Sequence record: KY555144.1
DNA: 64,000 nt
Strand: one strand, 5' to 3'
The notes under the pieces are model-generated. The model made no database searches and was not told where the DNA came from. It was given only the letters and a program-made list of their open reading frames with translations. This document shows positions 1 through 64,000 of this stretch, in pieces. Both the position numbers and the translations under genes were made by a program. Positions within the stretch are counted from its first letter, which is position 1; each line of letters opens with the position of its first letter.

Positions 1-426
1 CTGGAGGCGCGACTTGCCGGCTTGCCGGGGCGCGACGAGGAGGTCTCCCAGGCCCAGGGTGGTGTCCTCGATGATCTTGAGGTCGTTCCAGGACGTCGCG
101 TGCGTGGTGACGCTCCCCACCGGCGAGGCGGGGTCGACCCCGAGGATCATCTTGCCGATCTTGTGGTCGAACGCCGCCACGATCTGCTCGATCTTCGAGA
201 GCGGCGCGGTGTCGTCGAGCGGATAGGCCACGTCGAGCGTGCTCGACGGCAGCGGCGGCTTGGCGTAGGCTTCCCGCAGCTTCATGAGCGCGTCGGCCGC
301 CTTGCCGGTTGGGGCGATGACCTGGGCGATCGCCGTTTCCGGCGGACGGGCGGTCTTGCCGCCCAGGCCCAGATTGCTCAGGAAGGCCGGCTCAGGCGGA
401 ACGGAGGGGGACGACAGGCTGATCAC
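1..426 (-). CDS. hypothetical protein, runs off the left edge
   Basis: Open frame from GTG at 426 to base 1 with phage-typical codons (VISLSSPSVPPEPAFLSNLG...); absent from the ORF track because it has no stop in the window. Confidence 0.65.
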   Translation of the reverse strand, partial: MISLSSPSVPPEPAFLSNLGLGGKTARPPETAIAQVIAPTGKAADALMKLREAYAKPPLPSSTLDVAYPLDDTAPLSKIEQIVAAFDHKIGKMILGVDPASPVGSVTTHATSWNDLKIIEDTTLGLGDLLVAPRQAGKSRLQ

Positions 427-1030
427 CTCGGAGATAGAGGGGATGGCGCGGGTGGCCGTCCTTGGACTTCCCGAGGCACTTGACCTCGACCCCGGTGATT
501 TCCGCCTGTTGGACCGCGCCATAATCCTGATCCTTGAACTCTCCATGCACGCCCCAGGCGGCGATCACGTCGGCGCCGGCGGTCATGGCATATTCGAACA
601 CGTGCTGGAGGACGCGGGCGTTCATCGGCCCGATCGGGTCCTCGGCGGCCTTCATCTCCGCCGGCGAGGGCGAGCGGAAGGCGAAGAGATTGGCGACGAT
701 GATCCCGCCATAGTCGTCCCGACGCGCGAAGCCCATGCAGCGGCGGATCGTCGGATCGTCCAGCCGCGCCGTCGCGGTCGACGGGTTCAGCATCAGGAAG
801 ATCAGCAGCGGCTTGCCAGGGTCCCAGACCCGCATGAGGAGATAGCGGAAGGTCTCGCACCGCGACAGCAGGGCGGCCTTGATCACGCCATCCTCCACCA
901 CCGCGTCGCCGTAGACATCGGTCAGGTCGGGATCGAACACGGCCTCCAGCGAGGTTCCGTCCAGGACCTGGAGCAGGCCCTTCCAGGTGGCTTCCACCGC
1001 CTCGGCGGTGATCTGGGGTGCTGTCGTCAT
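392..1030 (-). CDS. DUF1643 family protein
   Basis: RYLLMRVWD, LNPSTA, DDPTIRRC, NLFAFRS, HPRHPLY motifs; start moved to ATG 1030 because the track's TTG 1066 is the -35 box. Confidence 0.88.
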   Translation of the reverse strand: MTTAPQITAEAVEATWKGLLQVLDGTSLEAVFDPDLTDVYGDAVVEDGVIKAALLSRCETFRYLLMRVWDPGKPLLIFLMLNPSTATARLDDPTIRRCMGFARRDDYGGIIVANLFAFRSPSPAEMKAAEDPIGPMNARVLQHVFEYAMTAGADVIAAWGVHGEFKDQDYGAVQQAEITGVEVKCLGKSKDGHPRHPLYLRGDQPVVPLRSA

Positions 1031-1069
1031 TCCTGACATTTGCCTTGAAACGCCGGGGCCTGTCAACGC
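1031..1069 (-). promoter_or_regulatory. sigma70-like promoter, probably leaderless, for DUF1643
   Basis: GCG-TTGACA (1066-1061), weak -10 (CAAATG), then ATG-ACG-ACA-GC, which contains the family leader motif GACGACAGC. Confidence 0.5.
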
Positions 1070-1077
1070 TTGAAATC

Positions 1078-1107
1078 AAAAGGGCCGCCCCAGCGGGACG
1101 GCCCTTT
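1078..1107 (-). terminator. intrinsic terminator
   Basis: Minus strand AAAGGGCCGTCCCGCTGGGGCGGCCCTTTT: GC stem followed by a U tract. Confidence 0.8.
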
Positions 1108-1296
1108 CTCGATCTTGTCGAACTTCGCCGATCCGAAACCGGGGCTTCCCGGCGACCGCCTCGGAGTTCGACCTTGTAGCGCCTCTAACGCTTGCCCCGC
1201 GTCGCGGCTTGGGAGCACCGAGCCTTGACGCTGATCTAGTGGGCGGCAGGTGATCGCGGCGGTCATTGCCTCCTTCAAGGGCGAGGCCCTCTCATG
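1078..1296 (-). ncRNA. candidate structured ncRNA (~215 nt)
   Basis: Bounded by a TTGACG-17-TAAGCT promoter and an intrinsic terminator; several helices can be drawn (GACCGCC/GGCGGUC, GCCGGG-AAGC-CCCGGU, AGCGU/GCGCU); no credible ORF ends before the terminator. Confidence 0.45.
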
Positions 1297-1332
1297 CCCG
1301 CGCAGCTTAGGCGGCGGCGCGGATCACGTCAA
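1296..1332 (-). promoter_or_regulatory. sigma70-like promoter upstream of the candidate ncRNA
   Basis: TTGACG (1332-1327), 17 nt, TAAGCT (1309-1304). Confidence 0.6.
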
Positions 1333-1712
1333 TCCCCCGGATAGCTGGCGCAGACCTCGCGCAGGATAGAGCGCAGCGGCTCGCCCGGCACCGCCAGGGG
1401 CTTGAGCTTGCGGCTCTCGTCCCAGGCCATGGCGTTGGCGTGCAGAAGCCAGAGCACGAAGGCGCGCAGGTCCTTGACCCCGTCGGGCAGCGGGATGCCG
1501 CGCGCGGTGGGGACGTGGAAGACCCGCCCATCATCCGTGTACGCGAGAACCTCGTCGAGCACCGTGGCCCGCTTCTTAGCTTCGGCGAGGACAGCGACAC
1601 CCTTCTGGAACTCACTGACCTGGATGAGCGCCCGGCGCTCCTTAGGGAAGTGGGTCTTGGTCCACCAGGAGGGCTTGCTGTTTGAGGACACGGTTACGCT
1701 CCAGGAGGGCAC
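1329..1712 (-). CDS. hypothetical protein (start uncertain)
   Basis: 127-aa ORF co-directional with the operon; its TGA lies inside the next -35 box. Confidence 0.6.
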   Translation of the reverse strand: MPSWSVTVSSNSKPSWWTKTHFPKERRALIQVSEFQKGVAVLAEAKKRATVLDEVLAYTDDGRVFHVPTARGIPLPDGVKDLRAFVLWLLHANAMAWDESRKLKPLAVPGEPLRSILREVCASYPGD

Positions 1713-1905
1713 GCAGCGAGGGGATGTCGCCGTCCGCCATCTGGTAGAGGCGGACGAACTCGTCGTAGTCGTACTCGTTGATGAGGTCCCGCATCGCCTG
1801 CGGGAGCTTGTCGATGGTCTTGAAGAGCCGGCGCCTATAGCGCTGGGCCTCCATGCGCCGGCGGATGGCGGCGTGGCGCGTCTTGGCCGCCCGAACGCGC
1901 CGCAT
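1642..1905 (-). CDS. hypothetical basic protein
   Basis: MRRVRAAKTRH...; ATG overlaps the upstream stop. Confidence 0.7.
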   Translation of the reverse strand: MRRVRAAKTRHAAIRRRMEAQRYRRRLFKTIDKLPQAMRDLINEYDYDEFVRLYQMADGDIPSLRALLERNRVLKQQALLVDQDPLP

Positions 1906-2414
1906 CAGGCCGCCGGGGCGATCCAGTCCTCGCGGTCGTCGGCGTAGAGCACCGCCGCCAGCTTCCCCGTGCCGATGTCGCACTTGGCCGCCGCCTCGAC
2001 CGCCTGGGGCGCGGTGGCCCCCATGTGGAGCGCGCCCAAGGCCGACCACGTGCCCGAGCCGAAGGCGTAGAACGGCGCGCGCATGGTGTAGGCCGGCGCG
2101 CCGCTCTCGAACCGCAGGCAGAGACCGTCGGGCAGGATGATGTAGCCGTTGGTCTCCTTGTCCGGCTTCTCGGGGCGCCCCATGTCGCAGTAGGCGTCGC
2201 GCCCGCCGCTGGCCAGCCACTCGTCGAAGGCCGGCGAGCGCACCCAGTCGTTGAAGATTTGGACGTAGGCCGATTCGCCCGCCGCGCCGAACAGCAGCGT
2301 GCCGCCGGGACCCTTGCGCTTGCCGATCTTCTGGACATTCCCGCAGGGCGTCCAGAGGTCGAGAACCCGAGCATCGGCGGCCAGCACGCCGTCGCGATAG
2401 ACGATACACGTCAT
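1905..2414 (-). CDS. Ntn-hydrolase (HslV/proteasome-beta-like) protein
   Basis: N-terminal M-T-C-I-V...LAAD, K in GNVQKI, and GSG..ALGAL..GA...AV..A..D pattern typical of Thr-nucleophile Ntn hydrolases. Confidence 0.72.
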   Translation of the reverse strand: MTCIVYRDGVLAADARVLDLWTPCGNVQKIGKRKGPGGTLLFGAAGESAYVQIFNDWVRSPAFDEWLASGGRDAYCDMGRPEKPDKETNGYIILPDGLCLRFESGAPAYTMRAPFYAFGSGTWSALGALHMGATAPQAVEAAAKCDIGTGKLAAVLYADDREDWIAPAA

Positions 2415-2444
2415 ACGTCCAAACTCCTCAAAAGCAACTTCAGA

Positions 2445-3137
2445 TCAGCGCGGGGCTTGCGGCAGGCGCTTGGCCGCCGGGTTCCGGGCCGAGCCCGTGG
2501 TCGGACCCGCCAGACGCCCGACCTTCTCGGCCTTGAAGCCCTCGGGGCGCAGGGGCGTGCGAGACTTGCCCGACGCGGCGGACCGCTCCTTGACGAGGTC
2601 ATCGCCGCCCTGGGTCTGGGGCGTGGCGTCCTTGAGCACGCCGCCCTTGCGGTCGACGTTCGGGGCGTTGACCGACTGGACCTGCCCGTTGGCGCCGGCC
2701 GCGATCTGACGCGTCGTCAGATCGACCAGGGCGTCGGCGAAGGCCGACAGCAGGGCCAGGGCGGAGTCCTCGACCGGCTTGGCCGAAACGCCGGTGAAGC
2801 CGGTGTCTTCGTGCTTGGCCTTGCCGCTGATCCGCACCGAGATCAGCCGGGTCTTCTTGTTTCGGAACAGGCCCGAGACCTGCTCGCGGGTCGAGACGTC
2901 GACGCGGGCGCCGGGCGCGACCGTTTCCAGAAGGCCCAGGGTGGCGTAGTAGCTGTTGACGAAATTGAGGGCCGAGCCCTTGGGATGGCCGGCGGCGGCG
3001 GCGATCTTGGCGAAGCCGTTGTCGATCACGGTGCTCGCGAGGTTGGTCGGATAGGACTCGCTCAGCAGGGTGTTGACCTGGGTCTTCAGGGTCTTCAGTT
3101 GGTTGATGTCCAGGGTGAGGGCGCGCTTGGCGACCAT
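2445..3137 (-). CDS. hypothetical protein
   Basis: 230-aa ORF, SD GGAG, strong codon bias, basic low-complexity C-terminus. Confidence 0.85.
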   Translation of the reverse strand: MVAKRALTLDINQLKTLKTQVNTLLSESYPTNLASTVIDNGFAKIAAAAGHPKGSALNFVNSYYATLGLLETVAPGARVDVSTREQVSGLFRNKKTRLISVRISGKAKHEDTGFTGVSAKPVEDSALALLSAFADALVDLTTRQIAAGANGQVQSVNAPNVDRKGGVLKDATPQTQGGDDLVKERSAASGKSRTPLRPEGFKAEKVGRLAGPTTGSARNPAAKRLPQAPR

Positions 3138-3147
3138 GGTCTTTCTC

Positions 3148-3684
3148 CTAGTCCTGCTCGTCGATCTGGCGAGCGCGTTGAGTGTTACCGTGGCGATAAT
3201 CGTTCCAGTGGTCCATCTTGACGAACTTCCCGCCCACCGTGCGTTGGACGAAAATCCCGTCCGGGGAGACCAGCCCGTATTTCTCGTCCGCCTCGTTGAT
3301 CATGCGGAAGAACTCCGCCTGCCAGGGGATCGGCATCTCCTGGAGCGACACGCGTGGCAGGCAGAGCCAGGAGGCGTAGGAGAGCCCGAAGAAGTAGCTC
3401 GACGGGGTGTCATGCAGCGGCACGTCGCCGGCGTAGTGCGTCACGTGTCCGGTCTTAGGATCGCGCGCCGAATGGCTCCAGGCGGCCCAGAGATCGCGGC
3501 GGCTGGCCTCGGCGTCGGCCTGACCCCGGATGATCGCCTGGACGTCCGGAGTATAGCCCGAGAAGGCGGTGGTGTCGTTCTCGTCCAGGCAGTCAGCCAG
3601 GGCCGCGCGCAGGGCCGATCGCAGCTTGTCCTCGGTCAAGGTCGCGTCGTCGGCGATCTGGGCGATACGGTCGCGGAAGGTCAT
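3148..3684 (-). CDS. hypothetical protein
   Basis: MTFRDRIAQ...; ATG overlaps the upstream stop. Confidence 0.8.
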   Translation of the reverse strand: MTFRDRIAQIADDATLTEDKLRSALRAALADCLDENDTTAFSGYTPDVQAIIRGQADAEASRRDLWAAWSHSARDPKTGHVTHYAGDVPLHDTPSSYFFGLSYASWLCLPRVSLQEMPIPWQAEFFRMINEADEKYGLVSPDGIFVQRTVGGKFVKMDHWNDYRHGNTQRARQIDEQD

Positions 3685-4109
3685 TGGCAGACGTCCTTGG
3701 CGTCGCGCGCGGTCACGGGCGACATGTAGGTGTCGGGGTCCCAGGCGCCGGGCGTGCTGCCGCCATAGATATAATCGCCCGGCGCGGGCGGCGTCATCGA
3801 CCCGCCGTTGCTGGCGACCTTGCCCGGATTGGCGTAGGCCGAGAGCCACAGACGCCCGTCGCTGCCCCGCAAGACGAATTGGCCGTTCTGGCGGCAGACG
3901 CGGGCGATGGTCATGCGCCATGCGTAGTTGAGCTTGGCCTTCTTGGCGGCCTCGTCCCGCAACCACTGTTCATGCCCCAGGCGCGCCCAGCGCGCCTTCT
4001 TGGCCACGAGGTCCTTGTGCTCCTGCGACCAGAGAGGGTGGTTGTACTCGTCGCACGCCGAAAGGCTGATCCCGGCGATGACAAGCAGGAGGAGAGCGCC
4101 GCGCCGCAT
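3681..4109 (-). CDS. putative lipoprotein
   Basis: MRRGALLLLVIAGISLSA-C: basic N-terminus, hydrophobic stretch, lipobox LSAC. Confidence 0.72.
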   Translation of the reverse strand: MRRGALLLLVIAGISLSACDEYNHPLWSQEHKDLVAKKARWARLGHEQWLRDEAAKKAKLNYAWRMTIARVCRQNGQFVLRGSDGRLWLSAYANPGKVASNGGSMTPPAPGDYIYGGSTPGAWDPDTYMSPVTARDAKDVCQ

Positions 4110-5539
4110 CAGGCGATCTCGTAGCCGGCCGCGACCCGTTCGCGGATTTGGTCCAGGGTCGCCGGCTCCAGCACCTTGCCGGTGTTGAAGACCTCGTCCA
4201 GCAGGTCGTGCTCGACCACATCGCCCTCGTGGACCGTGATGGTCTCGAAGCGGCCGTCCTCGGTCGTCACCAGGGCCAGCTTGCCCTTCTTGGAGACCTT
4301 GCCCGGATCGGTGATCGGGTCCTTGTAGATTTCGACCCACTCGCCGTTGATCTCCTGGGCCGAGGACTTCATCGCCCACTTGTTGGTGTCGCGGTCCAGG
4401 TCGCCCGTCGCCAGACCGCCGCCGGCGGCCGTGATGATGCTGTCGGGCGCGACGCCGATGTTGCGGGCCAGGATGAACGGGTCCATGTGGGTGTTCTCGT
4501 TCATGCCGTCGCCCTGGAGGACCTTGGCACCCAGGTTCAGCACGTCCAGGCCGTGGCTGTTCTTCTGGGTCCCGAAACCGGCGGCCAGGGTCTGGACGAC
4601 CGGCGGGATGACCTTGAAGAGGTCGCCCGAATCCGGGCGGCAGACCGGGGTCAGGTTCTTGTTGGCGATCAGTTCCTTGCGCTCGGTCAGCTTGCCGGCG
4701 AAGCGGAAGATGTCCCAGGTGTCACCGACCAGCGAGACGATCGAGCCGGGAGGCGCCTTGTTCAGGCAGTGGTCGATATAGTCATCGTCGTTGTCGCGCC
4801 CGAACGCGCACGAGATCGAGTGCTCCGAGGCCAGGACCGAATAGCCCGACATCTCGCTGAAGTAGTTGATATTCGCCGCCCGCACGGCGGGGACGTTGTC
4901 CGAGCCCTGGAAGTGGAAGAGGTGGGCGATGCCGGCCAGGACCGAGTGATCATAGCCCATGGTCCCGCGCGAGGAGAAGTCGAGGAAGGCGAACGGCGAC
5001 ATCGGGGTGTCGCTGTTGGCTTCCCAGAAGCTCTTGATCCGCGTGGCGATGCCGTTGACGCGCGCGGCGATCGTCGAGGCCGTCCAGACGTCGCGCAGGA
5101 TCATGGTCTCGAAGTAGGAGGTCAGCCAGGGCAGGCGCGGGTCGAGGTTCTCGACCGAGATCAGCGCGTTGCGGATCGGGATCATCACGCCCTCGGGCGC
5201 GGCCTTGATCCGCAGCGGGAGATAGCCGCCGTACTCGTTCAGGATGATCTCCCAGCCGTCGCGGTTGAACGGCAGGCCGTGGGCCGGCACGAACGCGGCC
5301 ATCTCCTCGACGTTGGCGCGGGTGACCGGCTTGCCGAGCTTCTGGAAGAGCAGGCGCTGGAACGCCGCCAGCATCACCTTGGGATAGCGCCCGCCCCGGC
5401 TCTCGATGTAGCTGTAGACGGTGGTGCAGCCGTCGCGATAGAGCACCCAGTGCCCCAGCTTGTAGCTGTCGGTGTCGGCGATCAGATTGTAGGTCTCGAC
5501 GGGCGGCGTGCCGTCCCAGTTGGCGAGGTCAAAGGCCAT
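4109..5539 (-). CDS. nadV: nicotinamide phosphoribosyltransferase (NAMPT)
   Basis: DSYK..H, YSYIESRGG, DFSSRG, ASEHS, RPDSGD, QGDG, RDT..WAMK, KDPITDPGKVSKKG motifs. Confidence 0.95.
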   Translation of the reverse strand: MAFDLANWDGTPPVETYNLIADTDSYKLGHWVLYRDGCTTVYSYIESRGGRYPKVMLAAFQRLLFQKLGKPVTRANVEEMAAFVPAHGLPFNRDGWEIILNEYGGYLPLRIKAAPEGVMIPIRNALISVENLDPRLPWLTSYFETMILRDVWTASTIAARVNGIATRIKSFWEANSDTPMSPFAFLDFSSRGTMGYDHSVLAGIAHLFHFQGSDNVPAVRAANINYFSEMSGYSVLASEHSISCAFGRDNDDDYIDHCLNKAPPGSIVSLVGDTWDIFRFAGKLTERKELIANKNLTPVCRPDSGDLFKVIPPVVQTLAAGFGTQKNSHGLDVLNLGAKVLQGDGMNENTHMDPFILARNIGVAPDSIITAAGGGLATGDLDRDTNKWAMKSSAQEINGEWVEIYKDPITDPGKVSKKGKLALVTTEDGRFETITVHEGDVVEHDLLDEVFNTGKVLEPATLDQIRERVAAGYEIA

Positions 5540-5553
5540 GATGAGGTCCCCCT

Positions 5554-6795
5554 TTAAGCGTTGAGGCTGAGCATGCGGTCCACGATGAAGGCGTGGTCCT
5601 CGAAGGTGTCGCCGGGGTCGATCTCCGAGATCGGGTCCCAGTCGGCGGCGGCGGCGTCGTCATGGCCCTGCACGTGCGGCAGACCCAGGCCCAGAGGCGG
5701 GGGCGGCAGGACGAAGTGATAGGCCGTGGAGATGATGTGGGCGCGCCGCGAGCGGTGCGGGTCGTCGAACACCTGCGGATCGCCGATCTGATAGCGGCGC
5801 AGCAGGTGCATCGCCTTCAGCACGCAGTCGGGCGCCGGCGGGGCGGCGGACTTGGTCTTCTCGGCCGCCTTGCTCGCTTTCAGCCACGCGCGGTACTCCG
5901 GAAGGTGGGCGGGCGGGAGGAACAGCGCCGTCTCCTCGATCACCTCGCGCAGGCAGTTGTCCATCAGCGAGCGACCGGCGTTGACGAAGCCGCCCGGCAG
6001 GGCCTTCATCCCAAAGCCCTCGGGGCCGCCGCGCCGGATGCGCAGGATGTGACCGGCGCACTCGACGACCGCGTCCACCGCCAGGAAGGGGCCAGCGCCC
6101 CAGCGTTCGCGATAGGCGTCCTCGGCCTTCTTCTGCGACATCAGATAGGCGTATTCCGGGCGGTCCCGGAACCGCTCCAGGAAATCGATCGTGCTCGGGT
6201 AGAGGAGATCGGTCCAGGCGTAGCCGTTGTCGCTCCACGAGGTGTCGCGGAAGTTGACGGCGCCGGCGAAATAGGCCTTGCGCAGGGCGGTGGCGTTGAC
6301 CCCGTTGTCCTCGACCGGGGTGTAGGGCCATTGCGGGAACCACGTCAGATACTCGCTGGTGGCGTCGCGGATGTTGCCGATCAGGGTGACGCGCGGACGC
6401 AGGACCTTGGAGGCGTTCTTGACGTGCTGCTGGACCTGGGCGATCCACTCGTTCTTCCCGTAGGGGCCGGTGTCATTGAGCGCGATCACCTCGGTGCGGC
6501 TCAGGAGATCAAGCACGAGGGCGGCGTGATCGCCCACTCGGCTCTCGACGGTCTCGGCCTCGCGGCCGGCGTCGGCCTCTTCCTGGGCCAGATCGCTGAG
6601 CCCGTTCAGGATCATCTCCTGGCGCTCGCGGAAGGTGAAGGGGTTGCGGGTGTCGCGGGCGAGATTGGCCGAACCGACGAACCACAGGACCTTGCGGGCC
6701 TTGCGGCGCGCGGCCTGGAAGAGGCGGAAGTGACCCATCTTGGTCACCAACTGTCCCCGCGTGATCAGCACCGCGATGTCGTATTCGAAGTCCAC
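5554..6795 (-). CDS. nadM: bifunctional NMN adenylyltransferase / Nudix hydrolase (NadM-Nudix-like)
   Basis: N-terminal nucleotidyltransferase (VGSAN, RNPFTFRER, ATALRKAYF) plus Nudix box (LPGGF...REVIEET) and FEDH end; adjacent to NAMPT. Confidence 0.9.
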   Translation of the reverse strand: MDFEYDIAVLITRGQLVTKMGHFRLFQAARRKARKVLWFVGSANLARDTRNPFTFRERQEMILNGLSDLAQEEADAGREAETVESRVGDHAALVLDLLSRTEVIALNDTGPYGKNEWIAQVQQHVKNASKVLRPRVTLIGNIRDATSEYLTWFPQWPYTPVEDNGVNATALRKAYFAGAVNFRDTSWSDNGYAWTDLLYPSTIDFLERFRDRPEYAYLMSQKKAEDAYRERWGAGPFLAVDAVVECAGHILRIRRGGPEGFGMKALPGGFVNAGRSLMDNCLREVIEETALFLPPAHLPEYRAWLKASKAAEKTKSAAPPAPDCVLKAMHLLRRYQIGDPQVFDDPHRSRRAHIISTAYHFVLPPPPLGLGLPHVQGHDDAAAADWDPISEIDPGDTFEDHAFIVDRMLSLNA

Positions 6796-7223
6796 TATCG
6801 CTTACCCCTCATTCTGAAGCCGGGCCGGATGCGCCGGATCGGCTTGTTCTCGTCCAGGGAGCGACCCCCATAGCCGCTCAACTCGCTGAAACCGTTCATG
6901 CGCACCGCGAACCGGCGCGTCTTGACGGTCAACTGGTCGCGCTCGAAACCGCGCTCGACCAGCGTCAGGTCGACGACGTCGCCGAACACCTCCCCGTGGA
7001 AGATGCGCCGCCGCGCCCAGGCGATCGCCGCCCCGAGGTGCGGAAATTCCCGGCGCCGCTCGGCATCCCGGATCGAGACGCCGTCGGCATAGCTGGCGTC
7101 GACCCAGTCCAGTTTGACCTCGCGGCGCGGCGCGGTCACCTTCTTGAACTCGATCGGCGGCGACGGTTGGCCCAGGCCACCCGTCTCGATGTCAAAAACC
7201 GTGTAGGTGATTGTCTCCGTCAT
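6795..7223 (-). CDS. hypothetical protein, probably leaderless
   Basis: ATG 8 nt after a -10 box; stop overlaps the nadM start. Confidence 0.75.
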   Translation of the reverse strand: MTETITYTVFDIETGGLGQPSPPIEFKKVTAPRREVKLDWVDASYADGVSIRDAERRREFPHLGAAIAWARRRIFHGEVFGDVVDLTLVERGFERDQLTVKTRRFAVRMNGFSELSGYGGRSLDENKPIRRIRPGFRMRGKR

Positions 7224-7264
7224 GCCTCGCGACACTACGCTTTGGGTTCTTGTATTGTCAACAC
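7224..7264 (-). promoter_or_regulatory. family promoter, leaderless type (drives the NAD operon)
   Basis: GTG-TTGACA (7261-7256), 18 nt, TAGTGT, 8 nt, ATG. Confidence 0.7.
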
Positions 7265-7265
7265 A

Positions 7266-7739
7266 TCACTTCAGGAGCTTGAGGGCCGGGGCGTGATATT
7301 TGAACCCCGCCTCGCTGATCGGCCCCACGCCCACGAAGGTGATGGTCGGCTTGCCGAACACCGTGCGGCCCGCGTCGAGGACGAGGGTCGCGCCGGCATG
7401 GTCGCGGAACCGCTCATAGAGGGCTTCCAACTCGGCGCTGGTCCCGGTGTGGAGCGCGATCTTCACGGCCGACTGCGAGTAGCGGTATTGCCGCGCGATC
7501 CTGGGGAACCGCTCCATGGCGTCCCACCACGCATGGAGGTAGGCGTGGCCGGCCTGAGCCGCGAGCTTGCCCAGGTTTAGGGATTTCTCGTCCGGCTTGC
7601 GGCGGTTCTTGGCCACGGTCATCGCGTCGAGCGCTTCCTGGCTCACGACGGCGTAGAGGCGCAATTCGGCCTTAGGCTTGCCGGCGAAGACCGCCAGCAG
7701 CGAGTCCCAGGCATTGCGCCAAGCGTCGATCACGTTCAT
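7266..7739 (-). CDS. peptidyl-tRNA hydrolase, PTH2 family
   Basis: GKLAAQAGHA, KIAL, LVLDAGRTVF, T.VGVGP motifs. Confidence 0.85.
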   Translation of the reverse strand: MNVIDAWRNAWDSLLAVFAGKPKAELRLYAVVSQEALDAMTVAKNRRKPDEKSLNLGKLAAQAGHAYLHAWWDAMERFPRIARQYRYSQSAVKIALHTGTSAELEALYERFRDHAGATLVLDAGRTVFGKPTITFVGVGPISEAGFKYHAPALKLLK

Positions 7740-8179
7740 GAAAAGCGGCTTTCGTAGGAGGCCTCCAGGGCGATCGCCGCGTCGAAGGCGACGTCGATGA
7801 GGTCCTCGTGCATGAGAACATCGAAGGAGCGGTCGACCCGGAGGGCGAACTGGGCTTCCATCGAGCGGTTGAAGGCCAGGAGGTCCTTGTGGAGCCCTGC
7901 CATGCGGTCCAGGAGCTTGATCGCATAGACGTCCGGCCCGAAGGTCCCTCGCGTCTGATGCAGGCGCTTCTTGACGTCGTTGATCGTCTCCCAGGACTTG
8001 ACTTTCAAGTCCTCCATGAGGTCGGCCTGCTGCTCGACCCGGATCAGGTGGCGCAGCAGGCGCCGGAGCCGGGCCTGGATTTGATCAGGCGGGGCCGACG
8101 GCGGAGGAGCGCGACACTCCTCCGCCTCGGTGGCGATCATCTGCCGCGCCCGGTTGACGCAGTCGAGGATCGAAGCCAT
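7736..8179 (-). CDS. hypothetical helical protein
   Basis: 147-aa ORF coupled to both neighbours. Confidence 0.75.
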   Translation of the reverse strand: MASILDCVNRARQMIATEAEECRAPPPSAPPDQIQARLRRLLRHLIRVEQQADLMEDLKVKSWETINDVKKRLHQTRGTFGPDVYAIKLLDRMAGLHKDLLAFNRSMEAQFALRVDRSFDVLMHEDLIDVAFDAAIALEASYESRFS

Positions 8180-8604
8180 CAGCCCTCGGCGGCCGGCGCT
8201 TCCGGCTCAGCGGTGGTCTTGCCCTTGCCCCTGCTCGCCGGCGCGGCCTGGGCTTCTTCCGCCGCCGGCTCGGCGATGGGCGCGGGGGCTTCCACCACCG
8301 GTTCGGCGTCCGCAGCCGCCTCGACCGGCGTGTAGTCGGCCTCGAACGCGGCCGGCTTCAGGATGGCGATCTCGTAGGTGTCCTCGCCGCGCGGGATGCG
8401 GACGATGTAGTCGTCCTGGGTCGCCGAGGCGATCTGGCCGTTGATCGGGACCAGGAGCTTGCCGACGGCGTCCTTGCCGACGTGCATGGTCCCCATGGCG
8501 GTGTAGCCCGAGTGCTGGGTCAGCCACGCCGGCAGGTCTTCCAGGCGCTGGAAGCTGTACTGGACGGCGTCCACGGTCACCGGTTGGCGGATATACTGGG
8601 TCAT
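8179..8604 (-). CDS. hypothetical phage protein with Ala/Pro/Glu-rich tail
   Basis: PVTVDAVQY...A..DDYIV...KP..FE..Y pattern common in phage proteins. Confidence 0.8.
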   Translation of the reverse strand: MTQYIRQPVTVDAVQYSFQRLEDLPAWLTQHSGYTAMGTMHVGKDAVGKLLVPINGQIASATQDDYIVRIPRGEDTYEIAILKPAAFEADYTPVEAAADAEPVVEAPAPIAEPAAEEAQAAPASRGKGKTTAEPEAPAAEG

Positions 8605-9203
8605 GCGGTCTCCTGCTGGAGGTTAGCCGGCGCCGGGATGGCGTCGGAAAGGGCTTGCTCGACCAGGACCAGGATGTCCATGACGAGCTTGGGATTGAGG
8701 TCGGGCTCGGTGAGCGCGGCGGCCAGGGCGTTGATCCGGAACCACGTCGGGTCGGCGTGCGGGATCAGATTGAGATTGTGCAGGTGCAGCAGCGTCGAGC
8801 CGTGGGAGGCGGTCCGCTCCGAAAGCTCGCGCAGCACGCGGGCGCCGGCGAGTTGGTCGGCCAGGACCTTGATCACGCTGCCCGAGGGAGCCAGGAGCAG
8901 GCGCATCCAGTCGCCGTTCGGATCGTCGGCTTGGCGCAGGTCCGGATGGTCCAGCGTCTTGCCCCAGATCACCTCATGCGCCTTGGCGGCCAGCGAACGG
9001 CGGCGGCGGGCGAGGTCTTCGGCGTCCTTGGCGGCGCGCAGGCTGGAAAGCGTCGTGGCGATCAACACCGAGGGAAAGAGCGCGACGACGAAGAACGCGG
9101 CGCGCTCAAGCGGCGAGGCGTGCGAAGCCACGATATTCATGGCCGTGCCGATCAGCACCGTCGGATAGATCAAGCCGCCGTGGCGCTGGATGAACGAGAT
9201 CAT
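8601..9203 (-). CDS. hypothetical protein with two N-terminal hydrophobic segments
   Basis: First gene after the 9204-9277 promoter cassette; SD GGAGG. Confidence 0.78.
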   Translation of the reverse strand: MISFIQRHGGLIYPTVLIGTAMNIVASHASPLERAAFFVVALFPSVLIATTLSSLRAAKDAEDLARRRRSLAAKAHEVIWGKTLDHPDLRQADDPNGDWMRLLLAPSGSVIKVLADQLAGARVLRELSERTASHGSTLLHLHNLNLIPHADPTWFRINALAAALTEPDLNPKLVMDILVLVEQALSDAIPAPANLQQETA

Positions 9204-9277
9204 GAAAAGGGCCTCCGGCGTTGTCGTCGAAGGCCCTTCTAGCGAGTCGGTGTCAGGCTGTCAACACATGTCAGCCA
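9204..9277 (-). promoter_or_regulatory. family promoter cassette with SD-occluding hairpin
   Basis: TGGCT-N5-GTG-TTGACA-17-TAGAAG-GGCCTTC-GACGACAAC-GCC-GGAGGCCCTTTT-CATG. Confidence 0.88.
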
Positions 9278-9280
9278 AGA

Positions 9281-9892
9281 TCAGGCGGCGTTCGTCACCA
9301 GGGTTTCCAGGCGATCAAAGCCCAGGTCGAGGCGGCCCCACATCGACGAGGGCGTATGCGGCTTGACCACCTCGGTGAACCGCGCGCGCTCCTTCAGATA
9401 CATGCGGGCCATGGGGATGTTCGGCTGGCCGGTCGCCGGGTCCTTGATCGAGGCCTCGACATTGGCGATCCGGTCGGCGAGCTTGAGGATGCAGGCCTTG
9501 GGGTGCTCGCCCAGCTTGCGATAGATGTCCTCGTTGCGGGCCTTGCGGTTGGGGCCGATGCCCGAGACCGCCCAGACTAGCGCCGCGACGTCCTCGCCGA
9601 ACTTTTCCTTGAGCATCTCCAGCCGCTGCTCGGGCGTCATGTCGAGATGGGTGTCCTCGATCACGTCGTGCAGCTTGGCGGCGGCCGTCCAGGTAAAGCC
9701 CAGGAAGCCGTAGTCATCGAGGATGCGCTCGACCTTCTGGAGATGGTAGAGATAGGGCTGGCCGGCGTACTGCTGGTCCCCGTGAGCGGCGATGGCGAAC
9801 TCCGTCGGGTCTTCCTGGCGCAGCGGCGCGCCCGGCGCCGTCGGGAGGCCGGTCAGGATGGAGGCGAGTTGGTCGAGCGAGGCGTCAGACAT
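9281..9892 (-). CDS. HD-domain hydrolase, small alarmone hydrolase/Mesh1-like
   Basis: AH..Q...G.PY..H, LHDVIEDT, FG..VA.LV, LKLADRIAN motifs; no synthetase domain. Confidence 0.85.
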   Translation of the reverse strand: MSDASLDQLASILTGLPTAPGAPLRQEDPTEFAIAAHGDQQYAGQPYLYHLQKVERILDDYGFLGFTWTAAAKLHDVIEDTHLDMTPEQRLEMLKEKFGEDVAALVWAVSGIGPNRKARNEDIYRKLGEHPKACILKLADRIANVEASIKDPATGQPNIPMARMYLKERARFTEVVKPHTPSSMWGRLDLGFDRLETLVTNAA

Positions 9893-10298
9893 GGGGCTTC
9901 TCGGAGATCGGGGTGAAGACTTCCAGGCCGTCGACGATCTGCATCAGATGCGTCGGCGGGTGGGCGGGATTGTAGCGGATGTAGCCGGCGAGGCCGCCGT
10001 CGATCATCGCCCCGCCCCGCTCCTTGTAGTCGTGCCGGAAGCGCGAGACCAGGAACGAACCGTCGGGCATCTCGATCGCCGAGAACTGGGCCTGTCGGAT
10101 CGAGGCCGCCGAGGTGATGTAGAGCCCGCCGCCCAGCGGATGGGTGAAGAGCCCGAAGTAGTTATCGTGGCCTTTCTCGCGGTCCGGCGTCTCGGTGTAG
10201 AAGACGTGGAACGGCCCCTCACGATCGGGGAGGTCGTAATAGCCGACGTACTTGGCGTTGTAGTGCTTTTCGGCCCCGGAGATGTTGATGCTGCTCAT
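9885..10298 (-). CDS. conserved phage hypothetical protein
   Basis: SRFRHDY...MIDGG motif; ATG 10298 overlaps the HNH stop. Confidence 0.8.
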   Translation of the reverse strand: MSSINISGAEKHYNAKYVGYYDLPDREGPFHVFYTETPDREKGHDNYFGLFTHPLGGGLYITSAASIRQAQFSAIEMPDGSFLVSRFRHDYKERGGAMIDGGLAGYIRYNPAHPPTHLMQIVDGLEVFTPISEKPHV

Positions 10299-10798
10299 GC
10301 GACCCTCAGGAATTCTCCCCAGGCGGGGAGGGCGTGCTTCAGATAGGCGGCGTGCGCCTCGTCCGGCGTCGTGTAGCACCCGAGATAGCGGTACACCCCG
10401 TTGATCGTGACCTGGGCCTGGAACGGCTTCGTCTTGCTCCGGCTCTTGGTCACACCCTTGGGAAGCGCGCCGACGTTCGGGCGGTTCACGAGGTTCTGGG
10501 ACCGCGTCGCCTTCCGGAGGTTCTTGATCCGATTGTTGCGCCGGTTCAAGTCCTTGTGGTCGACGTCGTGATCGGGCATCACCCCGTGATGGATCGCCCA
10601 GGCCACCTTGTGGGCGGCGATTTGAATTCGCCGGCCGCCATAGGAGACCTTCATCACTCGATAGCCGTCCTTGGTCACCGAGCCGCAGCGCTTGCGGGAC
10701 TTGGAGCCCCGCACGGTGATGGCGCCGGTGGCGGGATCGTACTTGTAGCGCGCCCGGAGGAAGTCGACCGGGATCGAAAACTCTGCATCCCCCGACAT
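10295..10798 (-). CDS. HNH homing endonuclease with AP2-like C-terminus
   Basis: AHKVAW...VDHKDLNRRNNRIKNLR..T..QN; FQAQV..NG..RYLG.Y.T..EAH.AY. Confidence 0.9.
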   Translation of the reverse strand: MSGDAEFSIPVDFLRARYKYDPATGAITVRGSKSRKRCGSVTKDGYRVMKVSYGGRRIQIAAHKVAWAIHHGVMPDHDVDHKDLNRRNNRIKNLRKATRSQNLVNRPNVGALPKGVTKSRSKTKPFQAQVTINGVYRYLGCYTTPDEAHAAYLKHALPAWGEFLRVA

Positions 10799-10802
10799 AG
10801 GA

Positions 10803-11042
10803 TTAGTCCTTCTGGGCGTGCCGCTTGAAGAGGAGGTAGAAGCCGTAGGCGACGAGCACCGGAATCCAGAGCAGGATCAGGGCCACGGTCTGACCGAGGG
10901 TCATGAAGAAGAACGCGGTCTTCCAGTCGTTGTTGTACCGGTTGTCGCGCACCGCATGGACTTTCGGATAGTCGATCGCATAGCGGTAGCCGGCGCGCGC
11001 GAGGCCCAGAAGCAGGCCGATGATGAAGTAGAGATCGGTCAT
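10803..11042 (-). CDS. small membrane protein
   Basis: Two hydrophobic segments. Confidence 0.75.
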   Translation of the reverse strand: MTDLYFIIGLLLGLARAGYRYAIDYPKVHAVRDNRYNNDWKTAFFFMTLGQTVALILLWIPVLVAYGFYLLFKRHAQKD

Positions 11043-11045
11043 GGC

Positions 11046-11312
11046 TTACTTCTCCGAGGCCTCGATCATCTTCTGGGCGCCGGCGTTCAGCTTCTTGCGC
11101 AGGAGCCAGAAGACCGGAATCCAGAACAGGGCGAACAGGCTGGCGGGCCAGAGGGCGCCGAGGGCCAGACCGGTGATGAAGACGAACCAGCCGTAGATGC
11201 CGAATTCGTCGAGGGTCCTGACCCCCATCTCGCGGACGAAGGTCGGGACGATGGTCGCGCCGGCGACCCACCATCCGATGGCCAGGAAAAGGCCGACGAG
11301 CCAGTAGAACAT
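11046..11312 (-). CDS. small membrane protein
   Basis: Two to three hydrophobic, Trp/Phe-rich segments. Confidence 0.75.
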   Translation of the reverse strand: MFYWLVGLFLAIGWWVAGATIVPTFVREMGVRTLDEFGIYGWFVFITGLALGALWPASLFALFWIPVFWLLRKKLNAGAQKMIEASEK

Positions 11313-11614
11313 CAGGGTTGTTCCTTCTCAAGACCCACGTCGGGGTCGTATTTCAGGATGACGCCGTCCTCGTTCCGGTGCTCCATCAGCGGGAACCCCG
11401 AGACGAACTGCGGCACGAAGAGGTCGCGGCGCGGCTGCTGGAGCCAGATCAGGCCGGTCTCGGCGACCACCGCGCGCTCGGCCGGGGTAAGCTCCCAGCA
11501 GGAGATCACGCCCTCGGGGCCGGTGTAGGTGTGGAGCGGCGCGACCGTGTCCTCGTTCCCCGGAGCGGGGTTCCAGACCTTGTTGGCGCCGGCGAAGTTA
11601 CGAGGGACGGCCAT
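11312..11614 (-). CDS. hypothetical protein
   Basis: L.TY...VISCWELTP.ER...TG.IWL motif; coupled stop/start. Confidence 0.8.
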   Translation of the reverse strand: MAVPRNFAGANKVWNPAPGNEDTVAPLHTYTGPEGVISCWELTPAERAVVAETGLIWLQQPRRDLFVPQFVSGFPLMEHRNEDGVILKYDPDVGLEKEQP

Positions 11615-11849
11615 CGGCGTTCTTGCCCTTGTTGACGAAATACCAGATCGCCAGGGCGATCAGGAAGCCGGGGACGCCCAGCGGCCATGCGATGGCCATG
11701 CCCAGCGCGGTGAAGAAGCCCAGCGCCACCGCGCCCGCCGCGTCGGCGAGCTTCAGGACCCCGGTGCGGCTTTCGTGCTTGATCGTCCAGATGGTCGCGA
11801 TAAGGCCGCTGACCACGCCCAGGATGATCGAGAAGATGATGTAATTCAA
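11598..11849 (-). CDS. small membrane protein
   Basis: TTG start overlapping the upstream TGA; strongly hydrophobic. Confidence 0.7.
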   Translation of the reverse strand: MNYIIFSIILGVVSGLIATIWTIKHESRTGVLKLADAAGAVALGFFTALGMAIAWPLGVPGFLIALAIWYFVNKGKNADGRPS

Positions 11850-12229
11850 AGCAGACCCGCCGCCTGCTTGGCGGCCTCCTTGGCGCGGACCTTGTCGGGA
11901 GACAGGCTCTTCACGCGGTTGATCTCGTCGGCCTCGCAGCCGTCGGCGCTGATGCCGAGATTTTCGCAGAGGGTGTAGAGCGACAGCAGCAGGCCGCCGA
12001 CCTCTTCCTTGACTTCGCCGACCGGGCGGCTGTAGGTCCAGTGCGCCTGCCGGATCACGTCCTCCAGGCTCAGGCCCTGGGTCTGGACGAGTTCCATGCA
12101 CTCCTCCAGGGTGCGGAAGGCCTGGATGCGTCGGTTGAAGACGCGGCCCGTCAGGACCTCCTCGACCCACTTCCAGCACCACGTCTGGCGCTTTGCCCGG
12201 TGCTCATGACAGGCGTCGACCTCGGTCAC
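11846..12229 (-). CDS. MazG-like NTP pyrophosphohydrolase domain protein
   Basis: R.LEE..ELVQ and EEVGGLLLSL..LC acidic helices; GTG start overlapping the upstream TGA. Confidence 0.65.
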   Translation of the reverse strand: MTEVDACHEHRAKRQTWCWKWVEEVLTGRVFNRRIQAFRTLEECMELVQTQGLSLEDVIRQAHWTYSRPVGEVKEEVGGLLLSLYTLCENLGISADGCEADEINRVKSLSPDKVRAKEAAKQAAGLL

Positions 12230-12372
12230 GATTTTCTCCAGTCGAACAGCGCCCAGAAGGCTTGGCGGGTGTCCCTGGTCCAGGACCAGGGACGGATCGC
12301 CAGGATGGAAAGGACGAGGGCGGCGGCGAGATAGATCAGCGCCGCCCGCGCCACGATGTCGAGGAATCCCAT
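12226..12372 (-). CDS. small membrane protein (48 aa, not in ORF track)
   Basis: MGFLDIVARAALIYLAAALVLSILAIRPWSWTRDTRQAFWALFDWRKS fills the gap exactly. Confidence 0.7.
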   Translation of the reverse strand: MGFLDIVARAALIYLAAALVLSILAIRPWSWTRDTRQAFWALFDWRKS

Positions 12373-12375
12373 GGC

Positions 12376-13608
12376 CTAGCCCTTCACGCAGAGGACTTGC
12401 TTGAGGGTGTGGACGATGTCCACGAGGTCCTTCTGGGCCTCCATGACCGCGTCGATGTCCTTGTAGGCCATCGGGATTTCGTCGATCACGCCAGCGTCCT
12501 TGCGGCACTCCACGCCCTCGGTGGCCTTGATCTGGTCCTCCAGGGTGAAGGTCGCCTTGGCCTGGGTCCGCGACATCGTCCGGCCCGCGCCGTGCGAGCA
12601 CGAGCAGAACGAGTCCGCATTGCCCTTGCCGCGCACGATGTAGGACTTGGCCCCCATCGAGCCGGGGATGATCCCGAACTGGTCCTTCTGCGCCGACACC
12701 GCGCCCTTGCGGGTCACGAAGACCCACTCGTCGAAGTGGAACTCCTTCTGGACGTAGTTGTGGTGGCAGTTCACCGCTTCCTTGTCCGTCTTGAACGGCG
12801 GCAGGCCCGACGCCCGCATGGCCTCCAGGACCCGGACCATCATCATCTCGCGGTTGATCCGCGCGAAGTCCTGGCCCCAGGCGACGGCTTCCACGTAGTC
12901 GTGGAACTCCGGCTCGCCTTCGCAGAGCCAAGCAAGGTCCTTGTCCAGCGGCTTGCGCCCGTCACGGCGCAGCATCATCTCCTTGGCCTTCTCGATGAAG
13001 ATGCGGCCGATGGTGTTGCCGACGCCGCGCGAGCCCGAGTGGAGCATCACCCAGACGCGCTGATCCTCGTCGAGGCAGACCTCGATGAAGTGGTTGCCGC
13101 CGCCCAGGGTGCCCAGTTGGACCACGCTGTTGGCGTTCTTCAGCGCCGGGTACTTCTCGCAGAGCTTGTCGAACCGCGCCTCCAGGCCCGAATCGACCCA
13201 CTTGCGCAGGATCGAGTTGGGGATGCCGCTGCGCCCGTTCCAGCCGCCCGACGGACCCGGCCCGCCGTGCGGGACGGCGTGCTCGATCAGCGAGCGAAGC
13301 TTGGACAGGCTGTCGGGGAGGTCCGACGCGGTCAGGCTGGTGCGGACCGCCATCATGCCGCAGCCGATGTCGACGCCGACGGCGGCCGGGATGATCGCGC
13401 CCTTGGTCGGGATCACCGAGCCCACGGTCGAGCCGATGCCCATGTGGACATCCGGCATCAGGGCGACATGCGAGTGAATGAAGGGCAGGGCCGCGAGGTT
13501 GTGGGCCTGGACCTGAGCCGGTTGCTCGAAGTTCACGCCGCGAACCCAGGCCTTGATCACGCCGCCATTCCAGCCGTTGATCTCTTCGTAATGGGTCTCG
13601 GCGGACAC
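12376..13608 (-). CDS. rtcB: RtcB RNA ligase
   Basis: MPDVH.G.G..VG, GVDIGCGM, QLGTLGGGNHFIE, HSGSRG, HHNY, RKGA, PGSMG, SCSHGAGR, DE.P.AYKDI. Confidence 0.97.
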   Translation of the reverse strand: MSAETHYEEINGWNGGVIKAWVRGVNFEQPAQVQAHNLAALPFIHSHVALMPDVHMGIGSTVGSVIPTKGAIIPAAVGVDIGCGMMAVRTSLTASDLPDSLSKLRSLIEHAVPHGGPGPSGGWNGRSGIPNSILRKWVDSGLEARFDKLCEKYPALKNANSVVQLGTLGGGNHFIEVCLDEDQRVWVMLHSGSRGVGNTIGRIFIEKAKEMMLRRDGRKPLDKDLAWLCEGEPEFHDYVEAVAWGQDFARINREMMMVRVLEAMRASGLPPFKTDKEAVNCHHNYVQKEFHFDEWVFVTRKGAVSAQKDQFGIIPGSMGAKSYIVRGKGNADSFCSCSHGAGRTMSRTQAKATFTLEDQIKATEGVECRKDAGVIDEIPMAYKDIDAVMEAQKDLVDIVHTLKQVLCVKG

Positions 13609-13674
13609 GGCGGGCTCCTTCTGTGGTGTCGTGATTTACGACTTTTGACCATGCTCCTCGGACGGTGTCAACAC
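13609..13674 (-). promoter_or_regulatory. family promoter cassette (rtcB)
   Basis: GTG-TTGACA (13671-13666), 18 nt, CAAAAG, then ACGACAC and GAAGGAG SD. Confidence 0.65.
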
Positions 13675-13851
13675 TTCTTCAACGGCGGTGATCTGAATTT
13701 GCAGCAGACTGGCCGCCGGGTGGCTGGGCGGAAGAAGGGCCTCGGCCTGTTTCATGGCGTCCAGGGTGTCTTCCAGCGCGGCGCGGAAGGTGTTGCGCTG
13801 CTCGGTGGTGGCGCGGACGGCGGAGGGAAATTCGAAGATCATGGGGATCAC
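13636..13851 (-). CDS. hypothetical protein
   Basis: Fills the gap between a terminator and the rtcB promoter and reads through that promoter; no clear SD. Confidence 0.45.
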   Translation of the reverse strand: MIPMIFEFPSAVRATTEQRNTFRAALEDTLDAMKQAEALLPPSHPAASLLQIQITAVEEVLTPSEEHGQKS

Positions 13852-13867
13852 CTTGAAGGGGTACGCT

Positions 13868-13906
13868 AAAACGAAAAACGCCGGCGAGGATGGCTCGCCG
13901 GCGTTT
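13868..13906 (-). terminator. intrinsic terminator after the SPFH gene
   Basis: 13-bp stem AAACGCCGGCGAG/CTCGCCGGCGTTT followed by TTCGTTTT on the minus strand. Confidence 0.88.
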
Positions 13907-13937
13907 CCTAGTCCAGGGCGGGGCTAGAGCCGCCGCC

Positions 13938-14768
13938 TTACTTCACGTTGATGAACGGGATCGCGCCGCCGGTGGTGTTCGGCAGGTGGCCATCCCACTT
14001 CTCGATCGCCTTGAGTTCGACGATCTGCGGCGAGGCCGAGATCGACGCGGCCAGCAGACGGTTCGATTCGGCTTGACCACGGGCCTGCTCGATCGCGGCG
14101 TTGGCTTCGGCCTTGGCGACCTCGACGCGGGCGGTGGCCGCCACGGTGTCGGCGTCGGCCTTGGTCTTGGCCTGGATCGAATCGAGGATCACCTGCGGGT
14201 AGCGGATGTTGCCGATCCAGTCGAGTTGACTGATCGTCACCCCGTCCCTGGCCCACTTCTTCTGCACGCCGGCGAGCGCCCGCTGGATCACCTGCTGGCG
14301 TCCGCCCTTGTACAGGAACTCGACCGACACCAGTTCGGTCTCGCGGGCGATCGCCGAGCGGACGTCGTTGCGGATCGGACCTTCGAACAGTTGGTCGAAC
14401 GACAGCCGGTACTTCTTGTAGAGCGCCGGCGCCGCCGCCGGGTCGACACGCATGACGAGTTGGACGTCGGCGGTCATCGGCAGGGCGTTGTTGTCCGAGA
14501 ACGTGACTTCCTCGTTCTCGGCGCCGCGCTCGTCGGCGTCGCGGGTGTAGGTGTAGGTGCGCTGGATCGCCGGGTAGTCGACGATCTTCTCGCCCAGGCC
14601 GTTGAAGTGCATGCCCGAGGCCAGCGGCGTCGGATCGACGCCCGAGCCGCCCATGGTGCGAATCTTCACGCCGACATTGCCCGGCTCGACGGTATGGAAA
14701 CCGCAGGCCGACATGGTCGCCGCCATGCCCATCAGGGCGACGGCGGTCAGGAAGGACTTAATCTTCAA
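13938..14768 (-). CDS. SPFH/band 7 (prohibitin-like) lipoprotein
   Basis: Lipobox MSAC; VEPGNVGV, F.D...L....DV, coiled coil AKAEANAAIE.A.G.AE, AIEKWDG.LP. Confidence 0.9.
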   Translation of the reverse strand: MKIKSFLTAVALMGMAATMSACGFHTVEPGNVGVKIRTMGGSGVDPTPLASGMHFNGLGEKIVDYPAIQRTYTYTRDADERGAENEEVTFSDNNALPMTADVQLVMRVDPAAAPALYKKYRLSFDQLFEGPIRNDVRSAIARETELVSVEFLYKGGRQQVIQRALAGVQKKWARDGVTISQLDWIGNIRYPQVILDSIQAKTKADADTVAATARVEVAKAEANAAIEQARGQAESNRLLAASISASPQIVELKAIEKWDGHLPNTTGGAIPFINVK

Positions 14769-15108
14769 GGGGTTGCTCCTTGCTTTGTTTCGGGGATTTG
14801 TGGAACGCTTTTGCGATGTCGCCAGCCAGCTTCATCGCGAACATCACGACCGTTGGCAGGCCCACGAACAGGACCGCGAAGGCCGCGAACGAGGCGCCGA
14901 GGAAGTGGGCTTCGGTGAGGGTCCAGGCAAAGCCCATGATGACCAGCGCGCCGGCCATGATCACGAGCATCGGATAGACCGAGAGGCGGTAGAAGAGCCC
15001 CGGAAGGCGCTTGTCCTTGAGGGCCGCGCCGGGACCGCCCAAGGCGTTCACCAGGAAGAAGACCATCAGGATCAGATAGATCGGGAAGAGCGGAAGGAAG
15101 AGCCTCAT
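14758..15108 (-). CDS. membrane protein
   Basis: Three to four hydrophobic segments; coupled to the SPFH gene. Confidence 0.8.
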   Translation of the reverse strand: MRLFLPLFPIYLILMVFFLVNALGGPGAALKDKRLPGLFYRLSVYPMLVIMAGALVIMGFAWTLTEAHFLGASFAAFAVLFVGLPTVVMFAMKLAGDIAKAFHKSPKQSKEQPLED

Positions 15109-15848
15109 TGATCACGTCCTTTCAGGAGCTTTTTGGCTCGGCCCAGCAGGTCGGCCATGAACTCCTCGCCCAGGTCGGGACTGACCTGCTGGTGGAGGCG
15201 TTGATCGACCGTCCGCAGGGCGGCGTAGAGTTCGCGCAGCATGGCCGTCTTTTGCTCGGTCGCGATGGCGGTCTGTTCCTCGATCGCCTCGACGATCGCG
15301 GTGACGAGAACTTCCTGGCGCACGCGCCAGCAGCCGTCGTCGCCGGCGTAGAACCAAGTCGAGATGATGTTGTCGGCGCGGCTGTTGTCGGCGATCTTGC
15401 GGGCGGCGTGGTCGGGGCCGTCATCGCGGCCGAGCACCGTGCCCAGGGCCAGGGCCGCCTCGATGTCCCTGAACCGGTTGGCGACCATGGGGAACCACGA
15501 CTCGCGGTCCTTGAAGTCGTCGCGGGCGTTCTGGATGATCTGGAGGATCAGGGCCACGCGCTTGTCCGAGATCGGCCGGTCCTCGACCAGCCGGCGGGAC
15601 GCCCACTTGACGCGTTCGAGTGGCGTGACCACCACCGGCGCGCCGGCGTTGAGCAGCAGCTTGGCGACCTCGTTCTCGTAGGACTCGTACTCGCGGCAGC
15701 GCGCTTCGAGGCGGCGGATCGTGGCGCGGTCCTCGATCGCCTGCTTGGTCATGTCGTCCATGGCCTCGGCGGCTTCCCGAAGTTGCTCCTCCAGGGCCGC
15801 CACGCGCTGAACGACGCCGAGCGCCAGAGTTTCGGTCGCGTCAGGCAT
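15105..15848 (-). CDS. hypothetical coiled-coil protein
   Basis: MPDATETL...; ATG overlaps the upstream TGA. Confidence 0.8.
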   Translation of the reverse strand: MPDATETLALGVVQRVAALEEQLREAAEAMDDMTKQAIEDRATIRRLEARCREYESYENEVAKLLLNAGAPVVVTPLERVKWASRRLVEDRPISDKRVALILQIIQNARDDFKDRESWFPMVANRFRDIEAALALGTVLGRDDGPDHAARKIADNSRADNIISTWFYAGDDGCWRVRQEVLVTAIVEAIEEQTAIATEQKTAMLRELYAALRTVDQRLHQQVSPDLGEEFMADLLGRAKKLLKGRDQ

Positions 15849-16135
15849 CAGGTCGCGAGCCCGCGCTGCTTCAAGGCGACGATCTGCTCGATCTCCTTGA
15901 GGATGTGGTCCGACAGGCGGTCGGTCCGTTCCTTGATGCCGGCCGGGACGCCGATCTTGCACTGACCGATCTCGTGCAGGCGGTCGGAGACGGCCTTCAG
16001 GTCGATCAGGGTGTCGCTGATCAGCACCTCGGCGAGGCCCACGGCCTCGGTCTGGATGGCGGCGATCCGCTGGGCGGTGGTCTGCGCCGATTGGCCAGCG
16101 ACGAGGGCCAGGGCGGCGGTGTTCTTCTGGGTCAT
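15848..16135 (-). CDS. hypothetical helical protein
   Basis: First gene after a promoter cassette; SD AAGGAG. Confidence 0.85.
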   Translation of the reverse strand: MTQKNTAALALVAGQSAQTTAQRIAAIQTEAVGLAEVLISDTLIDLKAVSDRLHEIGQCKIGVPAGIKERTDRLSDHILKEIEQIVALKQRGLAT

Positions 16136-16196
16136 GGGGTCTCCTTCGTTGTCGTCGGGCGTGACTTCTAGTTGGGTTCCTGGAGGCTGTCAACAC
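16136..16196 (-). promoter_or_regulatory. family promoter cassette
   Basis: GTG-TTGACA (16193-16188), 17 nt, TAGAAG, 8 nt, GACGACAAC-GAAGGAG. Confidence 0.88.
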
Positions 16197-16458
16197 TTTC
16201 GCTCACCGGCGCGGCGCCGTAGTGCGCGACCAGGACAAGCCGGGCGCCGCAGGCGACCAGCGCGCCGCGCGCGTCGTAGATCAGCCGCCCGGCCTCCTCG
16301 CCGTTCTTGTCCAGGATGATGGCCTCCCTGACGTAGGTCGGCTTGCCGCTCTTGCCCCGCTGGATGCGGATCGGGGGATCATCCGTGCCGCGCTTGGTGT
16401 TGCGATCGATGACCTGTCGGTTGATGTTGAGGACGCAGGTCGTGCGGGTGATCTTCAT
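16168..16458 (-). CDS. conserved phage hypothetical protein
   Basis: NINRQVI..N.K.G..DPPI...ACGARL motif; its stop is the TAG of the downstream -10 box. Confidence 0.8.
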   Translation of the reverse strand: MKITRTTCVLNINRQVIDRNTKRGTDDPPIRIQRGKSGKPTYVREAIILDKNGEEAGRLIYDARGALVACGARLVLVAHYGAAPVSESVDSLQEPN

Positions 16459-16763
16459 TTGGCGGCGGCCTCCATCCTGAGGGTGATGATTATCTGGCGC
16501 AGGCGCTCATTCTCGCTCCGCAGCCGTTCGAGAGGATCGGTGATCGCCCGGCCGCGCGCGTCGATCAGGGCCTTCTCCTCGGGCGAGCGCCACTGGTAGC
16601 CGTGATAGAGGGCGCTCAGCAGGTTGACCTTGCCGCTGCCGGCGACGATCTTGCCCCGCGCCTTGAGCCATTCCGCCGCCGCCGCCTCATGCAGGAGCCA
16701 GGGCGTGGGATGCAGGGGAAGCAGGCGCGCCGGGATCGGCGCGCCATGGTGGTCCAGGATCAA
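16455..16763 (-). CDS. hypothetical protein
   Basis: Coupled ORF, 102 aa. Confidence 0.72.
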   Translation of the reverse strand: MILDHHGAPIPARLLPLHPTPWLLHEAAAAEWLKARGKIVAGSGKVNLLSALYHGYQWRSPEEKALIDARGRAITDPLERLRSENERLRQIIITLRMEAAAK

Positions 16764-18181
16764 ATCAGCGCTCCTTGGCTCGGATCGGCCGGCGCGTAGA
16801 CGGCGCGGTTGATGGTGGTCTCCGGCTCGCCCGAGCGCTTGTTGGCGCCGTGACGCTTGATCGTGGCCCGGATGGCGTAGCGCTTGCCGGCCTCGGGGCG
16901 GTTCTTGCCGGTGTGGAAGTTCACCACCGCCGAGCCGTCGTCGCAGCGGATGGCCACGATGCAGGTCGTCTCGCCGAAGTCGTTGGTGTAGAGGGAGGTC
17001 CGCACGACCTCGCCCACGAAATCCACGCGCTGACCCTCGGCGGCGTCGAGGTGCTTGGCGGCCGGGCGCTGGGGAGCGTCGGCCTTCTTGCGGGCGTCCT
17101 CCTCGCGCTCCAGGGCGCGACCGACCGACAGGCCGACAGCGGCGACGATCACACCCATGCGCTTGACCAGGACAAAGTCCTCCTGAGCGAGCACCATCTT
17201 GATGTTCTCGTGGAACGGATTGCCCGGCTTCAGCGAGCGAATGTAGGCGGTGAAGCCCTCGCGGTCGAACTCCGGCTCGAAGCCCTTGTAGGAGTCGATG
17301 ATCTCCTGATTGCGCTTGCGCTCGTAGTCCGACAGACCATAGCCCCGGTTGCCGAACATCAGCAGGCCGACATGCTTGCGCGATTCCTCCTTGCTGTAGC
17401 CGCCGAACCGGCGAGCCACGCGGTAGGAGGTGCGCAGGAGTTCGCCCAGGTCGACGTACTCCTCGCCTCTGCGCCAGCCGCCCGGATCGCCCTTGAAGTT
17501 GTTCAGGTCATCCCAGAACGACAGCATGCGGACCGGGTCGGCGCCCAGGTAGGTCTTCAGGCACGAGGCCCCGATCATCTTGATCCCGTCGGCGGTCTCG
17601 CAGACGAAGGTATGCTTGCGCCGCTGGGCGACGCCGCAGTGGGCGCACTCGCCGGCGTGTACACGCATGGCTTCCACGACGTCGTTGGCGGTCTTGTCGA
17701 CCAGCTTGAGGTAGTGGCCCGTCTTTTCGGCGGCCTCGTAGATGCCCAGCACGCGGCCCTTCTCGCCGACCATCGGCGGGACCGACAGGGTGATCTCGAC
17801 GCGGCGGATCACCATGGCGTCCTCGCTCATATAGGGCGAGGGGAAGTCGACCACCTTGCGCTCCAGGACCGTCAGGGTCTGGCCAGCGTGGGCGGCGCGC
17901 TTTTGCAGCCGTCCCAGCAGGCGCATGAAGCGCTCCTCGACGGCGAACCCCATCATGAAGGTCAGGGTGGCTTGGCCCTCGCGCACGCCTTCCTGGGCGG
18001 CCCACATGGCGGCGCGGTGAGCTTCACGCTCCTTGTCGTCCTCGAAGATCGAGGCACCCTTGGCGGTCACGACCTCGACGCCGTCGACCATCACGCTGGC
18101 CTGATCGGCGACCGTCTGCGGACGCTCGCCGTAGGTTTCCAGCATGTAGTCCTGGTAGCTGCCTTCGAATTCGCCAAACAT
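16760..18181 (-). CDS. putative Zn-binding, OB-fold nucleic-acid-binding protein
   Basis: CAHCG...IGASC Cys cluster; C-terminal QRVDF.GEV...G.T..V..D.G.AVV.F...G..Y.I.ATIK.H OB-like pattern. Confidence 0.6.
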   Translation of the reverse strand: MFGEFEGSYQDYMLETYGERPQTVADQASVMVDGVEVVTAKGASIFEDDKEREAHRAAMWAAQEGVREGQATLTFMMGFAVEERFMRLLGRLQKRAAHAGQTLTVLERKVVDFPSPYMSEDAMVIRRVEITLSVPPMVGEKGRVLGIYEAAEKTGHYLKLVDKTANDVVEAMRVHAGECAHCGVAQRRKHTFVCETADGIKMIGASCLKTYLGADPVRMLSFWDDLNNFKGDPGGWRRGEEYVDLGELLRTSYRVARRFGGYSKEESRKHVGLLMFGNRGYGLSDYERKRNQEIIDSYKGFEPEFDREGFTAYIRSLKPGNPFHENIKMVLAQEDFVLVKRMGVIVAAVGLSVGRALEREEDARKKADAPQRPAAKHLDAAEGQRVDFVGEVVRTSLYTNDFGETTCIVAIRCDDGSAVVNFHTGKNRPEAGKRYAIRATIKRHGANKRSGEPETTINRAVYAPADPSQGALI

Positions 18182-18252
18182 GATCGGCTCCTCTCGCTGT
18201 CGTGAGGGAGCTTGTACGGGCTCACGCCGATGCTGTCAACACTCTAACGCCA
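18182..18252 (-). promoter_or_regulatory. family promoter cassette with SD-occluding hairpin
   Basis: TGGCG-N5-GTG-TTGACA-17-TACAAG; GCTCCCTC-ACGACAGC-GAG-A-GGAGC. Confidence 0.85.
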
Positions 18253-18263
18253 ACAAAGAATCG

Positions 18264-18584
18264 CTAGGCCGCGTCCTCGGGCGCCGCTTCGAGCGTCAGG
18301 GTGTACATGTCGCTGACGCCGATCGCCGGCTCGATCCCGACGATCACGCAGGTCCTGATCTTGCCGCTCTGGGCCTCGTAGATCACCGTGTCGCCCAGGC
18401 GCGGACCTTGGCAGTGAACCATCACGCTGACGCGGTCGATCAGCAGGGGCTTCCTGAACCATCCGCGCTTGACCTTGCGCGGCGGCGCGATCTTGAATGT
18501 GCTGGCGTGGAGCGCGTGTCCCCAGCCCTGCTTGGTGGGCCGGAAGTCGAAGGTGCGCGGGGCTTTATCGAGGCGCAGGAGCAT
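18264..18584 (-). CDS. hypothetical protein
   Basis: Co-directional 106-aa ORF. Confidence 0.75.
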   Translation of the reverse strand: MLLRLDKAPRTFDFRPTKQGWGHALHASTFKIAPPRKVKRGWFRKPLLIDRVSVMVHCQGPRLGDTVIYEAQSGKIRTCVIVGIEPAIGVSDMYTLTLEAAPEDAA

Positions 18585-18792
18585 GGCGGTCCTTTTCCAG
18601 AGTGCGGCGCTCCAGGCGCCGGTGGCCGATGAAGGTGATCATGTCCTTGGCCTGGACGCGCGTGGGCATATAGCCTCCAAACCGGCGATGGAGCGGGATG
18701 CGCCGGTACTTGGCGTCGAACTTCCAGCGCCAGCGCCACGCATCGGGGTTCTGCCGCGAGAGGAGGGCGAAGACGAAGGAGGGTGGGATCAT
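18565..18792 (-). CDS. hypothetical basic protein
   Basis: Coupled 75-aa ORF. Confidence 0.65.
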   Translation of the reverse strand: MIPPSFVFALLSRQNPDAWRWRWKFDAKYRRIPLHRRFGGYMPTRVQAKDMITFIGHRRLERRTLEKDRHAPAPR

Positions 18793-19034
18793 GGGTTGTC
18801 TCCCGAGAGGACCGAGAAGGTCGCCACCGGCGTCTTGCCGTCCAGCGGATGACCCAGGACCAGTTCGGGGTCCTCGTCGCCCTCGCGGTCCTTCCAGACC
18901 ACCTTGCCATGATAGGTCATGACGCCGGCCGGGAGGTTCTGGCTGACCAGCCGCAGGGTCTCGGCATAGACATGGGTCCAGTCGAACGGGTTCACCTGGG
19001 CCGGATTGTTGGTCACGCTGACGATCAAGGGCAT
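18789..19034 (-). CDS. hypothetical protein
   Basis: MPLIVSVTNN...; SD GGAG; ATG overlaps the upstream stop. Confidence 0.75.
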   Translation of the reverse strand: MPLIVSVTNNPAQVNPFDWTHVYAETLRLVSQNLPAGVMTYHGKVVWKDREGDEDPELVLGHPLDGKTPVATFSVLSGDNP

Positions 19035-19555
19035 CAGGAGGTCGAGCCTTTCAGATGGGTGTGGCCGCGATGGAACATAGTGGCGGCCTGCTTTTCGGTC
19101 CGGCACGGCCCAAACCACAGGCTGTCGCCCTGACGGCGGGCGGCGATCCCGTATTCCCGCCGGGGTTCTTCGAGATAGGGAAGCGTCGTCAGGGCGCTCA
19201 GGACCTCGTAGGGCGTCTCGTCCGGCTCGATCTGGTCGTCGGCCACGGCGATGTAGAAATAGAGGTCGCGATCGGCCAGACCCAGCGGCGACTTGGCCCG
19301 GAACGAGCGGTAGCTCGACCAGAACCAGCCTCGCCGCATCTCCAGGCCCCGGCGGACGCCGAGCAAGCCCTCCTGGGTCTCGCCCTCGGGCCAGCACCCG
19401 AGGATCGAGGCGCTATAGGTTGCGCCCTCGGGCTCGCCGAGGTCGGCGCGGACAGCCGTCATGGCGATCGCCTTGGCCTCTTCCTCGTCGGCCGCCGCGA
19501 TCTCGATCTCGGTGACCAGGGACTGGGAGACCTTGACCAGGAACCGCTCAGTCAC
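19034..19555 (-). CDS. hypothetical protein, N-terminal DpnD/PcfM-like pattern
   Basis: FLVKV...EIEIAAADEEEAKAIA. Confidence 0.75.
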   Translation of the reverse strand: MTERFLVKVSQSLVTEIEIAAADEEEAKAIAMTAVRADLGEPEGATYSASILGCWPEGETQEGLLGVRRGLEMRRGWFWSSYRSFRAKSPLGLADRDLYFYIAVADDQIEPDETPYEVLSALTTLPYLEEPRREYGIAARRQGDSLWFGPCRTEKQAATMFHRGHTHLKGSTS

Positions 19556-20240
19556 GGAGACCTGCGAGTTGGAACGCCGTGGCGCCGACGGCCGCCGACA
19601 GTTCTTGCTTCAGGTGCTCGACGTCCTCCTTCAACTCCTTGAAGTAGGGCGTGTCGGCGAGCAGGTCCTGCATCTTCCAGGCGATCGTATAGGCCCGATG
19701 GACATAGCTCGTCGGGTCGTCCTCGACGACCTTGACGACGTCGGTCGTCTTCAGTTCGATCAGGCCCTCGGGACCTTGGATGAACACCACGTCATGCGGT
19801 TCGATGATCCGCACGCCACCCGAGGCGAGATTCTTCAGCACCCGCTCGCGGTGTTCGCAGTGGTCGACTAGGGCGATTTCGCCCCGGCCGGCGTGCGGCG
19901 GGTTGTGGGTCACCAGGACGACCCGATCGCCGGGCTGGAATTCCCAGCGGACCTCGGGATCGTCGAAATGCTCGTCGACCATCTGGCGAATCGTCGCCAG
20001 GGAAGTGTGGCCGTAGCAGTCGCCGTGGAGGACGTAGTGGATGATCTTCCACTCCTTCTCGGTCGGCATCGGGACTTCCTTCCCGTCGCCGTCGCGGCCG
20101 TGATAGTAGGCCGCCGTGCCCAGGCGATGGATGAGTTCGAAGGGCTCGCCCTCGTCGGTGACCTCCGGATGCTCGTCGAGCAGCGCGATCATCTTGGCGA
20201 GGCTGTAGGTGAGCGGTCGGGTGGCGGGGCGCTGGGTCAC
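19548..20240 (-). CDS. hypothetical protein
   Basis: Coupled 230-aa ORF. Confidence 0.82.
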   Translation of the reverse strand: MTQRPATRPLTYSLAKMIALLDEHPEVTDEGEPFELIHRLGTAAYYHGRDGDGKEVPMPTEKEWKIIHYVLHGDCYGHTSLATIRQMVDEHFDDPEVRWEFQPGDRVVLVTHNPPHAGRGEIALVDHCEHRERVLKNLASGGVRIIEPHDVVFIQGPEGLIELKTTDVVKVVEDDPTSYVHRAYTIAWKMQDLLADTPYFKELKEDVEHLKQELSAAVGATAFQLAGLRD

Positions 20241-21121
20241 AGGTGCTTCTCCAGGCCCAGATCATTGATCACCGCCTGGGCGATCGCTTCCAGATCGAAA
20301 TGGCCGTCGATGATCGTGTCCTGCGCATCGTCGGCGTCGACATAGTTGGACCGCGTCGGCGCCGGGGCTTCCAGGATCGCACGCTTCAGGGCGTCGGCCA
20401 GGATGACCGCCGGGGTCCGCTTGACCTTGGCCTTCTTGACCTTCCAGTTGAGGTCCTGGAGGCGCACGACGCGGCGGTCGCCATCGACGATCTCCTTGAA
20501 GGCGCCGGCCTTGATCAGCCGCTCGACCGTGTCGTCGCTGAAATGCGGGTTGGCCTCGTCGACCGGGAAGGTCGTCCAGCAGTCCTGGCCCAGTTGGGTC
20601 AGGGTGCGCGAGGCGTTGTTCGCCGCGACGATGGCGTGGTACTCGTCGGCGAGCATGAACTGCTCGTAGCCAGGGCCGCAGAGCGTGCCCCGATCGTTCA
20701 GGACCTCGACATAGCAGTTCTCGCCGTTCCAAGAATCGGAGAGGTAGCACTTGACCAGGGTGTAGGTCTTGCCGACGGTGTAGTTCTCGTCACCGCCGAC
20801 ATAGACCGCCTGGGCGTTCTGCGGGAATGGCCAGCGATACTGTTCGTGGTCGGGATCGAACGCCTCCAGGACCTTCAGGATCGAGTCCAGGCTCACCTCG
20901 TCGGGGGTGAAGCGCTTGTACTTGCCGTCGGCGTCGCGGCCGTGGAAGAGGTCCTGGCACTCGCGCACGATGTCGTACTCGAACGGCCAGATCGCGCCGC
21001 CGCGATAGTCCGAGAGGACCTTATCGAACTCGGCGACCGAGGCGCCCGACGCGGCCATGCCAAGCAGCGTCTGGAGGATTTCGGCCGGAGGGCGGGCGTA
21101 GGCGTGGGGCTGGCGGATCAT
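20237..21121 (-). CDS. hypothetical multidomain protein
   Basis: Coupled 294-aa ORF. Confidence 0.85.
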   Translation of the reverse strand: MIRQPHAYARPPAEILQTLLGMAASGASVAEFDKVLSDYRGGAIWPFEYDIVRECQDLFHGRDADGKYKRFTPDEVSLDSILKVLEAFDPDHEQYRWPFPQNAQAVYVGGDENYTVGKTYTLVKCYLSDSWNGENCYVEVLNDRGTLCGPGYEQFMLADEYHAIVAANNASRTLTQLGQDCWTTFPVDEANPHFSDDTVERLIKAGAFKEIVDGDRRVVRLQDLNWKVKKAKVKRTPAVILADALKRAILEAPAPTRSNYVDADDAQDTIIDGHFDLEAIAQAVINDLGLEKHL

Positions 21122-21480
21122 TGGTCCGACACCTTCGCCAGTTGCTTTTCCAGTTCGGCGCGCAGTTCAGCGTCGCTCAGGCCCAGGCGCGCCTTCATGA
21201 AGGCTACCGCCTCGGCGGCGGTCTCGAAGGAGCGGGTCTCGGCATCGGTGCTGTCGCGCAGGCCGAGGATTTCGATCACGCCCCAGAAAGTCGCCCAGGC
21301 GGAGGCGATCAAGGCCGCCACCGTGATGGCGAAGCCGAAGTTGAACTGGCGCGCGGCGCTCAGTTCCACCGCCTCGGCCGCCGTCCAGGCTACCGCGACC
21401 ATGCTCACCGAGGCGAGATGGAGCAGGGCGGCTCTGCGGGTGTGGGTCGGGCGGACTTCCAGGGTCATCTTGTCTTGCAC
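21118..21480 (-). CDS. membrane protein
   Basis: GTG after cassette SD GAGGAG; two hydrophobic segments. Confidence 0.75.
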   Translation of the reverse strand: MQDKMTLEVRPTHTRRAALLHLASVSMVAVAWTAAEAVELSAARQFNFGFAITVAALIASAWATFWGVIEILGLRDSTDAETRSFETAAEAVAFMKARLGLSDAELRAELEKQLAKVSDQ

Positions 21481-21553
21481 GAGGGTCTCCTCTGCGGTTG
21501 TCGTCACCCGCCTCTTAGGACAAGGCCGAAGCCTTGTCAACACATTCAAGCCA
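21481..21553 (-). promoter_or_regulatory. family promoter cassette
   Basis: TGGCT-N5-GTG-TTGACA-17-TAAGAG-6-GACGACAAC; spacer forms a GACAAGGC-TTCG-GCCTTGTC hairpin. Confidence 0.88.
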
Positions 21554-22685
21554 GCGTGACGCCGAGCGTCGCGGCCATCTTCTGGAGCGCCGCGCGCTGG
21601 GTCTTGATCTGCTCGTCGAACTTGTCGAAGGCGGTCAGGACGTCGGTCTCCAGCTTGCCGAGCGCTTCCCACTGCTTCTTGAGTTCGGCGCCGGCCAGTT
21701 CCGCCGCCTCGTTGCGTTCCGGACCGTAGACGCGCTCGCGCATCTCGGCGACCCAGGCCCAGGGAAGGCCCAGGTCCTCGGCGACCTTCTTGTCGGTCCA
21801 GGTCCCGGTATAGCGCTGCTGGATCGTGTTGTAGTGGACGTCGAGGGCCTCGATGATCCGGCGGTTCTCGGCCGGTGTCGCCGTGCGCGGCGGCGTGGCG
21901 GAGGTCGACGGGGTGGCGATGGCGATGGCGGCTGCGGACACGGGAGCGATCTCCGGAATAGGGGAAGGAACAGGCGCGTCGGGGGCAAGCTTGCCCTGAC
22001 GGATCAGGCGGGTGCGGGCGGCGTTCTTCTGCCGCTGGGAGCGTTCCTCGGGGGTCATCGTCTCCCAGTAACGGCGGGAGGCCTCGCCTTGCTTGGCGGC
22101 GGTCTCGGCCTTCTTGGCGGCGGCGCGGGCGCGGCGGGTCTCATGACCCTTGGCGGTGGCGGCCGAGCGCTGCTCGGGCGTCATGGAGGCCTGGACGCGC
22201 CTCAGGCGATCGCCATCCCCGCGCCCCGGCTTGGTCTTGAGACCGCTCTTGACCATCGCCGCTTCCACAAGGGCGGCGCCGACGGCGGTTGGGGCGTTGG
22301 CGGGGCTGGGCTTGGCTTCCACGATGGCTTCCTCTGGAATGATTTCGAACTTCGCCAGGGCGTTCGAGACGGTGTAAACGGCCGCGTCGAGTAGGAGACC
22401 GTGCTGGTTCTCGGGCGGCTGGGATGCGGCCTTGGCCAGCCCATGGCAGGCAGGGCAAACGTCCTTGGCGCGCGAGCCTCCGACCGACCAGCCCCGTTTG
22501 CGGAACATCTTGGCGGCGAATTCCGACGGGATGTGGGGTGAGCGGGTGGTGATGGGGATGGCGTCCTCGGCCGGGCATTTGCGGCAGGTGATGACGACAT
22601 GGTTTTGGCGCTTGGACGGATCACCCTTCAGGGATCGCATCTCGACCCGGAACGAGTCGCGTGTCGCGAGTTTGGTGGTGCTCAT
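21546..22685 (-). CDS. Zn-finger, basic low-complexity DNA-binding-like protein
   Basis: CRKC...CPAC, Ala/Lys/Arg-rich centre, C-terminal HTH-like DKKVAEDLGLPWAWVAEMRE and coiled coil. Confidence 0.8.
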   Translation of the reverse strand: MSTTKLATRDSFRVEMRSLKGDPSKRQNHVVITCRKCPAEDAIPITTRSPHIPSEFAAKMFRKRGWSVGGSRAKDVCPACHGLAKAASQPPENQHGLLLDAAVYTVSNALAKFEIIPEEAIVEAKPSPANAPTAVGAALVEAAMVKSGLKTKPGRGDGDRLRRVQASMTPEQRSAATAKGHETRRARAAAKKAETAAKQGEASRRYWETMTPEERSQRQKNAARTRLIRQGKLAPDAPVPSPIPEIAPVSAAAIAIATPSTSATPPRTATPAENRRIIEALDVHYNTIQQRYTGTWTDKKVAEDLGLPWAWVAEMRERVYGPERNEAAELAGAELKKQWEALGKLETDVLTAFDKFDEQIKTQRAALQKMAATLGVTLA

Positions 22686-22694
22686 GCTATGCGC

Positions 22695-22934
22695 TCACCG
22701 GCATGACAGGCAGACCTCGTCTTGCAGTTCAGAAGGGTCGCACCAGTGGTCGCAGACCTCGCACTTCCAGACCTTGCGGTCGAGGAAGGTGAAGAACGCA
22801 TCCGGCGCGTCGAAATAGCCGAACGGGAAGCCCGCGTTGTCCACGGCGTCCTGGACGTCAATCGTGGTGCCGAGCATCTTGGGGGCCAGACGCAGCGCCA
22901 TGGCCATCAGTTCGGGGCCGCCGGGCTCAGCCAT
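22695..22934 (-). CDS. small Zn-finger protein
   Basis: WKCEVCDHW...VCLSC. Confidence 0.75.
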   Translation of the reverse strand: MAEPGGPELMAMALRLAPKMLGTTIDVQDAVDNAGFPFGYFDAPDAFFTFLDRKVWKCEVCDHWCDPSELQDEVCLSCR

Positions 22935-23265
22935 GGGCCTTCGCCTTTCTCGGGCGGTTCTCGTCCCACCAGACATGCCACTCGGCCTTGGTCATCCAAC
23001 GCTGCCGACGCTGGGCGTTATAGACCTCCAGGCCCTTCTCGGAGACTCGGTACTCCTTGGAGCCCCGCGACATCGCCGCCGAGCGCTGCATGGCCTCGGC
23101 AAGCCCGCGCTTGACCAGTTTGGCTAGGGTGGCGGAATGATGCGAACCGTTGGAGCCGCCGACGTCCATGGGGCGCAGCCAGCGGATCGGTTCATCCCTG
23201 AAGCAAGGAATGAGGCAGCCCAGAACCTCCCAATCCCGATCGGTGAGTGGCTTTTCACGGCTCAT
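22927..23265 (-). CDS. winged-helix-like protein
   Basis: LTDRDWEVL...ATLAKLVKRGLAE...YRVSEKG. Confidence 0.72.
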   Translation of the reverse strand: MSREKPLTDRDWEVLGCLIPCFRDEPIRWLRPMDVGGSNGSHHSATLAKLVKRGLAEAMQRSAAMSRGSKEYRVSEKGLEVYNAQRRQRWMTKAEWHVWWDENRPRKAKAHG

Positions 23266-23435
23266 CGCAGTAGTTCTCCGTCGGCGATCCGGATGTCGCT
23301 CAGGGGATAGTCCTGGAAGAAGGCGCGCAGCCGCTGGCGCAGCATCCCCTCGACAGCCTCGGCGTTGTTCAGGGCCTCGGCGAGGTCTTCGAACATCTGG
23401 CGCTCATGGGCGCGTAATGGGCGGGTCTTCGGCAT
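23262..23435 (-). CDS. hypothetical protein (57 aa, not in ORF track)
   Basis: MPKTRPLRAHERQMFEDLAEAL...; follows cassette SD GGAGG; stop overlaps the next ATG. Confidence 0.8.
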   Translation of the reverse strand: MPKTRPLRAHERQMFEDLAEALNNAEAVEGMLRQRLRAFFQDYPLSDIRIADGELLR

Positions 23436-23503
23436 GGGACCTCCTGGTTGTCGTCGTGCGGCTTTTAGCCCCGATAGGTCAGGCTGTCAACACAGTGCAG
23501 CCA
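23436..23503 (-). promoter_or_regulatory. family promoter cassette
   Basis: TGGCT-N5-GTG-TTGACA-17-TAAAAG-6-GACGACAAC-CAGGAGG. Confidence 0.88.
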
Positions 23504-23723
23504 GCCGGGCGATATAGTCCCGCATCCGCTCGCTCGACGCATAGCGCCACGTCCAGGGGACCTGTTCGGGGCGCGCGCCGTTGAACTGGCAAAGCCATAG
23601 GAAGGCCTCCTCCGAGTGAGGCCAGTTCTCGGCGTCGGCCGAGAAACCGGTCATGCGGAAGCACGCCGCGACCTCGGCCGGCGTCAGGTTCGGGTCGCGC
23701 ACGGCCTTGAGCTTGACCTTCAC
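23487..23723 (-). CDS. hypothetical protein (start may be CTG 23816)
   Basis: Frame is open upstream to 23816; stop is the TGA of the next -35 box. Confidence 0.7.
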   Translation of the reverse strand: MKVKLKAVRDPNLTPAEVAACFRMTGFSADAENWPHSEEAFLWLCQFNGARPEQVPWTWRYASSERMRDYIARLAALC

Positions 23724-23799
23724 CTCCTCGGACGGCGCGGGTGGCGGGGGCTCGACCTCGTAGCCAGCCTTGCGCAGGAGCTTGATCGCGGCGGCGATC

Positions 23800-24048
23800 T
23801 CAGGACTCGGTTTCAGGTTTCCACTCCCCGCACCAGGAATTCATGTGGACCAGCGGGAATTCCGCCCAGCCGATCTGGTCGGGCGGGTTGTCCCCGTGGA
23901 AGCTGCCGCCCGTTCGCGCGGGGTGGTAGCGCGACGGGCCGACCTTGATCGAGGGCGGGAAGCGCCGGCAGTCGCCGTGCATCTGGACCGCGCCCGTCTC
24001 AAGGAAGAACCGGCAGGTCTTGCAGGATTGGCCTTCGGGCTGTCTCAT
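23800..24048 (-). CDS. small Cys-rich phage protein
   Basis: CKTCRFF...CRRFPP...WCGEW. Confidence 0.8.
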   Translation of the reverse strand: MRQPEGQSCKTCRFFLETGAVQMHGDCRRFPPSIKVGPSRYHPARTGGSFHGDNPPDQIGWAEFPLVHMNSWCGEWKPETES

Positions 24049-24311
24049 GCGGGAACCCTGCCCGCGCTGACGGCCGCGCGCCACGCGGCGACGTCGCCCA
24101 AGAGCGCGCCGCCCAGGAAGCGGTCCTCATGGATCGGCACGTCGCCGTCGGCCAGCGCCAGCAGATCGAGTTGGGCGTCGATCCACTGCTGCTCGCTCAT
24201 ATAGGGCTGGTGGCGCGCCGTGGCGCGGATGCCGTATTGTAGGCGCTTGTCGTAGAGGGTGAGGCGCAGGCCGGCATGGTCGCGCTCGATCCAGATGTCA
24301 GGCCGCTGCAT
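24045..24311 (-). CDS. hypothetical protein
   Basis: Coupled 88-aa ORF. Confidence 0.7.
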   Translation of the reverse strand: MQRPDIWIERDHAGLRLTLYDKRLQYGIRATARHQPYMSEQQWIDAQLDLLALADGDVPIHEDRFLGGALLGDVAAWRAAVSAGRVPA

Positions 24312-25329
24312 CGGCGACCTCCTCGGCCTCTTCCTCGCTCGGGGCGATCGTCGAGCCCGAATATTCCTGGAGGTGGTCGACTGCCTTCTGGGCCAGTGAC
24401 GCGGCGGTGAAGATGAAGCGCTTGTCGCCCTTCAGGACCTTCAGCCAGGAGGCGACATAGGAGGCGTGATCCTCACGGACTTCCGGGGTCAGCCCGAGAA
24501 TGGCGCAGAGGAAGGCCGAACCCAGTTCGGCGACCAGTTCCTCGGCGGCGTAGGCCTCGTCACCGAAGCGCTTGCCGAACTCGCGGTTCAGGCGGTCCTC
24601 GCGACCGGTCCAGTGGACGAACTCGTGGCCGAGGGTGGCGTAGTAGCTCTCCTCGTCGCGGAAGGCGTCGAACTGGGGCATCTGGATGAAGTCCAGGTGC
24701 GGCGAGAAGAAAGCGCGGTGACCGCCGTGACGCACCTCGGCGCCCGTGGCGGCGAAGAACTTCTCGACCGCCGCGTTGCGCTCCAGGACCCGCTTGGCTT
24801 CCTCGGCGGGCGTCGCCGGCGCCGGGGCGGGCTTCTGGTAGAAGCGCTCGGGCAGGCCGTCGATCTGCTCGACGTTGAACACCAGATAGGACTTCAGGAA
24901 CGGGATCATCCGCTCGACGTCCTTGCCGTTGGAGTCCTTCTCGGTCTTCTTGAACTTCGAGGCGTAGACGATCAGTTCGGACTTCTCGCCCTTGCGGACC
25001 TGACCACCCAGGTCCCTAGCTTGGTTGTAGGTCATCCAGGTCGGGTTGGAGTAGCCACGCTCCTGGGCGGCGGCCCACAGGAGGACCACGTTGATCCCGG
25101 TGTAGCGCTGGCCGGTCACCCGGCGGGGATAGATCGCCATGCCGGCCGACGCGCCGCCGGGAGCCGACCACGGCTTCAACCAGGGACGCACGCCAGCGTC
25201 GAGGGCGGCGATGATCTTGTCGGTGATCTTCTGATAGAGGTCGACCTTGACGGTTTCGGTCGAGGCCTTGCCGGTCTCCTTGGTGGAGCGCTTGGCGGGC
25301 TTCTTCTTGGCGGCGGTGGTCTTGGTCAT
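24298..25329 (-). CDS. ardC: ArdC-like ssDNA-binding antirestriction protein
   Basis: YQKITDKII..L..G..PW.KPW, Y.GIN..LLW, WMTYNQA..LGGQVRKGEK, VFNVEQIDG, YYATL.HE..HWTG...RL.R, YA.EELVAELGSAFL, ASYVASWL..LK.D. Confidence 0.92.
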   Translation of the reverse strand: MTKTTAAKKKPAKRSTKETGKASTETVKVDLYQKITDKIIAALDAGVRPWLKPWSAPGGASAGMAIYPRRVTGQRYTGINVVLLWAAAQERGYSNPTWMTYNQARDLGGQVRKGEKSELIVYASKFKKTEKDSNGKDVERMIPFLKSYLVFNVEQIDGLPERFYQKPAPAPATPAEEAKRVLERNAAVEKFFAATGAEVRHGGHRAFFSPHLDFIQMPQFDAFRDEESYYATLGHEFVHWTGREDRLNREFGKRFGDEAYAAEELVAELGSAFLCAILGLTPEVREDHASYVASWLKVLKGDKRFIFTAASLAQKAVDHLQEYSGSTIAPSEEEAEEVADAAA

Positions 25330-25388
25330 CAGGGCCTCCTCGTTGTCGTCGGAGGCCCTTCTATGCTGGCGTGAGAGTGTTGTCAACA
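25330..25388 (-). promoter_or_regulatory. family promoter cassette (near-identical subfamily)
   Basis: TTGACAACACTCTCACGCCAGCATAGAAGGGCCTCC-GACGACAACGA-GGAGGCCC-TGATG. Confidence 0.9.
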
Positions 25389-25392
25389 GGCG

Positions 25393-25647
25393 TCAGACGC
25401 CTGCGGCGCAGACCATGATCACCAGAATCACAAGACCCACCGTCAGAGCCGCCACGATCGGGGCGACGATCAGTGACATGAGGAAGGTCAGGGTCGGATG
25501 TTCGAACAGGAAGTAGTCGAGGTACGGCGGCGGATGGGGCCGATCGTAGAGATAGCCCGCGAGGAAGCCCAGGATCACGACCCCCACGACGTAGGCGGCG
25601 GCGTACCAGCCGGCTCCCACGAGGCAGCTTTTGACGTTGTCGTTCAT
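25393..25647 (-). CDS. membrane protein
   Basis: Two hydrophobic segments. Confidence 0.75.
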   Translation of the reverse strand: MNDNVKSCLVGAGWYAAAYVVGVVILGFLAGYLYDRPHPPPYLDYFLFEHPTLTFLMSLIVAPIVAALTVGLVILVIMVCAAGV

Positions 25648-25964
25648 CGGCGGTCGTTCTCCAGGTCCCAGATGCGGTTGCGAAGGTGACGAATGGTCTC
25701 TTCCAGGTCGCGGACCTTGCGATAATGCTGGTCCTCGGTTTCCTGGGTGTTGCGCCTGTAGCGGCGCTCGCGCTCGTCCATTTCCGTCCGAAGCGGATTG
25801 GGGATCACGTCATGACCGTGGGCCATGCCGTAGTTCTCGAACGAGCCCTCGATCCCTTCGGCGATGCTTTGACGCTTTTCCAGCGGGATGCCGTTCCAGA
25901 GGTCAAAGAGGCCTTCGCCGTCGAACGCGGCGTCCAGGCTTTCGAGCCAGTAATCAGTCGCCAT
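25644..25964 (-). CDS. hypothetical protein with coiled-coil C-terminus
   Basis: Coupled 106-aa ORF. Confidence 0.78.
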   Translation of the reverse strand: MATDYWLESLDAAFDGEGLFDLWNGIPLEKRQSIAEGIEGSFENYGMAHGHDVIPNPLRTEMDERERRYRRNTQETEDQHYRKVRDLEETIRHLRNRIWDLENDRR

Positions 25965-26337
25965 GATGGATGCCCTCCCCGGCCCGGACGCATTGGATCG
26001 GGCCGCCGTCGCCCTCTTCGGTGTAGCGCACGAGATTGCCGGCCTTGATCAGCATCTGGACGGTCTCGTCGCTCACCGTGACCTCGCGTCCCGGCGGGCT
26101 CCAGGAGCGACCGTCCTCCATCAGGATCAGGCCTTCGCGGCGGATCGCCAGCGACATCGCCTGGGCCGCGCGCTGGGCGGCGCTGGTCGCGCCCTCGACC
26201 AGGACCTTGAGGTCCTCGATCGGGAAGCACTCCAGGAACCGGGCGCGGACCTCCAGCCGCTCGGCCGGCGGCAGGCGCATGATGTCGCCCACCAGGATGT
26301 CGGCGTACTCCTCGGCAGTCTTGGGGGCGTCGGTCAT
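25954..26337 (-). CDS. hypothetical protein
   Basis: MTDAPKTA...; ATG overlaps the upstream TGA. Confidence 0.78.
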   Translation of the reverse strand: MTDAPKTAEEYADILVGDIMRLPPAERLEVRARFLECFPIEDLKVLVEGATSAAQRAAQAMSLAIRREGLILMEDGRSWSPPGREVTVSDETVQMLIKAGNLVRYTEEGDGGPIQCVRAGEGIHHGD

Positions 26338-26459
26338 GACTTGAGGCTCTGGCAGGCGAACGTGACCTCGTCCATATCGTCGAGGGTGTACGACCGGTCG
26401 GTGATCGCATGGGCGTAGTCGAAGGTCGCCGCCTTGATCTCGTCGCGCGTGAAGGTCAC
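26334..26459 (-). CDS. small hypothetical protein (41 aa, not in ORF track)
   Basis: GTG after cassette SD GGGGAG; VTFTRDEIKAATFDYAHAITDRSYTLDDMDEVTFACQSLKS. Confidence 0.68.
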   Translation of the reverse strand: MTFTRDEIKAATFDYAHAITDRSYTLDDMDEVTFACQSLKS

Positions 26460-27190
26460 GGCTCTCCCCCTGGTGTCGTTTCAGCGCTTCTAGCCCTGCC
26501 AAGCAGAGCCGTCAACACATCAGCGCCACGCCAGACCCAGGATAGGCTCAGAACGAGGTCGCGGTCCTCATAGGCGGCGCTGCGCCCGGTGATCACCTTG
26601 ATCGCCGAGAGCGGGCCAAACCGCCAGAAGACGACCGTGCGCGAGTCGTTACGGCCCGGCAGATGCTCCAGCAGCACGCGGCGCTTGATCGCCAAATGTC
26701 GCTGCTCCCTGTGGAGGACGAGCGCGACCTTGCGCGTCGGGTCAGACCCGAACCACCGGCGCCAGTAGCCCGGATTGTCGATGTTCTCGAACAGCCGGCC
26801 GATCCGCTTGCTGACGGGGCGAAGCCCAGGCTCGCGCCGGCGCACGCTCAGCGGTGGGAAGGTGCAAGGCGGCCACTCCGGAAGCAGGCGCAGGCGCAGC
26901 CTCCGGAATTCCCACGCCGGCATGGCGTTGTCCTTGGTGTTGTTGCACGCCACGCAGGCCGCCGCCAGATTGCTCTCGTGGTTCGATCCGCCCTCGGCCC
27001 TAGCCTCCAGGTGCTCGATCGTCACCTCGTCGGGCTCCAGCTTGCCACCGCCCCGGCCGATCCGCCGGCGATAGGCCATCTGCCCTGTGCAATAGGTGCA
27101 GAGGCCACCCGCCTCCAGGAAGAGGCGGTGGCGGCGGTTCGGCGCGGCGGGCGGGAGCGGGTCCTGGACCAGCACCTCAGATGAGGACAT
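26456..27190 (-). CDS. HNH endonuclease
   Basis: CTYC...TIEHL.AR.EGGSN..SNL..AC..CNN.K. Confidence 0.85.
   Translation of the reverse strand: MSSSEVLVQDPLPPAAPNRRHRLFLEAGGLCTYCTGQMAYRRRIGRGGGKLEPDEVTIEHLEARAEGGSNHESNLAAACVACNNTKDNAMPAWEFRRLRLRLLPEWPPCTFPPLSVRRREPGLRPVSKRIGRLFENIDNPGYWRRWFGSDPTRKVALVLHREQRHLAIKRRVLLEHLPGRNDSRTVVFWRFGPLSAIKVITGRSAAYEDRDLVLSLSWVWRGADVLTALLGRARSAETTPGGEP
26460..26528 (-). promoter_or_regulatory. family promoter cassette (inside the 3' end of the HNH gene)
   Basis: TGGCG-N5-GTG-TTGACG-17-TAGAAG-7-ACGACAC. Confidence 0.8.
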
Positions 27191-27623
27191 AGCCGTCCTT
27201 GCCGTTGTCGAAGATCAGATCGGAGAAGCGCAGCGTCTCCAGGGCGGTGTTGAAGGCCGCCTCGGAGCCACCCACCCGCGCCCAGACCGTGCGTCCGCCC
27301 ATGACGACATGGAAGAGGTCCGGCGCCGTCTGGGAGCGCACCACCGAGGCGGCGTTGTCGACCAGCACCCGATAGGCCGCGCCGGCGACCGTCAGGCGGT
27401 CGCGCGTGTCGAGCAGGCCCAGACCCCGCAGGTCGGCGAGATAGTCACTCAGCCCCTGCACCGTGACGCCGGCCGCCAGGGCAAGCGTGGTCGGGTTGTT
27501 GTTGGCGCCCAAGGCCTTAAGGACCTCGACCCGGCGCAGGATCGCCTCCTCGCGGGTTTCGACCTCGATCTGATCGTCGGTCTTCTGGGCGCCCTGAATG
27601 GTCTTGCGCAGCGGTTGCAGCAT
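27177..27623 (-). CDS. winged-helix protein
   Basis: VLKAL...PTTLALAAGVTVQGLSDYLADLRGLGLL...LT.AG. Confidence 0.72.
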   Translation of the reverse strand: MLQPLRKTIQGAQKTDDQIEVETREEAILRRVEVLKALGANNNPTTLALAAGVTVQGLSDYLADLRGLGLLDTRDRLTVAGAAYRVLVDNAASVVRSQTAPDLFHVVMGGRTVWARVGGSEAAFNTALETLRFSDLIFDNGKDGYVLI

Positions 27624-27632
27624 GGTCGATCC

Positions 27633-28016
27633 TTAACGAATGAGGCTCCAGGCCTCTTGGGTTTTGCCGTAGGGTTCGGGGAAGATATAGCCCCGGTGGT
27701 GGAGGTCGGCCAAGATCGCCTCGGTGTGCGGAAGGTAGGCCTCTTCGCTCCCGGTATAGGGCGTCTCCTGGTTCCTGGCTCGCCAGAAGAGGCGGTGGTT
27801 CAGCCGCAGAGCCGTGCGCTCGAACGCTCGGCGCGGATTGATCTCGCAGGCCAGGATGTGGCAAATCCAGCCCGCCTCGGTGTGGCGCACCCGCCCGCCC
27901 TGCAAGGCGAAGAAGCCCTCGTCCTTAAGCGCCATGAACTCCGCCTGGAGTTCCGGCAGGAAGCGCACGAGGCGCCCGAACGCGTCATGGAAGACGACGA
28001 CGCGGCGATCATACAT
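27633..28016 (-). CDS. hypothetical protein
   Basis: Co-directional 127-aa ORF. Confidence 0.72.
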   Translation of the reverse strand: MYDRRVVVFHDAFGRLVRFLPELQAEFMALKDEGFFALQGGRVRHTEAGWICHILACEINPRRAFERTALRLNHRLFWRARNQETPYTGSEEAYLPHTEAILADLHHRGYIFPEPYGKTQEAWSLIR

Positions 28017-28368
28017 CGGCTTGATAGCCCAGGAACGGGCGCAGAAAGCCCATCAGGTCCTTGTCGATGCGGATCGCCTTGAGTTCCGAGCAGCGGGCGT
28101 TCTCGGCGACGGTGCGCAGCCACTTCGCCCGCTCGTAATAGGTCGGGGCATGATCCCACCAGCGATAGCTGCTCTGGCGGATAGCCTCGGCTTCCTTCTC
28201 GGTCGGCGGGCGTCGCTTGAAACGCCACCACGGCCCGTCCTGGACGGTGTCCACCGTCATGATCTTGGCCAGGGTCTCGTTGCGGGTCGCATCACCCAAG
28301 GCCTGCGCTTCCTCGGCCGCCTTGAGGGCGGCTTCGAGCAGGGCGAGGCGATCGACTTCGGCGGACAT
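28009..28368 (-). CDS. hypothetical protein
   Basis: MSAEVDRL...; follows the upstream stop. Confidence 0.75.
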   Translation of the reverse strand: MSAEVDRLALLEAALKAAEEAQALGDATRNETLAKIMTVDTVQDGPWWRFKRRPPTEKEAEAIRQSSYRWWDHAPTYYERAKWLRTVAENARCSELKAIRIDKDLMGFLRPFLGYQADV

Positions 28369-28370
28369 AC

Positions 28371-28640
28371 TCACTTCAGCTTCTCCCCGATATAGACGTC
28401 CAGGAATCGCGCCTGCGCATCCTGGTCCTGGAACATCCAGATCGCGTACTTGGTGCGCGGGAACGGCTGGCGGAAGAACTCCACCGGACCGAGGATGTCC
28501 TTGGCGCCGTGCGGCGTCGGCGCGACCAGCGGCGTCTTGACCACGAACGGGAAGCGTTCGAGGCGCTTGATCACCGCCATCGAACAGTCGCGCTCGCGCG
28601 TCGTCTTTTCGGGCAGGTCGCGGGTCCAGGTCGTGGTCAT
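28371..28640 (-). CDS. hypothetical protein
   Basis: Coupled 89-aa ORF. Confidence 0.75.
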   Translation of the reverse strand: MTTTWTRDLPEKTTRERDCSMAVIKRLERFPFVVKTPLVAPTPHGAKDILGPVEFFRQPFPRTKYAIWMFQDQDAQARFLDVYIGEKLK

Positions 28641-28939
28641 CAGGCTTGCACCTCGAAGGCGTTGATCTTGTGGGCGTCATACCACCAGCGCCGGCCCTGG
28701 CAGGCCTTGCAGGTGACGTCGTCCCAGCCCTCGGCGAAGGCGAGGGGCTTGAGGGTGTGGGCCGGCACCGTCTTGATCGTCGAACGCACCCCGCCGCTCT
28801 TCAGGTAGGCGGTGCGGCCATGAACCGTCTCGGGCACGGCGATCGTCTTGTCCGGCGACCAGCGATTGCAGACCGTGTAGCGCCCTTCGCCGCCGTTGCG
28901 GAACGGGCGCGGGGCATGGGCGGTGGCGGACTTAGGCAC
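28640..28939 (-). CDS. hypothetical protein with His/Cys motif
   Basis: TAH...VCN...VTCKAC. Confidence 0.72.
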   Translation of the reverse strand: MPKSATAHAPRPFRNGGEGRYTVCNRWSPDKTIAVPETVHGRTAYLKSGGVRSTIKTVPAHTLKPLAFAEGWDDVTCKACQGRRWWYDAHKINAFEVQA

Positions 28940-29090
28940 GGGCCTTCTCCGAGGTCCGGATGATCAGGGCGACCAGCAGGATCGCGATGATCACCGCCGT
29001 CGTCATCGGGGGCTGGCGATTGTAGCCGTCGATGAAGCCAAGCACGGTCCCCGCCAGCATCGCCGCCCCATAGGCGCTCCAGAACTTCAA
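28932..29090 (-). CDS. small membrane protein
   Basis: TTG start overlapping the upstream TGA; two hydrophobic segments. Confidence 0.65.
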   Translation of the reverse strand: MKFWSAYGAAMLAGTVLGFIDGYNRQPPMTTAVIIAILLVALIIRTSEKARA

Positions 29091-29674
29091 GCCTCGATCT
29101 CCTCGAACCGTCCATCCATGAATTCGGCCTCGCGTCGACCCCACATCTGGCCCTCGGCGTCGAGGTAGGTCAGCAGGGTCTCGTCATCGAGCACCGGGGT
29201 CTCGCACTGGATGCGGATCGTCCCGACCAGGGCGTAGTCGCCGCCGCGCTTCTTGTGGCGGAAGCGGCGCATACCGCGCGGAAGCTCCGCCAGGAAGGCC
29301 TTCAGGGCGTCCGCCACCTTGGCCACGCCATGCGGGAAGTGCGAGCCCGGCCCGCGCACCCATTGATAGATTGTCGCCAGGGCGAAGCGCCCGGCGGCGA
29401 TCTCGCCCGTGGGGTCCTTGCGGATCATGTCCGGCGCGTAGTCTTCGAGGTAGTTCGTCCCGAGGATCGCCATGCAGCGGGCCTCCTCCACCGAGGTCGG
29501 CAGGCGCAGGTGATCGCGATCCAGGCGGTCGGCCTCGGCGAGCGACTTAATCACCCCGACCAGGATCGCCGCCTTCTCGGCGTGCCATTGCCGGCCGCCG
29601 GGCTCAGGGGCGCGCTCGGCGTGGTAGAGGTGGTAGTCCAGTATCTCGTGGACGTCTTCGCTCTGTCGGGACAT
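29087..29674 (-). CDS. hypothetical protein with C-terminal DUF1653-like domain
   Basis: FRHKKRGGDY...LLTY....G..W.R...EF.DGRF. Confidence 0.75.
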   Translation of the reverse strand: MSRQSEDVHEILDYHLYHAERAPEPGGRQWHAEKAAILVGVIKSLAEADRLDRDHLRLPTSVEEARCMAILGTNYLEDYAPDMIRKDPTGEIAAGRFALATIYQWVRGPGSHFPHGVAKVADALKAFLAELPRGMRRFRHKKRGGDYALVGTIRIQCETPVLDDETLLTYLDAEGQMWGRREAEFMDGRFEEIEA

Positions 29675-29735
29675 AGGGTTCCTTCCGTTGTCGTCACCCG
29701 CGACACTAGATGGTCGCGGGTGCGCGTGTCAACAC
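29675..29735 (-). promoter_or_regulatory. family promoter cassette
   Basis: GTG-TTGACA-18-TAGTGT-7-GACGACAAC-GGAAGGA. Confidence 0.82.
29695..29722. repeat. perfect 10-bp inverted repeat enclosing the -10 box
   Basis: CACCCGCGAC-N8-GTCGCGGGTG. Confidence 0.9.
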
Positions 29736-29736
29736 T

Positions 29737-30252
29737 TCACGTCAGAGCTAGACGGCGACGATAGAACAGGCGCCGGCCGTTGAAGAACAGACGGATGCGG
29801 AATTCCTCGTCGAGGGTCCCGATGTCGAGGCTAAAGCCCAGGAGGCCCAGGCTGACATAGGCGTGGCGTCCGAAGCTCCCCGGAAGGGCGTCCATGCCGC
29901 CGGCGACGAACCGGATGAGCCAGAGCCAGCCCAGGTCGAATCGCTTGAAGCCCTGCCATTCCACCGAGCGCCAGGAGAAGCCGCCGCCCAGCAGGGTGAT
30001 GTCGATGTCCAGGTTCCAGCCCTCGGCCAGCGGATCGAGGCGGTGGTGGTAGCGCAGGCGGCAGAAGTCGCCATCGAGGTCGAAGTTCGGGATCGCGGCC
30101 AGGACCCGGCGGCGCAGCCGTTCCAGAACGTAGCCGATCGGGAAGATCACCAGGGCGTAGAGCGTCAGGAGGAAGACCAGGACCACGGCGCACCACAGGC
30201 CATGCCAGAAGAACCCGAGCATCATCCCAAGCTTTGGCGAATGGTCGGTCAT
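29737..30252 (-). CDS. membrane-anchored hypothetical protein
   Basis: N-terminal hydrophobic segment; beta-rich remainder. Confidence 0.7.
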   Translation of the reverse strand: MTDHSPKLGMMLGFFWHGLWCAVVLVFLLTLYALVIFPIGYVLERLRRRVLAAIPNFDLDGDFCRLRYHHRLDPLAEGWNLDIDITLLGGGFSWRSVEWQGFKRFDLGWLWLIRFVAGGMDALPGSFGRHAYVSLGLLGFSLDIGTLDEEFRIRLFFNGRRLFYRRRLALT

Positions 30253-30254
30253 GC

Positions 30255-30893
30255 TCAGGTTCCCTTGGCGAAGTCACCGGCCCGGCCGATGACATGGAAA
30301 TAGGCGTAGGCCTCGCCGGGCGTATGCCGGTCGCGATTATCGACGACCGGGAGGTCCTCGGCGTAGCGAGCAAACCACGCGGCCTTGCGCGCCGCCCAGG
30401 CGGCGGGGTCCTCGTCGTGGTCCCAGCCGAACAGTCCACGTCCATTTTCCCGACCCTTGCGCAGGTGGGCCACCGGTTGGTTGGTCCCGATGTAACGGGT
30501 GTAGGCCTCGGGCGCTTCGCCGTGCTGGGTCGGTCGGCCGTCGCCATGATGGTCGACGAAGGCCAGATCGTTTTTGGAGAGGTCCTGGGCGATCCAGCCG
30601 CGATGGTCCTTGATGAAGGGATCGACCAGGATGGTGATCTCGCGGTAGATGTTCGCGCCGACGATCATCGCCCAGGCCTCGTCATCGGCGCGTTCCTTGC
30701 CGCCATCGCGCAGGGAGATCAGGTAAGCGCAGCCATCCTGGATGGACTTGCCCTCCAGGAGGGCCGCCCAGTTCATGCAGATGTCGCCCCACTTCTTGGC
30801 GGCCAGGACGTCCCAGGCGGTGCGCTGCTTGGCGTCGCGCTCGTAATAGACCCTGGCGGCGTCGCGCAGGTGATCGGAGAAGGTCTGGATCAT
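30255..30893 (-). CDS. hypothetical protein
   Basis: Coupled 212-aa ORF. Confidence 0.82.
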   Translation of the reverse strand: MIQTFSDHLRDAARVYYERDAKQRTAWDVLAAKKWGDICMNWAALLEGKSIQDGCAYLISLRDGGKERADDEAWAMIVGANIYREITILVDPFIKDHRGWIAQDLSKNDLAFVDHHGDGRPTQHGEAPEAYTRYIGTNQPVAHLRKGRENGRGLFGWDHDEDPAAWAARKAAWFARYAEDLPVVDNRDRHTPGEAYAYFHVIGRAGDFAKGT

Positions 30894-31186
30894 CAGTCGA
30901 CCTTCGGTTCGCGCTTGAAGCGGCCGTTCTCGTCGTAGCGGTCCGGGTTGGCGCCGGGGGCGTGGAAGCCCGCCATCGAGCCGATCTCCATGGCCGCGCG
31001 CTGCGCCGGCGTGACGCCCATGCGCTGGTTCATGGCGGTGACGGCGGCCTCGCCCTGGACCCCGTAGTCGGTCGCGTAGTAGCCGGTCTCATCCTTCTTC
31101 AGGATGACCGTCTCGCCCGTCTCGATGTTGATCGAGTAGCAGAGGTCGGGCAGGGCCGCGAGATTGATCTGGCGTTGGGTCAGCAT
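30893..31186 (-). CDS. conserved hypothetical protein
   Basis: LP..CYS...TGE.VILK..E.GYY...N..MGVT.AQ..AM..GSM.GF..PGA.P motif; first gene after a cassette. Confidence 0.85.
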   Translation of the reverse strand: MLTQRQINLAALPDLCYSINIETGETVILKKDETGYYATDYGVQGEAAVTAMNQRMGVTPAQRAAMEIGSMAGFHAPGANPDRYDENGRFKREPKVD

Positions 31187-31257
31187 GGAGGCCTCCTTGT
31201 TGTCGTCGAGGATGGCTTCTAGCCGGCCCAGGTCAGGTTGTCAACACTCGACAGCCA
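31187..31257 (-). promoter_or_regulatory. family promoter cassette
   Basis: TGGCT-N5-GTG-TTGACA-17-TAGAAG-8-GACGACAAC-AAGGAGG. Confidence 0.9.
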
Positions 31258-31561
31258 AGTAGACGTTGCGGCGCGGCTCATAGGGGAGATCGTTGGCGAT
31301 CGCCATCAGCCAGCCGGCGTGGCAGCGCTTGGGAGCGCAGTGACAGACGAGATGAAAGCCCCTGTAGTTGGCCTTGACCCAGGCGACGAACGCCTCATCC
31401 TTGGACCTCAGGGCGATGTACTTGTCGATCACCGTGTCGCGATCGCCATCCTGACCGATGCGGAACTCATTGCCCGCCGGGGTCCCCCGGCCGACGTACT
31501 TGGACATCGGCGGGAGATGGCCTGGGAACTCGCTTCGGCTGAGAACGCGCAGTTCGATCAT
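31241..31561 (-). CDS. DUF4326 family protein
   Basis: YVGRGT..GN.F.IG.DGDR..VI.KY...L.CHC.PK.CH. Confidence 0.88.
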   Translation of the reverse strand: MIELRVLSRSEFPGHLPPMSKYVGRGTPAGNEFRIGQDGDRDTVIDKYIALRSKDEAFVAWVKANYRGFHLVCHCAPKRCHAGWLMAIANDLPYEPRRNVYLAVEC

Positions 31562-32202
31562 GCCGCCCGGCTCTCCACGTAGTCGGCGAGGATCGCCAGG
31601 GTGTCCTCGGCCGAGGTATGGAGGATCGAGAAGCCCCCAGCCCGATTCCAGGCCACGCAGTTGGCGACGCGGTCGTCGATCAGGATTTGGTGGTCGGAGT
31701 GCTTGCGGTGCATGAACTCCTGCTTCTTGGCCGAGGTCGTGCAGATGAAGCGGTGGTCCTCGATCCGGATGCGATCGGGCACCATGCCGGCCACGGCCTC
31801 GTCCCCAGAGAACATCTCGGCGAACGCCTGGGGCAGAAGCGTCTCCTCGATCCAGCGCCGCTTGCCATAGGCCGCGCCCAGCCAGTAGGGATGGATCAGG
31901 AAGTCCTCGTCCGTCGCCCCGAACTTGGGCGAGGCGGTCAGGATGATTGGATCGGCCTCGAACACCGCCGTGTAGAGGTCCACCGCGCCCGGCATGAACG
32001 GCAGGGTCTCGAAGAAGTTCGTGCCCTCGATCTTGCGATACATCCCCTGCTTCCAGAGGTTGGCTTCGTCGTCCATCGCGTGGCTCGACTTGTTGTACTC
32101 GGGATCAGGCTCGAACCCGAGCCGGCGGATGCCCTCGTCGAAATCGGCCAGGACGCCGTCCATGTCGAGATAGATGGCGAAGTTCTTCAGGTTCATGGTC
32201 AC
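31558..32202 (-). CDS. HAD-superfamily 5'(3')-deoxyribonucleotidase-like protein
   Basis: IYLDMDGVLADF, FF.TL..MPGA, ILTA, K..W, ILIDD. Confidence 0.85.
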   Translation of the reverse strand: MTMNLKNFAIYLDMDGVLADFDEGIRRLGFEPDPEYNKSSHAMDDEANLWKQGMYRKIEGTNFFETLPFMPGAVDLYTAVFEADPIILTASPKFGATDEDFLIHPYWLGAAYGKRRWIEETLLPQAFAEMFSGDEAVAGMVPDRIRIEDHRFICTTSAKKQEFMHRKHSDHQILIDDRVANCVAWNRAGGFSILHTSAEDTLAILADYVESRAA

Positions 32203-32399
32203 TCCGGGAATTGCGCGTGCAGCCCCATGGCGATGCGCGCCAGTTCGTAGGCGGTCTTGGTCTCCAACTCGCGGGTCGGCGTGCGCTCTATCTTGAGTTG
32301 GTCGCTCATCATGTGGATGGCGTGGATGATGTCGCTCTTGCGCCTCTTCTCGTAGTAGCGGTGCGACGCGGTGGCGCGGATTTCGACGATCGCCATCAC
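32199..32399 (-). CDS. hypothetical protein
   Basis: Coupled 66-aa ORF. Confidence 0.68.
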   Translation of the reverse strand: MMAIVEIRATASHRYYEKRRKSDIIHAIHMMSDQLKIERTPTRELETKTAYELARIAMGLHAQFPE

Positions 32400-32764
32400 A
32401 GGGCTCCCGCGCAGGCCAGGGCCATCGCCCAGCCGCGCTCGGTCGGCTCGAAGCGGGCGATCGGCCCCTTGACGTTCGGATCGTCGGAGAAATGCGGGTC
32501 GAGCCAGCCCTTGTTGGCGTGGATCACCTCGTCGAGCGAGCGCGCCTCGTAGACCAGGATTTTGCGGCCCTCGTAGTTGAGGGCGTCGGGGTACATGATC
32601 TCGACCACCGTGCAGCGGCCGACCTCCTGGCCCCGGATGAGCTTCCAGCGCGCCGGGTCGGGATCGCCCGGCGTCAGCGTCACGGGAGACTGCCCGCCGG
32701 AGAAAAGCCGCATCTTGCTGGGTTCGCGCGCCGAACGGCCGGTCGAGAACAATCGCATCCCCAC
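32396..32764 (-). CDS. conserved phage hypothetical protein
   Basis: PDP...YP...NYEGRKILVY...LDPHF...PIARFEPT..GW.MA. Confidence 0.82.
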   Translation of the reverse strand: MGMRLFSTGRSAREPSKMRLFSGGQSPVTLTPGDPDPARWKLIRGQEVGRCTVVEIMYPDALNYEGRKILVYEARSLDEVIHANKGWLDPHFSDDPNVKGPIARFEPTERGWAMALACAGAL

Positions 32765-32765
32765 C

Positions 32766-33152
32766 CTAGTCTCCCAGGCCCTGCATGGCGTTGTCGCGGC
32801 TGTCCTCGGCGTCGGGCCGGGACGCCAGGGCCGCCAGAAGGTCGACCGAGAGGTGGCGGTTGTAGATCGCCACGCCCTTATACTTGAAAAGCTCGCTGGC
32901 TTCGTGGATCAGAGCCCGCTCGACCGCCGCCCAGGCCGTCTGGACGATCTCGGTGTCGGTGGCGTAGTAGGAGAGCTTCCACTTGCGCCCCTTCCACATC
33001 TCCGGCTCGCCGGTGACGGTGTTAATCCCATCCTTACAGACGATCTGGAGCCAGACCTCGGTGCGGCCGGTCTCAAGCCGGAACTCGAAACCAGGATAGC
33101 TCAGACGGTCGACGATGGTGCGGATCGATTGGGCGCTGCGACGATTCGCCAT
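32766..33152 (-). CDS. conserved phage hypothetical protein
   Basis: GRKW.LS......EIVQTAW.AV..A..HE..E.FKY. Confidence 0.82.
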   Translation of the reverse strand: MANRRSAQSIRTIVDRLSYPGFEFRLETGRTEVWLQIVCKDGINTVTGEPEMWKGRKWKLSYYATDTEIVQTAWAAVERALIHEASELFKYKGVAIYNRHLSVDLLAALASRPDAEDSRDNAMQGLGD

Positions 33153-33154
33153 GC

Positions 33155-33616
33155 TCAGGGCCTCGACTTGATCAGCTTCTTCTTGCGCCGGGCCGGGCGC
33201 GGCGCGAGCGGGAAGCCGTGATCCGCGTACACGGGTTCGGGCGGCGGGGCAGGCAGGTCCGTCGGACGCTCCAGGCTAAAGGCGTCCGCGTCGAGGTCGT
33301 AGATCGACACCCGGTCGCTGTAGCCGTAGCGGTTGTCGTGGTAGGTGATCCCGACATCGCCCAGGCTGGAGACCATGATCACCCGACAGGCCTTGCCCTT
33401 GTAGCGGCCGTAGAGCTTCGGCATGAAGCCGGCCTCCTCGATCGCCAGGGTCTCGGTGGCGTTGCCGGCGTTCAGCGCCAGGAAGCCCCGCACGATGGCC
33501 GGCAGCTTGTAGTCGCAGATCGCGCGGCTGTTGCTGACTTCGTAGGGCATGCCGATCTTGCCCTCCATCAGGGCGCCCAGGACCTCGGCGTCGCTCAGGG
33601 TTTCAGTCTCGGCCAT
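33155..33616 (-). CDS. hypothetical protein
   Basis: MAETETL...; co-directional. Confidence 0.75.
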   Translation of the reverse strand: MAETETLSDAEVLGALMEGKIGMPYEVSNSRAICDYKLPAIVRGFLALNAGNATETLAIEEAGFMPKLYGRYKGKACRVIMVSSLGDVGITYHDNRYGYSDRVSIYDLDADAFSLERPTDLPAPPPEPVYADHGFPLAPRPARRKKKLIKSRP

Positions 33617-33872
33617 AGGTGATCCTATACGGGAGCCCGCCGACGCAGATTTTCCCGCGTCGGCCGTCGGCGGTGGTGAAGCGGAAGCCCTGGCGGCTCT
33701 TGGCGCCGGCGCAGGACCACCATGCGCGGTGAAAGCTGACGACCTCGGCGCCGGTGTCACGCTCGACCAGATGTCGAGCGTGACGCCCCTCCCAGGTGTA
33801 GGCCCAGACCCCGATGGCGAAGAAGACCAGAGTCAGGGAGCCATAGACGGCCCCTTTGACATAGTCCTCCAT
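33603..33872 (-). CDS. membrane-anchored small protein
   Basis: N-terminal TM segment; W.C...GF.F...G..G..C. Confidence 0.72.
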   Translation of the reverse strand: MEDYVKGAVYGSLTLVFFAIGVWAYTWEGRHARHLVERDTGAEVVSFHRAWWSCAGAKSRQGFRFTTADGRRGKICVGGLPYRITYGRD

Positions 33873-34249
33873 CAGGCCGCCACGAGCCCGGTGATCACGT
33901 CGGTGACGATGCGACGCTTCTCGGCCGGCATGCCCGCCAGCGCCAGGATCGTCTTGGCGCCGATCTCGGCGACGGCGGTCTCGACGTCGGCCCGGCCGTC
34001 GGTCAGGAACGCCGGATCGTCGACCGGAGGATAGAAGTGCCCGATGTCCTTCTTCAGGAACTGGGCCGCCTCATAGAGCTTCGAGGACGAGATGCGGTTG
34101 TGCCCGCGCTCGTACTTCTGGACCTGCTGGAAGGTCACGCCGATCGCCTCGGCGAGTTGGCCTTGCGAGAAGCCGGCCGTCTTGCGGGTGTCGCGCAGCT
34201 TGCGTCCCACATAGACGTCGACGGGGTGCGGGGTCTTGTCGTCAGCCAT
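33872..34249 (-). CDS. XRE-family HTH transcriptional regulator
   Basis: HPVDVYVGRKLR..RK..G.SQ.QLAEAIGVTFQQVQKYERG.NRIS.SKL (alphaproteobacterial XRE signature). Confidence 0.92.
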   Translation of the reverse strand: MADDKTPHPVDVYVGRKLRDTRKTAGFSQGQLAEAIGVTFQQVQKYERGHNRISSSKLYEAAQFLKKDIGHFYPPVDDPAFLTDGRADVETAVAEIGAKTILALAGMPAEKRRIVTDVITGLVAA

Positions 34250-35228
34250 GAGCGGCTTCCTCCTTCTGCTTCTTGGACCGCAGGTCGCGGCGGTGCTTAA
34301 AGGCCGCACGCAGGGCCTGGGTGGTGTCGTCGTGCATGCCCAGGTCCGCCCCATCGGGCGCGACCACGCTGTTTCGGAGACCGAACCGATAGCCCTCGGC
34401 CGTCAGTTCATAGACCGCCTGCTCCTCGTGCATCTGGGCGAGGTGGCGATAATATTCGGCCAGCGCCAGTTCGTAGTCGCCCAGGAAGAGGCGCGCGTTG
34501 CGCTCGACGCCGGCGACCTCGGCGCGGAAGGTCAGCAGGAACCGCCCAGGCCCGACATGCGTCAGCTTGTAGCCGTGTTCGGCCAGCACCTCGTCGACGG
34601 TCTTGGTGACCGTGTAGATGTGGAAGGTGTAGACGGCTTCGATGTGGGTGTCGTCGTAGAGATACTCGGACCGGTTTTGATGCTCGCCGATGTAGGGACC
34701 CCACTTGTGGTAGCGCCAGCCGCCGGACGCGGGCTGGTGCTCACGCCGGACTTCCACCATCGAGATGAAATAGGGCGTGTCCGGATCGTCGATCAGGTCG
34801 GGGATGCAGGCGAGAAGCTGCTCGGGGCTGTCGCAGACGCCGTAGCTTTCGACCAGATAGGGGATGCGCCTATAGCCCTCGGGGACCGGCGGAACCTCGT
34901 CCAGGTACTCGGTGTCGAGCACCTCGATCTTGTACTTGTCGTGGAGCAGGTTGATCCGCGCCCAGCGGCGGTCGCCGTCGGCCTTGATCCAGGCCCGGAC
35001 CGCAGCGCTGCGCTCCTCCTCGGTCTGGCCGCGTTCGTGGGGCGGACCCCACTTGCTGTCGCGGTCCTCGATCTTTTCGACGATCTCGTACTCGGGATTC
35101 CAGGAGCCCATCGAGTAGACGCCCTGGTGGAGGCGAATGGGCTTGCGGGCGCGGTTGTTCATTTCCGCGATCATCTTGGCGATCGGGTCGACTTCCGAAG
35201 CCGGGCGTAGGGTGATGTCGTAGAGCAT
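34242..35228 (-). CDS. conserved phage hypothetical protein
   Basis: YGVCDSPEQ...QP..GGWRYHKWGPYIG...EYLYD motif. Confidence 0.82.
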   Translation of the reverse strand: MLYDITLRPASEVDPIAKMIAEMNNRARKPIRLHQGVYSMGSWNPEYEIVEKIEDRDSKWGPPHERGQTEEERSAAVRAWIKADGDRRWARINLLHDKYKIEVLDTEYLDEVPPVPEGYRRIPYLVESYGVCDSPEQLLACIPDLIDDPDTPYFISMVEVRREHQPASGGWRYHKWGPYIGEHQNRSEYLYDDTHIEAVYTFHIYTVTKTVDEVLAEHGYKLTHVGPGRFLLTFRAEVAGVERNARLFLGDYELALAEYYRHLAQMHEEQAVYELTAEGYRFGLRNSVVAPDGADLGMHDDTTQALRAAFKHRRDLRSKKQKEEAAHG

Positions 35229-35509
35229 CAGGCGACGCCCTGGGCGATTTCGTAGGTGATCTTCGAGACGCCAATATCGACCACGAACCGGTCGGGCGAG
35301 CCGTCGAACACGTAGTTGGCCTGACACCCGATCGGCATCATCTTGCCGTTGTCCATCCAGATCGCGTCCGGCGTGGCCTCGACCACGCCGCGCACCTGCG
35401 CCTGGGCCGGGGAAGGTTGCATCTCCACGCCGCCCACGGTGATCGCCACGGCCGCGAGACGCGCGCCCGGCTGGTTCAACTTGGCGATCAGGTCCTGGAT
35501 CGAGTTCAC
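35228..35509 (-). CDS. hypothetical protein
   Basis: GTG after cassette SD AAGGAGG. Confidence 0.78.
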   Translation of the reverse strand: MNSIQDLIAKLNQPGARLAAVAITVGGVEMQPSPAQAQVRGVVEATPDAIWMDNGKMMPIGCQANYVFDGSPDRFVVDIGVSKITYEIAQGVA

Positions 35510-35582
35510 GCGGCCTCCTTCTGTCGTTGTGTCGACATAAGCTCTAGCCGTGGTTTTCCGGCCTGTCAACACACAACCGCCA
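35510..35582 (-). promoter_or_regulatory. family promoter cassette
   Basis: TGGCG-N5-GTG-TTGACA-17-TAGAGC-7-GACACAACGACA-GAAGGAGG. Confidence 0.85.
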
Positions 35583-35588
35583 AGGGTC

Positions 35589-35620
35589 AAAAGAAAACCG
35601 CCGCCCCGAAGGACGGCGGT
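35589..35620 (-). terminator. intrinsic terminator
   Basis: Minus strand ACCGCCGTCC-TTCG-GGGCGGCGGT-TTTCTTTT. Confidence 0.88.
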
Positions 35621-35646
35621 CATGACAGAGCATGTCAGGAGGGACG

Positions 35647-37770
35647 TCAGACGTCCAGAGCGAAGGCCGGCGGGGAGACGTCCGGCTTCTGAATGATGAA
35701 TCCCCGATCCAAGAGGGGTGGGAAGACCTGCTTGAGCACGCCAGCCGCGACTCCAGCTTCCCCAGCGATTTCGGCGAACGTGAAGGCCTCGCGCTGGCCG
35801 GCGCTGGCGACGAACAGATCGTTGAGCGCCAGGATGACTGCGCCCGCCGGGCTGATCTCGTAAGCCATGTCGAAATTCGGGTCTTCCGACAGCCGTAGCA
35901 GGCCCTCGGCCTCCAGGTTCGCAATGAGCGCCTTGAGTTGGTCGACCTTGACCGCGCCGAGATGGGTTTGGATTTCCCAGGGCGCCGCCGGCTCCTCGGC
36001 GCGGACGGCTTGCAGCGTCGCGATCAAGGCGATCGCCGGCATAGCCCGCACGATCATTTCGTCGCCGTCCGTCAGGTCCGGGGCGTTGACCAGCAGATCG
36101 TTGATCACCGCGTCACCGTGGGTCTCGACATAGGTCCGCAGCCGCTTGAGGGCGACCAGGAAGTCGTCCTTGGTGATCGGCTCGATGCGGAAGGTCAGGA
36201 GCGGGTCGGTCGGAATCTCCGAGAAGTAGGCCCGACCCCGGTGGCTCCAGCCCTCGACCACATGCAGGAAGAGATCGATCGGCATGGCGACGGCGCCAAA
36301 GCCCAGTCGCGCATCGTCCGTCGCCTCCTCGACCTGCGCCAGGGCGTTATCGATCGCTTCGAGCGTGAAGCCCCCGACAAGGCCGTTTTCCGCCGCGTCC
36401 AGCACGTTGGCCGCTTCTTCGGTGCCGAGCCCCTCGACGACCATTTCCGAGGCCTCCTGAGCCGTTTCCTGCGGCAGGGCGTCGGCGAGCTTGCTCATCG
36501 CCTCGGCGACGCCGCTCGTGTCGAGTTCCAGCTTCAGGGCCAGCTTCTCAGGACGCGCCGAGTAGGGCACGCCCTGGATCACCACGGCGCCCAGGTCGCC
36601 GACGACGCGCTTGGTCACTTCCAGATAGGCGTAGCGCGAGGCGGCGTTGAGCAGCGACAGCCGCTCGAAGACGATCTGCTGCTCCTGCTCGCGCGACATG
36701 ATGCCCGTCTCCAGAATGAACAGCGGCTCGGAGCCGTCCAGCGGCGGCTTGGCCTCGCCGTCGTCTTCCGGATGATCCTCGTCGAACTCGGCGCCGCTGA
36801 TCGGCTCGCTCTCCGGCGGGGTGAAGCGGATGCCCGGCTCGCGGGGCGGTTCGGCGGGAGTGGCGTCGTCAAGGGGCATGTCGGTCCTTTGAGGCTTGGA
36901 GGTGATGAAGAGCGTGGTGAGATCGACGTCCCAGACCCCAGACCCATCGGTGAAGAGCGCCATGAAGGTCCCCAGGCGCGCGTCCCAGCGGACGGTCTGG
37001 ATCACGCCGTTGATCTCGCCATAGACGGCGGTCGCCCCGGCGAGCATGGCGTTCAGGGTCTCCACATGGGCGTAGCACTCGCCGAGCGTCGCGGGGCGCA
37101 CGGCGTGGAACGGGTATTGCTGATAGGCGCCCGGCGGCGAGACGAGGCGGACATTGACGTAGAGCGGCCCCAGATGGGTGTGGGCGTCGCGCAGGAAGCC
37201 GACCACGGTCTCCCCGTCGTTCTGGGTCGCCACCACAGGCATGCCGGCGCAGTTGGCGGTCAGGACCGCCGGATAGTCCTGGGGATAGGCCACGGCGTAA
37301 AGGTGGAGATGATCACCCCGGCGCTGGGCCTTCCAGTCGGCGACACACCAAGCCGCCACGCGCGTGGCCCCGAACTCCGGCGTCTCCTCGATCAAGACGC
37401 CGCCGTCCGGAAGGTCCGCTTGCCCAATATAAGGAACGACCTCGCTATGGCTGACGCTCCAGGCGGGCTTGGGAAATTGCGGGGTGATCATGAGCTTCTC
37501 GGTGAAGGTGAGATTGATGGCGTCGGCGTAGTGGACATACGGGCCGACCGGGGTGGTCCATGGCGGATCACCCTTGCGGATGTCCGACAGCGGCACCGCG
37601 ACGTGCCTGCCGTTGGGCTGGACGATGTCGGCCAGGATGCGCGGCGGCTGGTGCATCAGGGTCACGACGTGCCCCTCGCCCGCCTCGAAGGTGCGACTCT
37701 TGGGCCACCAGACCTTGGACCCGGTCCAGTGGATCGACTGGATGACAAGGTCCTGTTCGGTCCCGATCAT
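35647..37770 (-). CDS. large multidomain hypothetical protein (707 aa)
   Basis: Long biased ORF; acidic/Pro linker near the middle; C-terminal winged-helix-like segments. Confidence 0.85.
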   Translation of the reverse strand: MIGTEQDLVIQSIHWTGSKVWWPKSRTFEAGEGHVVTLMHQPPRILADIVQPNGRHVAVPLSDIRKGDPPWTTPVGPYVHYADAINLTFTEKLMITPQFPKPAWSVSHSEVVPYIGQADLPDGGVLIEETPEFGATRVAAWCVADWKAQRRGDHLHLYAVAYPQDYPAVLTANCAGMPVVATQNDGETVVGFLRDAHTHLGPLYVNVRLVSPPGAYQQYPFHAVRPATLGECYAHVETLNAMLAGATAVYGEINGVIQTVRWDARLGTFMALFTDGSGVWDVDLTTLFITSKPQRTDMPLDDATPAEPPREPGIRFTPPESEPISGAEFDEDHPEDDGEAKPPLDGSEPLFILETGIMSREQEQQIVFERLSLLNAASRYAYLEVTKRVVGDLGAVVIQGVPYSARPEKLALKLELDTSGVAEAMSKLADALPQETAQEASEMVVEGLGTEEAANVLDAAENGLVGGFTLEAIDNALAQVEEATDDARLGFGAVAMPIDLFLHVVEGWSHRGRAYFSEIPTDPLLTFRIEPITKDDFLVALKRLRTYVETHGDAVINDLLVNAPDLTDGDEMIVRAMPAIALIATLQAVRAEEPAAPWEIQTHLGAVKVDQLKALIANLEAEGLLRLSEDPNFDMAYEISPAGAVILALNDLFVASAGQREAFTFAEIAGEAGVAAGVLKQVFPPLLDRGFIIQKPDVSPPAFALDV

Positions 37771-38192
37771 GCGGACGCCGCCGCGCCAGCCGGCGTCAAA
37801 CCGTAGATGGTGGGGCCTCGCGGCGACTTGCCGATCGCGACCACTTCCAGATAGCCCATATTGTTCAAAGCCTTTGCCGTTTCATGATCGGGATGGTCGG
37901 TGTAGACGTTGAGCCGCCCGCCCTCGCCCATCGCCTGGGCGGCGCGCAGAAGGCTCGCCTCGGCTTCGGTCAAGGTGACCAAGGCGACGTCCTCCAGCGC
38001 CACGTCGATCACGCAGGTCTGACCCTGGTGAACGAACTCGATAATCGCCAGCCGGCGATAGGTCCCCGGCAGGACCGCGAGGCAGACGCCTCGGACCTCG
38101 ACCTTCTGGCGGGCGGTGATCGGGAGATAGAGGCTCGTCTTGACGGCCTTGCCCTTGAGGGACAGATGCTCGTGCGTCGCCAGCGGGATCAT
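37767..38192 (-). CDS. hypothetical protein with C-terminal winged-helix-like segment
   Basis: LTEAEASLL...AKALNNMGYLE...YGLTPAG. Confidence 0.75.
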   Translation of the reverse strand: MIPLATHEHLSLKGKAVKTSLYLPITARQKVEVRGVCLAVLPGTYRRLAIIEFVHQGQTCVIDVALEDVALVTLTEAEASLLRAAQAMGEGGRLNVYTDHPDHETAKALNNMGYLEVVAIGKSPRGPTIYGLTPAGAAASA

Positions 38193-38434
38193 GGCTCGAC
38201 CTTCCGGACAGTGTAGGATAATTCGTCGTGGACGCGACCGTCGAAACTAGCCTCGTAGCCGGGGCCGAGTTCGGCCAGGATGCGCGCCTCGATCTCGGCG
38301 AAGTCGATTTTCGCCATCGCCTGTTCGGCCGCCCGCATCTGCTGGAGGAAGCCGTCCTTGATCTGGCGCCCCGCCTCGGTGCGGATCGGGATGTTCTGGA
38401 TCGGCGGCTCGGATTTCGACAGACGCTCGCCCAT
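38189..38434 (-). CDS. hypothetical protein
   Basis: Coupled ORF; DFAEIEARILA motif. Confidence 0.72.
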   Translation of the reverse strand: MGERLSKSEPPIQNIPIRTEAGRQIKDGFLQQMRAAEQAMAKIDFAEIEARILAELGPGYEASFDGRVHDELSYTVRKVEP

Positions 38435-38982
38435 CAGGCCCTCCGGCGATAGACCCGCACCGGGCGGGTGGGGAGGCGTTTCTCAGGCGGCTTGTAGGCG
38501 ACCAGGGCATGGCTGATGCAGTAGACGCCCGCCTCGGCGCGGCATCCGCAATGGCCAAAGTCCGGCGAGTTCGGGTCGCCATAGGGCCAGCGGCACATTC
38601 CGCGCTTGAGTTCGGCCGTCGCGAACAGCCGCGCCGGGCGCGGCGGGATGACCGCCGTCCCTTCAGGGACCAGGGCGAGCTTAGGCTTGGCCGGCGGAGC
38701 GGGCTTTTCGACCTTCTTGGGCTTACGCGCCGTGGCCTTCTTGACCTTGCGGACCTGGATGCCCAGGCCGCGCGTCTTCTTGCGGCGGGCGGTCGGAGGC
38801 GGAACCTTCTCGCCCAGTTCGCCGGCGGCCTTCAGTCGGTCGGCCTTGCCGCAGACGGCGCTCTTGGTGCGCGGCACGCTCAGGCGCTGACCGATCTCCT
38901 TGGTCCCGACCGGCTCCGCCCAGAGCTTCTTGAGCAGGGCGATGTCCTCGTCCGGCCAGTCGGAATTCCGCTTCTTCACCAC
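38434..38982 (-). CDS. gcrA: GcrA cell-cycle regulator homologue
   Basis: W.DEDI.LLKKLW.E.....EIG..L...TKSAV.GK.DRL; basic linker; EL..GMCRWPYGDP..PDF..CG.....YC..H..AY. Confidence 0.92.
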   Translation of the reverse strand: MVKKRNSDWPDEDIALLKKLWAEPVGTKEIGQRLSVPRTKSAVCGKADRLKAAGELGEKVPPPTARRKKTRGLGIQVRKVKKATARKPKKVEKPAPPAKPKLALVPEGTAVIPPRPARLFATAELKRGMCRWPYGDPNSPDFGHCGCRAEAGVYCISHALVAYKPPEKRLPTRPVRVYRRRA

Positions 38983-38989
38983 GCTTGCA

Positions 38990-39169
38990 CTACTCCTTGA
39001 TCTCGACGCTCTTGGGCGGATTGGGATGAGGAACGAAGACCAGGGCCACGTCCTGACCGCCGGTATAGCGCGTGCGCCGACTGTAGAGCCAGCCGCCTTC
39101 CACCGCCAACCGCTCGGTCACCTGACCATCGGCTTCGTCGATCTTTTCCCACTTGGACTTCTTAGCCAT
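38990..39169 (-). CDS. small hypothetical protein (59 aa, not in ORF track)
   Basis: MAKKSKWEKIDEADGQVTERLAVEGGWLYSRRTRYTGGQDVALVFVPHPNPPKSVEIKE; SD GAGGGG. Confidence 0.78.
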   Translation of the reverse strand: MAKKSKWEKIDEADGQVTERLAVEGGWLYSRRTRYTGGQDVALVFVPHPNPPKSVEIKE

Positions 39170-39219
39170 CTTCCCCTCGAATTTGGCGGCACCCTAGAGG
39201 AGCGTTCGAGTGTTGACAA
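39170..39219 (-). promoter_or_regulatory. leftward promoter at the strand switch
   Basis: TTGTCA (39219-39214), 17 nt, TAGGGT (39196-39191). Confidence 0.55.
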
Positions 39220-39253
39220 GCACCAATGTCGCTGGCTTTCGAGTGTTGACAAG
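39205..39253. repeat. 16-bp direct repeat, 33-bp period
   Basis: TTCGAGTGTTGACAAG at 39205-39220 and 39238-39253. Confidence 0.95.
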
Positions 39254-39304
39254 TCCGGTGCTCGTCTATAGGGGAGACCGGGACGACAACGAAAGGAGCC
39301 TGCC
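39233..39304 (+). promoter_or_regulatory. family promoter cassette (start of right arm)
   Basis: TGGCT-N5-GTG-TTGACA-17-TAGGGG-7-GACGACAAC-GAAAGGAG. Confidence 0.85.
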
Positions 39305-39613
39305 ATGCGCTATGTGCTCGACTATGCCGACGACCGGGACAAGCCGGTCTACACCGATTTCCAGGCCGGCGACCGCAAGGCGGCCATCGCCAAGGCCAAG
39401 CGCCTGCTCGCCAAGGCGATCAAGACCGTCGATTTCTCGCTCCACGGGGCCTACATCTTCGTCGATCCGACGGGCGTCGCCCGCGACGTCGACGACATGA
39501 TCCCGTTCGGGATGCTGAGCACGATGGCCTACGCCAGCATCATCACCCCGTCGATGATCTCGTTCGACGACCGCGACGCCAAGGCGGCGATCGCCGCGAG
39601 GCTCGTCCAATGA
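39305..39613 (+). CDS. hypothetical protein
   Basis: First gene of the right arm; SD AAGGAG. Confidence 0.85.
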   Translation: MRYVLDYADDRDKPVYTDFQAGDRKAAIAKAKRLLAKAIKTVDFSLHGAYIFVDPTGVARDVDDMIPFGMLSTMAYASIITPSMISFDDRDAKAAIAARLVQ

Positions 39614-39822
39614 TGGATCGTCAGGACGTTCAGCCCGGCTTCATCTATCGCGGTGGCAAGAACGGAACCCTCCGTCAGATCGTGAGCTATGGGGCGACCG
39701 AGGATTTCGTCTGCTGGGCCAATCCCCACGACCGCCTGCCCTACGGCGGCTTCATCTCCACCATCTGCACGTCCAGAACGTCGTTCGCCCGCTGGGCCGA
39801 CAAGATCGAGGAAGAGGTCTGA
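39610..39822 (+). CDS. hypothetical protein
   Basis: Coupled 70-aa ORF. Confidence 0.72.
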   Translation: MMDRQDVQPGFIYRGGKNGTLRQIVSYGATEDFVCWANPHDRLPYGGFISTICTSRTSFARWADKIEEEV

Positions 39823-40094
39823 TGAACACCTTCTTCCTCCGGCAGACCAAACGGGACGAGCAGGGTCGACGCTACTTCGAGTTCGTCGATCCTGACCTGA
39901 CCCAGCGCCTCTATGTCCGCAAGCCGCCGGACGACTGGTCCGAGGGCTTCCCGATCGTCCTGGAAGACTTCGTCGACGGCAAGCCCGCCGGCTCCATCAT
40001 CTGCCCGGCCGGGAAAAAGCGGGGGCACGGATTCGCGGCCTTCTTCAAGGCCAACCCCAAGGATTTCCGCAAGCTCAAGAAAGGTCGCCTATGA
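39822..40094 (+). CDS. hypothetical protein
   Basis: Coupled 90-aa ORF. Confidence 0.75.
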   Translation: MNTFFLRQTKRDEQGRRYFEFVDPDLTQRLYVRKPPDDWSEGFPIVLEDFVDGKPAGSIICPAGKKRGHGFAAFFKANPKDFRKLKKGRL

Positions 40095-40348
40095 GGATTC
40101 CCCAGCCCGTCGAATTCACCGTGGCCGACCTCATCGCCCACCTTGCGACCCTTCCCCAGGACGCCAAGGTCGGCGTGCGTGGCGGGTTCGGGGGCTTCCG
40201 GCCGCTCGACGAGATCGCCCCGATCGAACTCGTCACCTTCTACGGCGCGACCGACGTCGACCGCATGACGCTGGCGACCGCCGACCCCATCGCCATCAAC
40301 TGGAAGGGCAAGCGCGGCGAGCCCTTCACGGCCATCATTCTCGACTAG
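40091..40348 (+). CDS. hypothetical protein
   Basis: TVADLIAHL..LPQDAKV pattern common in phage proteins. Confidence 0.78.
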   Translation: MRIPQPVEFTVADLIAHLATLPQDAKVGVRGGFGGFRPLDEIAPIELVTFYGATDVDRMTLATADPIAINWKGKRGEPFTAIILD

Positions 40349-40356
40349 GAGGACCC

Positions 40357-40596
40357 ATGACCAACCATGTCTGGATTGAACTCGAACCGTCCGCGTCCGA
40401 GGGCCACGCCCGCGCCGCCGCCGCGTCGGCCATGCTGAAGCGCCTGGGTGTCGACGTCGGCGTCCACAAGCCGGTGTTCTGGCACGAGCGCAATGAGCGC
40501 TACTGCTTCACGCTCGACGCCTCGGGCGTCTACGTCGAGGCCGAGGACCACGGCCACTGGTACAACCTCGATTTCCTGGCGGGCGCCGATGTCTGA
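40357..40596 (+). CDS. hypothetical protein
   Basis: SD AGGAGG, MTNHVWIE... Confidence 0.8.
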   Translation: MTNHVWIELEPSASEGHARAAAASAMLKRLGVDVGVHKPVFWHERNERYCFTLDASGVYVEAEDHGHWYNLDFLAGADV

Positions 40597-40984
40597 GGTC
40601 TTCCCGCCGATCCGCCCCCGCGAGGCCAGGGACGAGGAAATCCACGGCTTCGTCGTCCGCTACGGCTGGTTCTGGAACGTGACCCTGCTGAACGGCACGA
40701 TCCTGGCCTTCGATCCCGACGATGTCGACCCCTGCCGCTACGGCGTGACGGGCAAGGACGACTTCCGCAACCTCGCCGGCGCGCCCGAGACGATCGCGGC
40801 CTACGAGTGCGTCCAGGGCTGGCACGCCAAGGCCAAGCACCTCTCGGGCTGGACCGAACGTCACGACGACCGGCTCGAAGCCCTGCGGACGGCTTATCGC
40901 CGCCTGGAGGAGCAGCGCGAGCGCAACAGCCGCGCCCTGGAGGAGCACGGCGGCATCTTCAAGTTTCTGGAAGGTCAGGACTGA
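40589..40984 (+). CDS. hypothetical protein
   Basis: MSEVFPP...; coupled. Confidence 0.78.
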   Translation: MSEVFPPIRPREARDEEIHGFVVRYGWFWNVTLLNGTILAFDPDDVDPCRYGVTGKDDFRNLAGAPETIAAYECVQGWHAKAKHLSGWTERHDDRLEALRTAYRRLEEQRERNSRALEEHGGIFKFLEGQD

Positions 40985-41226
40985 TGCAGAGGACCCTCCA
41001 TTCGACCGGCCAGGAACTTTCGGTCAAGTTCAAGTTCCCCAGTGAAAACCTGACCTTGACCGTGCATGCCGAACAGGACAGCCCGATGGCGTTCCTTTGG
41101 GTCGAAGGCCGCTCGGTCGACTATTTCGAGAAGCTCCTGAGCTTCGAGCCGGCCGATCTCGATCTCTTGATCGCCACCCTGTCCGAGGCGCGCAAGATGA
41201 TCCGCGAGCGCGAGCCGCAGGACTGA
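40984..41226 (+). CDS. hypothetical protein
   Basis: MQRTLHS...; TGATG overlap. Confidence 0.75.
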   Translation: MQRTLHSTGQELSVKFKFPSENLTLTVHAEQDSPMAFLWVEGRSVDYFEKLLSFEPADLDLLIATLSEARKMIREREPQD

Positions 41227-41227
41227 C

Positions 41228-41482
41228 ATGCTGACCAAGGACGAGATCACCTTCGCGGGCCTGATCAAGGCCATGGAGGACGCCCGACGCACCGCCAAGG
41301 CGGCGGGCGATCTCGTCAGCACGGCCGAGATCGCCCGCTGGTTCAAGGAACACGCGCCGATCATCCGGGAGGTCCGCGACAAGGCCGAGGCTGACGAATT
41401 CGACGCTGGCGCGAGAGTGTTGACAACCTCTGAGGAAGGGGCTAAAGACACCCTCGACGACAGCGAAAGGAGCCTGCCTTGA
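41228..41482 (+). CDS. hypothetical protein
   Basis: 84-aa ORF whose last ~25 codons are a promoter cassette. Confidence 0.72.
   Translation: MLTKDEITFAGLIKAMEDARRTAKAAGDLVSTAEIARWFKEHAPIIREVRDKAEADEFDAGARVLTTSEEGAKDTLDDSERSLP
41407..41478 (+). promoter_or_regulatory. family promoter cassette
   Basis: TGGCG-N5-GTG-TTGACA-17-TAAAGA-7-GACGACAGC-GAAAGGAG-TTG. Confidence 0.85.
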
Positions 41483-42498
41483 CCGACTTCCCGATCATCC
41501 GCGCCGCCATCTCGCCCCGCCGGGCCGCCCAGTTCGACGCCGCCCTGGCGAACGTGAAGGCCTTCACCGAGGAAGGCGTCCTGATCAAGGCCGAGTGGAA
41601 CGACATCAAGGACACGTTCAGCCGCGCGATCGCCGAGACCTGGGACGCGTTCAAGGACAAGGAATACTACCCCCGCGCCCGCCAGGGCGAGCACGAGAAC
41701 GTTGGCAAGCTCTACTGGGAGCTTCTGAGCCCCTACCCCCATGTGCTGGCCGGCTATCTGAAGAAGGTCCAGAACGCCAAGAACATCGAGCCGGCGATCC
41801 TGCGCGATTTCCCGATCGCCTTCTTCACCGAGGCCCTGCCGCTCAACGACATGCTGGTCGCCCTGAAGCCGCTGATCGGCAAGCGCGCGCCCAAGAAGAC
41901 CAAGGTCCAGATCGAGCGCGAGGGCAAGGAGCGGACCTGTCAGGTCTGCGGTCGCGGCATCCTGGCCGAGAACGGCCGGATCGCCCACCACGGCTATCAG
42001 CGCCCCGGCATGGGCTATCAGACCCCCTCGTGCAGCGGCGCCCTGGAACTGCCCTTCGAGATCAGCCGCGACGCCCTGGGCGTCGACATCGAGAACCTGA
42101 AGGCCTACCGCGCCCGCCGGCAGACCTATCGCTCCGACGTCAACCTGGAACTGGTCAGCCTGCCGGTCAAGTATCAGGTCTCCGAGCAGGACCCGCGCCG
42201 CGCGCCGGGCTTCAAGCATGTGGTCGACAAGATGATCCACGTCACCCGCGCCGACTGGGACGCCCAGAAGGCCGAAATCCCCGAGGCCTTCGCCGGCAAG
42301 TACGGGCCGCGCAAGCCCAACTACACCTACGAGCCCTTCACCTTCGACGCCCTGAAGACCCAGGTCCTGGGCATGGTCGACGGCGAGATCGAGTTCATCA
42401 CCGGCACGATCCGGGCGCAGCAGAAGCGCTATGACGACTGGAAGCAGACGATGGAGTTCGTCGACGGCCAGTACCGGACGCTGGAGGTCGCGGCTTGA
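41479..42498 (+). CDS. hypothetical Zn-binding protein
   Basis: CQVCGR...IAHHGYQRPG.G.QT.SC.G motif. Confidence 0.85.
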   Translation: MTDFPIIRAAISPRRAAQFDAALANVKAFTEEGVLIKAEWNDIKDTFSRAIAETWDAFKDKEYYPRARQGEHENVGKLYWELLSPYPHVLAGYLKKVQNAKNIEPAILRDFPIAFFTEALPLNDMLVALKPLIGKRAPKKTKVQIEREGKERTCQVCGRGILAENGRIAHHGYQRPGMGYQTPSCSGALELPFEISRDALGVDIENLKAYRARRQTYRSDVNLELVSLPVKYQVSEQDPRRAPGFKHVVDKMIHVTRADWDAQKAEIPEAFAGKYGPRKPNYTYEPFTFDALKTQVLGMVDGEIEFITGTIRAQQKRYDDWKQTMEFVDGQYRTLEVAA

Positions 42499-42683
42499 CT
42501 ATCACTGCCCACGCAGAATCCGTCCTGGCGCTCCAGGCGCAGGCCGCCGACACCCTCAATCGGGTGATCGGAGAGCGCAACGCCGCCACGGGCGCGAAGA
42601 AAACGCGCCTGCGCCGCCTGACCCTGATCCTTGAAGACGTGATGGGCGCCTGCAACGACGCCGTGGAGGAGATGCGCCGGTGA
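42495..42683 (+). CDS. hypothetical protein
   Basis: TTG start overlapping the upstream TGA. Confidence 0.65.
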   Translation: MTITAHAESVLALQAQAADTLNRVIGERNAATGAKKTRLRRLTLILEDVMGACNDAVEEMRR

Positions 42684-43075
42684 TCTTCAGTTCCAAAACC
42701 CAGCCCCACTGCCGCTGCTGCGCCAAGCCGATCAAGAAGCACACTCGCCGCCACTATTTCGGCTCCAGGGAAGCCAAGGACAACGGCTGGTCGCTCGACC
42801 GGATCGAGACCCCGATGTCGGAGGACGAACTGCGCCGGCTGGTGAACGGTCATATCGTCTCGTTCGCCTGGAGCCACGACGTCACCTACGACGCCAACTA
42901 CAAGGCCGTGCGGAAGAAGACCCACATCGCCTGGGCCAACGTCTGGGACGGCGAGACCTACGAGGACGGCTATTTCTGCACCCTGCGATGCGCCGCCGCG
43001 TTCGGGAGCATGGTGGCCGAGCACTATCCCGATATCCACACCCAGGCCTACGCCGACTTCAAGGGCAAGCGATGA
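42680..43075 (+). CDS. hypothetical Cys-motif protein
   Basis: CRCC...YFCTLRCA. Confidence 0.78.
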   Translation: MIFSSKTQPHCRCCAKPIKKHTRRHYFGSREAKDNGWSLDRIETPMSEDELRRLVNGHIVSFAWSHDVTYDANYKAVRKKTHIAWANVWDGETYEDGYFCTLRCAAAFGSMVAEHYPDIHTQAYADFKGKR

Positions 43076-43794
43076 ACGACGAGATCAAGAGAACCCACGA
43101 GGCCTACGGGACCATCGGCTATAGCCACACCCAGGGCGACACCGATCTGGTCGGCGTCGACTACGCCCAGGGCCATTATGTGACCCTGACGATCAAGACG
43201 GCCATCGCCCATGAGGGCGAGACCCATGACCGCTTCCACGGCGACAAGTACATCTGCAAGGTGGCGATGAGCGAGGTCCAGTGGGCCGCCTTCATCGCCA
43301 ATCCGAACCGGGGCGACGGCGTGCCCTGCACCTTGCAGTTCTATCGCGATCCGCTGACCGGTGAGACCAAGCACCCGAAATATCATCGCGAGCAAATGAC
43401 CCGCGTCGAGCGCACCCGCGAGGCCGTCACCGCCCGCGCCAAGGCCCTGTCGACCAAGGTCAAGGAGGCCCAGGCCGAGCTTCAGCGGCTGATGGATGGC
43501 GGCCCGATCAAGAAAGGCGATCTGAAGACGCTCAAGGACCTGCTCTACTTCGCCAACCAGGACATGGAGTCGAACCTCGGCTACTTCGTCGAGCGGGTGG
43601 AGGAGACCATCGACAAGGCGGTGGTCGACGCCAAGGCCCAGGTCGACGCCCATCTCGACTTCGTGGTTCGCGAACTGGGGGTGCGGGCTCTGGGCGCGCG
43701 GCTCCAGGAGGCCATCGACGCGGGCCATGATCCCGGCGCCATGGGGCAGGCCCTGATCGGGCTCGTGGCGCCGCCGGAGGCAGACCCGACGTGA
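43072..43794 (+). CDS. conserved phage hypothetical protein
   Basis: H.AYG.I...V.MSE.QWA.FI..PN.G.GVPCT motif with helical C-terminus. Confidence 0.85.
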   Translation: MNDEIKRTHEAYGTIGYSHTQGDTDLVGVDYAQGHYVTLTIKTAIAHEGETHDRFHGDKYICKVAMSEVQWAAFIANPNRGDGVPCTLQFYRDPLTGETKHPKYHREQMTRVERTREAVTARAKALSTKVKEAQAELQRLMDGGPIKKGDLKTLKDLLYFANQDMESNLGYFVERVEETIDKAVVDAKAQVDAHLDFVVRELGVRALGARLQEAIDAGHDPGAMGQALIGLVAPPEADPT

Positions 43795-44036
43795 GCCGCC
43801 GGTTCCTCAACCGCTGGGCCGAGGCGGTCGACGGCTCGCCCCAGTCCAAGCCCTTCCGGACCAAGGGCCTGTCGTTCGCCCATGCCCGCAGGACGGCGCG
43901 GGAGACCCAAGGGGTCGTCGCCGTCGAACACCAAGAGCCCGTCAGCGACGCCTCGCCCAACTGGGCGGTGATCGAGCGCTGGGAATTCTATCCCGACGGC
44001 CGTGAGCGCCGCACCCTCAAGCTGGAGACCGTCTGA
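43791..44036 (+). CDS. hypothetical protein
   Basis: Coupled 81-aa ORF. Confidence 0.72.
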   Translation: MSRRFLNRWAEAVDGSPQSKPFRTKGLSFAHARRTARETQGVVAVEHQEPVSDASPNWAVIERWEFYPDGRERRTLKLETV

Positions 44037-44037
44037 C

Positions 44038-44532
44038 ATGACCCGCAGCACCGCCGACATCATCGCCCGCATCAAGGCCCTGGAGGAAGACCCCACCGAC
44101 TTCTTCGGCTTCCAGGCCAATGATCTGGTCTGCTACCTCCCGTTCGAGGCCGCCAAGCCCTGGCTGAATGAAAACGCCACGCCCGAGGTCTGGACGCCCA
44201 ACGTCAACACCCCCGAGGCGATCAAGCAGGTCATCCTCGACTACATGGAGTTCGCCTGGGACAAGGCCAACAACCGGCGCGGTCTGTCGGCTGGGCGCTC
44301 GCTAGACCACATGAAGGCGTGGCTCTGGATGCTGGACGAGGACGCGGCCTGGGTCGCGGCCTTGAAGCTCTCCGACTACACCCACTACGGCAAGCCGCAG
44401 CTTCGCGCGATCTGCAAGCGCTTCGGCTGGGACTGGACGCAGTGGGACGACGGGCGGTGGTCCAGCCGCGAGTTTGGCGATGATCACGCGCCCGAGGAAG
44501 TCGAGGAAGTTGGGCTCATCGAACCCGTCTGA
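44038..44532 (+). CDS. conserved phage hypothetical protein
   Basis: DFFGF...YM.FAW.KA...RGLSA.RS..H..AWLW...YGKP.L..IC. Confidence 0.82.
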   Translation: MTRSTADIIARIKALEEDPTDFFGFQANDLVCYLPFEAAKPWLNENATPEVWTPNVNTPEAIKQVILDYMEFAWDKANNRRGLSAGRSLDHMKAWLWMLDEDAAWVAALKLSDYTHYGKPQLRAICKRFGWDWTQWDDGRWSSREFGDDHAPEEVEEVGLIEPV

Positions 44533-44540
44533 GTCTTTCC

Positions 44541-44611
44541 TGGCGTGAAAGTGTTGACAGCCTGAAGGGACTCCTCTACACCCACGCTCGACGACAACGA
44601 GAGGAGTTCCC
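44541..44611 (+). promoter_or_regulatory. family promoter cassette
   Basis: TGGCG-N5-GTG-TTGACA-17-TACACC-7-GACGACAAC-GAGAGGAG. Confidence 0.85.
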
Positions 44612-46381
44612 ATGGCCGAGACCATGACCCTGAGTTTCCGGATCGAAGGCGCCGCCCTGGTGGAGCGGGCGCGCGATCGTGTCATCGAAGGTAACTGGGA
44701 GCACGGCCTGCGCATCCTGGTCGAGGGCCTGCACGGCATGTCCTACGAACTCGCGATCGACATCCTGCTCGGCAAGCACACCCTGGGCGGCTGGTCCTCG
44801 GACCCCGAAGGCGTCTATCTCACCGACCAGGACCCGGAGGACGAGACTTTCAAGCGTTACAAGAAAACCCTCGACTACCAGTTCGCCGGCGTCTTCAAGC
44901 TGGAGGATGGCCGGATCATGCGTCCCTACGCCGTGGTCGACAGCTTCTCCAAGATCGACTTCGACTCCAGGGTCCGCTTCCTGCGGCTGGCCCAGGGCTC
45001 GGACCCGGTGTTCTCGCGCCCCAAGCGCTATCACGACACCCGCGCCGAGATCAACGGCGAGGAGATCGACTGGGCCTATCGCGCCCTGCACTACGCCGAC
45101 GAGCCGACCCAGGACATCGTCCGTCTGGTCCGTATGGAGGGCTTCCATCCCACGATCCGAGCGGCGGTCCTGTTCAAGGAAGTCCGCGACTATCCCAAGC
45201 TCCTACTTCCGAAGGTCGAGACCGACGCCCAGAAGGCCGTCGATGTGGCGATCAAGGCCCAGCGCGGCCTCTCCAAGCGCGGGCACGTCTACGAGTACGG
45301 CGCTGGTCAGGACTTCGACAAGGAGCACTACAAGACCACCATGGGGATCGATCAGGTCCCCACCGCCTGGACCGTGCGCAACCCGAAATACGTCGAGCCG
45401 AGCGTCGAGATCGCCCTGGCCGAGGCCAACAAGGTCTCCGCCGTCAAGGCGATCGAAGCCGCTGGCGGTTCGATGGATCATGCCGGCGCCATGAACCGGA
45501 TGGTCAAGGACGAGATGGACGGTGGCATGGACATCAGCACGGCCGTCGCCATGACCCAGGCCAAGATGGCGCTGCTGGGCGGCATGGCCGAGGACCCCGA
45601 GCAGCGCCTGCGGGCGATCAACGACGCCTACGCCGCCAAGTACGAGAAGGCCGAGGGCCGCAGCGTCGAGGAGTACCGCAAGGCCATCATCGCCCAAGCT
45701 GGCGATGACTTCTTCGATCTCGCGTACACGGATGTGGACGGCAAGGAGGTCGTCCTGAAGGTCCCGACCGCGCCGTTCGAGCAATGGGCTCTGTGGCGCA
45801 CCGCCGGCGCCCACCTCGCCAAGCCCTGGAAGCGGGTGACCTACACCGGCTTCAAGACGTTCGGCGATGATCCCTATCACACCGACTGGGTGCTGGGCGC
45901 GGGGCTCAACCCCGAGGACTGGCCGATCATCGAGGCCGACAACCCGCCGCTCCACAAGGCCGCCTGGGAAAAGCGCTTCCGGCTGGCCGAGGAGAAGCTG
46001 GGCGGCAACATGCGCGTCCTGCTCGGCAAGGGTTACGTGACCGGCAAGATCGTGATGCTCAAGCCGGGCGAGGCCCTGTCTCCGGGCGAGATCGGCGTGA
46101 TCCGCAACGCCGGCCCTGACTATGTCCAGGCCGCCCAGAGCGCCATCGAGCACAACTCCGCCTTGATCTGCGAGAACGGCGGCAGCGTCGCCCACCTCGT
46201 GGTCGAGTATCTGGACAAGCCCCTGCGTCTGGCGCGGATCGAGAACGCCCGCAAGATTTTCAAGGACGGCATGACCGTCTACCTCGACTTCGACAAGTCC
46301 ACGCGCGAGATCGGCAAGGGAAGCCTTGGCCCGAGCCCGGCGGACCTTGGACTCGACACGCAATGGGAGATTTTCGAATGA
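44612..46381 (+). CDS. protein with C-terminal PEP-utilising-enzyme phosphohistidine (swivel) domain
   Basis: G.VTGKI...GEI.VI....PDY...A....ALICENGGSVAHL.V........ENA.KIFKDGMTV.LD, matching the GG.T.H swivel-domain pattern; N-terminal ~465 aa unrecognised. Confidence 0.7.
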   Translation: MAETMTLSFRIEGAALVERARDRVIEGNWEHGLRILVEGLHGMSYELAIDILLGKHTLGGWSSDPEGVYLTDQDPEDETFKRYKKTLDYQFAGVFKLEDGRIMRPYAVVDSFSKIDFDSRVRFLRLAQGSDPVFSRPKRYHDTRAEINGEEIDWAYRALHYADEPTQDIVRLVRMEGFHPTIRAAVLFKEVRDYPKLLLPKVETDAQKAVDVAIKAQRGLSKRGHVYEYGAGQDFDKEHYKTTMGIDQVPTAWTVRNPKYVEPSVEIALAEANKVSAVKAIEAAGGSMDHAGAMNRMVKDEMDGGMDISTAVAMTQAKMALLGGMAEDPEQRLRAINDAYAAKYEKAEGRSVEEYRKAIIAQAGDDFFDLAYTDVDGKEVVLKVPTAPFEQWALWRTAGAHLAKPWKRVTYTGFKTFGDDPYHTDWVLGAGLNPEDWPIIEADNPPLHKAAWEKRFRLAEEKLGGNMRVLLGKGYVTGKIVMLKPGEALSPGEIGVIRNAGPDYVQAAQSAIEHNSALICENGGSVAHLVVEYLDKPLRLARIENARKIFKDGMTVYLDFDKSTREIGKGSLGPSPADLGLDTQWEIFE

Positions 46382-46674
46382 GCGAGAAGTGGCAATCGGT
46401 TGAGGAAGCCGCCAATAACCTCTCCGGCTGGAACGTGCGCTCGGCCCAGATGGCGGTCGCCGGCGGGACCCTCTACCGGACGATCGTCTCGCGCGACAGC
46501 CAAGGCGCGGCGCCGGCGGTGACCACGACCTTCGTCCCGGACGCCCCGCCGCAGTTCACCGTCCAGGTCACCGACGAGGACCTCCGCAGTCTCGCCGAGT
46601 GCAAGGACGTCGCCAGGGCGCGCAGTCTGTTCCGGGGCATCCTGAAGGCTCACGGCCTGGAGATCATCGCCTGA
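46378..46674 (+). CDS. hypothetical protein (paralog of 38990-39169)
   Basis: W..V...AQMAVAGGTLYR...TFVP. Confidence 0.78.
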   Translation: MSEKWQSVEEAANNLSGWNVRSAQMAVAGGTLYRTIVSRDSQGAAPAVTTTFVPDAPPQFTVQVTDEDLRSLAECKDVARARSLFRGILKAHGLEIIA

Positions 46675-46868
46675 TGCCGCTGTTCGAGCTTTCCGTCACC
46701 GCGATCCATCGCGACACCGTCACGGTGGAGGCCGACAGCGAGGCGCAGGCACGCGCCCGCATCCTTGAGGGAGGCTATTCCGACGGGGGCGACGTCAAGT
46801 CGGTCGTCCACGACATCGAGCCCGAGATCGAGATCGTCGATGTCACCCTGATCGAAGAGGAGGACTGA
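46674..46868 (+). CDS. small DpnD/PcfM-like protein
   Basis: FELSV.....TVTVEADSEAQAR.RI. Confidence 0.75.
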   Translation: MPLFELSVTAIHRDTVTVEADSEAQARARILEGGYSDGGDVKSVVHDIEPEIEIVDVTLIEEED

Positions 46869-46871
46869 CCT

Positions 46872-47030
46872 TTGGCAACAGACGACGCCCAGGCTAAGCG
46901 TGCCGCCGAGATTATGGATGCCCGCTACGGTGAGGCATGGCGACATCGGCCCATGCTGAGAAGCCCCGAATGGGCGCAGGCTTGGGAAGAAGCCGGCCGT
47001 GCGCCTCCAGAAGACCTGAAGGAAGACTGA
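46872..47030 (+). CDS. small hypothetical protein (52 aa, not in ORF track)
   Basis: TTG after GGAGGA; MATDDAQAKRAAEIMDARYGEAWRHRPMLRSPEWAQAWEEAGRAPPEDLKED fills the gap exactly. Confidence 0.62.
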   Translation: MATDDAQAKRAAEIMDARYGEAWRHRPMLRSPEWAQAWEEAGRAPPEDLKED

Positions 47031-47031
47031 C

Positions 47032-47538
47032 ATGGCCGACTTCAGCCGCGCCCGCCGGTCCATGGAGACCGCCGACCTGATCGAGCGCCTCAAGGCTCTC
47101 CATGACCTGGAGGACGCGCGCGACATCCCGGACGAGGAGACCAAGGCCGCCTTGAAGGAGGCGGTGGTCCAGTTGGGTATGCTGACCGAGCAGGTCGAAC
47201 TCAGCGAGACCCTCCAGAAGTCCTATCTGAACCTCGTCAACTTCTACAAGACCGACGCCCTGGCCTCCTCCCAGGAACCTGATTTCAAGCGCGCCGCCAA
47301 AGAGCTTCACCTGATCGAGACCTACCCGCCCAGGCTGCGGCTCGCGGTCGCCGGCTTCCGCAAGGCCATGGACGAGCAAGGCTTCCTGACCGGCGAGGCC
47401 GGAAGGGCGATCAGCCGGCTGATCAGCAAGCATCTCGACCACGATCTGGCGGGCCTGCTGGGGTCCGAAATCAATTATTACACGCGTAAGGCCATCGCCG
47501 CCTTGCGGGGGCTGGCCCCCGAGGAGCCCAAAGCATGA
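47032..47538 (+). CDS. hypothetical helical protein
   Basis: 168-aa ORF. Confidence 0.8.
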   Translation: MADFSRARRSMETADLIERLKALHDLEDARDIPDEETKAALKEAVVQLGMLTEQVELSETLQKSYLNLVNFYKTDALASSQEPDFKRAAKELHLIETYPPRLRLAVAGFRKAMDEQGFLTGEAGRAISRLISKHLDHDLAGLLGSEINYYTRKAIAALRGLAPEEPKA

Positions 47539-48107
47539 TCGATCCGAAAGCCAAACTCGCTGACCAAGTCGCCGGCCTCGGCCGTGACGGCGCTCGCCTC
47601 TGCGCCGAGGTGCAGGAACGCTGTACCAACAACATCGCCGACGCCGTGCTGGAATTCGTTGCCGACGCCGAGACGATCATCGAGCGCCAGCAAAAGCGCG
47701 TCGATGAACTCCAGGTCTCGACGGCGCGGCGGATGCACGTCGAGCGGGCCTATCTGCGGGTGATCCAGGAGTTCATCGCCGCCAAGCGCCTGCCGAGCCT
47801 GACGGCGTTCCATGATGCGGTCGGCATGCTCCAGGCCCAGACCGAGCAGATGAACGGCGACATCGAGCGGCTCGCGACCTATCTGCGCGGACTGGACCGG
47901 CGCGCCATGGACCCTAAGCTGAAGGACCTCGTGGAGCACCTGGACTTCTACATCTTCCACGAGTTGATGCGAAAGATACACTACATCGAGCATTTCGTCC
48001 TGCGAGACGCCCGCCTCGCCCTGGTCAGCCTGACCGAGGCCGACTTCGGGCGGATGGGGCTGGGCGAGCGGCCCGAGCCCCCGGTCAGCCAGGACATGCC
48101 GTCGTGA
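47535..48107 (+). CDS. hypothetical coiled-coil protein
   Basis: Coupled 190-aa ORF. Confidence 0.8.
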   Translation: MIDPKAKLADQVAGLGRDGARLCAEVQERCTNNIADAVLEFVADAETIIERQQKRVDELQVSTARRMHVERAYLRVIQEFIAAKRLPSLTAFHDAVGMLQAQTEQMNGDIERLATYLRGLDRRAMDPKLKDLVEHLDFYIFHELMRKIHYIEHFVLRDARLALVSLTEADFGRMGLGERPEPPVSQDMPS

Positions 48108-48337
48108 TCGAGCATGTCTATCGTCGCGATCCGCGCGGGCGCGATTACGGGCTCCAATGCCTGGACCTCGACGAGGCGCTGAAGATCGTCGCGGCCGAGA
48201 AGCAGGACTTCCTTCTGCGCTTGGTCGCGGTCCTGCACGAGAACAACCTTCTGCGCGACGCCGACGTCATGGAACTGCTCGGCAGGGGCTGGGCGCTTGA
48301 ACCCTATGATCTCCACTACAGCGACGCCGACGATTAG
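48104..48337 (+). CDS. hypothetical protein
   Basis: Coupled 77-aa ORF. Confidence 0.72.
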   Translation: MIEHVYRRDPRGRDYGLQCLDLDEALKIVAAEKQDFLLRLVAVLHENNLLRDADVMELLGRGWALEPYDLHYSDADD

Positions 48338-48338
48338 G

Positions 48339-48397
48339 CGTTGACAACACTCTCGCGCCAACATAGAAGGGTCCTCGACGACAACGAGGAGGCTTCG
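48339..48397 (+). promoter_or_regulatory. family promoter cassette (near-identical subfamily)
   Basis: TTGACAACACTCTCGCGCCAACATAGAAGGGTCCTC-GACGACAAC-GAGGAGGCTTCG-ATG. Confidence 0.9.
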
Positions 48398-48781
48398 ATG
48401 AAGCTCGCGACCCAAGACCGCACCGACCCGCGCCTGAACGCGCGCTACCGTCTCGCCAAGGCGGTGTTCTACTATGGCGGCCCGCACGAGTACCCGATCC
48501 ACCTGAACGACTGGTGGAACGAGGTGACGCCGGCCGACGTCGAGGACCGCATCTCCGAACTCTGCCGCGAACTGTCCAAGCTGTCGGGCCAGACCCTGGC
48601 GCCGGCGACCTTCTACGAACGGATGAAGCTGGGCTTCGTCGACCTCCCGGAAGTGAAGGACGAGGACTTCGCCGCCCTGTCGGAGACGACCCGCAACAAC
48701 CTGCTCGCCATGCAGGACCGCTTCTCGGTCCACGGGAGCGGCTTCATGCTCTACTGGAACATCGTCAAAGAGGAGGCCTGA
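48398..48781 (+). CDS. hypothetical protein
   Basis: First gene after a cassette. Confidence 0.82.
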   Translation: MKLATQDRTDPRLNARYRLAKAVFYYGGPHEYPIHLNDWWNEVTPADVEDRISELCRELSKLSGQTLAPATFYERMKLGFVDLPEVKDEDFAALSETTRNNLLAMQDRFSVHGSGFMLYWNIVKEEA

Positions 48782-48784
48782 GCC

Positions 48785-49144
48785 TTGGACCACAACGACC
48801 CCGCCAAGCCCCTGTGCAAGATCGCCGTCCTGGCCGGCCCCCTGTGGGAGGTCGACACCGACAACTGCGAGACCCTGCTGGTCCCGGTCAAGGATGTTCC
48901 GCACCCCTGCGCCGAGAACTTCCAAGACGAGATCGACATGGCTCTCAACATGAGCGGCGAGGCCATGGACTGGCGCCGCGTCGAGGGCTTCGCCGCCGTC
49001 CTGCGCGACCCGCGCGGCTCGGACATGTCGCCCGTCGAGGGTCCGTTCGCCAGCGCCCAGGAGGCCTTCGACTACGTCAAGGACCAGTGGAGCGACCGCA
49101 TCCCCGGATCGATGGGGCTGGCGCCCTACGAGGCCCCGCAGTGA
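48785..49144 (+). CDS. hypothetical protein
   Basis: TTG start with SD GAGGAGG. Confidence 0.78.
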   Translation: MDHNDPAKPLCKIAVLAGPLWEVDTDNCETLLVPVKDVPHPCAENFQDEIDMALNMSGEAMDWRRVEGFAAVLRDPRGSDMSPVEGPFASAQEAFDYVKDQWSDRIPGSMGLAPYEAPQ

Positions 49145-49410
49145 TCAAGATCACGCGCCGCATGACCTGGGCTGACGCCGGCCGCTGCTCGAAGACCGAC
49201 TGGACCGCGTGGCTCATCCCCGCCGGCCCGCTGATCGCGGCGCTGCCGTTCGCCGCTCTGACCGGCGCGTGCCTGTCGATCAAGGACCCGACGCACACCA
49301 ATCTGGCCATCGCCTTGCTGCCCGGCGCGGCGATGCTCTTCAACGGCTGGATGGCGACGTTCGCCTTCGACCAGTTCCTGCGCGGGCGGGCCGGCGAGGA
49401 GGTGCGCTGA
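49141..49410 (+). CDS. small membrane protein
   Basis: GTG overlapping the upstream TGA; two hydrophobic segments. Confidence 0.72.
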   Translation: MIKITRRMTWADAGRCSKTDWTAWLIPAGPLIAALPFAALTGACLSIKDPTHTNLAIALLPGAAMLFNGWMATFAFDQFLRGRAGEEVR

Positions 49411-49411
49411 C

Positions 49412-49840
49412 ATGAAGCTCTTCATCATCATCCTGGCGGCGATCCTGTGGCTGGGCGACACCGCCCGCGCCCAGTCCCTGCCGTTCCGCCTGACCCAGCC
49501 GCTGAACTACGGCAGTGATCTCCACTACACCGAGACGCGCGACGCGTCCGCCTCGCGCGAGCCGCTCAAGCGGGTGATCGTCGACCTGTCGCGCTCGTCC
49601 ACGGTGGTCATCGAGCGGGCCTGGACCTATGCCGAACTCGCCGGCGCCCAGACGACCTGCGGCGAGATCGTCCTCAACGGCCGCCGGCAGAGGTTCGTCC
49701 TCCAGGAAGGCCCCAAGACCGCCGTGATCGGCCCGGCGGTGCCCGCCTACTTCTGGTCGCTCGACGTGCCGGACTACCAGTTCCGCAACGCCGGGTGCCT
49801 GCGCGACCGCGCCGCCCTGATCATCCCGCCGAGGTTCTGA
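49412..49840 (+). CDS. putative Sec-exported protein
   Basis: MKLFIIILAAILWLGDTARA/QS signal peptide with AxA site. Confidence 0.75.
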   Translation: MKLFIIILAAILWLGDTARAQSLPFRLTQPLNYGSDLHYTETRDASASREPLKRVIVDLSRSSTVVIERAWTYAELAGAQTTCGEIVLNGRRQRFVLQEGPKTAVIGPAVPAYFWSLDVPDYQFRNAGCLRDRAALIIPPRF

Positions 49841-49843
49841 TCC

Positions 49844-49911
49844 TGGCGTTCTTGTGTTGACAAGGCCGGCGGCGCTGGCCTAGAACGTCGTGGACGACAA
49901 CAGGAGGGACC
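49844..49911 (+). promoter_or_regulatory. family promoter cassette
   Basis: TGGCG-N5-GTG-TTGACA-18-TAGAAC-6-GACGACAAC-AGGGAGG. Confidence 0.87.
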
Positions 49912-50268
49912 ATGCCGCTCTACGACTTTCCGACCGGACCGACCACGATGGAGGACATCGAGGCGTTCGTCGCCGGCGCCCAGGCGGTGGTGACCGCCCA
50001 ACTGGCCAAGGCCTTTCCCGGCGTGTCCGCGCCGGTCCTGGAGATCGCGCCGGTTCACCCGAGCAGCCAGTTCGCCAAGATCGTCGCGGTCGACGCCAGT
50101 CAGCGCTCGGCCTGGGCGTTCGTCCGGCTGGAGAACGGTCTGATCTACAAGCCCTCGTCGTGGAAGGTGCCGGCCAAGCATGCGCGCGGCACGATCCACA
50201 CCGCCGCGCACGGCGCCGAGTACGTCGACTGGACCGGCCCGCGCTACGTCAAGGACCTGCGTCGATGA
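49912..50268 (+). CDS. conserved phage hypothetical protein
   Basis: S..AFV...G.IYKP.SWK.PAKHARG.I motif. Confidence 0.85.
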   Translation: MPLYDFPTGPTTMEDIEAFVAGAQAVVTAQLAKAFPGVSAPVLEIAPVHPSSQFAKIVAVDASQRSAWAFVRLENGLIYKPSSWKVPAKHARGTIHTAAHGAEYVDWTGPRYVKDLRR

Positions 50269-50531
50269 GGAACTTCTCCGTTCTCCTGTCGCTTCATGAC
50301 GAGCGACGCCTCTACGTGGTCGAGGCGTCGGACCCTGGCAAGGCGGTGGCCTTCGCCAAGCGCGTGGCGGCGGCGCATGACACCGTCGGCTCTGACTGGG
50401 AGATGGAAGTCGTCTTCCACGGCGCTTCCTACCTCGCCATGAAGGGCGCTTCCGTCAAGGTCATCGACCTGCGGCCCAGCGCGCAGGAACAGGAGCCGGT
50501 GCCGCACGCTCAGCGTGGGGGTGGCTGCTGA
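50265..50531 (+). CDS. small protein, DpnD/PcfM-like pattern
   Basis: FSVLL.....YVVEASDPGKAVAFA. Confidence 0.72.
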   Translation: MRNFSVLLSLHDERRLYVVEASDPGKAVAFAKRVAAAHDTVGSDWEMEVVFHGASYLAMKGASVKVIDLRPSAQEQEPVPHAQRGGGC

Positions 50532-50944
50532 TGCGCGTCGAGGACGGAAAGGCCATCGTCGATGACGTCTGGGCGGTGGTCAAGGGCCACCTGCCCGGCG
50601 CCATCCATTTCGTGCGCCTCAACTGGGTCGGCCGGCTGCTGCACGGCGGCGACATGCTCCATTACTGGGGCATCCAACAGCCGACCCAGATTCCCGGCGT
50701 CGCCTATGTCTGGGACGACGAGACCAACGATGGCCCGCTCGGCGGCTGGATGGGTCCGGAGACCAAGATCATCGCCCGCTTCGCCGACCAGCGCCAGGGC
50801 CTGGACGTCCTGCGCGCGGCGATGGAGACCAAGGCGCGCTTCGACGCCCTGGTCCGCCAGGGCGAGGACCTGCTGCTCGCCCTCAAGGTCCAGCGTGATC
50901 AAGCCCTGTTCGCGGCCCTGACCCAGGGGGTTTCCGAGGCATGA
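50531..50944 (+). CDS. hypothetical protein
   Basis: Coupled 137-aa ORF. Confidence 0.78.
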   Translation: MRVEDGKAIVDDVWAVVKGHLPGAIHFVRLNWVGRLLHGGDMLHYWGIQQPTQIPGVAYVWDDETNDGPLGGWMGPETKIIARFADQRQGLDVLRAAMETKARFDALVRQGEDLLLALKVQRDQALFAALTQGVSEA

Positions 50945-51351
50945 GCTTTGCGATCCGCTACTTCCCCGGCCCGCGCCTGGGCTATGGCAAGGTCGTTTCC
51001 CGGCACGGGATGCACGTCCTCTTTCAGGCCTATGCCGGGAATGAACCCCAGCCGGGGACTCTGCCCGAGGTCGTTCACTGGGACGACATCATCGAAGGTC
51101 GCTTTGCCTCGCCCGCCAAGGTCATCCTGGCGATCGACGAATCCATGCGCTGGTTCAAGGCCCTGGAAGCCGAGCGCGGCGCCGAGCAGTCCGCCGAGGT
51201 CCTCATGACGCATCTGCGGCGCTATGAGCGCGACGACTGCGAGGTCTGCCATGGCGCGCGCGGCGGCGTGCGAGGCAATGAGAACATCGTCGATGGCAAG
51301 GTGGTCTGTGACTACTGCACGATCGACATTCTCGACGCGAGGAAAAGCTGA
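50941..51351 (+). CDS. hypothetical protein with C-terminal Zn finger
   Basis: CEVCHGARGGVRGNEN..DGKVVCDYC. Confidence 0.8.
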   Translation: MSFAIRYFPGPRLGYGKVVSRHGMHVLFQAYAGNEPQPGTLPEVVHWDDIIEGRFASPAKVILAIDESMRWFKALEAERGAEQSAEVLMTHLRRYERDDCEVCHGARGGVRGNENIVDGKVVCDYCTIDILDARKS

Positions 51352-51560
51352 TGGGGGCCTACGCCTACTGCCCCCACTGCGGCGCGCCTCAAGATCGCCC
51401 GACGGCCCGCGAGGTCGTGGAGCGTGAGAGCCGCTGCTACGCCTGCGGCAAGGACGTCCCGGTCTATGACGACTTGGCCGACGTCCTGGAGCGGATGGAG
51501 AGCCGGATCGACGATCTGGAAGCCGAGGTCAAAGCCCTGAAGGAAGGCGGAACCGAATGA
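51351..51560 (+). CDS. small Zn-ribbon protein
   Basis: CPHCG...CYACG plus coiled coil. Confidence 0.75.
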   Translation: MGAYAYCPHCGAPQDRPTAREVVERESRCYACGKDVPVYDDLADVLERMESRIDDLEAEVKALKEGGTE

Positions 51561-51955
51561 CCGCGACTCGCCAGGAAATCAAGGACGTCCTCGACCGCGT
51601 GGCGAACCTGCGCGAGCCCGACCGTGAAGTCGAGCTTGCTGTCTGGAACATCGTCAGCACCCAGGGGCGCTGGGCGTGGCACACCCACCACGAGACGATC
51701 CACCAGATCGCCAGCGATGGGCGGTACGGCTATGGCATCTGCTCGCTGGAGCGCCTGACCTCGTCGATCAACGACGTGCTGTCGTTCGCCCACTACGCCG
51801 ATCTCCATTCTCTCGAACTCCTGGAGAAGGGGCTGGCGCGGGTCAAGTTGCTTCCGCGCCACCTCTACGACCAGGACTATGACGTCCAATTCTTCCTCTG
51901 CCGCGACATGCTCAGGGTGATCCTGGAGCATTGTCTTGAGAAAGCCCGCACATGA
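51557..51955 (+). CDS. hypothetical protein
   Basis: EPDREVE.AV...LTSSI.D pattern. Confidence 0.78.
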   Translation: MTATRQEIKDVLDRVANLREPDREVELAVWNIVSTQGRWAWHTHHETIHQIASDGRYGYGICSLERLTSSINDVLSFAHYADLHSLELLEKGLARVKLLPRHLYDQDYDVQFFLCRDMLRVILEHCLEKART

Positions 51956-52341
51956 GCTTCGTCTATCTTGCGATCCCCTATACCTCCCAACTGGAGGACG
52001 AGGCCGAAGCCAGGGCCGAGCGCGACGCCCGGATGGTCGAATTCTGGAAGGCCGCCGCCTTCCTGATCGAACGGGGCGATCACGTCGTCTCGCCCATGAC
52101 CCTGGAGCCGGCCCTGGTCGCCGTGCCCGACATGCCCTACCGCTGGGAGCACTGGAAGGAATACTCGATCAAGATGATCGGGATTTCGTCGAAGCTGGTG
52201 GTTCTGCAATTGCCCGGCTGGTCGACCAGCCGGGGTGTCATCGGCGAGATGCACGCGGCGGGACAAGCCGGCATCGAGATCGAGTTCCTGACCCTTCAGA
52301 CGGTCGCGACGTGGTTGAGCACCAGGGAGATTGAAGCGTGA
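51952..52341 (+). CDS. DUF1937 / nucleoside 2-deoxyribosyltransferase-like protein
   Basis: VYLAIPYT...SP.....W.......L.VL.LPGW..SRGV..E...A. Confidence 0.78.
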   Translation: MSFVYLAIPYTSQLEDEAEARAERDARMVEFWKAAAFLIERGDHVVSPMTLEPALVAVPDMPYRWEHWKEYSIKMIGISSKLVVLQLPGWSTSRGVIGEMHAAGQAGIEIEFLTLQTVATWLSTREIEA

Positions 52342-52793
52342 TCCAGTTCCTCAAGGACATCACGGGCGTCACCGCGCGCGCCGAAGCCCTGGAGCGCGCA
52401 AAAGCCAAGGCCCTGCATGCCAATCAGTTGGCTCAGGCGCGCAAGGTCGGGGAATTTCAGGTGGTGCAGGAAGACCGCAAACTCTTCCACTATCAACTGT
52501 TTCTCACCCCCTCCACGCTCGACGGGTCTTGGTTTTACCTGGGGAGCTACGGCCACATCTGTAGCCGGGTCAACGCCCACTACTTCTCGTCTCTGGAAGA
52601 GGCCAAGGTGGCGGGTGCGGCGGCGGGCGCTCAATGCCGCGAGCGCATCGCCGGCGAGATGGAGCGCCAGCAGCAGTTCCGCAATATCTACGCCCCGCCG
52701 GAGTTCCTGGCCAAATCCGTCAACGCCTTCAAGTCGAGTGAGGACCTGCTGATCGAGGTCGCGCGGACGGTGTCCCAGAGGTACCAGCGATGA
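52338..52793 (+). CDS. hypothetical protein
   Basis: Coupled 151-aa ORF with more A/T-ending codons than its neighbours. Confidence 0.72.
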   Translation: MIQFLKDITGVTARAEALERAKAKALHANQLAQARKVGEFQVVQEDRKLFHYQLFLTPSTLDGSWFYLGSYGHICSRVNAHYFSSLEEAKVAGAAAGAQCRERIAGEMERQQQFRNIYAPPEFLAKSVNAFKSSEDLLIEVARTVSQRYQR

Positions 52794-53056
52794 GCGCGGT
52801 CGCTCTGAAGTTCGACACGCTCGCCGACGCCGAGATGGCGGTCGCCCAGGCGCTCTACGAGCACTGGGTGCGGAGCGAGCGCGCGCGTCATGTCACCTGG
52901 AACCTCCCCGGCTGGGTCGAGCCGCCCGCCTGGGCGGACATGAACTGGACCGAGCGCACCCACTGGCTGGTCGAGGCCGGCCTCGTCGTCGACTGCCTGC
53001 TCGAATTCGTCAAGAACAACCCCGGCGCCTATGGAGAGAGCCATGAACCGTCGTGA
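52790..53056 (+). CDS. hypothetical Trp-rich protein
   Basis: Coupled 88-aa ORF. Confidence 0.75.
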   Translation: MSAVALKFDTLADAEMAVAQALYEHWVRSERARHVTWNLPGWVEPPAWADMNWTERTHWLVEAGLVVDCLLEFVKNNPGAYGESHEPS

Positions 53057-53663
53057 ACTGATCCTGGGCGCCGGCGCGGTCGTCGCGGCCTCGGCCCTGC
53101 CGACCGTGGTCGAGGCCGCGCGCATCAAGCCCATTCGACGCTTGCTCCTGGAGAGCGGCTTCGTCCAGCACGAGACCTTCGCCACCTCCTGGATGGCGAC
53201 CTGGACGGAAGACTCCCACGCCTCGCGGCATGCCGAGGTCGTGCGCGCCTGGATCGACGAGACGGTCCAGAGCGGCTATCTCAAGTGTGGCGGCGAGACC
53301 CCCATCCTCGACAAGCACGTGCGGCTTCCGCAGGTGGACTTCACGATCTCGCCGACCGACAAGGTCTGGTCGCACTGGTCGGGCTGGGTCGAGGAGGCGG
53401 GGCTGAAGGTCGTCGTGCGCGTGCTCGCGTCCGATCCCCAGGTCGATGCGACCTTCGATCCGGTCTATCTGATGAAGACCCGCTGGCAGGCCGACGGGAC
53501 CCAGGCTCCGGAGGAGACTCGCTACCTCGTCCGCCGGCCGCTCCTGCGCTACCACGAGGAGCGCGAGCTTCGCTACGCCCTCGGAGACACCGCCGGCTAC
53601 TCGCCGAACTCGTTGGTCGAGTTCGACAATAGCTGGCTTCTCACTATGGCGAAAAGCGCATGA
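53043..53663 (+). CDS. putative Tat-exported protein
   Basis: MNRRELILGAGAVVAASALPTVVEAA twin-arginine-type signal; SD GGAGAG. Confidence 0.68.
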   Translation: MNRRELILGAGAVVAASALPTVVEAARIKPIRRLLLESGFVQHETFATSWMATWTEDSHASRHAEVVRAWIDETVQSGYLKCGGETPILDKHVRLPQVDFTISPTDKVWSHWSGWVEEAGLKVVVRVLASDPQVDATFDPVYLMKTRWQADGTQAPEETRYLVRRPLLRYHEERELRYALGDTAGYSPNSLVEFDNSWLLTMAKSA

Positions 53664-54160
53664 TCCGCTCGCGTAACGAGCCGCCCGAGGTCACCGCCCG
53701 CAAGATGGCCGAGCGGTGGTCGGCCCAAAAGAACCTCATCAGCGGTTTCCTGGCGGGGCCGGCGGAGGCGCTGAACGCCAATTGGCAGTATGTGAGCGCG
53801 CTCCTCTGGGCGCACTGTGATCTGCGGGTCGTGGGGGATTGGCAGGACCGCCCGGTGCGAGGCTGGACGGCCGAGTCCATCAACGCGCCGTTCGACATCT
53901 GCATGATCGAGGACCGTGCCTCGGCGACGATCCAGAACGGCGATCTCGCCGTGACCATGCTCACCACGCTCCTGCCGCATGCGGAGATCACGATCACCAA
54001 GGCGTCCGGACGCAACTGGGATTGGGAAGTCCTGGTCGACACCCGTTTCGCCGCCCACGCCAAGTTCGAGGGCATGGTCTGGGGCTTTGGCCCCAGCATC
54101 GCCCTGGCGGCTTGGCGCGCCTATTTCAGCTACGTCAACAAGGAGCCCACCGATGTCTGA
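53660..54160 (+). CDS. hypothetical protein
   Basis: Coupled ORF; GPSIALAAWRAY end. Confidence 0.78.
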   Translation: MIRSRNEPPEVTARKMAERWSAQKNLISGFLAGPAEALNANWQYVSALLWAHCDLRVVGDWQDRPVRGWTAESINAPFDICMIEDRASATIQNGDLAVTMLTTLLPHAEITITKASGRNWDWEVLVDTRFAAHAKFEGMVWGFGPSIALAAWRAYFSYVNKEPTDV

Positions 54161-54371
54161 CGTCTTCGACGAGGTCGAGCGCCGCCTGAACCGCCGGCGT
54201 CCCGGCTTCTGGATTCACAAGGTCGCCATCGCGATCATCGTGGTGATCGGCCTGCTGGTCGTCGCCGGCGCCGCCGTCCAGGTCTTCAACCCGACCCTGG
54301 CGGTCCAGTGGCAGGCCAAGCAGGACGCGGCCTATGACCGCGCCTACGAAGAAGCCCGGCGGGCCGAGTGA
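54153..54371 (+). CDS. small single-pass membrane protein
   Basis: SD AAGGAG; one TM segment. Confidence 0.78.
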   Translation: MSDVFDEVERRLNRRRPGFWIHKVAIAIIVVIGLLVVAGAAVQVFNPTLAVQWQAKQDAAYDRAYEEARRAE

Positions 54372-54862
54372 TGGTCGTCTTCGCGCCTGAGTACACCTGG
54401 GAGGCGATTGACACTAGCGTGGCGGTCGGCCTGACCGAGGCGGTGATCCGGGGCGAGGCCGCGCCGGTCTGCGTCGGCTCATCCCTGCACGCCATGGAAT
54501 TCCACGTCATCTGGCGCGGCGATCTCTACCGGGCCTTCACCGGCATGGGGAGCGATCCCGACTGGACCTGCGCCGAGAAGGGCGTGCGGGTCCCCCATCC
54601 GCTGGACGGCAAGAAGATCGACGAGATCGAGAAGGACCGGCATCGCGAGGAGGAGCGCTACCGACGCGAGATCGAGACCATGCCCGGCCGGCACCTCTAC
54701 ATCTGCCGCAAGACCGATGACCTCCAGGACATCCTCGCCCGCATCCCGATGGACCTGCGGATGCGCCACGAGATGTCCAACATGATCACCCTGCTGGCCC
54801 GGATGATGCTGGTCCAGAACTCCACCCGCACGCTTTCCCGCTCCAAACTCGACCGGTTCTAA
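54368..54862 (+). CDS. hypothetical protein
   Basis: Coupled 164-aa ORF. Confidence 0.75.
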   Translation: MMVVFAPEYTWEAIDTSVAVGLTEAVIRGEAAPVCVGSSLHAMEFHVIWRGDLYRAFTGMGSDPDWTCAEKGVRVPHPLDGKKIDEIEKDRHREEERYRREIETMPGRHLYICRKTDDLQDILARIPMDLRMRHEMSNMITLLARMMLVQNSTRTLSRSKLDRF

Positions 54863-54863
54863 C

Positions 54864-55385
54864 ATGACCACCCAACGCCTCGATTTCTCCAGCGACGTCA
54901 ACTGGCCCCCGAAGGTCGACTTCGATCTCAAGAAGCTGCGCTACGATGTGGCGGTCGAAATCCTGGAGACCCTGTGGCCCAAGCACCGCCACGACAAACG
55001 CCACGACCTGTCGCTGCTAGGCTCGCTCTGCAAGGTCAAGTTTGGCGCGGCGGGCTTCAAGGCCGACGACATCAAGGAACAGACCTTGGCGGTCATGCGC
55101 ACGCTCGAAGCGGCCAACTTCGTGCGCAACGACGGCGGCGACTGGCACCTGACGGCGACTGGGGCGATCTGGGTCCTGGTGGCCCGGACTGCGCCCTCGG
55201 GCTGGGCGACCGAGAGCGCCTTGCTCCATCACATCGAACTGGCGACCTTCCCCGCCGCCGAGATCGCCTGGGCGGTCGAGTCCTGCCCCTATTTCCACAT
55301 CCGCAAGGGAAGCCTGTTCGACGACAAGGTCTTTGACCTCCAGGCCTACCAACAGCCGCTGGACGGGTGGAACGGATGGCGCTGA
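54864..55385 (+). CDS. winged-helix-like protein
   Basis: TLAVMRTLEAANFVRNDGGDWHLTATG. Confidence 0.72.
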   Translation: MTTQRLDFSSDVNWPPKVDFDLKKLRYDVAVEILETLWPKHRHDKRHDLSLLGSLCKVKFGAAGFKADDIKEQTLAVMRTLEAANFVRNDGGDWHLTATGAIWVLVARTAPSGWATESALLHHIELATFPAAEIAWAVESCPYFHIRKGSLFDDKVFDLQAYQQPLDGWNGWR

Positions 55386-55909
55386 CCCTTGAGGCCTGGG
55401 ACAGCCTGATCCTCGACCTGCGGACCGCCGCCGAGGACAAGGACCGCGAGGCCTGGGACGACGCGATCCAGGCCCTGGAAAGCGCCTTCGACGAGCATGT
55501 CGACGGCCCACTGGAGAGCCATCCCAATACCCTGGCCTGGAAGAAGAGCCTCGACGAGAAGACGCGGTTCCTGGCCGGCTGGCGCCACTGGGGCGGCGGG
55601 GCGCGTGACGTCCCCGACGCCTATCGGGGCGATCCGCACTTCAACCGGGGCCGGTCCGGCGCGGCGATCGCCCAGGACATGAGCGCCGTGAAGGACCTTG
55701 ACGCGTGTCACCATCCGGTCAAGCATCGGATCGCCGGCGGGGATAATCAGGTCCTGCCGCGCCACCCGGCCGTCTACGGCTCCTACGCGGTCGAAATCTG
55801 CCGCCTCTGTCGGGGGTGGACGCTCGTCCAGCACGGGACGCCCCGGTGGCGTCCTGGCCCCTATTACGACGCCTACGAGAAGGCCATGCGCGAGGAAGAG
55901 GAGCGCTGA
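55376..55909 (+). CDS. hypothetical protein with Cys/His motif
   Basis: ACHHP...EICRLCRGW. Confidence 0.78.
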   Translation: MALTLEAWDSLILDLRTAAEDKDREAWDDAIQALESAFDEHVDGPLESHPNTLAWKKSLDEKTRFLAGWRHWGGGARDVPDAYRGDPHFNRGRSGAAIAQDMSAVKDLDACHHPVKHRIAGGDNQVLPRHPAVYGSYAVEICRLCRGWTLVQHGTPRWRPGPYYDAYEKAMREEEER

Positions 55910-55911
55910 CG

Positions 55912-56607
55912 ATGCTCTATGTGTTCGGGGATATCCACGGCCGGCTCGACCTCCTGGAGAAGGCGCGGCACGAAATCCGTGTACGCGGCGACTGCACCCA
56001 GATGATCTTCCTCGGCGACTATGTCGATCGCGGCCCCGACAGCAAGGGCGTCGTCGAGGCGGTGATGGCGCTCCAGGACCAGGGCGAGATCGCCCTGATG
56101 GGCAACCATGAGGAAATGATGCTGACCGCCTGTCAGATCAAGTCCTACAACGCCATGTCCAAACTCTGGGTGTCGAACGGCGGCAAGCAGACCCTGAAGT
56201 CCTACGGGGCCGGCGACAATGCCTGGAACGCCAAATGGGACCTGATCCCCCAGGAGCATGTCGACTGGATGGCGCGCCTCAAGCCGATCCACGAGACGCC
56301 GGGACGGGTGTTCGTCCACGCGGGCCTCGCGCCGGGCGTGTCGATCAAAATGCAGGAGGAGGAACACCTGCTCTGGATCAGGGACAAGTTCCTGAACGCG
56401 CCGGCCGACAAGTTCGAGAAGCATATCGTCCACGGCCACACCCACACCCATGCGCGCAAGAAGATCGAAGAGCCCGAGCTTCTCGCCCACCGGACCAACC
56501 TCGACACCGGGGCCTTCTACACGGGCGTCCTGGCCGTCGGGGTGTTCGATCCGGACGGCTATGGCGGACCCGAGGAGGTGCTGTTGATCCGCGAGGACGA
56601 CGCATGA
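55912..56607 (+). CDS. calcineurin-like metallophosphoesterase (Ser/Thr phosphatase, lambda-PP-like)
   Basis: GDIHG, GDYVDRG, GNHE, FVHAG, VHGHT, NLDTGA motifs. Confidence 0.93.
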   Translation: MLYVFGDIHGRLDLLEKARHEIRVRGDCTQMIFLGDYVDRGPDSKGVVEAVMALQDQGEIALMGNHEEMMLTACQIKSYNAMSKLWVSNGGKQTLKSYGAGDNAWNAKWDLIPQEHVDWMARLKPIHETPGRVFVHAGLAPGVSIKMQEEEHLLWIRDKFLNAPADKFEKHIVHGHTHTHARKKIEEPELLAHRTNLDTGAFYTGVLAVGVFDPDGYGGPEEVLLIREDDA

Positions 56608-57179
56608 TCCCCGACTTCGTCCAGAAGGCGCGCAAACTCCTGCGGCTCTACGGGGACAAGCCGAAGGTCAAGCCGTTCGACCCGTCCGCTCCGCTCGGGG
56701 GAAGTGTGTCTTCGCCGCCCCTCCCGGCGGCGCCGTCTCTATCCTCCAACCACGGGTTCTGGGGCGGCCCTGGCGGCGGCTCGATCCACGTAGGCTCCGG
56801 CCATGCGACCGCCATGGGCTCGGGCGGGGGCGGTAGCACCCAAATCCTGGTCTACAACGGCGGGACGGTGGGCTGGGCGACCATGCCCCAGGCCGTGGTC
56901 ACGGAGGTCAAGACGGTCAGCAAGACGCGGCCCGGCCTGACGGCGGGAGAGGACGAGGTCATCACGACCATGGTTCGCTATGGCGATGTCGAACTGGTTC
57001 TGGAGCGCGATCGCAAGTTCGCTTTCGTGCGGCACAAGATGGAGCTTGCCTATCCCCGCGTCTCGGGCCGTATGCTCAAGTCCTTGATCAAGAAGGGCTA
57101 TCTGAAGGCTATCGAGCATGACGAGATGGGTGGCCCGCAGGTGGCGGTAGTCGTGGCGGGGAAGGTCGCGGTCTGCTGA
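56604..57179 (+). CDS. hypothetical protein with Gly/Ser/Pro-rich N-terminal half
   Basis: ATGA overlap; low-complexity region then a helical domain ending LKSLIKKGYL. Confidence 0.72.
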   Translation: MIPDFVQKARKLLRLYGDKPKVKPFDPSAPLGGSVSSPPLPAAPSLSSNHGFWGGPGGGSIHVGSGHATAMGSGGGGSTQILVYNGGTVGWATMPQAVVTEVKTVSKTRPGLTAGEDEVITTMVRYGDVELVLERDRKFAFVRHKMELAYPRVSGRMLKSLIKKGYLKAIEHDEMGGPQVAVVVAGKVAVC

Positions 57180-57186
57180 ATTTTGT

Positions 57187-57256
57187 TGGCGCGAGAACGT
57201 TGACAGCCTCGGCGTGGTGTCATAAAAGCCTCCTCGACGACAACGAGGAGGCCCCC
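57187..57256 (+). promoter_or_regulatory. family promoter cassette with perfect SD-occluding hairpin
   Basis: TGGCG-N5-ACG-TTGACA-17-TAAAAG; GCCTCCTC-GACGACAAC-GAGGAGGC. Confidence 0.9.
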
Positions 57257-57676
57257 ATGGCTTACGCAATTCCGGACCTGAGCACCTACACGTTCCACGA
57301 CCCCAAGGTCGAACGGTTCGCCAAGGCGATGATCTCGACGATCGAGACCGCCCAGACCATGCTCACGGCCTTCGCCAACGATCTCGCCGACAATCCTCTT
57401 CAGGCGTTCGAGCATAGCTACGGCGCCAAGATGGCCGCCGCCCACAGGGACGTCGCCAAGGGGCTGCTCAACGAGGTTCTCGACGCGCTGCTGCATGGTC
57501 AGGACAAGACCTGGGCCTACATCGGCCAGGACCTGCGCGAGCGGCTGATGTATCGCGTGATCTACGCGGCCTCGAACCCGCCGCGCTCGACCAACGCCGA
57601 GAGCAACGACATGGCCCGCTTCGTCCTGCGCGCCGAGGCCGACATGCTCGACCGCATGACCAAGAGCCGCTTCTGA
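57257..57676 (+). CDS. hypothetical helical protein
   Basis: First gene after a cassette. Confidence 0.85.
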   Translation: MAYAIPDLSTYTFHDPKVERFAKAMISTIETAQTMLTAFANDLADNPLQAFEHSYGAKMAAAHRDVAKGLLNEVLDALLHGQDKTWAYIGQDLRERLMYRVIYAASNPPRSTNAESNDMARFVLRAEADMLDRMTKSRF

Positions 57677-57990
57677 TGCGGATCGTCGACTTCGCGACGT
57701 TCGTGACGCTTCCGGCTGGGACCCTCTACCAGGAGATCGACCAGTACGGGAGCCCCATCAGCGCCCTGGCGATCCGCCACGACGTGCTGTTTGACGGCGA
57801 TCGCCCGTTCGACTTCATCTACGAGGAAATCCTCTACCAGACGGCCGACGGCTTCCTGGGCGACCCGCCGAAGCTGGCCGAGTTGGGGACCAAGCGCTGG
57901 GGGCTCTTCGATGACGAGACCCTGTTCATCGTCTACGAGACGCAGGACCGCGCCCGGCTGGCCAAGATCATCCTGGGAGACGCCGCATGA
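57676..57990 (+). CDS. conserved phage hypothetical protein
   Basis: MRIV...F..LP.GTLY...DF...F.VYE..D. Confidence 0.8.
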   Translation: MRIVDFATFVTLPAGTLYQEIDQYGSPISALAIRHDVLFDGDRPFDFIYEEILYQTADGFLGDPPKLAELGTKRWGLFDDETLFIVYETQDRARLAKIILGDAA

Positions 57991-58370
57991 AGCCGCTCGA
58001 CGAACGCATCCGCGACGCGATCGACACCCCGCGCCCGGCCTGGATCGAGCGCGTCGGGAGCCGCTATCAGGTGATCACCAAGGGCGTGCCGTTCCCGAAC
58101 ACGCGCAATCCGGTCGGCAAGACCTGGGCGCTGCGCTCCGGCGCCCTGACCTACGTTCGCCAGCAATACCTCACCCTGCTGGAGGGCGACTGCCCGCTGC
58201 CCGCCCCGACCCAGGAAGAGCGCGACGCCTATCAGAACGAAGGGCGCGAGCGCCGCGCCGCCGTCGAGCAACTGTCGATGGAACTGGACCGGCCCTATGC
58301 CGAGGTCTGGCGCGCGGTCCGCAACCTGGAGGCCAAGGGCCTGATCCGTTTCGAGGAGGCTCGCCCATGA
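57987..58370 (+). CDS. protein with C-terminal HTH
   Basis: EQLSMELDRPYAEVWRAVRNLEAKGLI. Confidence 0.75.
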   Translation: MKPLDERIRDAIDTPRPAWIERVGSRYQVITKGVPFPNTRNPVGKTWALRSGALTYVRQQYLTLLEGDCPLPAPTQEERDAYQNEGRERRAAVEQLSMELDRPYAEVWRAVRNLEAKGLIRFEEARP

Positions 58371-58588
58371 CGTCGCAGACCCAGAGAACCCTCATCCTGT
58401 CCGGCGTGGGCTTCTTCATCGGCTTCATGCTGGTGTTTGGCTTCATGAGCGTCTCGCAGGCCTCCTACAACCAAGGCTATCGAGACGCCAAGACCGACAC
58501 GCGTCGGGACGAGCCGGCGTGCTTTACCTCCCAGCGCTGCTACCTGGGCCAGGACGCCAACGGGCGGTGGTTCATCGAGCCGAAATAG
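58367..58588 (+). CDS. small membrane-anchored protein
   Basis: SD GAGGAGG; TM segment then YNQGYRDA. Confidence 0.75.
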   Translation: MTSQTQRTLILSGVGFFIGFMLVFGFMSVSQASYNQGYRDAKTDTRRDEPACFTSQRCYLGQDANGRWFIEPK

Positions 58589-58589
58589 T

Positions 58590-58657
58590 TGGCGTTTAAG
58601 TGTTGCCAAAGCCGAGGCACTCGGCTAGAACACGCCCGACGACAACGAGGAGGCCCC
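58590..58657 (+). promoter_or_regulatory. family promoter cassette (variant -35)
   Basis: TGGCG-N5-GTG-TTGCCA-17-TAGAAC-6-GACGACAAC-GAGGAGG. Confidence 0.85.
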
Positions 58658-58864
58658 ATGCCACACTTGAGCCAGCAGCCCTTCACCTTCGACTTCACCA
58701 GCGACGCCCTGCGCGCGGCGCTCGAAATCGAAAAGGGCGCCACCGAATCCTACCGCTACGAGACGATCTTCGTCTTCAACACCGAGCGCGAGATCATCGG
58801 GACCCAGGTCCGCGTCATGGACGAGGAGGGCTTTTTCGAGGCCTACGTGGCGGGGGAAGCCTGA
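58658..58864 (+). CDS. small acidic hypothetical protein
   Basis: First gene after a cassette. Confidence 0.8.
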   Translation: MPHLSQQPFTFDFTSDALRAALEIEKGATESYRYETIFVFNTEREIIGTQVRVMDEEGFFEAYVAGEA

Positions 58865-59232
58865 TGCAGCATCTTGACCCCCGCATCGGCTACCTGAACT
58901 CGGGCGTCTACTACGCCTTCGTCGACGGCTACGACAAGCCCGAGACGCGCGGCACGCTCGAAGAGGTCGAGATCGCCCTGGGCCTGCGCAAGGCTCCGCC
59001 GGCTCCGACCAAGCGCATCGTCGCCGCCCAGCCGGCCGTCAAGACCTACTCGGTCCACATGCGGTTCGAATATCCGGGCTGGAGCTACGTCGACGGCATC
59101 ACCTACGACGGTATGCTCGGCCGCACGAAGGCCGAAGCGATCCGCAACGCCCGCGCCGAGGCCTTTGCCGACGGTCACCTCGGCGTCGGCCAGGGTCGTG
59201 TGTGGTTCAAGGCCACGGAACAGGACGCCTAG
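58864..59232 (+). CDS. hypothetical protein
   Basis: TGATG overlap; GTLEEVE.ALGL, then Y.V...TKAEAIR.AR pattern. Confidence 0.78.
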   Translation: MQHLDPRIGYLNSGVYYAFVDGYDKPETRGTLEEVEIALGLRKAPPAPTKRIVAAQPAVKTYSVHMRFEYPGWSYVDGITYDGMLGRTKAEAIRNARAEAFADGHLGVGQGRVWFKATEQDA

Positions 59233-59466
59233 ATGAGCCGCATCCGTGTCATCGATCGCGACGGGTTCATGCAGGGCTGGGTCGACGCCCGCGTCGGCCT
59301 GCCGACCTATTCCGGCCCCGTCACCCGCTGGACCAAGAAGGGTTCGTTCTGGACCACCGGAGCCGATGGCGAAGAACGCCTGTGGAAGGCCGGCAACCAC
59401 CAGCCCTGCGTCTACAGGAGCAAGCTCCGCAAGAGCGATATCATCCACGAGCGACGGGAGGGCTGA
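59233..59466 (+). CDS. hypothetical protein
   Basis: Coupled 77-aa ORF. Confidence 0.72.
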   Translation: MSRIRVIDRDGFMQGWVDARVGLPTYSGPVTRWTKKGSFWTTGADGEERLWKAGNHQPCVYRSKLRKSDIIHERREG

Positions 59467-59467
59467 C

Positions 59468-59785
59468 ATGGGCCTGCTGAGCATCTATCTGACGGGCGCG
59501 GCGCTCACCGGCGTGGCGACGGGCGTCTACCTTTTCAAGTTCCGGGCGCCCGCGACGCATGAGACCTACACCACCACCTGGGGCTATGTCGAAACCGACG
59601 ACGTCAACGAGACAGGCAAGCACCTGGGGGCGATCCTCCTGATGGCGCTCTTCTGGTTCGTCATGGTCCCGATGGGGATCGTCATGGGCCTCTGGCATCT
59701 CCTGGTCCGCGCCGTCGACAAGGCTTGGCGACGGCGCACGACGCGCCGCGAGAAGACGCACGTCGGCACCCATCGCTATCTGTGA
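59468..59785 (+). CDS. membrane protein
   Basis: Two hydrophobic segments, basic tail. Confidence 0.75.
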   Translation: MGLLSIYLTGAALTGVATGVYLFKFRAPATHETYTTTWGYVETDDVNETGKHLGAILLMALFWFVMVPMGIVMGLWHLLVRAVDKAWRRRTTRREKTHVGTHRYL

Positions 59786-59801
59786 TCGTCGCCAGCCCGG
59801 C

Positions 59802-59860
59802 TGGCTTCAGTGTGTTGACGGCGCGTCGATCGCCCGCTAAGAAGGGCTGACGGTCACGCT
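59802..59860 (+). promoter_or_regulatory. family promoter, divergent leader
   Basis: TGGCT-N5-GTG-TTGACG-17-TAAGAA; leader ACGGTCAC; preceded by a GCCAGC-CCG-GCTGGC hairpin. Confidence 0.78.
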
Positions 59861-59901
59861 CTGGCTGCATGAATTTTCAATCCGAAAGGGGCCTTAAGTC
59901 C

Positions 59902-61932
59902 ATGGATTTCCACGTCTTTAAGACGGCCGTCGCCAAGCAGTGGGCCGCGATGACCAAGGATGACGCGACCCTGTTCCGCGTCGACGTCGACAAGGACCTC
60001 CTGTGGTCGACCTATCTGGGGGCGTTCCCGGCCGGAACCGACCCGATCTTCCGCGAGCGCTCCGAGCACGACTGCTCGTGCTGCCGCAACTTCATCCGCA
60101 ACGCCGGCGACGCCGTGGCGGTGGTGAACGGTCAGATCGTGACGATCTGGGATGGCAAGATCGAGGGCGAGCCGGCCTACCAGCAGGTCGCCGCCACCCT
60201 GGCGGCCCTGGTCCGCTCGCGCCCGGTGCGCGACATCTTCCTGCACGACCAGAAGACCATCGGGACCGACAAGAACGTCGAGACCATGCTGGGCGGCGAC
60301 GTCACCTGGAACCACTTCTTCGTCAATGTCCCCTCGCGCTTCGTCAAGAAGGGCAAGGACATCCCGACCGCGCTCCACATCCCGCGCACCGCGCAGGAGA
60401 CGCTCCTGCGCGCCGTGACCGAGATCACCGACGAGGCGATCGACACGGTGCTGGACCTGATCGCCCAGAACGCGCTCTATCGCGGGGCCGAACACAAGTC
60501 GGCGGTGGTGGCGTTCCAGAAGGCCAAGAAGACCTTCGAGGGCCTGTCGGCCGCCGACAAGGCGCTGAAGGCCTGGGTCAACGTCACCAATGGGGAAATC
60601 TGGGGCTCGGTCTCGGGCATCCGGAGCACGGTGATCGGCTCGCTGCTGGTCGACCTGTCGGCTGACGTCGACCTGGAGGACGCGGTCAAGAAGTTCGAGG
60701 CCAAGGTCGCGCCGCACAACTACAAGCGCACGACCGCCCTGGTGACCAAGAAGCAGATCGAAAACGCCAAGAAGACGATCTCCGACCTCGGCCTGACCTC
60801 GGCCCTGGAACGGCGCTACGCCGTCCTCAAGGACGTGTCGATCAACGACGTGCTGTTCGCCGACCGCGACGCCAAGTCGGTGATGAACGACGTCTTCGAC
60901 GATCTGGCCGCCGACGTCGCCGAGAAGACCAAGTCCTACGACAAGATCGAGGAGGTCTCGATCGACAAGTTCCTGTCCGACATTCTCCCGAGGGTGTCGA
61001 GCGTCGAGGCCCTGGTCGAGAACCGCCTGACGAGCAATTTCGTCAGCCTGATCGCGCCGGTCGATCCGACCGCCGGCTCCCTCTTCAAGTGGGGGAACAA
61101 CTTCTCCTGGTCCTATGCCGGGGAGGTGGCAGACTCGATCAAGGCCCGCGTCAAGGCGGCCGGCGGCAACGTCACCGGCGATCTCTGCTGCCGTCTGGCG
61201 TGGTTCAACTATGACGACCTCGACTTCCACATGAAGGAACCGGGCGGCAACCTGATCTACTTCCGCCAGAAGTCCTCGCCCTACACGGGCGGGCGCCTCG
61301 ACGTCGACATGAACGCCGGTGGGGGCCATACCCGCGAGCCGGTCGAGAACATCTTCTACGGCGACCGCCGGACGATGAAGGAAGGCGTCTACGAACTGAT
61401 GGTCCATCAGTACAGCAAGCGCGAGTCCAGCAACGTCGGCTTCGAGGTGGAGATCGACTACCTGGGCTCGGTCACCCGCTACGCCTACACCACGGCCCTG
61501 CGCCAGGAGCAGGTCGTCAAGGTGGCGCAGTTCAAGTACAGCCACGCGCGCGGCATCGAGTTCATCTCCTCGCTCCCGGCCTCGTCGGCGAGCAAGGACG
61601 TCTGGGGCGTGAAGACCGAGACCTTCCGCAGGGTCAACGTCATCATGCTCTCGCCCAACCACTGGGAAGGCGAGCCGGGCGTGGGGAACAAGCACTGGTT
61701 CTTCATGCTGGACGGAGGCGTCAACGAGGACGGCGCCCGTGGCTTCTACAACGAGTTCCTGAAGGATAGCCTCACGCCCCACCGTCGCGTCTTCGAGATG
61801 CTGGGGTCCAAGCTGAAGCCCGCGCCGGCGACTGAACAACTCTCCGGCCTGGGCTTCTCCTCGACCAAGCGCGACGAACTCGTCGTGCGCGTCAAGGGGG
61901 CCTTCACGCGTACCCTCAAGATCAAATTCTAA
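59902..61932 (+). CDS. large conserved phage protein (EHDCSCC N-terminus; C-terminal DUF2135/YfaP-like domain)
   Basis: HDCSCCRNFI; W...DDLD.H..EP.G..IY...GG.LDVD.N...PVENI; start moved to ATG 59902 after SD AAAGGGG. Confidence 0.8.
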   Translation: MDFHVFKTAVAKQWAAMTKDDATLFRVDVDKDLLWSTYLGAFPAGTDPIFRERSEHDCSCCRNFIRNAGDAVAVVNGQIVTIWDGKIEGEPAYQQVAATLAALVRSRPVRDIFLHDQKTIGTDKNVETMLGGDVTWNHFFVNVPSRFVKKGKDIPTALHIPRTAQETLLRAVTEITDEAIDTVLDLIAQNALYRGAEHKSAVVAFQKAKKTFEGLSAADKALKAWVNVTNGEIWGSVSGIRSTVIGSLLVDLSADVDLEDAVKKFEAKVAPHNYKRTTALVTKKQIENAKKTISDLGLTSALERRYAVLKDVSINDVLFADRDAKSVMNDVFDDLAADVAEKTKSYDKIEEVSIDKFLSDILPRVSSVEALVENRLTSNFVSLIAPVDPTAGSLFKWGNNFSWSYAGEVADSIKARVKAAGGNVTGDLCCRLAWFNYDDLDFHMKEPGGNLIYFRQKSSPYTGGRLDVDMNAGGGHTREPVENIFYGDRRTMKEGVYELMVHQYSKRESSNVGFEVEIDYLGSVTRYAYTTALRQEQVVKVAQFKYSHARGIEFISSLPASSASKDVWGVKTETFRRVNVIMLSPNHWEGEPGVGNKHWFFMLDGGVNEDGARGFYNEFLKDSLTPHRRVFEMLGSKLKPAPATEQLSGLGFSSTKRDELVVRVKGAFTRTLKIKF

Positions 61933-61951
61933 CGGAAGGACCTGAAAGACC

Positions 61952-62374
61952 ATGAGCACCGACCTCTTCGAGATCGCCGCGCGCGAGAAGTTCCGCTTCG
62001 AAAGCCCCAAGGGCCTCCTGGGCGTGGAAGAACTGTTCGACCTGCCGCTGACCAGCACCGTCGCCGGCAAGGCCAACCTGAACGATATCGCCGTCGACCT
62101 GTTCAAGCAGATCAAGGACCTCGACAACATCTCGTTCGTCACGCCCAAGAAGGTCGACCCCTCGATCGGCCAACGCCTGGACATCGTCAAGCGGGTGATC
62201 GAGATCAAGCAGGCCGAGAACGCGGCCAAGCTGAAGACCGCCCAGGACAAGGAGACCCTGCGCATCCTGGACGAGGCGATCGCCGCCAAGAAGTCCGAGA
62301 AGATCGCCGGCACCTCGCTGGAAGACCTCGAAGCCCAGCGCGCGGCCTTGCTCTCGGGCGGCGCCTCCGCCTAA
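61952..62374 (+). CDS. conserved phage hypothetical coiled-coil protein
   Basis: LFE.A.R.KFRF.S.KG.L.VE.LFDLPL...L.D.A; SD AAGGA. Confidence 0.85.
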   Translation: MSTDLFEIAAREKFRFESPKGLLGVEELFDLPLTSTVAGKANLNDIAVDLFKQIKDLDNISFVTPKKVDPSIGQRLDIVKRVIEIKQAENAAKLKTAQDKETLRILDEAIAAKKSEKIAGTSLEDLEAQRAALLSGGASA

Positions 62375-62400
62375 GCCTTCGGGCGGGCTGACATAGGCGC

Positions 62401-62461
62401 TTGACAACACTCTCGCGCCAACATAGAAGGGCCTCCGACGACAACGCCGGAGGCCCTTTTC
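62401..62461 (+). promoter_or_regulatory. family promoter cassette (near-identical subfamily; hairpin + U4)
   Basis: TTGACAACACTCTCGCGCCAACATAG-AAGGGCCTCC-GACGACAACGCC-GGAGGCCCTT-TTCATG. Confidence 0.9.
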
Positions 62462-62770
62462 ATGACCGAGATTAGCTGCACCACGCCGGTTCCGAATAAT
62501 CCGCGCTACGTGATTGTTACCGTCGATGGTCGGAAATATCGTTTCTCAGCGGCTGAGCGACGCCGACGCGGCGATGTCGTGATCAACTATGTGCTCGGAA
62601 GTCGAAAGGGCAAATGGGGCCAGTCGACCGATTGGGTCTCCCTGCCCCAAGGCCCCAAGCGCCGGACGGTGGTCTCCTCGGCCGCCGAGTTTCTCGCTTC
62701 GTCCCCAGACATTCCGGCTGAAGAACAGTCGGTCTGGGCCGGAGTCGCCTTTGCGAACCTCGCCCAATGA
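62462..62770 (+). CDS. hypothetical protein with atypical codon usage
   Basis: First gene after a cassette; many A/T-ending codons. Confidence 0.72.
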   Translation: MTEISCTTPVPNNPRYVIVTVDGRKYRFSAAERRRRGDVVINYVLGSRKGKWGQSTDWVSLPQGPKRRTVVSSAAEFLASSPDIPAEEQSVWAGVAFANLAQ

Positions 62771-63219
62771 CCTATCCCATCCAGATCGATCCCGCGATCC
62801 TCGCCCTGGGCGCCGCCTGGAAGGCGGCTGACATCCTGGAGCGCGACCTGCGCGCCAAATGGACCTACGACAGCCACGACCGCGTCACCTACGAGGCCTG
62901 GAAGCTCGCCGACGACGCGCGCAACGCCGCCTTCAAGGCGATGACCTACGCTATGCCCGATCCGGGCAAGCCGGTGTTCATCAGCCCAAGCGACTGGCTG
63001 GCCCAGCAGGACAACTGGCGCACCTACTATGCGCCGGTGAAGGCCTGGAACTCGGCGCCGCACTGGAACAACTGGTACCCGTGCCTGGGCCACTATGAGT
63101 TCAACGCCCACACCGGCGAGCACTTCTACCGTGGGGCCGAGATGTACGACCGCTGCATCGAGGAGGCCGTCCGGCGCAATGCCGAGTACGCGGCATACTA
63201 CGCCAAGAAGGCCGCCTGA
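62767..63219 (+). CDS. hypothetical aromatic-rich protein
   Basis: Coupled 150-aa ORF. Confidence 0.8.
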   Translation: MTYPIQIDPAILALGAAWKAADILERDLRAKWTYDSHDRVTYEAWKLADDARNAAFKAMTYAMPDPGKPVFISPSDWLAQQDNWRTYYAPVKAWNSAPHWNNWYPCLGHYEFNAHTGEHFYRGAEMYDRCIEEAVRRNAEYAAYYAKKAA

Positions 63220-63220
63220 C

Positions 63221-63469
63221 ATGACCAAGTCCGTCCAGGTCCAGCGCGGCAAGACCACCTACCACGTCACCTTCGACGAGGCTGGGCAGGTCTCGTCGAT
63301 CATCGGCGTCGCGGTGGTCGGCAAGGTCCCGCGCTACAAGGGCGGCACGCGCCGCGTCACCTATTCCGGCAGCGGCAACGGCTGGCACGCCAGCGCCGGC
63401 CGCCCCATCCCCATGCAGCTTCGCCCGATCGCGGACGAGGCGTTCCAGATCAAGGAGGCCCAGTCTTGA
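63221..63469 (+). CDS. hypothetical protein
   Basis: MTKSVQVQRG... Confidence 0.75.
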   Translation: MTKSVQVQRGKTTYHVTFDEAGQVSSIIGVAVVGKVPRYKGGTRRVTYSGSGNGWHASAGRPIPMQLRPIADEAFQIKEAQS

Positions 63470-64000
63470 GCGACTTCCAGCTTTCCGCCCAGCACCAGCG
63501 GATCGTCAACAACACGATCGACGCGCTGGACTATCTCTTTCGGCGCAATGGCGAGCCGTCCTCGGGCGGTGAGATGCCGTTCAACCGCCTCGATCTCGGG
63601 AGCATCGCCGACAACATCTCGGCCGTCCTGGCGGTGCTCCCCAGCCACGCCGACATCCTGACGAAGTACCTCTTCATCGCCCAGGGGCTGCTTCGCGAGA
63701 TCGCCAACTATCACGCGGCCAAGCCCGACGAACTGCGCCGGATGGCGCAGGCCCTGCGCCCCTACTACAAAACCCGCGCCGCCGGCGGCCTGTCGCCGGC
63801 CGCCCAGCAGACCCTTGACTTCATGGTCGAGGGCCTTCGCTTCCTGGCTGAAAACGACTGCGAGCCCCCGTCGGGCGGCGAGCAGATGTACAACCGTATC
63901 TCGCTCCTGAGCCGCACCGGCTCGGACGCCAAGCGCCTGCGCCAGGAGGCGCCCAACCTCGCCGTGGTGATCACCCAGGTCGAGGCCCTGTTCATCGACC
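63466..64000 (+). CDS. hypothetical protein with internal repeat, runs off the right edge
   Basis: TTG after AAGGAGG; open to base 64000; two copies of L.(Y/F)L...EP.SGGE..(F/Y)NR..L. Confidence 0.78.
   Translation, partial: MSDFQLSAQHQRIVNNTIDALDYLFRRNGEPSSGGEMPFNRLDLGSIADNISAVLAVLPSHADILTKYLFIAQGLLREIANYHAAKPDELRRMAQALRPYYKTRAAGGLSPAAQQTLDFMVEGLRFLAENDCEPPSGGEQMYNRISLLSRTGSDAKRLRQEAPNLAVVITQVEALFID

Follow-up and report, generated by a model that had tools for sequence, protein, structure and literature searches.

Dispersed cassettes resembling extended early promoters in Caulobacter phage Ccr5

Why does a phage genome carry much the same multi-part sequence in front of one set of small genes after another? 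The question is raised by an early-gene region of Caulobacter phage Ccr5 (KY555144.1, positions 124001-188000), a stretch of 64,000 nucleotides that is called the window here and is numbered from its first base. An earlier note on this DNA listed 22 cassettes, each a promoter with two additional conserved blocks. Very probably, these cassettes are strong promoters of the host type that bear both blocks. We favor, as the probable reading, that they are phage early promoters, which host RNA polymerase with the housekeeping sigma73 (RpoD) would read directly after DNA entry, combined with insulation by hairpins.

Architecture and distribution of the cassettes

The elements of a cassette follow in a set order: yTGGCK-N5-GTG, TTGACA, N17(18), (GC)TAGAAG, 7-9 nt, (G)ACGACAAC, an SD, and the start codon. 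Seventeen cassettes have a 17-nt spacer and five an 18-nt one, and in 19 of the 22 the -10 hexamer is separated from ACGAC by 7-9 nt. When +1 is placed by its distance from the -10, most leaders measure 19-25 nt from G+1 to the start codon, and the extra blocks fall at about -49 to -36 and +1 to +9.

Expected counts were derived from dinucleotide shuffles of the window. Against these, TTGACR-N16-19-TARAAG occurs nine times (0.00 expected), TGGCK-N5-RYGTTGMC 14 times (0.02 expected), ACGACAAC 16 times (1.16 expected, with 14 of the 16 within cassettes), and the composite GTGTTGACA-N30-34-GACGACAAC seven times (0 expected). The multi-part architecture described earlier is confirmed by its fixed spacing and this very large excess, and the two extra blocks are real by the same excess and by their retention between phage genera.

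All 22 -35 coordinates listed earlier proved exact: each marks the first base of TTGACA, TTGACG, or TTGCCA on the plus strand or the lowest-numbered one on the minus strand. Every cassette is oriented with its downstream gene. The statement that almost every intergenic gap holds a cassette needs qualifying: among the 28 annotated gaps that measure 25 nt or more, 20 are occupied, and two more cassettes (-35 at 26510 and 41420) are located within upstream genes, at their annotated 3' ends. In both arms the cassettes head consecutive units of 2-17 small genes each.

Genome-wide, Ccr5 has about 25 full cassettes, all confined to two small-gene arms at 114-193 kb, which agrees with the suggested restriction to early-type regions; none were found in the terminal repeats or in the structural, lysis, or replication modules. 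The replication genes of phiCbK are also early, yet lack a cassette, which counts against the favored reading. The gene tgrL peaks by 15 min in phiCbK infection and is thus experimentally early (PMC10688885). Its Ccr5 ortholog (gp218c) belongs to a 10-gene unit headed by the class-A cassette at 35507..35585 (minus strand, -35 at 35564), in which the +1 block is shifted (ACGACAGA, 13 nt past the -10); a strong predicted terminator lies just upstream (35596-35621).

Full class-A cassettes on the minus strand also occupy 9201..9280, 18179..18255 (+1 block ACGACAGC), 21478..21556 (with an extra hairpin within the spacer), 23433..23506, and 31184..31260, the last with the top PWM score. The SD and ATG (23435-23433) of the cassette at 23433..23506 differ from the annotated start of gp191c (23396). 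The class-A cassette at 26457..26531 (minus) has TTGACG and the +1 block ACGACACC, and lies inside the annotated 3' end of gp200c.

On the plus strand, the first rightward unit is headed by a full class-A cassette at 39230..39307, with a second copy of GAGTGTTGACAAG 30 nt upstream. The class-A cassette at 41404..41481 carries the "perfect" block TGGCGCGAGAGTGTTGACAAC and the +1 block ACGACAGC inside the annotated 3' end of gp233. It is followed by a full class-A cassette at 44538..44614 (-10 TACACC), and by class-A cassettes at 49841..49914 (spacer 18, heading the longest unit, of 17 genes), 57184..57259, and 58587..58660 (-35 TTGCCA). At 59799..59904 a class-A upstream half (TGGCT..GTG TTGACG..TAAGAA) precedes a degenerate +1 block (TGACGGTCAC) and a 53-nt leader.

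Host promoters and conservation between phages

The RpoD (sigma73) consensus of C. crescentus has been given as TTGaCgS-N10-14-GCtANAWC (Malakooti et al. 1995, cited in PMC8144410). The cassettes fit it with TTGACA(G/A)C and GCTAGAAG, the 7-mer and the 8-mer being separated by 14 nt, and differ in the last -10 position, which is G rather than C. Thus, the assignment to sigma70-type promoters stands when -35 and -10 are read against the host consensus, whereas the loose wording TTGACA-17-TA first used for it does not suffice. An E. coli-type promoter scan detected none of the cassettes because their -10 ends in G. The host consensus, as quoted in that source, is without a -49 to -36 or +1 to +9 block.

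In the favored reading, polymerase would encounter a unit of fixed geometry, consisting of the upstream block (about -49 to -36), a consensus -35, a 17-bp spacer, and the host-type extended -10 (GC)TAGAAG. The transcript would start at the G or A of GACGACAAC and run through a short, unstructured, U-free leader of about 20-25 nt to a strong SD and the start codon. Both extra blocks may then be parts of an extended promoter, with the upstream block as a contact or operator element adjoining the -35 and the +1 block as an initial transcribed sequence that allows efficient escape from a near-consensus promoter.

The same architecture is present at 21 orthologous sites in CcrRogue, a phage of a different genus, and also in the Brevundimonas phage Bajun. 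Between Ccr5 and CcrRogue, the -35 is 99% identical, the -10 80%, the upstream block 74%, and the spacer 60%, compared with 42% for the flanks. Judged from such alignments, both extra blocks are under purifying selection between phage genera.

The composite GTGTTGACA-N30-34-GACGACAAC gave only 34 scattered single matches in 596 Gb of bacterial genomes (185,579 species genomes) and none in Caulobacter or Brevundimonas, compared with seven in the window. Colossus, a phage of the same host, has different flanking blocks, so the Ccr5-type blocks are not required by the host polymerase.

Possible roles of the two extra blocks

Fourteen of the 22 cassettes have the exact TGGCK block upstream, and in five a degenerate yTGAnn takes its position (1061, 7256, 13666, 16188, and 29727). 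These five, all on the minus strand, include the cassettes at 13606..13687 (TTGAAG, +1 block ACGACACC, spacer 18), 16133..16209 (GTG-TTGACA, CTAGAAG, CGACGACAAC), and 29672..29748 (CTGACG, spacer 18, TGACGACAAC). In the cassette at 16133..16209, the TAG of the -10 is the stop codon of the upstream gene. The three class-B cassettes (25381, 48341, and 62401) are without an upstream block and carry its reverse complement inside the spacer instead. They lie at 25327..25402 (minus; TTGACAACACTCTCACGCCAGCATAGAAG), where the cassette precedes an antirestriction gene, and at 48325..48400 and 62385..62464 (both plus).

The class-B spacer is about 91% conserved between Ccr5 and Rogue (62 of 68 positions, counted by eye). 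An inverted block in so conserved a spacer is poorly explained by RNA polymerase contact alone, and it is plausible that the blocks are acted on by an additional regulator. One such proposal, which we regard as possible although short of even odds, is that the 21-bp quasi-palindrome TTGGC-N11-GACAA enclosing the -35 is the operator of a phage (or host) DNA-binding protein. The protein would switch all early units jointly, most simply as a repressor ending early transcription or as a class-II-type activator. Such an operator is compatible with host polymerase promoters and would add the control layer proposed in the earlier note.

Several observations are in its favor. The block occurs in both orientations around a near-palindromic -35 (GTTGACAAC) and in strict register with it, and class-B spacers agree with the reverse-complemented class-A block in 20 of 21 positions; their high identity between Ccr5 and Rogue exceeds the roughly 60% seen over all 21 spacer pairs, class B included. 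One Bajun promoter has both arms (GGCGCGAGAGTG-TTGACAAG-CACTCTCGCC). In addition, the block tracks phage lineage and not host, being found in the Brevundimonas phage and not in the C. crescentus phage Colossus, and the early arms encode many HTH proteins.

Against this, no such protein was identified, most cassettes have a single good arm, and the arms are 16 bp apart center to center, which is unusual for a helix-turn-helix dimer. The window holds no CtrA boxes, and sigma54 spacing is not matched. TgrL, the one phage regulator whose motif is published, does not match the cassettes. Its ChIP-derived matrix gave 11 matches near cassettes, and that of the host protein CdxA gave 17; both counts are about chance and show no fixed position.

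The +1 block is degenerate in cassettes 7256 and 59815. In the degenerate variant at 1028..1082 (minus; upstream block TTGATT, weak -10), the start codon is fused to this block (aATGACGACAGC), and the mRNA therefore appears leaderless. The variant at 7221..7277 (minus; CTGAAG..GTG TTGACA..TAGTGT..cATGACGGAGACAAT) is probably leaderless as well, and the annotated GTG start at 7235 falls in its -10. Because the block is kept at both fusions (1061 and 7256), the evidence points to a role at the DNA or initiation level rather than in ribosome binding. Promoter output depends in part on the initial transcribed sequence, which controls escape; a YG step near +6 makes escape slower, and escape is what limits the T5 N25 promoter (PMC5961368, PMC12464699). 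The ACAAC at +5 to +9 has no YG.

It is unlikely, in our estimation, that (G)ACGACAAC is instead recognized as RNA, as an invariant 5' terminus of every early mRNA. The recognizing factor could be a translational repressor or an endoribonuclease by which early messages are retired (compare T4 RegA/RegB); alternatively, the block could serve as a translational enhancer or standby site or determine the chemistry of the 5' end. The block does form the entire leader between +1 and the SD at a constant distance, it is conserved across genera, the leader is unstructured, and T4 retires early mRNAs through an 11-nt motif around GGAG (PMC3014915). However, the block persists where it is coding and without an SD (1061 and 7256), and only its GACGA core at the start point is also found in Colossus and Kikimora, which suggests a start-site function. 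No Rfam family matched, and no candidate RNA-binding protein was identified.

Hairpins, known counterparts, and recombination

About one third of the cassettes have 6-9 nt ahead of the start site that can pair with the SD region. From discriminator to ATG, the mean folding energy is -8.8 kcal/mol. Exchanging 3' parts between cassettes gives -7.8 +/- 0.33 (0/300) and shuffling the 5' arm gives -5.7, and the leader taken by itself from +1 has -1.9. In transcripts entering from upstream, a terminator-like hairpin would form and hide the SD, while the cassette's own transcript, starting in the loop, would remain open. Such a design would insulate each unit.

Single hairpins have energies as low as -13 to -26 kcal/mol, with z scores of -3.6 to -6.6. 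Examples are GCTCCCTC..GAGAGGAGC at 18179..18255 (-13.3 kcal/mol), the hairpin at 25327..25402 (-20.5 kcal/mol), the 9-bp GCCTCCTCG..CGAGGAGGC at 57184..57259 (-17.5 kcal/mol, z -6.0), and GGGCCTCCG..CGGAGGCCC with TTTT at 62385..62464 (-25.8 kcal/mol, z -6.6). Two have been independently annotated as rho-independent terminators: the ortholog of the discriminator-SD hairpin and TTTT run at 9201..9280 in Karma, and the hairpin at 62385..62464 in phiCbK. Counting against the favored reading, a strong hairpin is found in only about one third of cassettes and a T run in only two, and canonical terminator-like sites are not enriched in the window.

No description of such cassettes for phiCbK-like phages was found in the searchable literature. 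By analogy, the best reading is that they are extended early-promoter/leader cassettes comparable to the PeSLs of RB49 and phi1 and to T4/T5 early promoters. The latter (e.g., N25) are conserved beyond the -35 upstream and into the initial transcribed region, with no extra regulator needed. As proposed for Ccr5, many near-identical strong early promoters are read there by unmodified host polymerase. The initial transcribed region sets productive escape (PMC12464699, PMC5961368). The sequences are unrelated, however, and the upstream part is A/T-rich (UP-like) in T4/T5 and GC-rich in Ccr5. This GC-rich block is unlike any described UP element, which counts against the best reading.

In PeSLs, too, extended conservation accompanies strong early promoters that work without any further regulator (Arbiol et al. 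2010, PMC2839356). Like the Ccr5 cassettes, they number in the dozens, are dispersed between genes, span about 70-100 bp, and combine a strong host sigma70-type early promoter with a conserved element upstream of the -35 and a stem-loop. Both are concentrated among small genes of unknown function, are oriented with them, and have crossovers inside cassettes. In PeSLs the upstream element is an AT-rich tract and the stem is GGGG..CCCC, whereas Ccr5 has the GC-rich, sequence-specific TGGCK-N5-GTG and a discriminator-SD stem that is strong in about one third of cassettes; the nearly invariant +1 to +9 block is undescribed for PeSLs (PMC2839356). Ccr5 also differs in its two block orientations, and is a siphovirus of an alphaproteobacterium, whereas PeSLs occur in T4-type phages.

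The long transcripts of T4 e, soc, 49, and I-TevI likewise fold a helix hiding the SD (PMC3014915). There, internal promoters are late and the purpose is temporal, whereas in Ccr5 one early promoter after another shows the design, and its effect, predicted from folding only, would be insulation. The cassettes would then be a GC-rich counterpart of T4-like phage promoter cassettes and not a new kind of system. The earlier interpretation holds in part: the blocks are real and conserved, but an additional control layer is no more than plausible. The flipped block of class B and the Colossus differences favor it, but regulator-free strong phage early promoters share such conservation.

Least probable is that cassettes are PeSL-type crossover points for gene-module shuffling, kept similar mainly by recombination or gene conversion and not by selection on each block, since the blocks are conserved while the intervening spacers diverge, a signature of selection rather than homogenization. 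Recombination has nevertheless left traces. Class-B copies are nearly identical within and between genomes, and the site at 25327..25402 before the antirestriction gene is a class-A promoter in phiCbK and Karma, with the homology junction inside the cassette (25351/25371). Two Ccr5-specific insertions begin exactly after a cassette ATG (58657 and 62464): gp271, an extra gene relative to phiCbK that follows the cassette at 58587..58660, and 302 extra bp after that at 62385..62464. However, only three of 11 distinct indel events touch a cassette, which is not clearly above expectation because cassettes occupy 22 of 133 gene junctions.

The ATG of the last cassette (62462-62464) is in frame with gp277, whose annotated start is 39 codons further on. 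One promoter absent from the earlier list, the leftward one of the divergent region (39191..39219, minus), has no +1 block and combines TTGTCA-N17-TAGGGT with a class-B-like spacer (ACACTCGAACGC).

Architecture and distribution of the cassettes

The window is 100% identical to KY555144.1 positions 124001-188000, part of the genome of Ccr5, a phiCbK-type giant siphovirus (Dolichocephalovirinae, Shapirovirus). The earlier note had located 22 repeated intergenic promoter units in it, here called cassettes and each named by the coordinate of its -35 element. All 22 coordinates are exact, and every cassette is oriented with its downstream gene. Two additional conserved segments flank the promoter core: an upstream block (yTGGCK-N5-GTG at about -49 to -36) and a +1 block (a stretch at about +1 to +9, at the predicted start). 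The window holds nine copies of TTGACR-N16-19-TARAAG (0.00 expected from dinucleotide shuffles), 16 of ACGACAAC (1.16 expected), 14 of TGGCK-N5-RYGTTGMC (0.02 expected), and seven of the composite GTGTTGACA-N30-34-GACGACAAC (0 expected). The cassette set is real and strongly non-random. Its geometry is nearly fixed, with a -35/-10 spacer of either 17 nt (17 cassettes) or 18 nt (the other five), the sequence ACGAC beginning 7-9 nt past the -10 hexamer in 19 of 22, and a leader that in most cases measures 19-25 nt from the G to the start codon.

The earlier note's "almost every intergenic gap" amounts to 20 gaps with a cassette out of 28, counting annotated gaps that measure 25 nt or more. Two further cassettes lie inside the annotated 3' ends of upstream genes. 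In the cassette-free gaps there is instead a promoter-like site of plain type, a strong terminator, or what is probably unannotated coding sequence. One such site, TTGACG-N17-TAAGCT (1279-1328, minus strand), lacks both extra blocks. In the region between the divergent arms, a leftward promoter (TTGTCA-N17-TAGGGT, 39191-39219, minus strand) has a spacer resembling the inverted upstream block and no +1 block. It would drive gp225c to gp221c, including the GcrA-like gene, in a unit that ends at a strong terminator (35596-35621).

The assignment of the core to sigma70-type promoters agrees with what is known of the host. The consensus for the housekeeping factor of Caulobacter (RpoD, or sigma73) is TTGaCgS at -35 and GCtANAWC at -10, with 10-14 nt following the -35 heptamer (PMC8144410, citing Malakooti 1995). 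Among the cassettes, the -35 element is TTGACA in 19, TTGACG in two, and TTGCCA in one, mostly followed by G/A-C, and the -10 consensus is (g)cTAgAag, with a final position that is mostly G rather than C. TTGACA(G/A)C and GCTAGAAG, 14 nt apart, fit the RpoD consensus, even if the -10 is weak in a few cassettes (1061, 13666). A scan for E. coli-type promoters, which required T at the last -10 position, recovered no cassettes. The distance to the -10 puts the predicted +1 at the G/A of GACGACAAC. Early expression is documented for the phiCbK counterpart of one associated gene: PMC10688885 reports phiCbK tgrL to be an early gene by experiment, with a peak by 15 min, and the Ccr5 ortholog belongs to the unit (the genes headed by one cassette) of 35564.

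Conservation among relatives follows the same blocks. phiCbK has the same cassette set as Ccr5, and CcrRogue (hereafter Rogue), from a different genus, has about 28 cassettes. At 21 orthologous sites, sequence identity between Ccr5 and Rogue is 42% for the flanks, 74% for the upstream block (0.86-0.90 at TGGC), 99% for the -35, 60% for the spacer, and 80% for the -10, a profile that marks the blocks as targets of selection. The same architecture recurs in Brevundimonas phage Bajun, where its elements read TTGKC-N8-TTGACA and CGACGACAAC. Colossus, which infects the same host, lacks TGGC..GTG and has GTTTCTT-TACAAG and TGACGATCA instead; the sole element common to all phages compared is the core GACGA at the predicted start. 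Colossus carries its own early-type promoter family (JX100810, 206510-246545) in which TTGACR is followed by GTTTCTT-TACAAG and then TGACGATCA, as well as a subclass in which GAGAG directly adjoins TTGACAGACGGC.

When the complete Ccr5 genome was scanned piece by piece with a position-weight matrix, the expected confinement to the early-type arms was borne out: full cassettes (about 25) occur solely at 114-193 kb. Partial cassettes, which have the upstream block and core and lack the +1 block, precede the rIIA operon, follow the tRNA cluster, and occur at a few other sites. The same scan detected no cassette in the modules for structure, lysis, and replication, and none in the terminal repeats. 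When one genome from each of 185,579 bacterial and archaeal species was searched, the composite pattern gave 34 single scattered matches, none of them in Caulobacter or Brevundimonas. In IMG/VR it recovered known phiCbK-type genomes and one unrelated family of AT-rich contigs, whose matches reflect one common, chance-like site. This distribution indicates that the cassette as a composite is specific to the phage lineage and was not borrowed from a class of host promoters. Mimicry of a host element by the whole cassette was rejected, as the composite search revealed no copies in bacterial genomes beyond the scattered single matches.

The cassettes are best explained as an extended early-promoter/leader family for host RNA polymerase, a GC-rich counterpart of the early promoters of T4 and T5 and of the promoter-early stem-loop (PeSL) cassettes of the T4-type phages RB49 and phi1. 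Like PeSLs, they are a repeated intergenic motif with a consensus sigma70-type early promoter, dense among small orphan genes; unlike in PeSLs, the upstream element is a GC-rich TGGCK-N5-GTG (PMC2839356). This would extend the PeSL idea, a promoter plus a hairpin as a unit boundary, from T4-like enterobacterial myoviruses to giant alphaproteobacterial siphoviruses. The phiCbK genome paper does not describe promoters, and the phage records annotate terminators only. No start-site mapping or promoter motifs for phiCbK-like phages were found in the literature searched; subscription-journal papers on the Ccr phages lay outside that search and may hold an earlier description of the cassettes.

The +1 block and promoters within predicted hairpins

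Two cassettes, 1061 (1028-1066, minus strand) and 7256 (7221-7261, minus strand), have a start codon fused to the +1 block (aATGACGACAGC and cATGACGGAG), which means that the mRNA would have no leader and the block would be part of the coding sequence. Taken with the GACGA core that Colossus and Kikimora share, this suggests that the +1 block acts in initiation and not in binding of the ribosome. Promoter escape depends strongly on the initial transcribed sequence, above all at phage promoters close to consensus (T5 N25, for example), and YG steps near +6 make escape slower (PMC12464699, PMC5961368). GACGACAAC contains no U, and no YG at +5 to +9. From this we infer that the +1 block may be an escape-favouring initial transcribed sequence. 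A reader of the invariant 5' end at the RNA level is a less likely alternative. A search of the leaders against Rfam gave no match to any known family.

In many cassettes, the 6-9 nt that separate the -10 from the start show complementarity to the SD region (GGGCCTCCG..CGGAGGCCC, GCCTCCTCG..CGAGGAGGC, GCTCCCTC..GAGAGGAGC). In 48 cassettes from Ccr5, Rogue, and Bajun, the segment from discriminator to ATG folds with a mean of -8.8 kcal/mol, compared with -7.8 +/- 0.33 when 3' parts are swapped between cassettes (0 of 300 trials as good), -5.7 when the 5' arm is shuffled, and -1.9 for the leader from +1 alone. Individual hairpins reach -17 to -26 kcal/mol (z about -6), and 15 of the 48 fold at -9 kcal/mol or stronger. 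As modelled, a promoter-in-hairpin design would apply to about one-third of cassettes. Because the predicted start lies within the loop, the helix would form only in RNA that reads through from upstream.

Hairpins of two types, 9259 and 62401, have a terminal TTTT and were annotated by others as rho-independent terminators in Karma (NC_019410, 134036-134063) and phiCbK (NC_019405, 183509-183536). In Ccr5 these structures sit between the -10 and the start codon (9201-9244, minus strand; 62424-62467, plus strand), with the T run paired to AGAAG, the A-rich tail of the -10. The same promoter-in-hairpin logic is already established in T4 (genes e, soc, 49, and I-TevI; PMC3014915), and one subclass of PeSLs matches it (PMC2839356). 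Hairpins in the -35/-10 spacer are not enriched (mean z -0.15, with a few Ccr5-specific cases), nor are canonical intrinsic terminators enriched in the window as module boundaries. The convincing terminators there are solely that at 35596-35621 and one in the cassette-free gap 13843-13937 (minus strand), where GCCGGCGAG-CCATC-CTCGCCGGC is followed by TTTTTCGTTTT and was missed by a simple scan.

The upstream block and candidate regulators

In class A cassettes, the upstream block lies 5' of the -35 element, and in class B it is inverted inside the -35/-10 spacer. The class B sequence TTGACAACACTCTCGCGCCAACATAGAAG occurs at 25381, 48341, and 62401, once more in Ccr5, and in orthologs. Its spacer is the reverse complement of the class A block TGGCGCGAGAGTGTTG at 20 of 21 positions, and the pivot of the flip is the near-palindrome GTTGACAAC. 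As a single unit, the element reads TTGGC-N11-GACAA, with the -35 within one arm, and both arms are present in one Bajun promoter. By our own count, Ccr5 and Rogue agree at about 91% of positions in the class B spacers, against 60% for all 21 pairs, class B included. The flip and the conserved class B spacer favour a putative site for a sequence-specific protein at this 21-bp element over simple contact with polymerase, though the geometry is unusual.

We consider it possible, if on balance unlikely, that the element in either orientation, perhaps with the +1 block, is the shared operator for one factor, encoded by the phage and conserved among phiCbK-type and Brevundimonas Dolichocephalovirinae, so that about 25 early units are switched off (or on) together, with promoters also nested in hairpins that block read-through. 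If true, a genome-wide, one-operator switch would act on top of host-type promoters. The additional layer of control suggested in the earlier note is a reasonable but unproven hypothesis. The two short blocks make the early-to-middle switch directly testable, and the orientation-flipped -35 element and the promoter-in-hairpin design deserve bench work.

A MotA-like activator was considered and rejected. A Kikimora gene annotated as a "motA-like middle transcription regulatory protein" (L008 24869-25459) is syntenic with Ccr5 gp143 (L005 30714-31313), but Pfam detects no domain in gp143. The neighboring gp144 carries an HTH_3 domain. An operator for TgrL or the XRE proteins (RtrA, RtrB, CdxA, CdxB) was assessed with published ChIP-seq-derived matrices (PMC10688885, S2 Table). 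At a threshold of at least 7 bits, 11 TgrL and 17 CdxA matches lie near cassettes, about the number expected by chance and at no constant position. The TgrL and CdxA matrices do not fit the cassettes, and an operator of this type was rejected.

CtrA sites of phiCbK-like phages sit in the terminal repeats (PMC9437464), and the CtrA box TTAA-N7-TTAA has no match in the window even with one mismatch allowed, which argues against CtrA-regulated promoters here and implies at least two promoter classes in the phage. The TGGC of the upstream block also recalls sigma54. Promoters of that class have TGGCAC-N5-TTGCW, with GG and GC exactly 10 bp apart at -24/-12 and no -35/-10. In the cassettes, the TT of TTGACA, not GC, stands 13 nt past the T of TGGC, and a full -35 and -10 at sigma70 spacing follow downstream. 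On these grounds a sigma54 reading was rejected.

Cassette-delimited units and gene content

The 134 annotated genes of the window, mainly small and of unknown function, form two divergent arms, on the minus strand to about 39.2 kb and on the plus strand beyond. Units delimited by cassettes comprise 2-17 genes and 1.1-7.3 kb. Recognisable genes encode NAD-salvage enzymes, RtcB, a (p)ppGpp enzyme, an antirestriction protein, a GcrA-like protein, and the XRE regulator TgrL. Cassette-driven units carry the NAD-salvage genes (NadV-like; NadM/Nudix), a (p)ppGpp synthetase/hydrolase-like gene, and RtcB (4109-6795, 9281-9892, and 12376-13608, all minus strand). These are functions of a host-takeover or counter-defence type, for which expression from early promoters would be predicted.

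Comparison of Ccr5 with phiCbK and Karma revealed 11 separate events, indels or replacements, within the window. One is a promoter swap before the antirestriction gene (class B in Ccr5, class A in phiCbK and Karma), with its junction within the cassette (25351/25371), and two are insertions of Ccr5-specific genes exactly past a cassette ATG (58657, 62464); the other eight make no contact with cassettes. Because cassettes occupy 22 of the 133 gene junctions, three of 11 events is not clearly above the expectation for gene boundaries and is suggestive only, and these junction statistics are too weak for cassette-mediated shuffling to serve as the main explanation. A 3.6-kb segment (20568-24160) with two cassettes inside is present in Ccr5 and Karma and absent from phiCbK. 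It includes all of gp187c-gp193c and parts of gp186c and gp194c, and both of its junctions are intragenic.

phiCbK and its relatives are standard tools of Caulobacter biology. A precise map of about 25 probable early promoters, with predicted starts and short leaders, arranges over 130 genes of the early region, most of them of unknown function, into operons. The cassettes are also a source of strong and compact promoter/RBS parts of defined sequence for use in a GC-rich alphaproteobacterium. The map would also correct several start codons. The annotated GTG start of gp158c (7235) falls in a -10 and is probably wrong, with an ATG in frame at 7223-7221. The start of gp277 is probably 39 codons earlier, at 62462 (62462-62579, plus strand), the annotated start being at odds with the SD and ATG of the cassette. 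The cassette ATG at 23435 (23433-23435, minus strand) opens a frame other than that of annotated gp191c.

Outside the window, a class B cassette at Ccr5 189001-189097 (L006 2001-2097; also phiCbK 185967 and Rogue 192573) has a 57-nt leader instead of the usual short one. This leader contains a conserved 9-bp hairpin, GTCCGAAAT..ATTTCGGAC, and may have a regulatory role or represent a small RNA.

Follow-up and report, generated by a model that had tools for sequence, protein, structure and literature searches.

On the minus strand of Caulobacter phage Ccr5, a relative of phiCbK, an interval flanked by a small hypothetical gene (stop codon at 1331-1329) and a DUF1643 gene (ATG at 1030-1028) has been entered as a protein gene in some phage records and left unannotated in others, which raises the question of what this interval encodes. 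(Positions are those of the window, by which we mean the whole 64,000-nt stretch of record KY555144.1 that was analysed; 301 bases around the locus are 100% identical to Ccr5 and match other Shapirovirus records, among them phiCbK, Karma, Magneto and Swift, at 98-99.7%.) An earlier note, made from the letters of the window, had read the interval as a stand-alone transcription unit for a structured RNA, put forward as a possible decoy, antitoxin mimic or regulator, or, alternatively, as a leader-peptide attenuator for the DUF1643 gene. The comparison of related phages described below argues that positions 1297-1074, on the minus strand like all the genes at the locus, very probably are the gene for a folded non-coding RNA of phiCbK-type Caulobacter phages, a judgement that covers the gene, the fold and the non-coding status alike. 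This gene, carried just upstream of DUF1643, is previously undescribed, and the 2012 phiCbK genome paper does not mention it (PMC3556154). The case matters beyond one phage. In the Caulobacter model of the cell cycle, phiCbK is the standard phage, and several annotations of its genome exist; a conserved RNA gene is nonetheless missing from its records or entered as a protein, an error that has spread into a PHROG family.

A conserved promoter and terminator

The promoter TTGACG-17-TAAGCT and, about 220 nt past it, the GC hairpin with a U run that the earlier note had described are present as stated (Table 1), and both are retained in relatives. In particular, the combination TTGACG-N17-TA(AGCT/GAAC/AGGT) plus a terminator hairpin was found in six of six relatives (Swift, phiCbK, Rogue, RBC63, BL10 and BL57), the promoter taking the form TTGACG-N17-TAGAAC in Rogue, RBC63 and BL10 and TTGACG-N17-TAAGGT in BL57; judged from these sequences, the conservation exceeds chance expectation. 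Moreover, promoter, terminator and interval are retained in all 26 of the Shapirovirus and Poindextervirus-type records, the RNA interval being 98-100% identical across 17 Shapirovirus records (including phiCbK, Karma, Magneto and Swift) and 72-78% identical in nine records of Poindextervirus or BL57 type. The terminator is near-invariant, its two changes being one-sided and pairing-preserving (U.G to C-G and C-G to U.G), and the CcrSwift record annotates it as rho-independent. Note that a generic scan for E. coli-type promoters and terminators listed neither the RNA promoter nor the terminator, and the case for these two signals therefore rests on their conservation. The promoter resembles what we take to be the Caulobacter sigma-73 consensus, TTGACGS...GCTANAWC, to which the Rogue and BL10 form is a near-perfect fit; because of this resemblance, the promoter suggests that the RNA would be transcribed by unmodified host polymerase.

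Table 1. Features of the RNA gene and its surroundings, in order along the minus strand of the window.
Feature	Position	Strand	Details
RNA promoter	1304..1332	minus	-35 TTGACG 1332-1327, 17-nt spacer, -10 TAAGCT 1309-1304
Predicted RNA, ~224 nt	1074..1297	minus	ends inferred from promoter and terminator
P0, 5' leader hairpin	1277..1291	minus	GAGGGC-CUC-GCCCUU; MFE fold, weakly supported
67-codon ORF, judged spurious	1063..1266	minus	ATG at 1266, stop 1065-1063
P1 5' strand	1258..1264	minus	GACCGCC; pairs with 1160-1154, pseudoknot
J1/2	1232..1257	minus	GCGAUCACCUGCCGCCCACUAGAUCA; nearly invariant unpaired stretch, from alignment conservation
PK2	1233..1236 with 1111..1114	minus	GAUC 1236-1233 (in J1/2) with GAUC 1114-1111 (in tail); 4-bp long-range pairing
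P2, variable two-part hairpin	1199..1231	minus	YUCC motif retained in apical loop
Invariant GGGGCA, then P2b	1178..1198	minus	P2b AGCGU-UAGAG-GCGCU, 1192-1178
P3 5' strand	1161..1172	minus	GUCGAACUCCGA = P3a GUCGAACU (1172-1165) + P3b CCGA (1164-1161)
P1 3' strand	1154..1160	minus	GGCGGUC; directly after P3b, inside P3-closed loop
P4, variable hairpin	1139..1152	minus	CCGGG-AAGC-CCCGG
P3 3' strand	1117..1131	minus	UCGG (1131-1128), invariant bulge CGA (1127-1125), AGUUCGAC (1124-1117)
Tail	1108..1116	minus	AAGAUCGAG; holds PK2 3' strand
Intrinsic terminator	1074..1107	minus	12-bp GC hairpin AAAGGGCCGUCC/GGGGCGGCCCUUU 1107-1079, then UUUUGAUU (U run)
DUF1643 promoter (neighbour)	1028..1066	minus	TTGACA 1066-1061, N17, GCAAAT 1043-1038, 7 nt, ATG 1030-1028
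RNA gene, phiCbK counterpart	complement(125342..125565) of JX100813.1

With these two signals as its limits, the predicted RNA would begin at about 1297, which is 6-7 nt past the -10 element, and would end in the U run at 1078-1074. Its -35 element shares bases with the TGA that ends the upstream gene. (Annotations of that gene, at 1329-1712 on the minus strand of the window, differ in its start: it is 363 nt long in phiCbK record JX163858, as phiCbK_166, and in Ccr10, as gp152c, and 234 nt long in JX100813, Swift, Magneto and Ccr29. In Poindextervirus-type phages a gene of different size occupies its position.) Assembled contigs of four RNA libraries from 2023 (X1-X4) span all 4 kb around the locus; contigs carry neither transcript ends nor levels. 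The phage in these libraries is, by its sequence, a close relative of the phage of the window and a different strain. Over the 4 kb it shows 113 letter differences and six gaps relative to the window; the best-supported 40 differences all fall within window positions 1-260, and there are 71 more besides these 40.

Protein-coding and leader readings

The 67-codon frame that lies across most of the interval is annotated as CbK_gp155, CcrSwift_gp152 and Ccr10_gp346, and phrog_16045, a family of 67 positions, matches it from end to end. That it is a real gene for a 67-aa protein, as GenBank and PHROGs have it, would be in keeping with this match, with a frame that stays open in all Shapirovirus genomes, and with the AGGAGG upstream of its ATG. 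However, the AGGAGG stands only 2 nt before the ATG, and the stop codon falls past the terminator, within the -35 element of the next promoter, that of DUF1643. The frame has no codon periodicity (GC1/2/3 of 0.63/0.60/0.68), whereas the five neighbouring genes have a GC3 of 0.86-0.94 and a GC2 of 0.37-0.53. The homologous DNA of Rogue, RBC63, BL10 and BL57 has no ATG, contains stops, and carries indels of one to three bases that shift the conserved blocks between frames. Some annotators also left the frame out: it is unannotated in phiCbK JX163858, in Ccr29 and in every Poindextervirus record. On this evidence the existence of a real protein gene here is scarcely credible, and the annotated 67-aa protein, as judged by its sequence in relatives, does not exist. 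The earlier note had found no credible ORF in the interval, pointing to the atypical codons, the short Shine-Dalgarno spacing and the stop past the terminator, and its view is borne out by the break in the frame in the four relatives.

It had also named an outcome that would speak against an RNA, namely that homologues keep the 67-aa frame and not the pairing. We looked at this directly, and it is base pairing, rather than the 67-aa frame, that the aligned sequences of the relatives conserve. phrog_16045 thus shares its DNA (1266-1063) with the RNA, whereas the protein reading of that DNA is unconserved in relatives; the family appears to consist solely of this frame in Shapirovirus genomes, and appears from its sequences to be a protein family built on a mis-annotated RNA gene. 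(A published phiCbK infection time course, whose reads were mapped to JX100813.1, quantified the mis-annotated CbK_gp155; PMC10688885.)

A different reading takes the element as a riboswitch or a leader-peptide attenuator of DUF1643. As such a reading would have it, the element has a terminator at its end and adjoins DUF1643 on the upstream side in each of three genera, but a second promoter lies between that terminator and the DUF1643 ATG. It begins seven bases past the terminator tail (1074) and is invariant in all close relatives, and in Colossus and PW the sequence before DUF1643 reads TTGACA-N17-TTAATT, 7 nt, ATG. Because the spacing of this promoter puts the start 7 nt before the ATG, the DUF1643 mRNA is predicted to be leaderless and made from its own promoter. 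In a transcript that reads through the terminator, by contrast, the AUG would be internal and without a usable Shine-Dalgarno sequence. The candidate leader peptides are unconserved as well: a short frame encoding MRGPRP is present at 1295-1275, just as the earlier note had it, and both this 6-codon frame and the 67-codon frame are absent from relatives. Finally, the Brevundimonas phage Kikimora carries a DUF1643 gene but no copy of the RNA. With a promoter of its own and a leaderless start for DUF1643, the attenuator proposed in the note fails, and we give it only a very slim chance of being right. The arrangement suggests, moreover, that the terminator of the RNA may also insulate the leaderless DUF1643 start. 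(The function of DUF1643 was sought and none was assigned in the literature: Pfam gives a DUF only, there is no solved relative, and Atlas returned the same family. A stretch that the RNA shares with the start of the DUF1643 mRNA, CCGAGGCGGU, is a chance likeness, lost even in Swift.)

Conserved base pairing and a diverged copy

The structure was examined in an alignment of four lineages (Shapirovirus, Rogue, BL10 and BL57). Its main helix is P3, of 12 bp, which was absent from the helices drawn in the earlier note. In the four-lineage alignment its sequence is exchanged from GUCGAACU/AGUUCGAC to ACCAGACU/AGUCUGGU in P3a and from CCGA/UCGG to CCAU/AUGG in P3b, so that half of its pairs are changed on both sides with zero unpaired cells. 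For the 3' domain as a whole, 97-100% of cells are paired, against 27-51% with the partner strand slid. When the more distant Colossus and PW sequences described below are added, six of eight P3a pairs and two of four P3b pairs (8/12 in all) are changed on both sides, with 100% of P3 cells paired, a share that falls to 27-48% once the partner strand is shifted by one to three columns; overall, the number of pairs changed on both sides goes from eight among close relatives to 19 of 34, numbers matched by 0-1 of 500 shuffles. Note that the alignment containing Colossus and PW was fitted to a covariance model, which favours the structure, that its lineages are few, with only four or five of them independent, and that a single compensatory event underlies each of P1 and PK2. 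For the MFE of the whole transcript, the z-score is -2.0. The conserved U.G pairs would be A.C on the opposite strand; they work only in an RNA of the minus strand, and the strand is therefore fixed.

Among the helices that the earlier note had drawn, the long-range GACCGCC/GGCGGUC pairing (P1) holds. It is paired in 100% of six sequences, with a single compensatory change, from G-C to A-U, in BL57 (GACCACC/GGUGGUC), and it proves to be a pseudoknot because its 3' strand sits within the loop closed by P3. A different fate befell the GC-GAUC/GAUC-AGC helix that was thought to lie inside it, since the changes in relatives only break its pairs. Its pairing is broken by a U-to-C change that is compensated in PK2, where J1/2 pairs with the tail: Shapirovirus has GAUC/GAUC there, and Rogue, BL10 and BL57 have GACC/GGUC (U-A to C-G).

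The note had also drawn three local hairpins. Its GUC..GGCU/AGCC..GAC hairpin corresponds to the variable hairpin P2, which differs in sequence in all four lineages and in each of them folds as a hairpin across the same interval. AGCGU-UAGAG-GCGCU (P2b) has a stem that is invariant among close relatives and becomes UCCGU/GCGGA in Colossus and PW, with two of five pairs changed on both sides. GCCGGG/CCCGGU (P4) is replaced with its pairing kept, by ACGUCC-AGGC-GGACGU in Rogue, ACGUCC-UA-GGACGU in BL10, CCGCGA-UCCG-UCGCGG in BL57 and GUC-GAAA-GAC in Colossus. In addition, GGCGAAG is retained even in Colossus and PW. At the position of the leader hairpin P0, Rogue and BL10 have GUAGG-AGGC-CCUAC instead, and BL57 has no clear equivalent. 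In sum, the note's proposal of a stand-alone structured non-coding RNA is upheld by a homologue comparison in which covariation keeps the pairing.

Homologues were searched for with two covariance models, R1, which represents the 3' domain, and R2. In CcrColossus and CcrPW, model R1 found a match of 24 bits in the gap upstream of DUF1643, a diverged copy at the same spot; noise in GC-rich genomes also reaches 20-25 bits, but noise alignments consist of the terminator and generic hairpins with the core deleted, whereas the Colossus alignment covers the full core, GCAUCCCU-CCGG ... CCGG-[CGA]-AGGGGUGC-AAGACC, with the tail CAAGAYC. This match is the best R1 score in the whole 280-kb Colossus genome, and its position and strand are syntenic. 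Colossus also has a GAGCGCC that perfectly complements its own GGCGCUC strand, one compensatory step from GACCGCC/GGCGGUC. (This GAGCGCC falls in the spacer of the apparent homologous promoter, so that the P1 5' strand of Colossus would be part of the RNA only through read-through or a start further upstream.)

The RNA gene is single-copy and, among the phages searched, present only in Shapirovirus, Poindextervirus-type and Colossusvirus phages. Searches by blastn and covariance model for paralogues in the window and in the Karma genome gave none; model matches at 53017-53148 of the window and near 169.8 kb of Karma lie within coding sequence and were set aside. Models R1 and R2 gave nothing credible in Bertelyvirus (CcrBL9 and CcrSC), nor in Kikimora despite its DUF1643 gene. 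In IMG/VR, a search with the invariant 26-mer and one with a gapped pattern of the core both gave only the known Caulobacter phages; in bacterial genomes the 26-mer had no match. The gapped-pattern matches listed in metagenomes and bacterial genomes were rejected, as they fall within large ORFs or do not satisfy the model.

A short unit in Kikimora is worth recording on its own account. In a 350-nt gap of that phage there is an unannotated unit of about 83 nt (L160:1501-1583 on the minus strand, which is ON529857.1 46994-47076, minus strand), with a TATAAT promoter ahead of it and a terminator at its end. It starts GGGGUCAGAAGUUAGGCUACUACAAGG, which is similar to the GGGGCA-hairpin-CUACAAGG portion of the Ccr5 RNA. 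The P3/P1/P4 core is absent, so that the unit is at most a candidate homologue.

Possible roles of the RNA

Taking these results together, we propose that a host-type promoter of its own would drive the RNA and that the strong intrinsic terminator would end transcription. Because no terminator separates the RNA from the upstream genes, the same sequence would double as the 3' end of the upstream mRNA, as in a small RNA embedded in a 3' UTR with an internal promoter. In the fold predicted by comparison, P3 with its CGA bulge closes a loop holding P4 and the GGCGGUC strand, which pairs back to the 5' GACCGCC strand to form P1; the tail past P3 pairs with J1/2 to form PK2, and P2 and P2b lie between.

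As an overall explanation, a stand-alone folded non-coding RNA that serves as a trans-acting scaffold is the best that we can offer on the evidence of sequence, and we think it probable. The specific activity is proposed more tentatively: the RNA may work in trans, its fold serving as a scaffold for a protein or a small ligand, through sequestration or within an RNP, and not through long stretches of antisense pairing. We favour a scaffold because the helix sequences drift while the junctions and the bulge stay invariant around two pseudoknots. The fixed nucleotides are J1/2, GGGGCA, ACAAG, the CGA bulge and the tail.

Several of the same features could instead belong to a base-pairing, possibly Hfq-dependent small RNA that targets the translation or stability of host or phage mRNAs, with a seed either in J1/2 (CCUGCCGCCCAYUAGAYCA) or in the C/U-rich loop of P2 (YUCC, anti-Shine-Dalgarno-like). 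Such an RNA would have its own promoter and a terminator hairpin with a U tail, as this one does; the segments conserved most strongly are unpaired in the predicted fold, and the YUCC is kept in the P2 loop though the stem around it has been rewritten. Alphaproteobacterial small RNAs such as AbcR1 use CUCCCA loops. Yet complementarity to the transcripts of the 64-kb window does not go beyond chance, the longest stretch being 13 nt and within coding sequence; J1/2 is partly taken up by PK2; and two pseudoknots with an invariant bulge are more elaborate than the typical seed-and-scaffold small RNA. The type I 3'-UTR small RNAs of enterobacteria, such as DapZ and MicL, are like the phage RNA in having the promoter at the end of the upstream coding sequence and a terminator shared with the upstream mRNA. 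They pair through a seed in an Hfq-dependent manner and have simple folds, whereas the core of the phage RNA consists of several covarying helices and two pseudoknots. We regard a seed-pairing small RNA as possible but somewhat unlikely.

The shared 3' end also admits a purely cis-acting role, in which the mRNA of the upstream operon would have its 3' end protected or processed by the element, the leaderless DUF1643 gene would be insulated from read-through, and there would be no function in trans. The lack of a terminator between the upstream genes and the RNA region agrees with this, as do the precise 5' end that a leaderless DUF1643 mRNA needs and the placement of the Colossus P1 5' strand, which would exist only in read-through transcripts. 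The terminator hairpin alone, however, would suffice for insulation, and this role leaves unexplained why covarying helices extend over about 150 nt, why the junctions are invariant and why a dedicated promoter is conserved. A role in cis alone is, in our judgement, improbable.

A topology of two pseudoknots, with hairpins that vary at the periphery and junction nucleotides that do not, might also be expected of a new class of RNA, either a self-cleaving ribozyme or a ligand-sensing aptamer. Features that recall the P1, P2 and J4/2 elements of HDV-like ribozymes (RF00094 and relatives) are the 7-bp P1 pseudoknot, which starts with G and is nested within the long helix that closes the loop, the variable hairpin that follows directly on the P1 3' strand in the manner of P4, and a C-G-A(A) joiner leading into the 3' strand of the closing helix (GGCGAA ahead of that strand). 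The BL57 AUGGCGAAG-helix string presumably resembles HDV J4/2-P2, a likeness that is a lead only. When we examined the likeness to HDV-like ribozymes, the closing helix and the P1 3' strand turned out to be only 4 nt (CCGA) apart, and these four are paired with the downstream UCGG. Thus there is no space between P3b and P1 for the HDV P3, L3 and P1.1, in whose place the phage RNA has a 4-bp extension of its closing helix. Its J1/2 region spans about 85 nt with two hairpins, unlike that of the HDV-like ribozymes, and even at E<=10 no hit came from an HDV model or from any other model of a ribozyme or riboswitch. Nor would any downstream gene be under the RNA's control. We consider a ribozyme or ligand-sensing aptamer of this kind highly improbable from the sequence. 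More broadly, and with little confidence, we conjecture that the double-pseudoknot core with its invariant junctions marks a functional RNA fold of a new class, either a ribozyme or an aptamer whose ligand is a metabolite or a protein; it would occur only in giant Caulobacter phages and would work independently of the adjacent gene. (Phage and host are both genetically tractable, so the function of the RNA is directly testable.)

The earlier note had recognised no known RNA family, and Rfam and ARAGORN scans match nothing either: Rfam 15 at gathering thresholds gave no match in the whole window, and ARAGORN found no tRNA or tmRNA in it. At E<=10 over 900-1500, the Rfam matches inside the RNA (1063-1153) lie on the terminator region or far below gathering thresholds, and the best-scoring match of that search, sul1 at 961-1015 on the plus strand, lies in the DUF1643 gene, outside the RNA. 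Further resemblances were tried and rejected. Those to the 16S 3' end and to the group I R element are not kept in BL57 or are unsupported by Rfam, and for a CcnA-like GGGG/CCCC logic (PMC8959179) a 4-mer is too weak a basis.

The RNA extends a growing set of stable RNAs in these phages (tRNAs, tmRNA and GOLLD), yet it is located apart from them. The Karma genome has an RNA island at 102.5-105 kb, about 20 kb from the RNA gene, with GOLLD (RF02032), a permuted tmRNA (RF04321) and tRNAs. With this island the RNA shares a genome and the habit of making stable RNAs from host-type promoters, and some of the island RNAs have likewise been mis-annotated as proteins; the RNA gene, however, sits outside it, and comparison with GOLLD, the tmRNA and the tRNAs by blastn, covariance models and motif combinations showed no similarity. 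Within Karma 101500-108500 (L156, which is G001:C1:101500-108500), Rfam places GOLLD at L156:1357-1843 on the minus strand and the permuted tmRNA at L156:2352-2670 on the plus strand, together with four tRNA-like matches, one of which lies inside GOLLD.

Follow-up and report, generated by a model that had tools for sequence, protein, structure and literature searches.

A near-invariant nine-nucleotide tag in the promoter cassettes of Caulobacter phage Ccr5 and a conserved candidate small RNA gene complementary to it

Introduction

Why should the same nine nucleotides stand just downstream of the promoter in operon after operon of a phage? The question is raised by a 64,000-nucleotide stretch (hereafter the window; bases 124001-188000 of KY555144) of Caulobacter phage Ccr5, a lytic phiCbK-like giant (jumbo) phage, in which GACGACAAC, hereafter the tag, is found 14 times. 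The initial annotation of the window took these nucleotides for the start of each early mRNA and offered several readings, among them a self tag read in trans by an RNA-binding protein, an antitermination loading site, an initial transcribed sequence that speeds promoter escape and an operator over +1, with NAD capping of A-initiated copies as a weaker speculation. The mechanism of early shut-off in large lytic phages has been detailed for few model phages, and control by small RNAs (sRNAs) is barely explored in lytic phages. In the literature searched, we found no description of the tag or of the sRNA presented below.

Results

All 14 exact copies and the five variants listed in the initial annotation are found, the variant at 13625-13633 having a poor −10 (TCAAAA) and a gap of 9 nt. 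Fourteen copies compare with 0.60 expected by chance in the window and with a maximum of three in 100 shuffles. They lie on the coding strand in 14/14 cases, seven on the minus strand below 36 kb and seven on the plus strand above 39 kb, and each stands 6-8 nt past a −10 and 0-4 nt ahead of a GGAGG Shine-Dalgarno (SD) sequence. In the whole genome (218.7 kb), 18 of the 19 copies belong to such cassettes, and promoter-less internal SDs carry none. That the tag always lies directly before the SD is true within the window; outside it, in the cassette at genome position 189037, a hairpin of 30 nt separates the tag from the SD. The tag keeps a fixed distance from the −10 (6-8 nt), whereas its distance from the SD is looser (0-4 nt, and 35 nt in one case).

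On the minus strand, exact tags are carried by the cassettes at 9201-9280 (tag 9220-9228, −35 9259-9264, start codon 9203 of gp162c, with a strong anti-SD/SD hairpin and a T-run), 16133-16210 (tag 16148-16156, −35 16188-16193, start 16135), 21478-21556 (tag 21497-21505, −35 21535-21540, start 21480), 23433-23506 (tag 23447-23455, −35 23485-23490, start 23435), 25327-25390 (tag 25342-25350, −35 25381-25386, start 25329, with a 9-bp anti-SD/SD hairpin), 29672-29740 (tag 29687-29695, −35 29727-29732, start 29674) and 31184-31260 (tag 31199-31207, −35 31239-31244, start 31186). Four variants are on the same strand: the weak CACGACACC at 13625-13633, ahead of RtcB (cassette 13606-13671, start 13608); CACGACAGC at 18196-18204 (cassette 18179-18255, −35 18234-18239, start 18181), whose A8G change is compatible with G.U pairing to the sRNA seed described below; AACGACACC at 26472-26480 (cassette 26457-26531, −35 TTGACG at 26510-26515, start 26459); and GACACAACGACAG at 35521-35533 (cassette 35507-35585, −35 35564-35569, start 35509), heading the operon with the XRE/tgrL homologue.

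The plus-strand cassettes with exact tags are at 39230-39307 (tag 39282-39290, −35 39246-39251, start 39305, with a second TTGACA upstream), 44538-44614 (tag 44590-44598, −35 44554-44559, start 44612), 48341-48400 (tag 48377-48385, −35 48341-48346, start 48398), 49841-49914 (tag 49893-49901, −35 49857-49862, an 18-nt spacer, start 49912), 57184-57259 (tag 57236-57244, −35 57200-57205, start 57257, with a perfect 8-bp anti-SD/SD hairpin), 58587-58660 (tag 58638-58646, −35 TTGCCA at 58603-58608, start 58658) and 62401-62464 (tag 62437-62445, −35 62401-62406, start 62462). The remaining variant, GACGACAGC at 41456-41464 (cassette 41404-41481, −35 41420-41425, TTG start 41479), has an orthologue with the exact tag in phage CcrRogue.

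These cassettes share one order of elements: yTGGCk, about 9 nt, (GTG)TTGACA, N17-18, a TAGAAG-like −10, N6-8, tag, N0-4, GGAGG, N5-8 and the start codon, with a promoter consensus of TGGC / GTGTTGACA-N17-TAGAAG. In the 21 cassettes scored genome-wide, the −35 is conserved at 95-100% per position and the TA of the −10 is invariant; the spacer measures 17 bp in 17 cassettes and 18 bp in four, and the −10-to-tag gap 7 nt in 13, 6 nt in six and 8 nt in two. Hexamers, spacer and gene-ward orientation are those of a sigma-70-type promoter (Caulobacter sigma-73). A generic promoter scan misses the cassettes because it requires T at the last −10 position. The TGGC upstream element was considered as a sigma-54 −24 box and discarded, its spacing to the TTG being 14 instead of 12 nt and the expected GC being GA. 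The most informative element is the tag itself, with about 16 bits, while the −35 carries about 12 and the −10 about 9; its nine near-invariant positions form no palindrome, and the spacers of different cassettes are unrelated to each other.

Canonical −35/−10 spacing and a start 7±1 nt past the −10 would make the tag the first nine or so nucleotides of each mRNA, as the initial annotation had it. Counted from this putative +1, the base at −1 is usually a pyrimidine, that at +1 usually G or A, and the leaders would be short, about 20-25 nt. Four cassette-type promoters have no tag, one of them inside the window (−35 at 59815). The tgrL operon of phiCbK is early by RNA-seq (PMC10688885); the other operons would be early by virtue of their promoter class.

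The cassettes recur every 1.5-5 kb, with few terminators directly upstream, and bear marks of shuffling. Near-identical copies form a 'ACACTCTC' spacer subfamily (the cassettes with tags at 25342-25350, without TGGC, 48377-48385 and 62437-62445), and the module from −10 to ATG is identical at 9220 and 62437 while the upstream modules are different. A further feature is the complementarity of the discriminator to the SD region (−8.7 against −5.7±0.5 kcal/mol in shuffles). In about seven of the 21 cassettes, the bases between −10 and +1 (CCTCC...) would pair with the SD in a strong hairpin; the advantage of cognate over non-cognate arms is slight (p 0.03-0.08). Since the 5′ arm would precede the first transcribed base, this hairpin could form only in read-through RNA and not in cassette-initiated RNA. 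It was also examined, with the tag as its loop, as the explanation of the tag; hairpin-free cassettes still keep the tag, and the hairpin stays a side feature.

The comparison of orthologous cassettes in Ccr5 and CcrRogue indicates that the tag is under purifying selection: identity reaches 99% in the tag and in the −35, against 89% in the −10, 81% in the discriminator, 65% in the spacer and 64% upstream. At one orthologous site, that of the cassette with the tag at 57236-57244, the promoter body has been swapped and the tag retained. CcrRogue has 22 exact tags, and the tag is kept across two genera. In a scan of IMG/VR for promoter plus tag, only phiCbK-like genomes gave multiple matches per genome; single matches in unrelated contigs were about as frequent as chance predicts for a loose pattern and were mostly ATGACGACAAC coding starts.

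The nineteenth copy of the tag, the only one outside cassettes in 218.7 kb, is antisense (genome 52326-52334) and falls in a conserved, unannotated candidate sRNA gene some 72 kb outside the window. This gene of about 96 nt (about 52283-52378 in Ccr5 KY555144; about 52.93-53.05 kb in phiCbK JX100813) lies between a tRNA cluster and the PhoH module, and consists of a promoter, a stem-loop, a linker and a terminator. Its promoter (52247-52275) is of cassette type, itself without tag, and the anti-tag follows 50 nt downstream in a non-coding gap; the terminator hairpin after the anti-tag is annotated in phiCbK, Karma and Swift. The C/T-rich CCTCCTC discriminator is present at the Rogue sRNA promoter too, where no SD lies downstream.

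The predicted single-stranded linker, 5′-CGUUGUCGUCA-3′, is perfectly complementary to (U)GACGACAAC(G), and the neighbouring CUUCU could pair with the GGAGG of the SD; in Ccr5, CUUCU is predicted to be buried within the 5′ stem of the sRNA itself. While the whole locus is 78-86% identical, no base of the seed block CTG-CGTTGTCGTCAG-AACGGCCCG differs among Ccr5, phiCbK, Rogue, BL10 and BL57, which span two genera, and the 5′ hairpin shows compensatory changes. Small ORFs were looked for and dismissed: one of them begins within the −35, and indels that distinguish the lineages disrupt every one of them, which excludes a coding gene. The predicted fold reaches −60.6 kcal/mol (z = −5.5), with unpaired probabilities of 0.8-1.0 over the anti-tag. 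Perfect complementarity extends over 9-10 nt at 18 leaders, to which G.U-compatible variants are added, and the predicted leader-sRNA duplexes average −26.0 kcal/mol against −14.2±3.2 at 120 other SD sites. As far as sequence and fold prediction go, the locus thus looks like a trans-acting base-pairing sRNA, that is, a non-coding unit with a conserved accessible seed and above-chance complementarity to ribosome-binding sites.

Simple terminator and promoter scans did not call the signals of this gene. At the gathering threshold Rfam gave no match in the window, and at the sRNA loci only tRNAs reached the gathering score, nothing being reported over the sRNA at E≤1. By chance alone, any one 9-mer should occur about 0.7 times on each strand of a genome. 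Because about one fortuitous copy is expected, the case for the sRNA rests on location, accessibility, conservation and the match in phage Colossus.

In Colossus and PW, the cassettes carry another tag, UGACGAUCA; the syntenic sRNA of these phages holds CCUCC-UGAUCGUCA, the exact complement of their own tag adjoining an anti-SD. Beyond the shared core, cognate tag and seed would pair over 4.5-4.9 bp in phiCbK/Rogue and 1.7-2.0 bp in Colossus/PW, against 0-1 bp for non-cognate combinations in both. As read from the sequences, tag and seed clearly co-vary between these two groups, over a lineage-specific stretch that is short, 3-4 nt per lineage.

The picture is less regular elsewhere. The match reaches no further than the core and the SD in three lineages of Brevundimonas phages, one of which runs counter to the covariation. 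The syntenic sRNAs of Kikimora, Bajun and Kabachok display an anti-SD, N0-8, RUCGUC and RR directly 5′ of a strong terminator. Bajun leaders differ among themselves and would pair better with the phiCbK-type seed (3.2 bp) than with their own sRNA (1.6 bp), and the 58 kb of Bajun searched held no second anti-tag locus. For Kikimora, the leader predicted blind from its sRNA (GACGAUAGAUAA) was not found in 41 kb; two leaders were seen, and only one canonical cassette (GACGAUAC) fits the seed, over 7-8 nt. Kabachok leaders match their sRNA in the core and SD context only, and the 8.6-kb syntenic locus of CcrBL9, the part of that genome inspected, yielded no sRNA. In every lineage examined, the GACGA core of the leader stands at the same distance from the −10.

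Discussion

We propose, with an even chance of being right, that the tag serves, in the 5′ leader, as the seed-match of a phage sRNA, which would control the early regulon. According to this model, built on sequence comparison, some 20-22 phage operons would be read by the host sigma-70-type RNA polymerase from strong modular cassette promoters. The 9-mer would form the 5′-terminal part of the leaders, and its near-invariance would reflect a shared target of the phage-encoded, trans-acting sRNA. Pairing would cover the 5′ end and the ribosome-binding region of each tagged mRNA, and could lead to a coordinated, regulon-wide block of translation and/or to triggered decay, most plausibly as a timed shut-off of early genes. 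A broader view, that a lytic jumbo phage marks all its early operons with an identical 5′ tag via a mobile cassette, that one sRNA seed reads tag and SD as a regulon-wide post-transcriptional switch, and that tag and seed co-evolve between genera, is more tentative, and we place it just short of even. The trans reader suggested in the initial annotation thus gains real support, except that the candidate reader is a phage sRNA and not a protein. On the other hand, sRNA targeting alone leaves the fixed −10 distance and the universal GACGA core unexplained; at +1, the core may serve initiation as well.

The conserved distance between this core and the −10 in all lineages examined is also why the role of an initial transcribed sequence stays a live rival. 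The tag would then act on the host RNA polymerase at the DNA level, fixing the start, speeding promoter escape and giving a U-free unstructured leader, and the sRNA match would be incidental or secondary, with no trans reader. We regard this, the main rival, as unlikely, although several observations fit it: the tight 6-8 nt gap, the bases preferred at −1 and +1, the constant place of the core even where the sRNA matches the core only, and the CCTCCTC discriminator shared with the Rogue sRNA promoter. Escape is limiting at near-consensus promoters of the T5 N25 type, and the near-consensus TTGACA-N17 cassettes are of this escape-limited type. Yet some 16 bits over nine positions is far above the known demand of RNA polymerase on the initial transcribed region, there are cassette-type promoters that do without the tag, and positions beyond the core are not the same in all lineages and, in two of these, change together with the sRNA seed; nor would this reading account for the conserved, accessible antisense copy. 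The complementary sRNA would likewise be left unexplained by a protein reader, which would bind the tag as RNA, to protect, enhance or repress, or as duplex DNA over +1 for early shut-off. A set of nine invariant positions, non-palindromic and anchored at +1, is the usual mark of a sequence-specific binder, and the region encodes several DNA-binding proteins; candidates include the XRE regulator, the wHTH proteins and a T5 A1-like protein. Moreover, phiCbK early transcripts fall after 15 min (PMC10688885). However, none of these proteins could be connected with the motif (the TgrL ChIP-seq was performed in the absence of phage DNA, and the TgrL motif is missing from the text; PMC10688885), and the tag is asymmetric while XRE dimers usually read dyads. 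We hold this reading to be rather improbable.

Two other explanations appear to us very remote. One is hitch-hiking, in which a functionless 9-mer would merely have travelled with a mobile promoter cassette that duplicates and undergoes gene conversion. The cassettes are indeed modular and recombine, as seen from the ACACTCTC near-copies, the module shared by 9220 and 62437 and the promoter swap at an orthologous site, but the tag is still 99% identical where its flanks fall to 64-65%, it is invariant among cassettes with unrelated spacers, and it persists across two genera. Equally remote is a signal for sigma-dependent promoter-proximal pausing or for loading an antiterminator that would let long operons be read through, the latter being one of the proposals of the initial annotation. 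The promoter-proximal place on the non-template strand and the few terminators, both directly upstream of cassettes and, according to that annotation, overall, would suit it. The tag's GACAAC also resembles the Caulobacter −10 consensus, TANAWC, a likeness of little weight that comes without the T at −12; a possible complementarity of the tag to 16S rRNA is given as little. There is, however, no boxA/boxB-like layout and no identified Q- or N-like factor, and the hairpin, strong in only 7/21 cassettes with its 5′ arm upstream of the inferred +1, does not resemble a lambda-type nut or put site. Promoters every 1.5-5 kb leave little need for antitermination.

The candidate sRNA would share with Hfq-type sRNAs (RyhB, RybB, Spot 42) its own promoter, a 5′ stem-loop, a short conserved single-stranded seed, a Rho-independent terminator with a U-rich tail and many unlinked mRNA targets at or beside the SD. 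It differs from them in that the putative regulator and all of its approximately 22 candidate targets reside in one virulent phage, and in that their diverse imperfect sites would be replaced by one and the same tag right at the 5′ end, provided by a repeated promoter cassette. A further parallel is offered by the c4 RNA of P1/P7 and the CI RNA of P4, small phage RNAs whose action in trans is directed at complementary sites that recur within phage leaders; c4 of P1 covers the ribosome-binding region, and its tag and seed co-vary between P1 and P7. However, c4 and CI serve the immunity of temperate elements, are processed from the target operon and act on two sites in one transcript, whereas the RNA described here has a gene of its own in a lytic jumbo phage and, for candidate targets, about 20 unlinked operons. 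T4 RegB offers another analogy, the selective inactivation of early mRNAs through a shared feature of the initiation region (GGAG in the SD). RegB is a protein nuclease that reads the SD itself, whereas the reader proposed here is an RNA, and the feature read would be a dedicated tag upstream of the SD.

If the pairing proves true, phiCbK-like phages would provide a clean, genetically tractable case, in a model host that is non-pathogenic, of a temporal class defined by a 9-nt tag and one sRNA, for which the natural tag and seed variants of the sister genera could act as ready-made compensatory controls. The cassette, with promoter, defined leader and strong SD, is a compact, strong and portable expression module for Caulobacter, and tag plus sRNA could be put to use as an orthogonal switch. 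Should the sRNA idea prove wrong, the tag still ranks among the most strongly conserved transcribed promoter-proximal elements seen in a family of host-polymerase-dependent phage promoters.

At the level of the cassettes, a close parallel is found in T4-type PeSLs, repeated early promoter modules of about 60-100 bp that recombine and are shuffled between copies in a hyperplastic early region. The modules are likewise repeated and swapped here, but a consistent upstream stem-loop was not found, and T4 PeSLs combine a terminator-like stem-loop and a promoter with neither an invariant transcribed tag nor a matching antisense RNA. The promoter inside an SD-sequestering hairpin recalls T4 lysozyme (e) and soc; unlike these genes, only a subset of cassettes, about 7/21, has it, and the tag is not explained by it. 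Finally, T5 early promoters, also strong host-polymerase promoters of a lytic phage, display similarity past +1 that affects late initiation steps; there it is loose and A/T-rich, whereas the nine positions described here are practically invariant.

The early-leader tag and its cassettes

The window is 100% identical to positions 124001-188000 of the genome of Caulobacter phage Ccr5 (KY555144.1). This giant siphovirus is phiCbK-like (Dolichocephalovirinae, Shapirovirus) and has a G+C content of 66%. The genes of the window, mostly small and hypothetical, point leftwards up to about 36 kb and rightwards from about 39 kb; among them are NAD salvage genes, RtcB, an XRE regulator (tgrL homologue) and a GcrA homologue. 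The 9-mer GACGACAAC, hereafter the tag, occurs 14 times against 0.60 expected, the maximum in 100 shuffles being 3. All 14 copies are on the coding strand and share one order of elements: yTGGCk, about 9 nt, (GTG)TTGACA, 17-18 nt, a TAGAAG-like -10, 6-8 nt, the tag, 0-4 nt, GGAGG as Shine-Dalgarno (SD), 5-8 nt and the start codon. This confirms the 14 exact copies of the initial annotation, and its five tag variants were all found on checking.

Over the entire 218.7-kb genome, taken as separate loci, there are 19 exact tags, of which 18 belong to cassettes and are confined to 114-193 kb. Summed per position, the tag holds about 16 bits of information, the -35 about 12 and the -10 about 9. The -10 and the tag are separated by 7 nt in 13 cassettes, by 6 nt in six and by 8 nt in two. 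Spacing from tag to SD is looser, and in one cassette outside the window a 30-nt hairpin separates the two. No promoter-less internal gene carries the tag before its SD, and it is absent from four promoters of the cassette class.

A candidate small RNA gene complementary to the tag

The sole non-cassette copy, at genome 52326-52334, is antisense to the tag (GTTGTCGTC as read on the + strand). The tRNA cluster and gp082 flank the non-coding gap that contains it. A tagless cassette-type promoter is located 50 nt upstream of this copy, and a hairpin follows it closely, for which the annotations of phiCbK, Karma and Swift give a rho-independent terminator. The whole unit (promoter, stem-loop, linker GUUGUCGUCA and terminator; Ccr5 52247-52380, L004:2247-2380 in segment coordinates) is a conserved, unannotated candidate small RNA (sRNA) gene. 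The locus is 78-86% identical among Ccr5, phiCbK, Rogue, BL10 and BL57, in which the block CTG-CGTTGTCGTCAG-AACGGCCCG does not vary, compensatory substitutions (GGACC/GGTCC, GGGGCC/GGCCCC, GGGCC/GGCCC) mark the hairpin upstream of it, and indels disrupt all reading frames. The RNA of roughly 96 nt has a predicted fold of -60.6 kcal/mol (z = -5.5), composed of a 5' stem-loop, the 10-nt single-stranded linker (predicted unpaired probability 0.8-1.0), a 16-bp terminator and a U-rich tail. It matches no Rfam family. Syntenic counterparts occur in Rogue, BL10, BL57, Colossus, PW, Kikimora, Bajun and Kabachok.

Predicted duplexes of Ccr5 leaders with the sRNA cover tag and SD and average -26.0 kcal/mol, whereas 120 other SD-containing sites average -14.2±3.2 kcal/mol. 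The tagless cassette-type promoter at window 59815-59905 (+; TGGC...GTGTTGACG-N17-TAAGAA), which has a long leader ahead of gp275, shows weak predicted pairing (-11.6 kcal/mol) and is therefore a natural internal control.

A non-coding stretch of ~330-430 nt, which ends in a T-run, separates the last tRNA from the sRNA promoter (Ccr5 genome 51912-52246, L004:1912-2246; Bajun L137:2454-2885) and may be another structured RNA; an Rfam search of the phiCbK and Rogue copies gave no covering match.

Tag and seed in other lineages

The cassette analogue of CcrColossus and CcrPW reads TTGAC(R), N10, GTTTCTT-TACAAG, N6-7 and mostly UGACGAUCA, occasionally GACGAAAC or GACGAACAAC. At the syntenic site of Colossus (98% identical in PW), a promoter-terminator unit contains the accessible linker CCUCC-UGAUCGUCA, in which an anti-SD precedes a perfect complement of the Colossus-type tag. 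Beyond the GACGA:UCGUC core, predicted pairing with the cognate sRNA extends over 4.5-4.9 bp in phiCbK/Rogue leaders and 1.7-2.0 bp in Colossus/PW leaders, against 0-1 bp with the others.

The Brevundimonas phages Kikimora, Bajun and Kabachok carry syntenic sRNA-like genes (anti-SD, N0-8, RUCGUC, RR before a strong terminator) and heterogeneous early leaders. The Bajun sRNA is complementary to core and SD block only, and Bajun leaders pair better with the phiCbK seed than with their own sRNA. The Kikimora leader predicted blind from its sRNA was absent in 41 kb, one canonical cassette excepted; in Kabachok the match is limited to core and SD context, and the 8.6-kb CcrBL9 locus examined yielded no sRNA. 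Two of five lineages thus show full-length tag-seed complementarity, those with homogenised tags. In the others, pairing would be bipartite, with core and SD.

Possible role of the tag

We propose, at roughly even odds, that early leaders begin with the tag and that it serves as seed-match of a phage sRNA pairing over tag and SD. Transcription would start at the tag, and the sRNA would be expressed and pair with the leaders; most likely, as this stable RNA builds up, the early regulon would be silenced. The initial annotation had listed, among several possibilities, a 5' tag read by an RNA-binding protein. This is supported in part: trans reading is plausible, but the candidate reader is an RNA. 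A protein reader or operator seems rather improbable. A promoter-intrinsic role in initiation is the main rival, unlikely but less so than a protein. GACGA is common to phiCbK-type and Colossus-type tags at equal distance from the -10, and this core is possibly used at initiation, a function that it may serve in addition to sRNA pairing. A pause or antitermination site has very little probability.

Pure hitch-hiking is equally improbable. CcrRogue, of another genus and about 80% identical to Ccr5, has 22 exact tags in a region picked without regard to the motif. Between the members of 15 orthologous cassette pairs, tag and -35 are each 99% identical, the -10 89% and the discriminator 81%, against 65% for the spacer and 64% for upstream DNA. 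One orthologous site has exchanged its promoter body for that of another subfamily, with tag and SD retained, and cassettes 9220 and 62437 (window) share an identical -10-to-ATG module under different upstream modules; cassettes are thus modular and recombining. Despite this, the tag stays constant, evidently under selection.

The proposed sRNA-tag pairing is directly testable with public RNA-seq and simple reporter genetics in a laboratory strain. Gill et al. 2012 describe no promoter or tag of the cassette type (PMC3556154). McLaughlin et al. 2023, who do not treat promoters and sRNAs, report tgrL as early and 41% of phiCbK genes as peaking by 15 min (PMC10688885). We found no equivalent in the literature on phiCbK sRNA or on lytic-phage sRNAs targeting their own early genes.

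Hairpins, promoter modules and neighbouring features

The SD complement CCTC(C) is over-represented between -10 and tag, and in about 7 of 21 cassettes a strong predicted hairpin results whose loop is the tag. As a reason for the tag, this anti-SD/SD hairpin was rejected: it concerns a subset of cassettes, and cognate arms are scarcely better than non-cognate ones (p 0.03-0.08). With the start site presumed at the tag, the 5' arm would occur only in read-through RNA, as in T4 gene e. An identical 40-nt -10-to-ATG module at window 9201-9245 and 62420-62464 (…GGGCC(T)TC(C)GACGACAACGCCGGAGGCCCTTTTCATG) gives a GC-rich hairpin of 9-12 bp with UUUU after it; this could act on read-through RNA as a promoter-overlapping terminator or attenuator. 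One Rogue cassette (JX100814 144701, -; L128) has, in place of the tag, a different, SD-sequestering hairpin, CUCCAUCA-CCUGC-UGAUGGAG, where its Ccr5 counterpart carries CACGACAGC; tag and hairpin thus look interchangeable.

The conserved yTGGCk element lies about 13 nt upstream of the -35, at window about 9279, 18254, 21555, 23505, 31259, 39232, 41406, 44540, 49843, 57186 and 58589. Most cassettes and the sRNA promoter have this element, at about -48; it does not have sigma-54 spacing and may be an activator or UP-like site. It is missing from the subfamily TTGACA-ACACTCTC(G/A)CGCCA(A/G)CA-TAGAAGGG, near-identical at four loci on both arms (window 25352-25386, 48341-48375 and 62401-62435; genome 189001). 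In Rogue this subfamily stands in for a TGGC-type promoter at an orthologous site, evidence of mobile promoter modules.

In a second promoter class, a CcrM-type GANTC site (GTGAATC) abuts the -35 TTGAC (Ccr5 genome 71133(+), 93332(-), 115455(+), 202946(+) and about 52417(+); relatives at Rogue 118018, BL9 L135:2881 and Bajun L137:3070, the last two in segment coordinates). None lies inside the window. The phage GcrA homologue and methylation are candidate regulators of these promoters, which possibly drive middle genes.

G+C-rich discriminators are the hallmark of stringently controlled promoters. The (p)ppGpp synthetase/hydrolase-like gene gp163c (window 9281-9892, -) lies amid operons whose promoters have such discriminators, so phage ppGpp metabolism might conceivably be linked to cassette activity. 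Next to the divergence point, where the rightward arm begins, two TTGACA motifs 28 nt apart (window 39210-39251, +) may represent tandem promoters.
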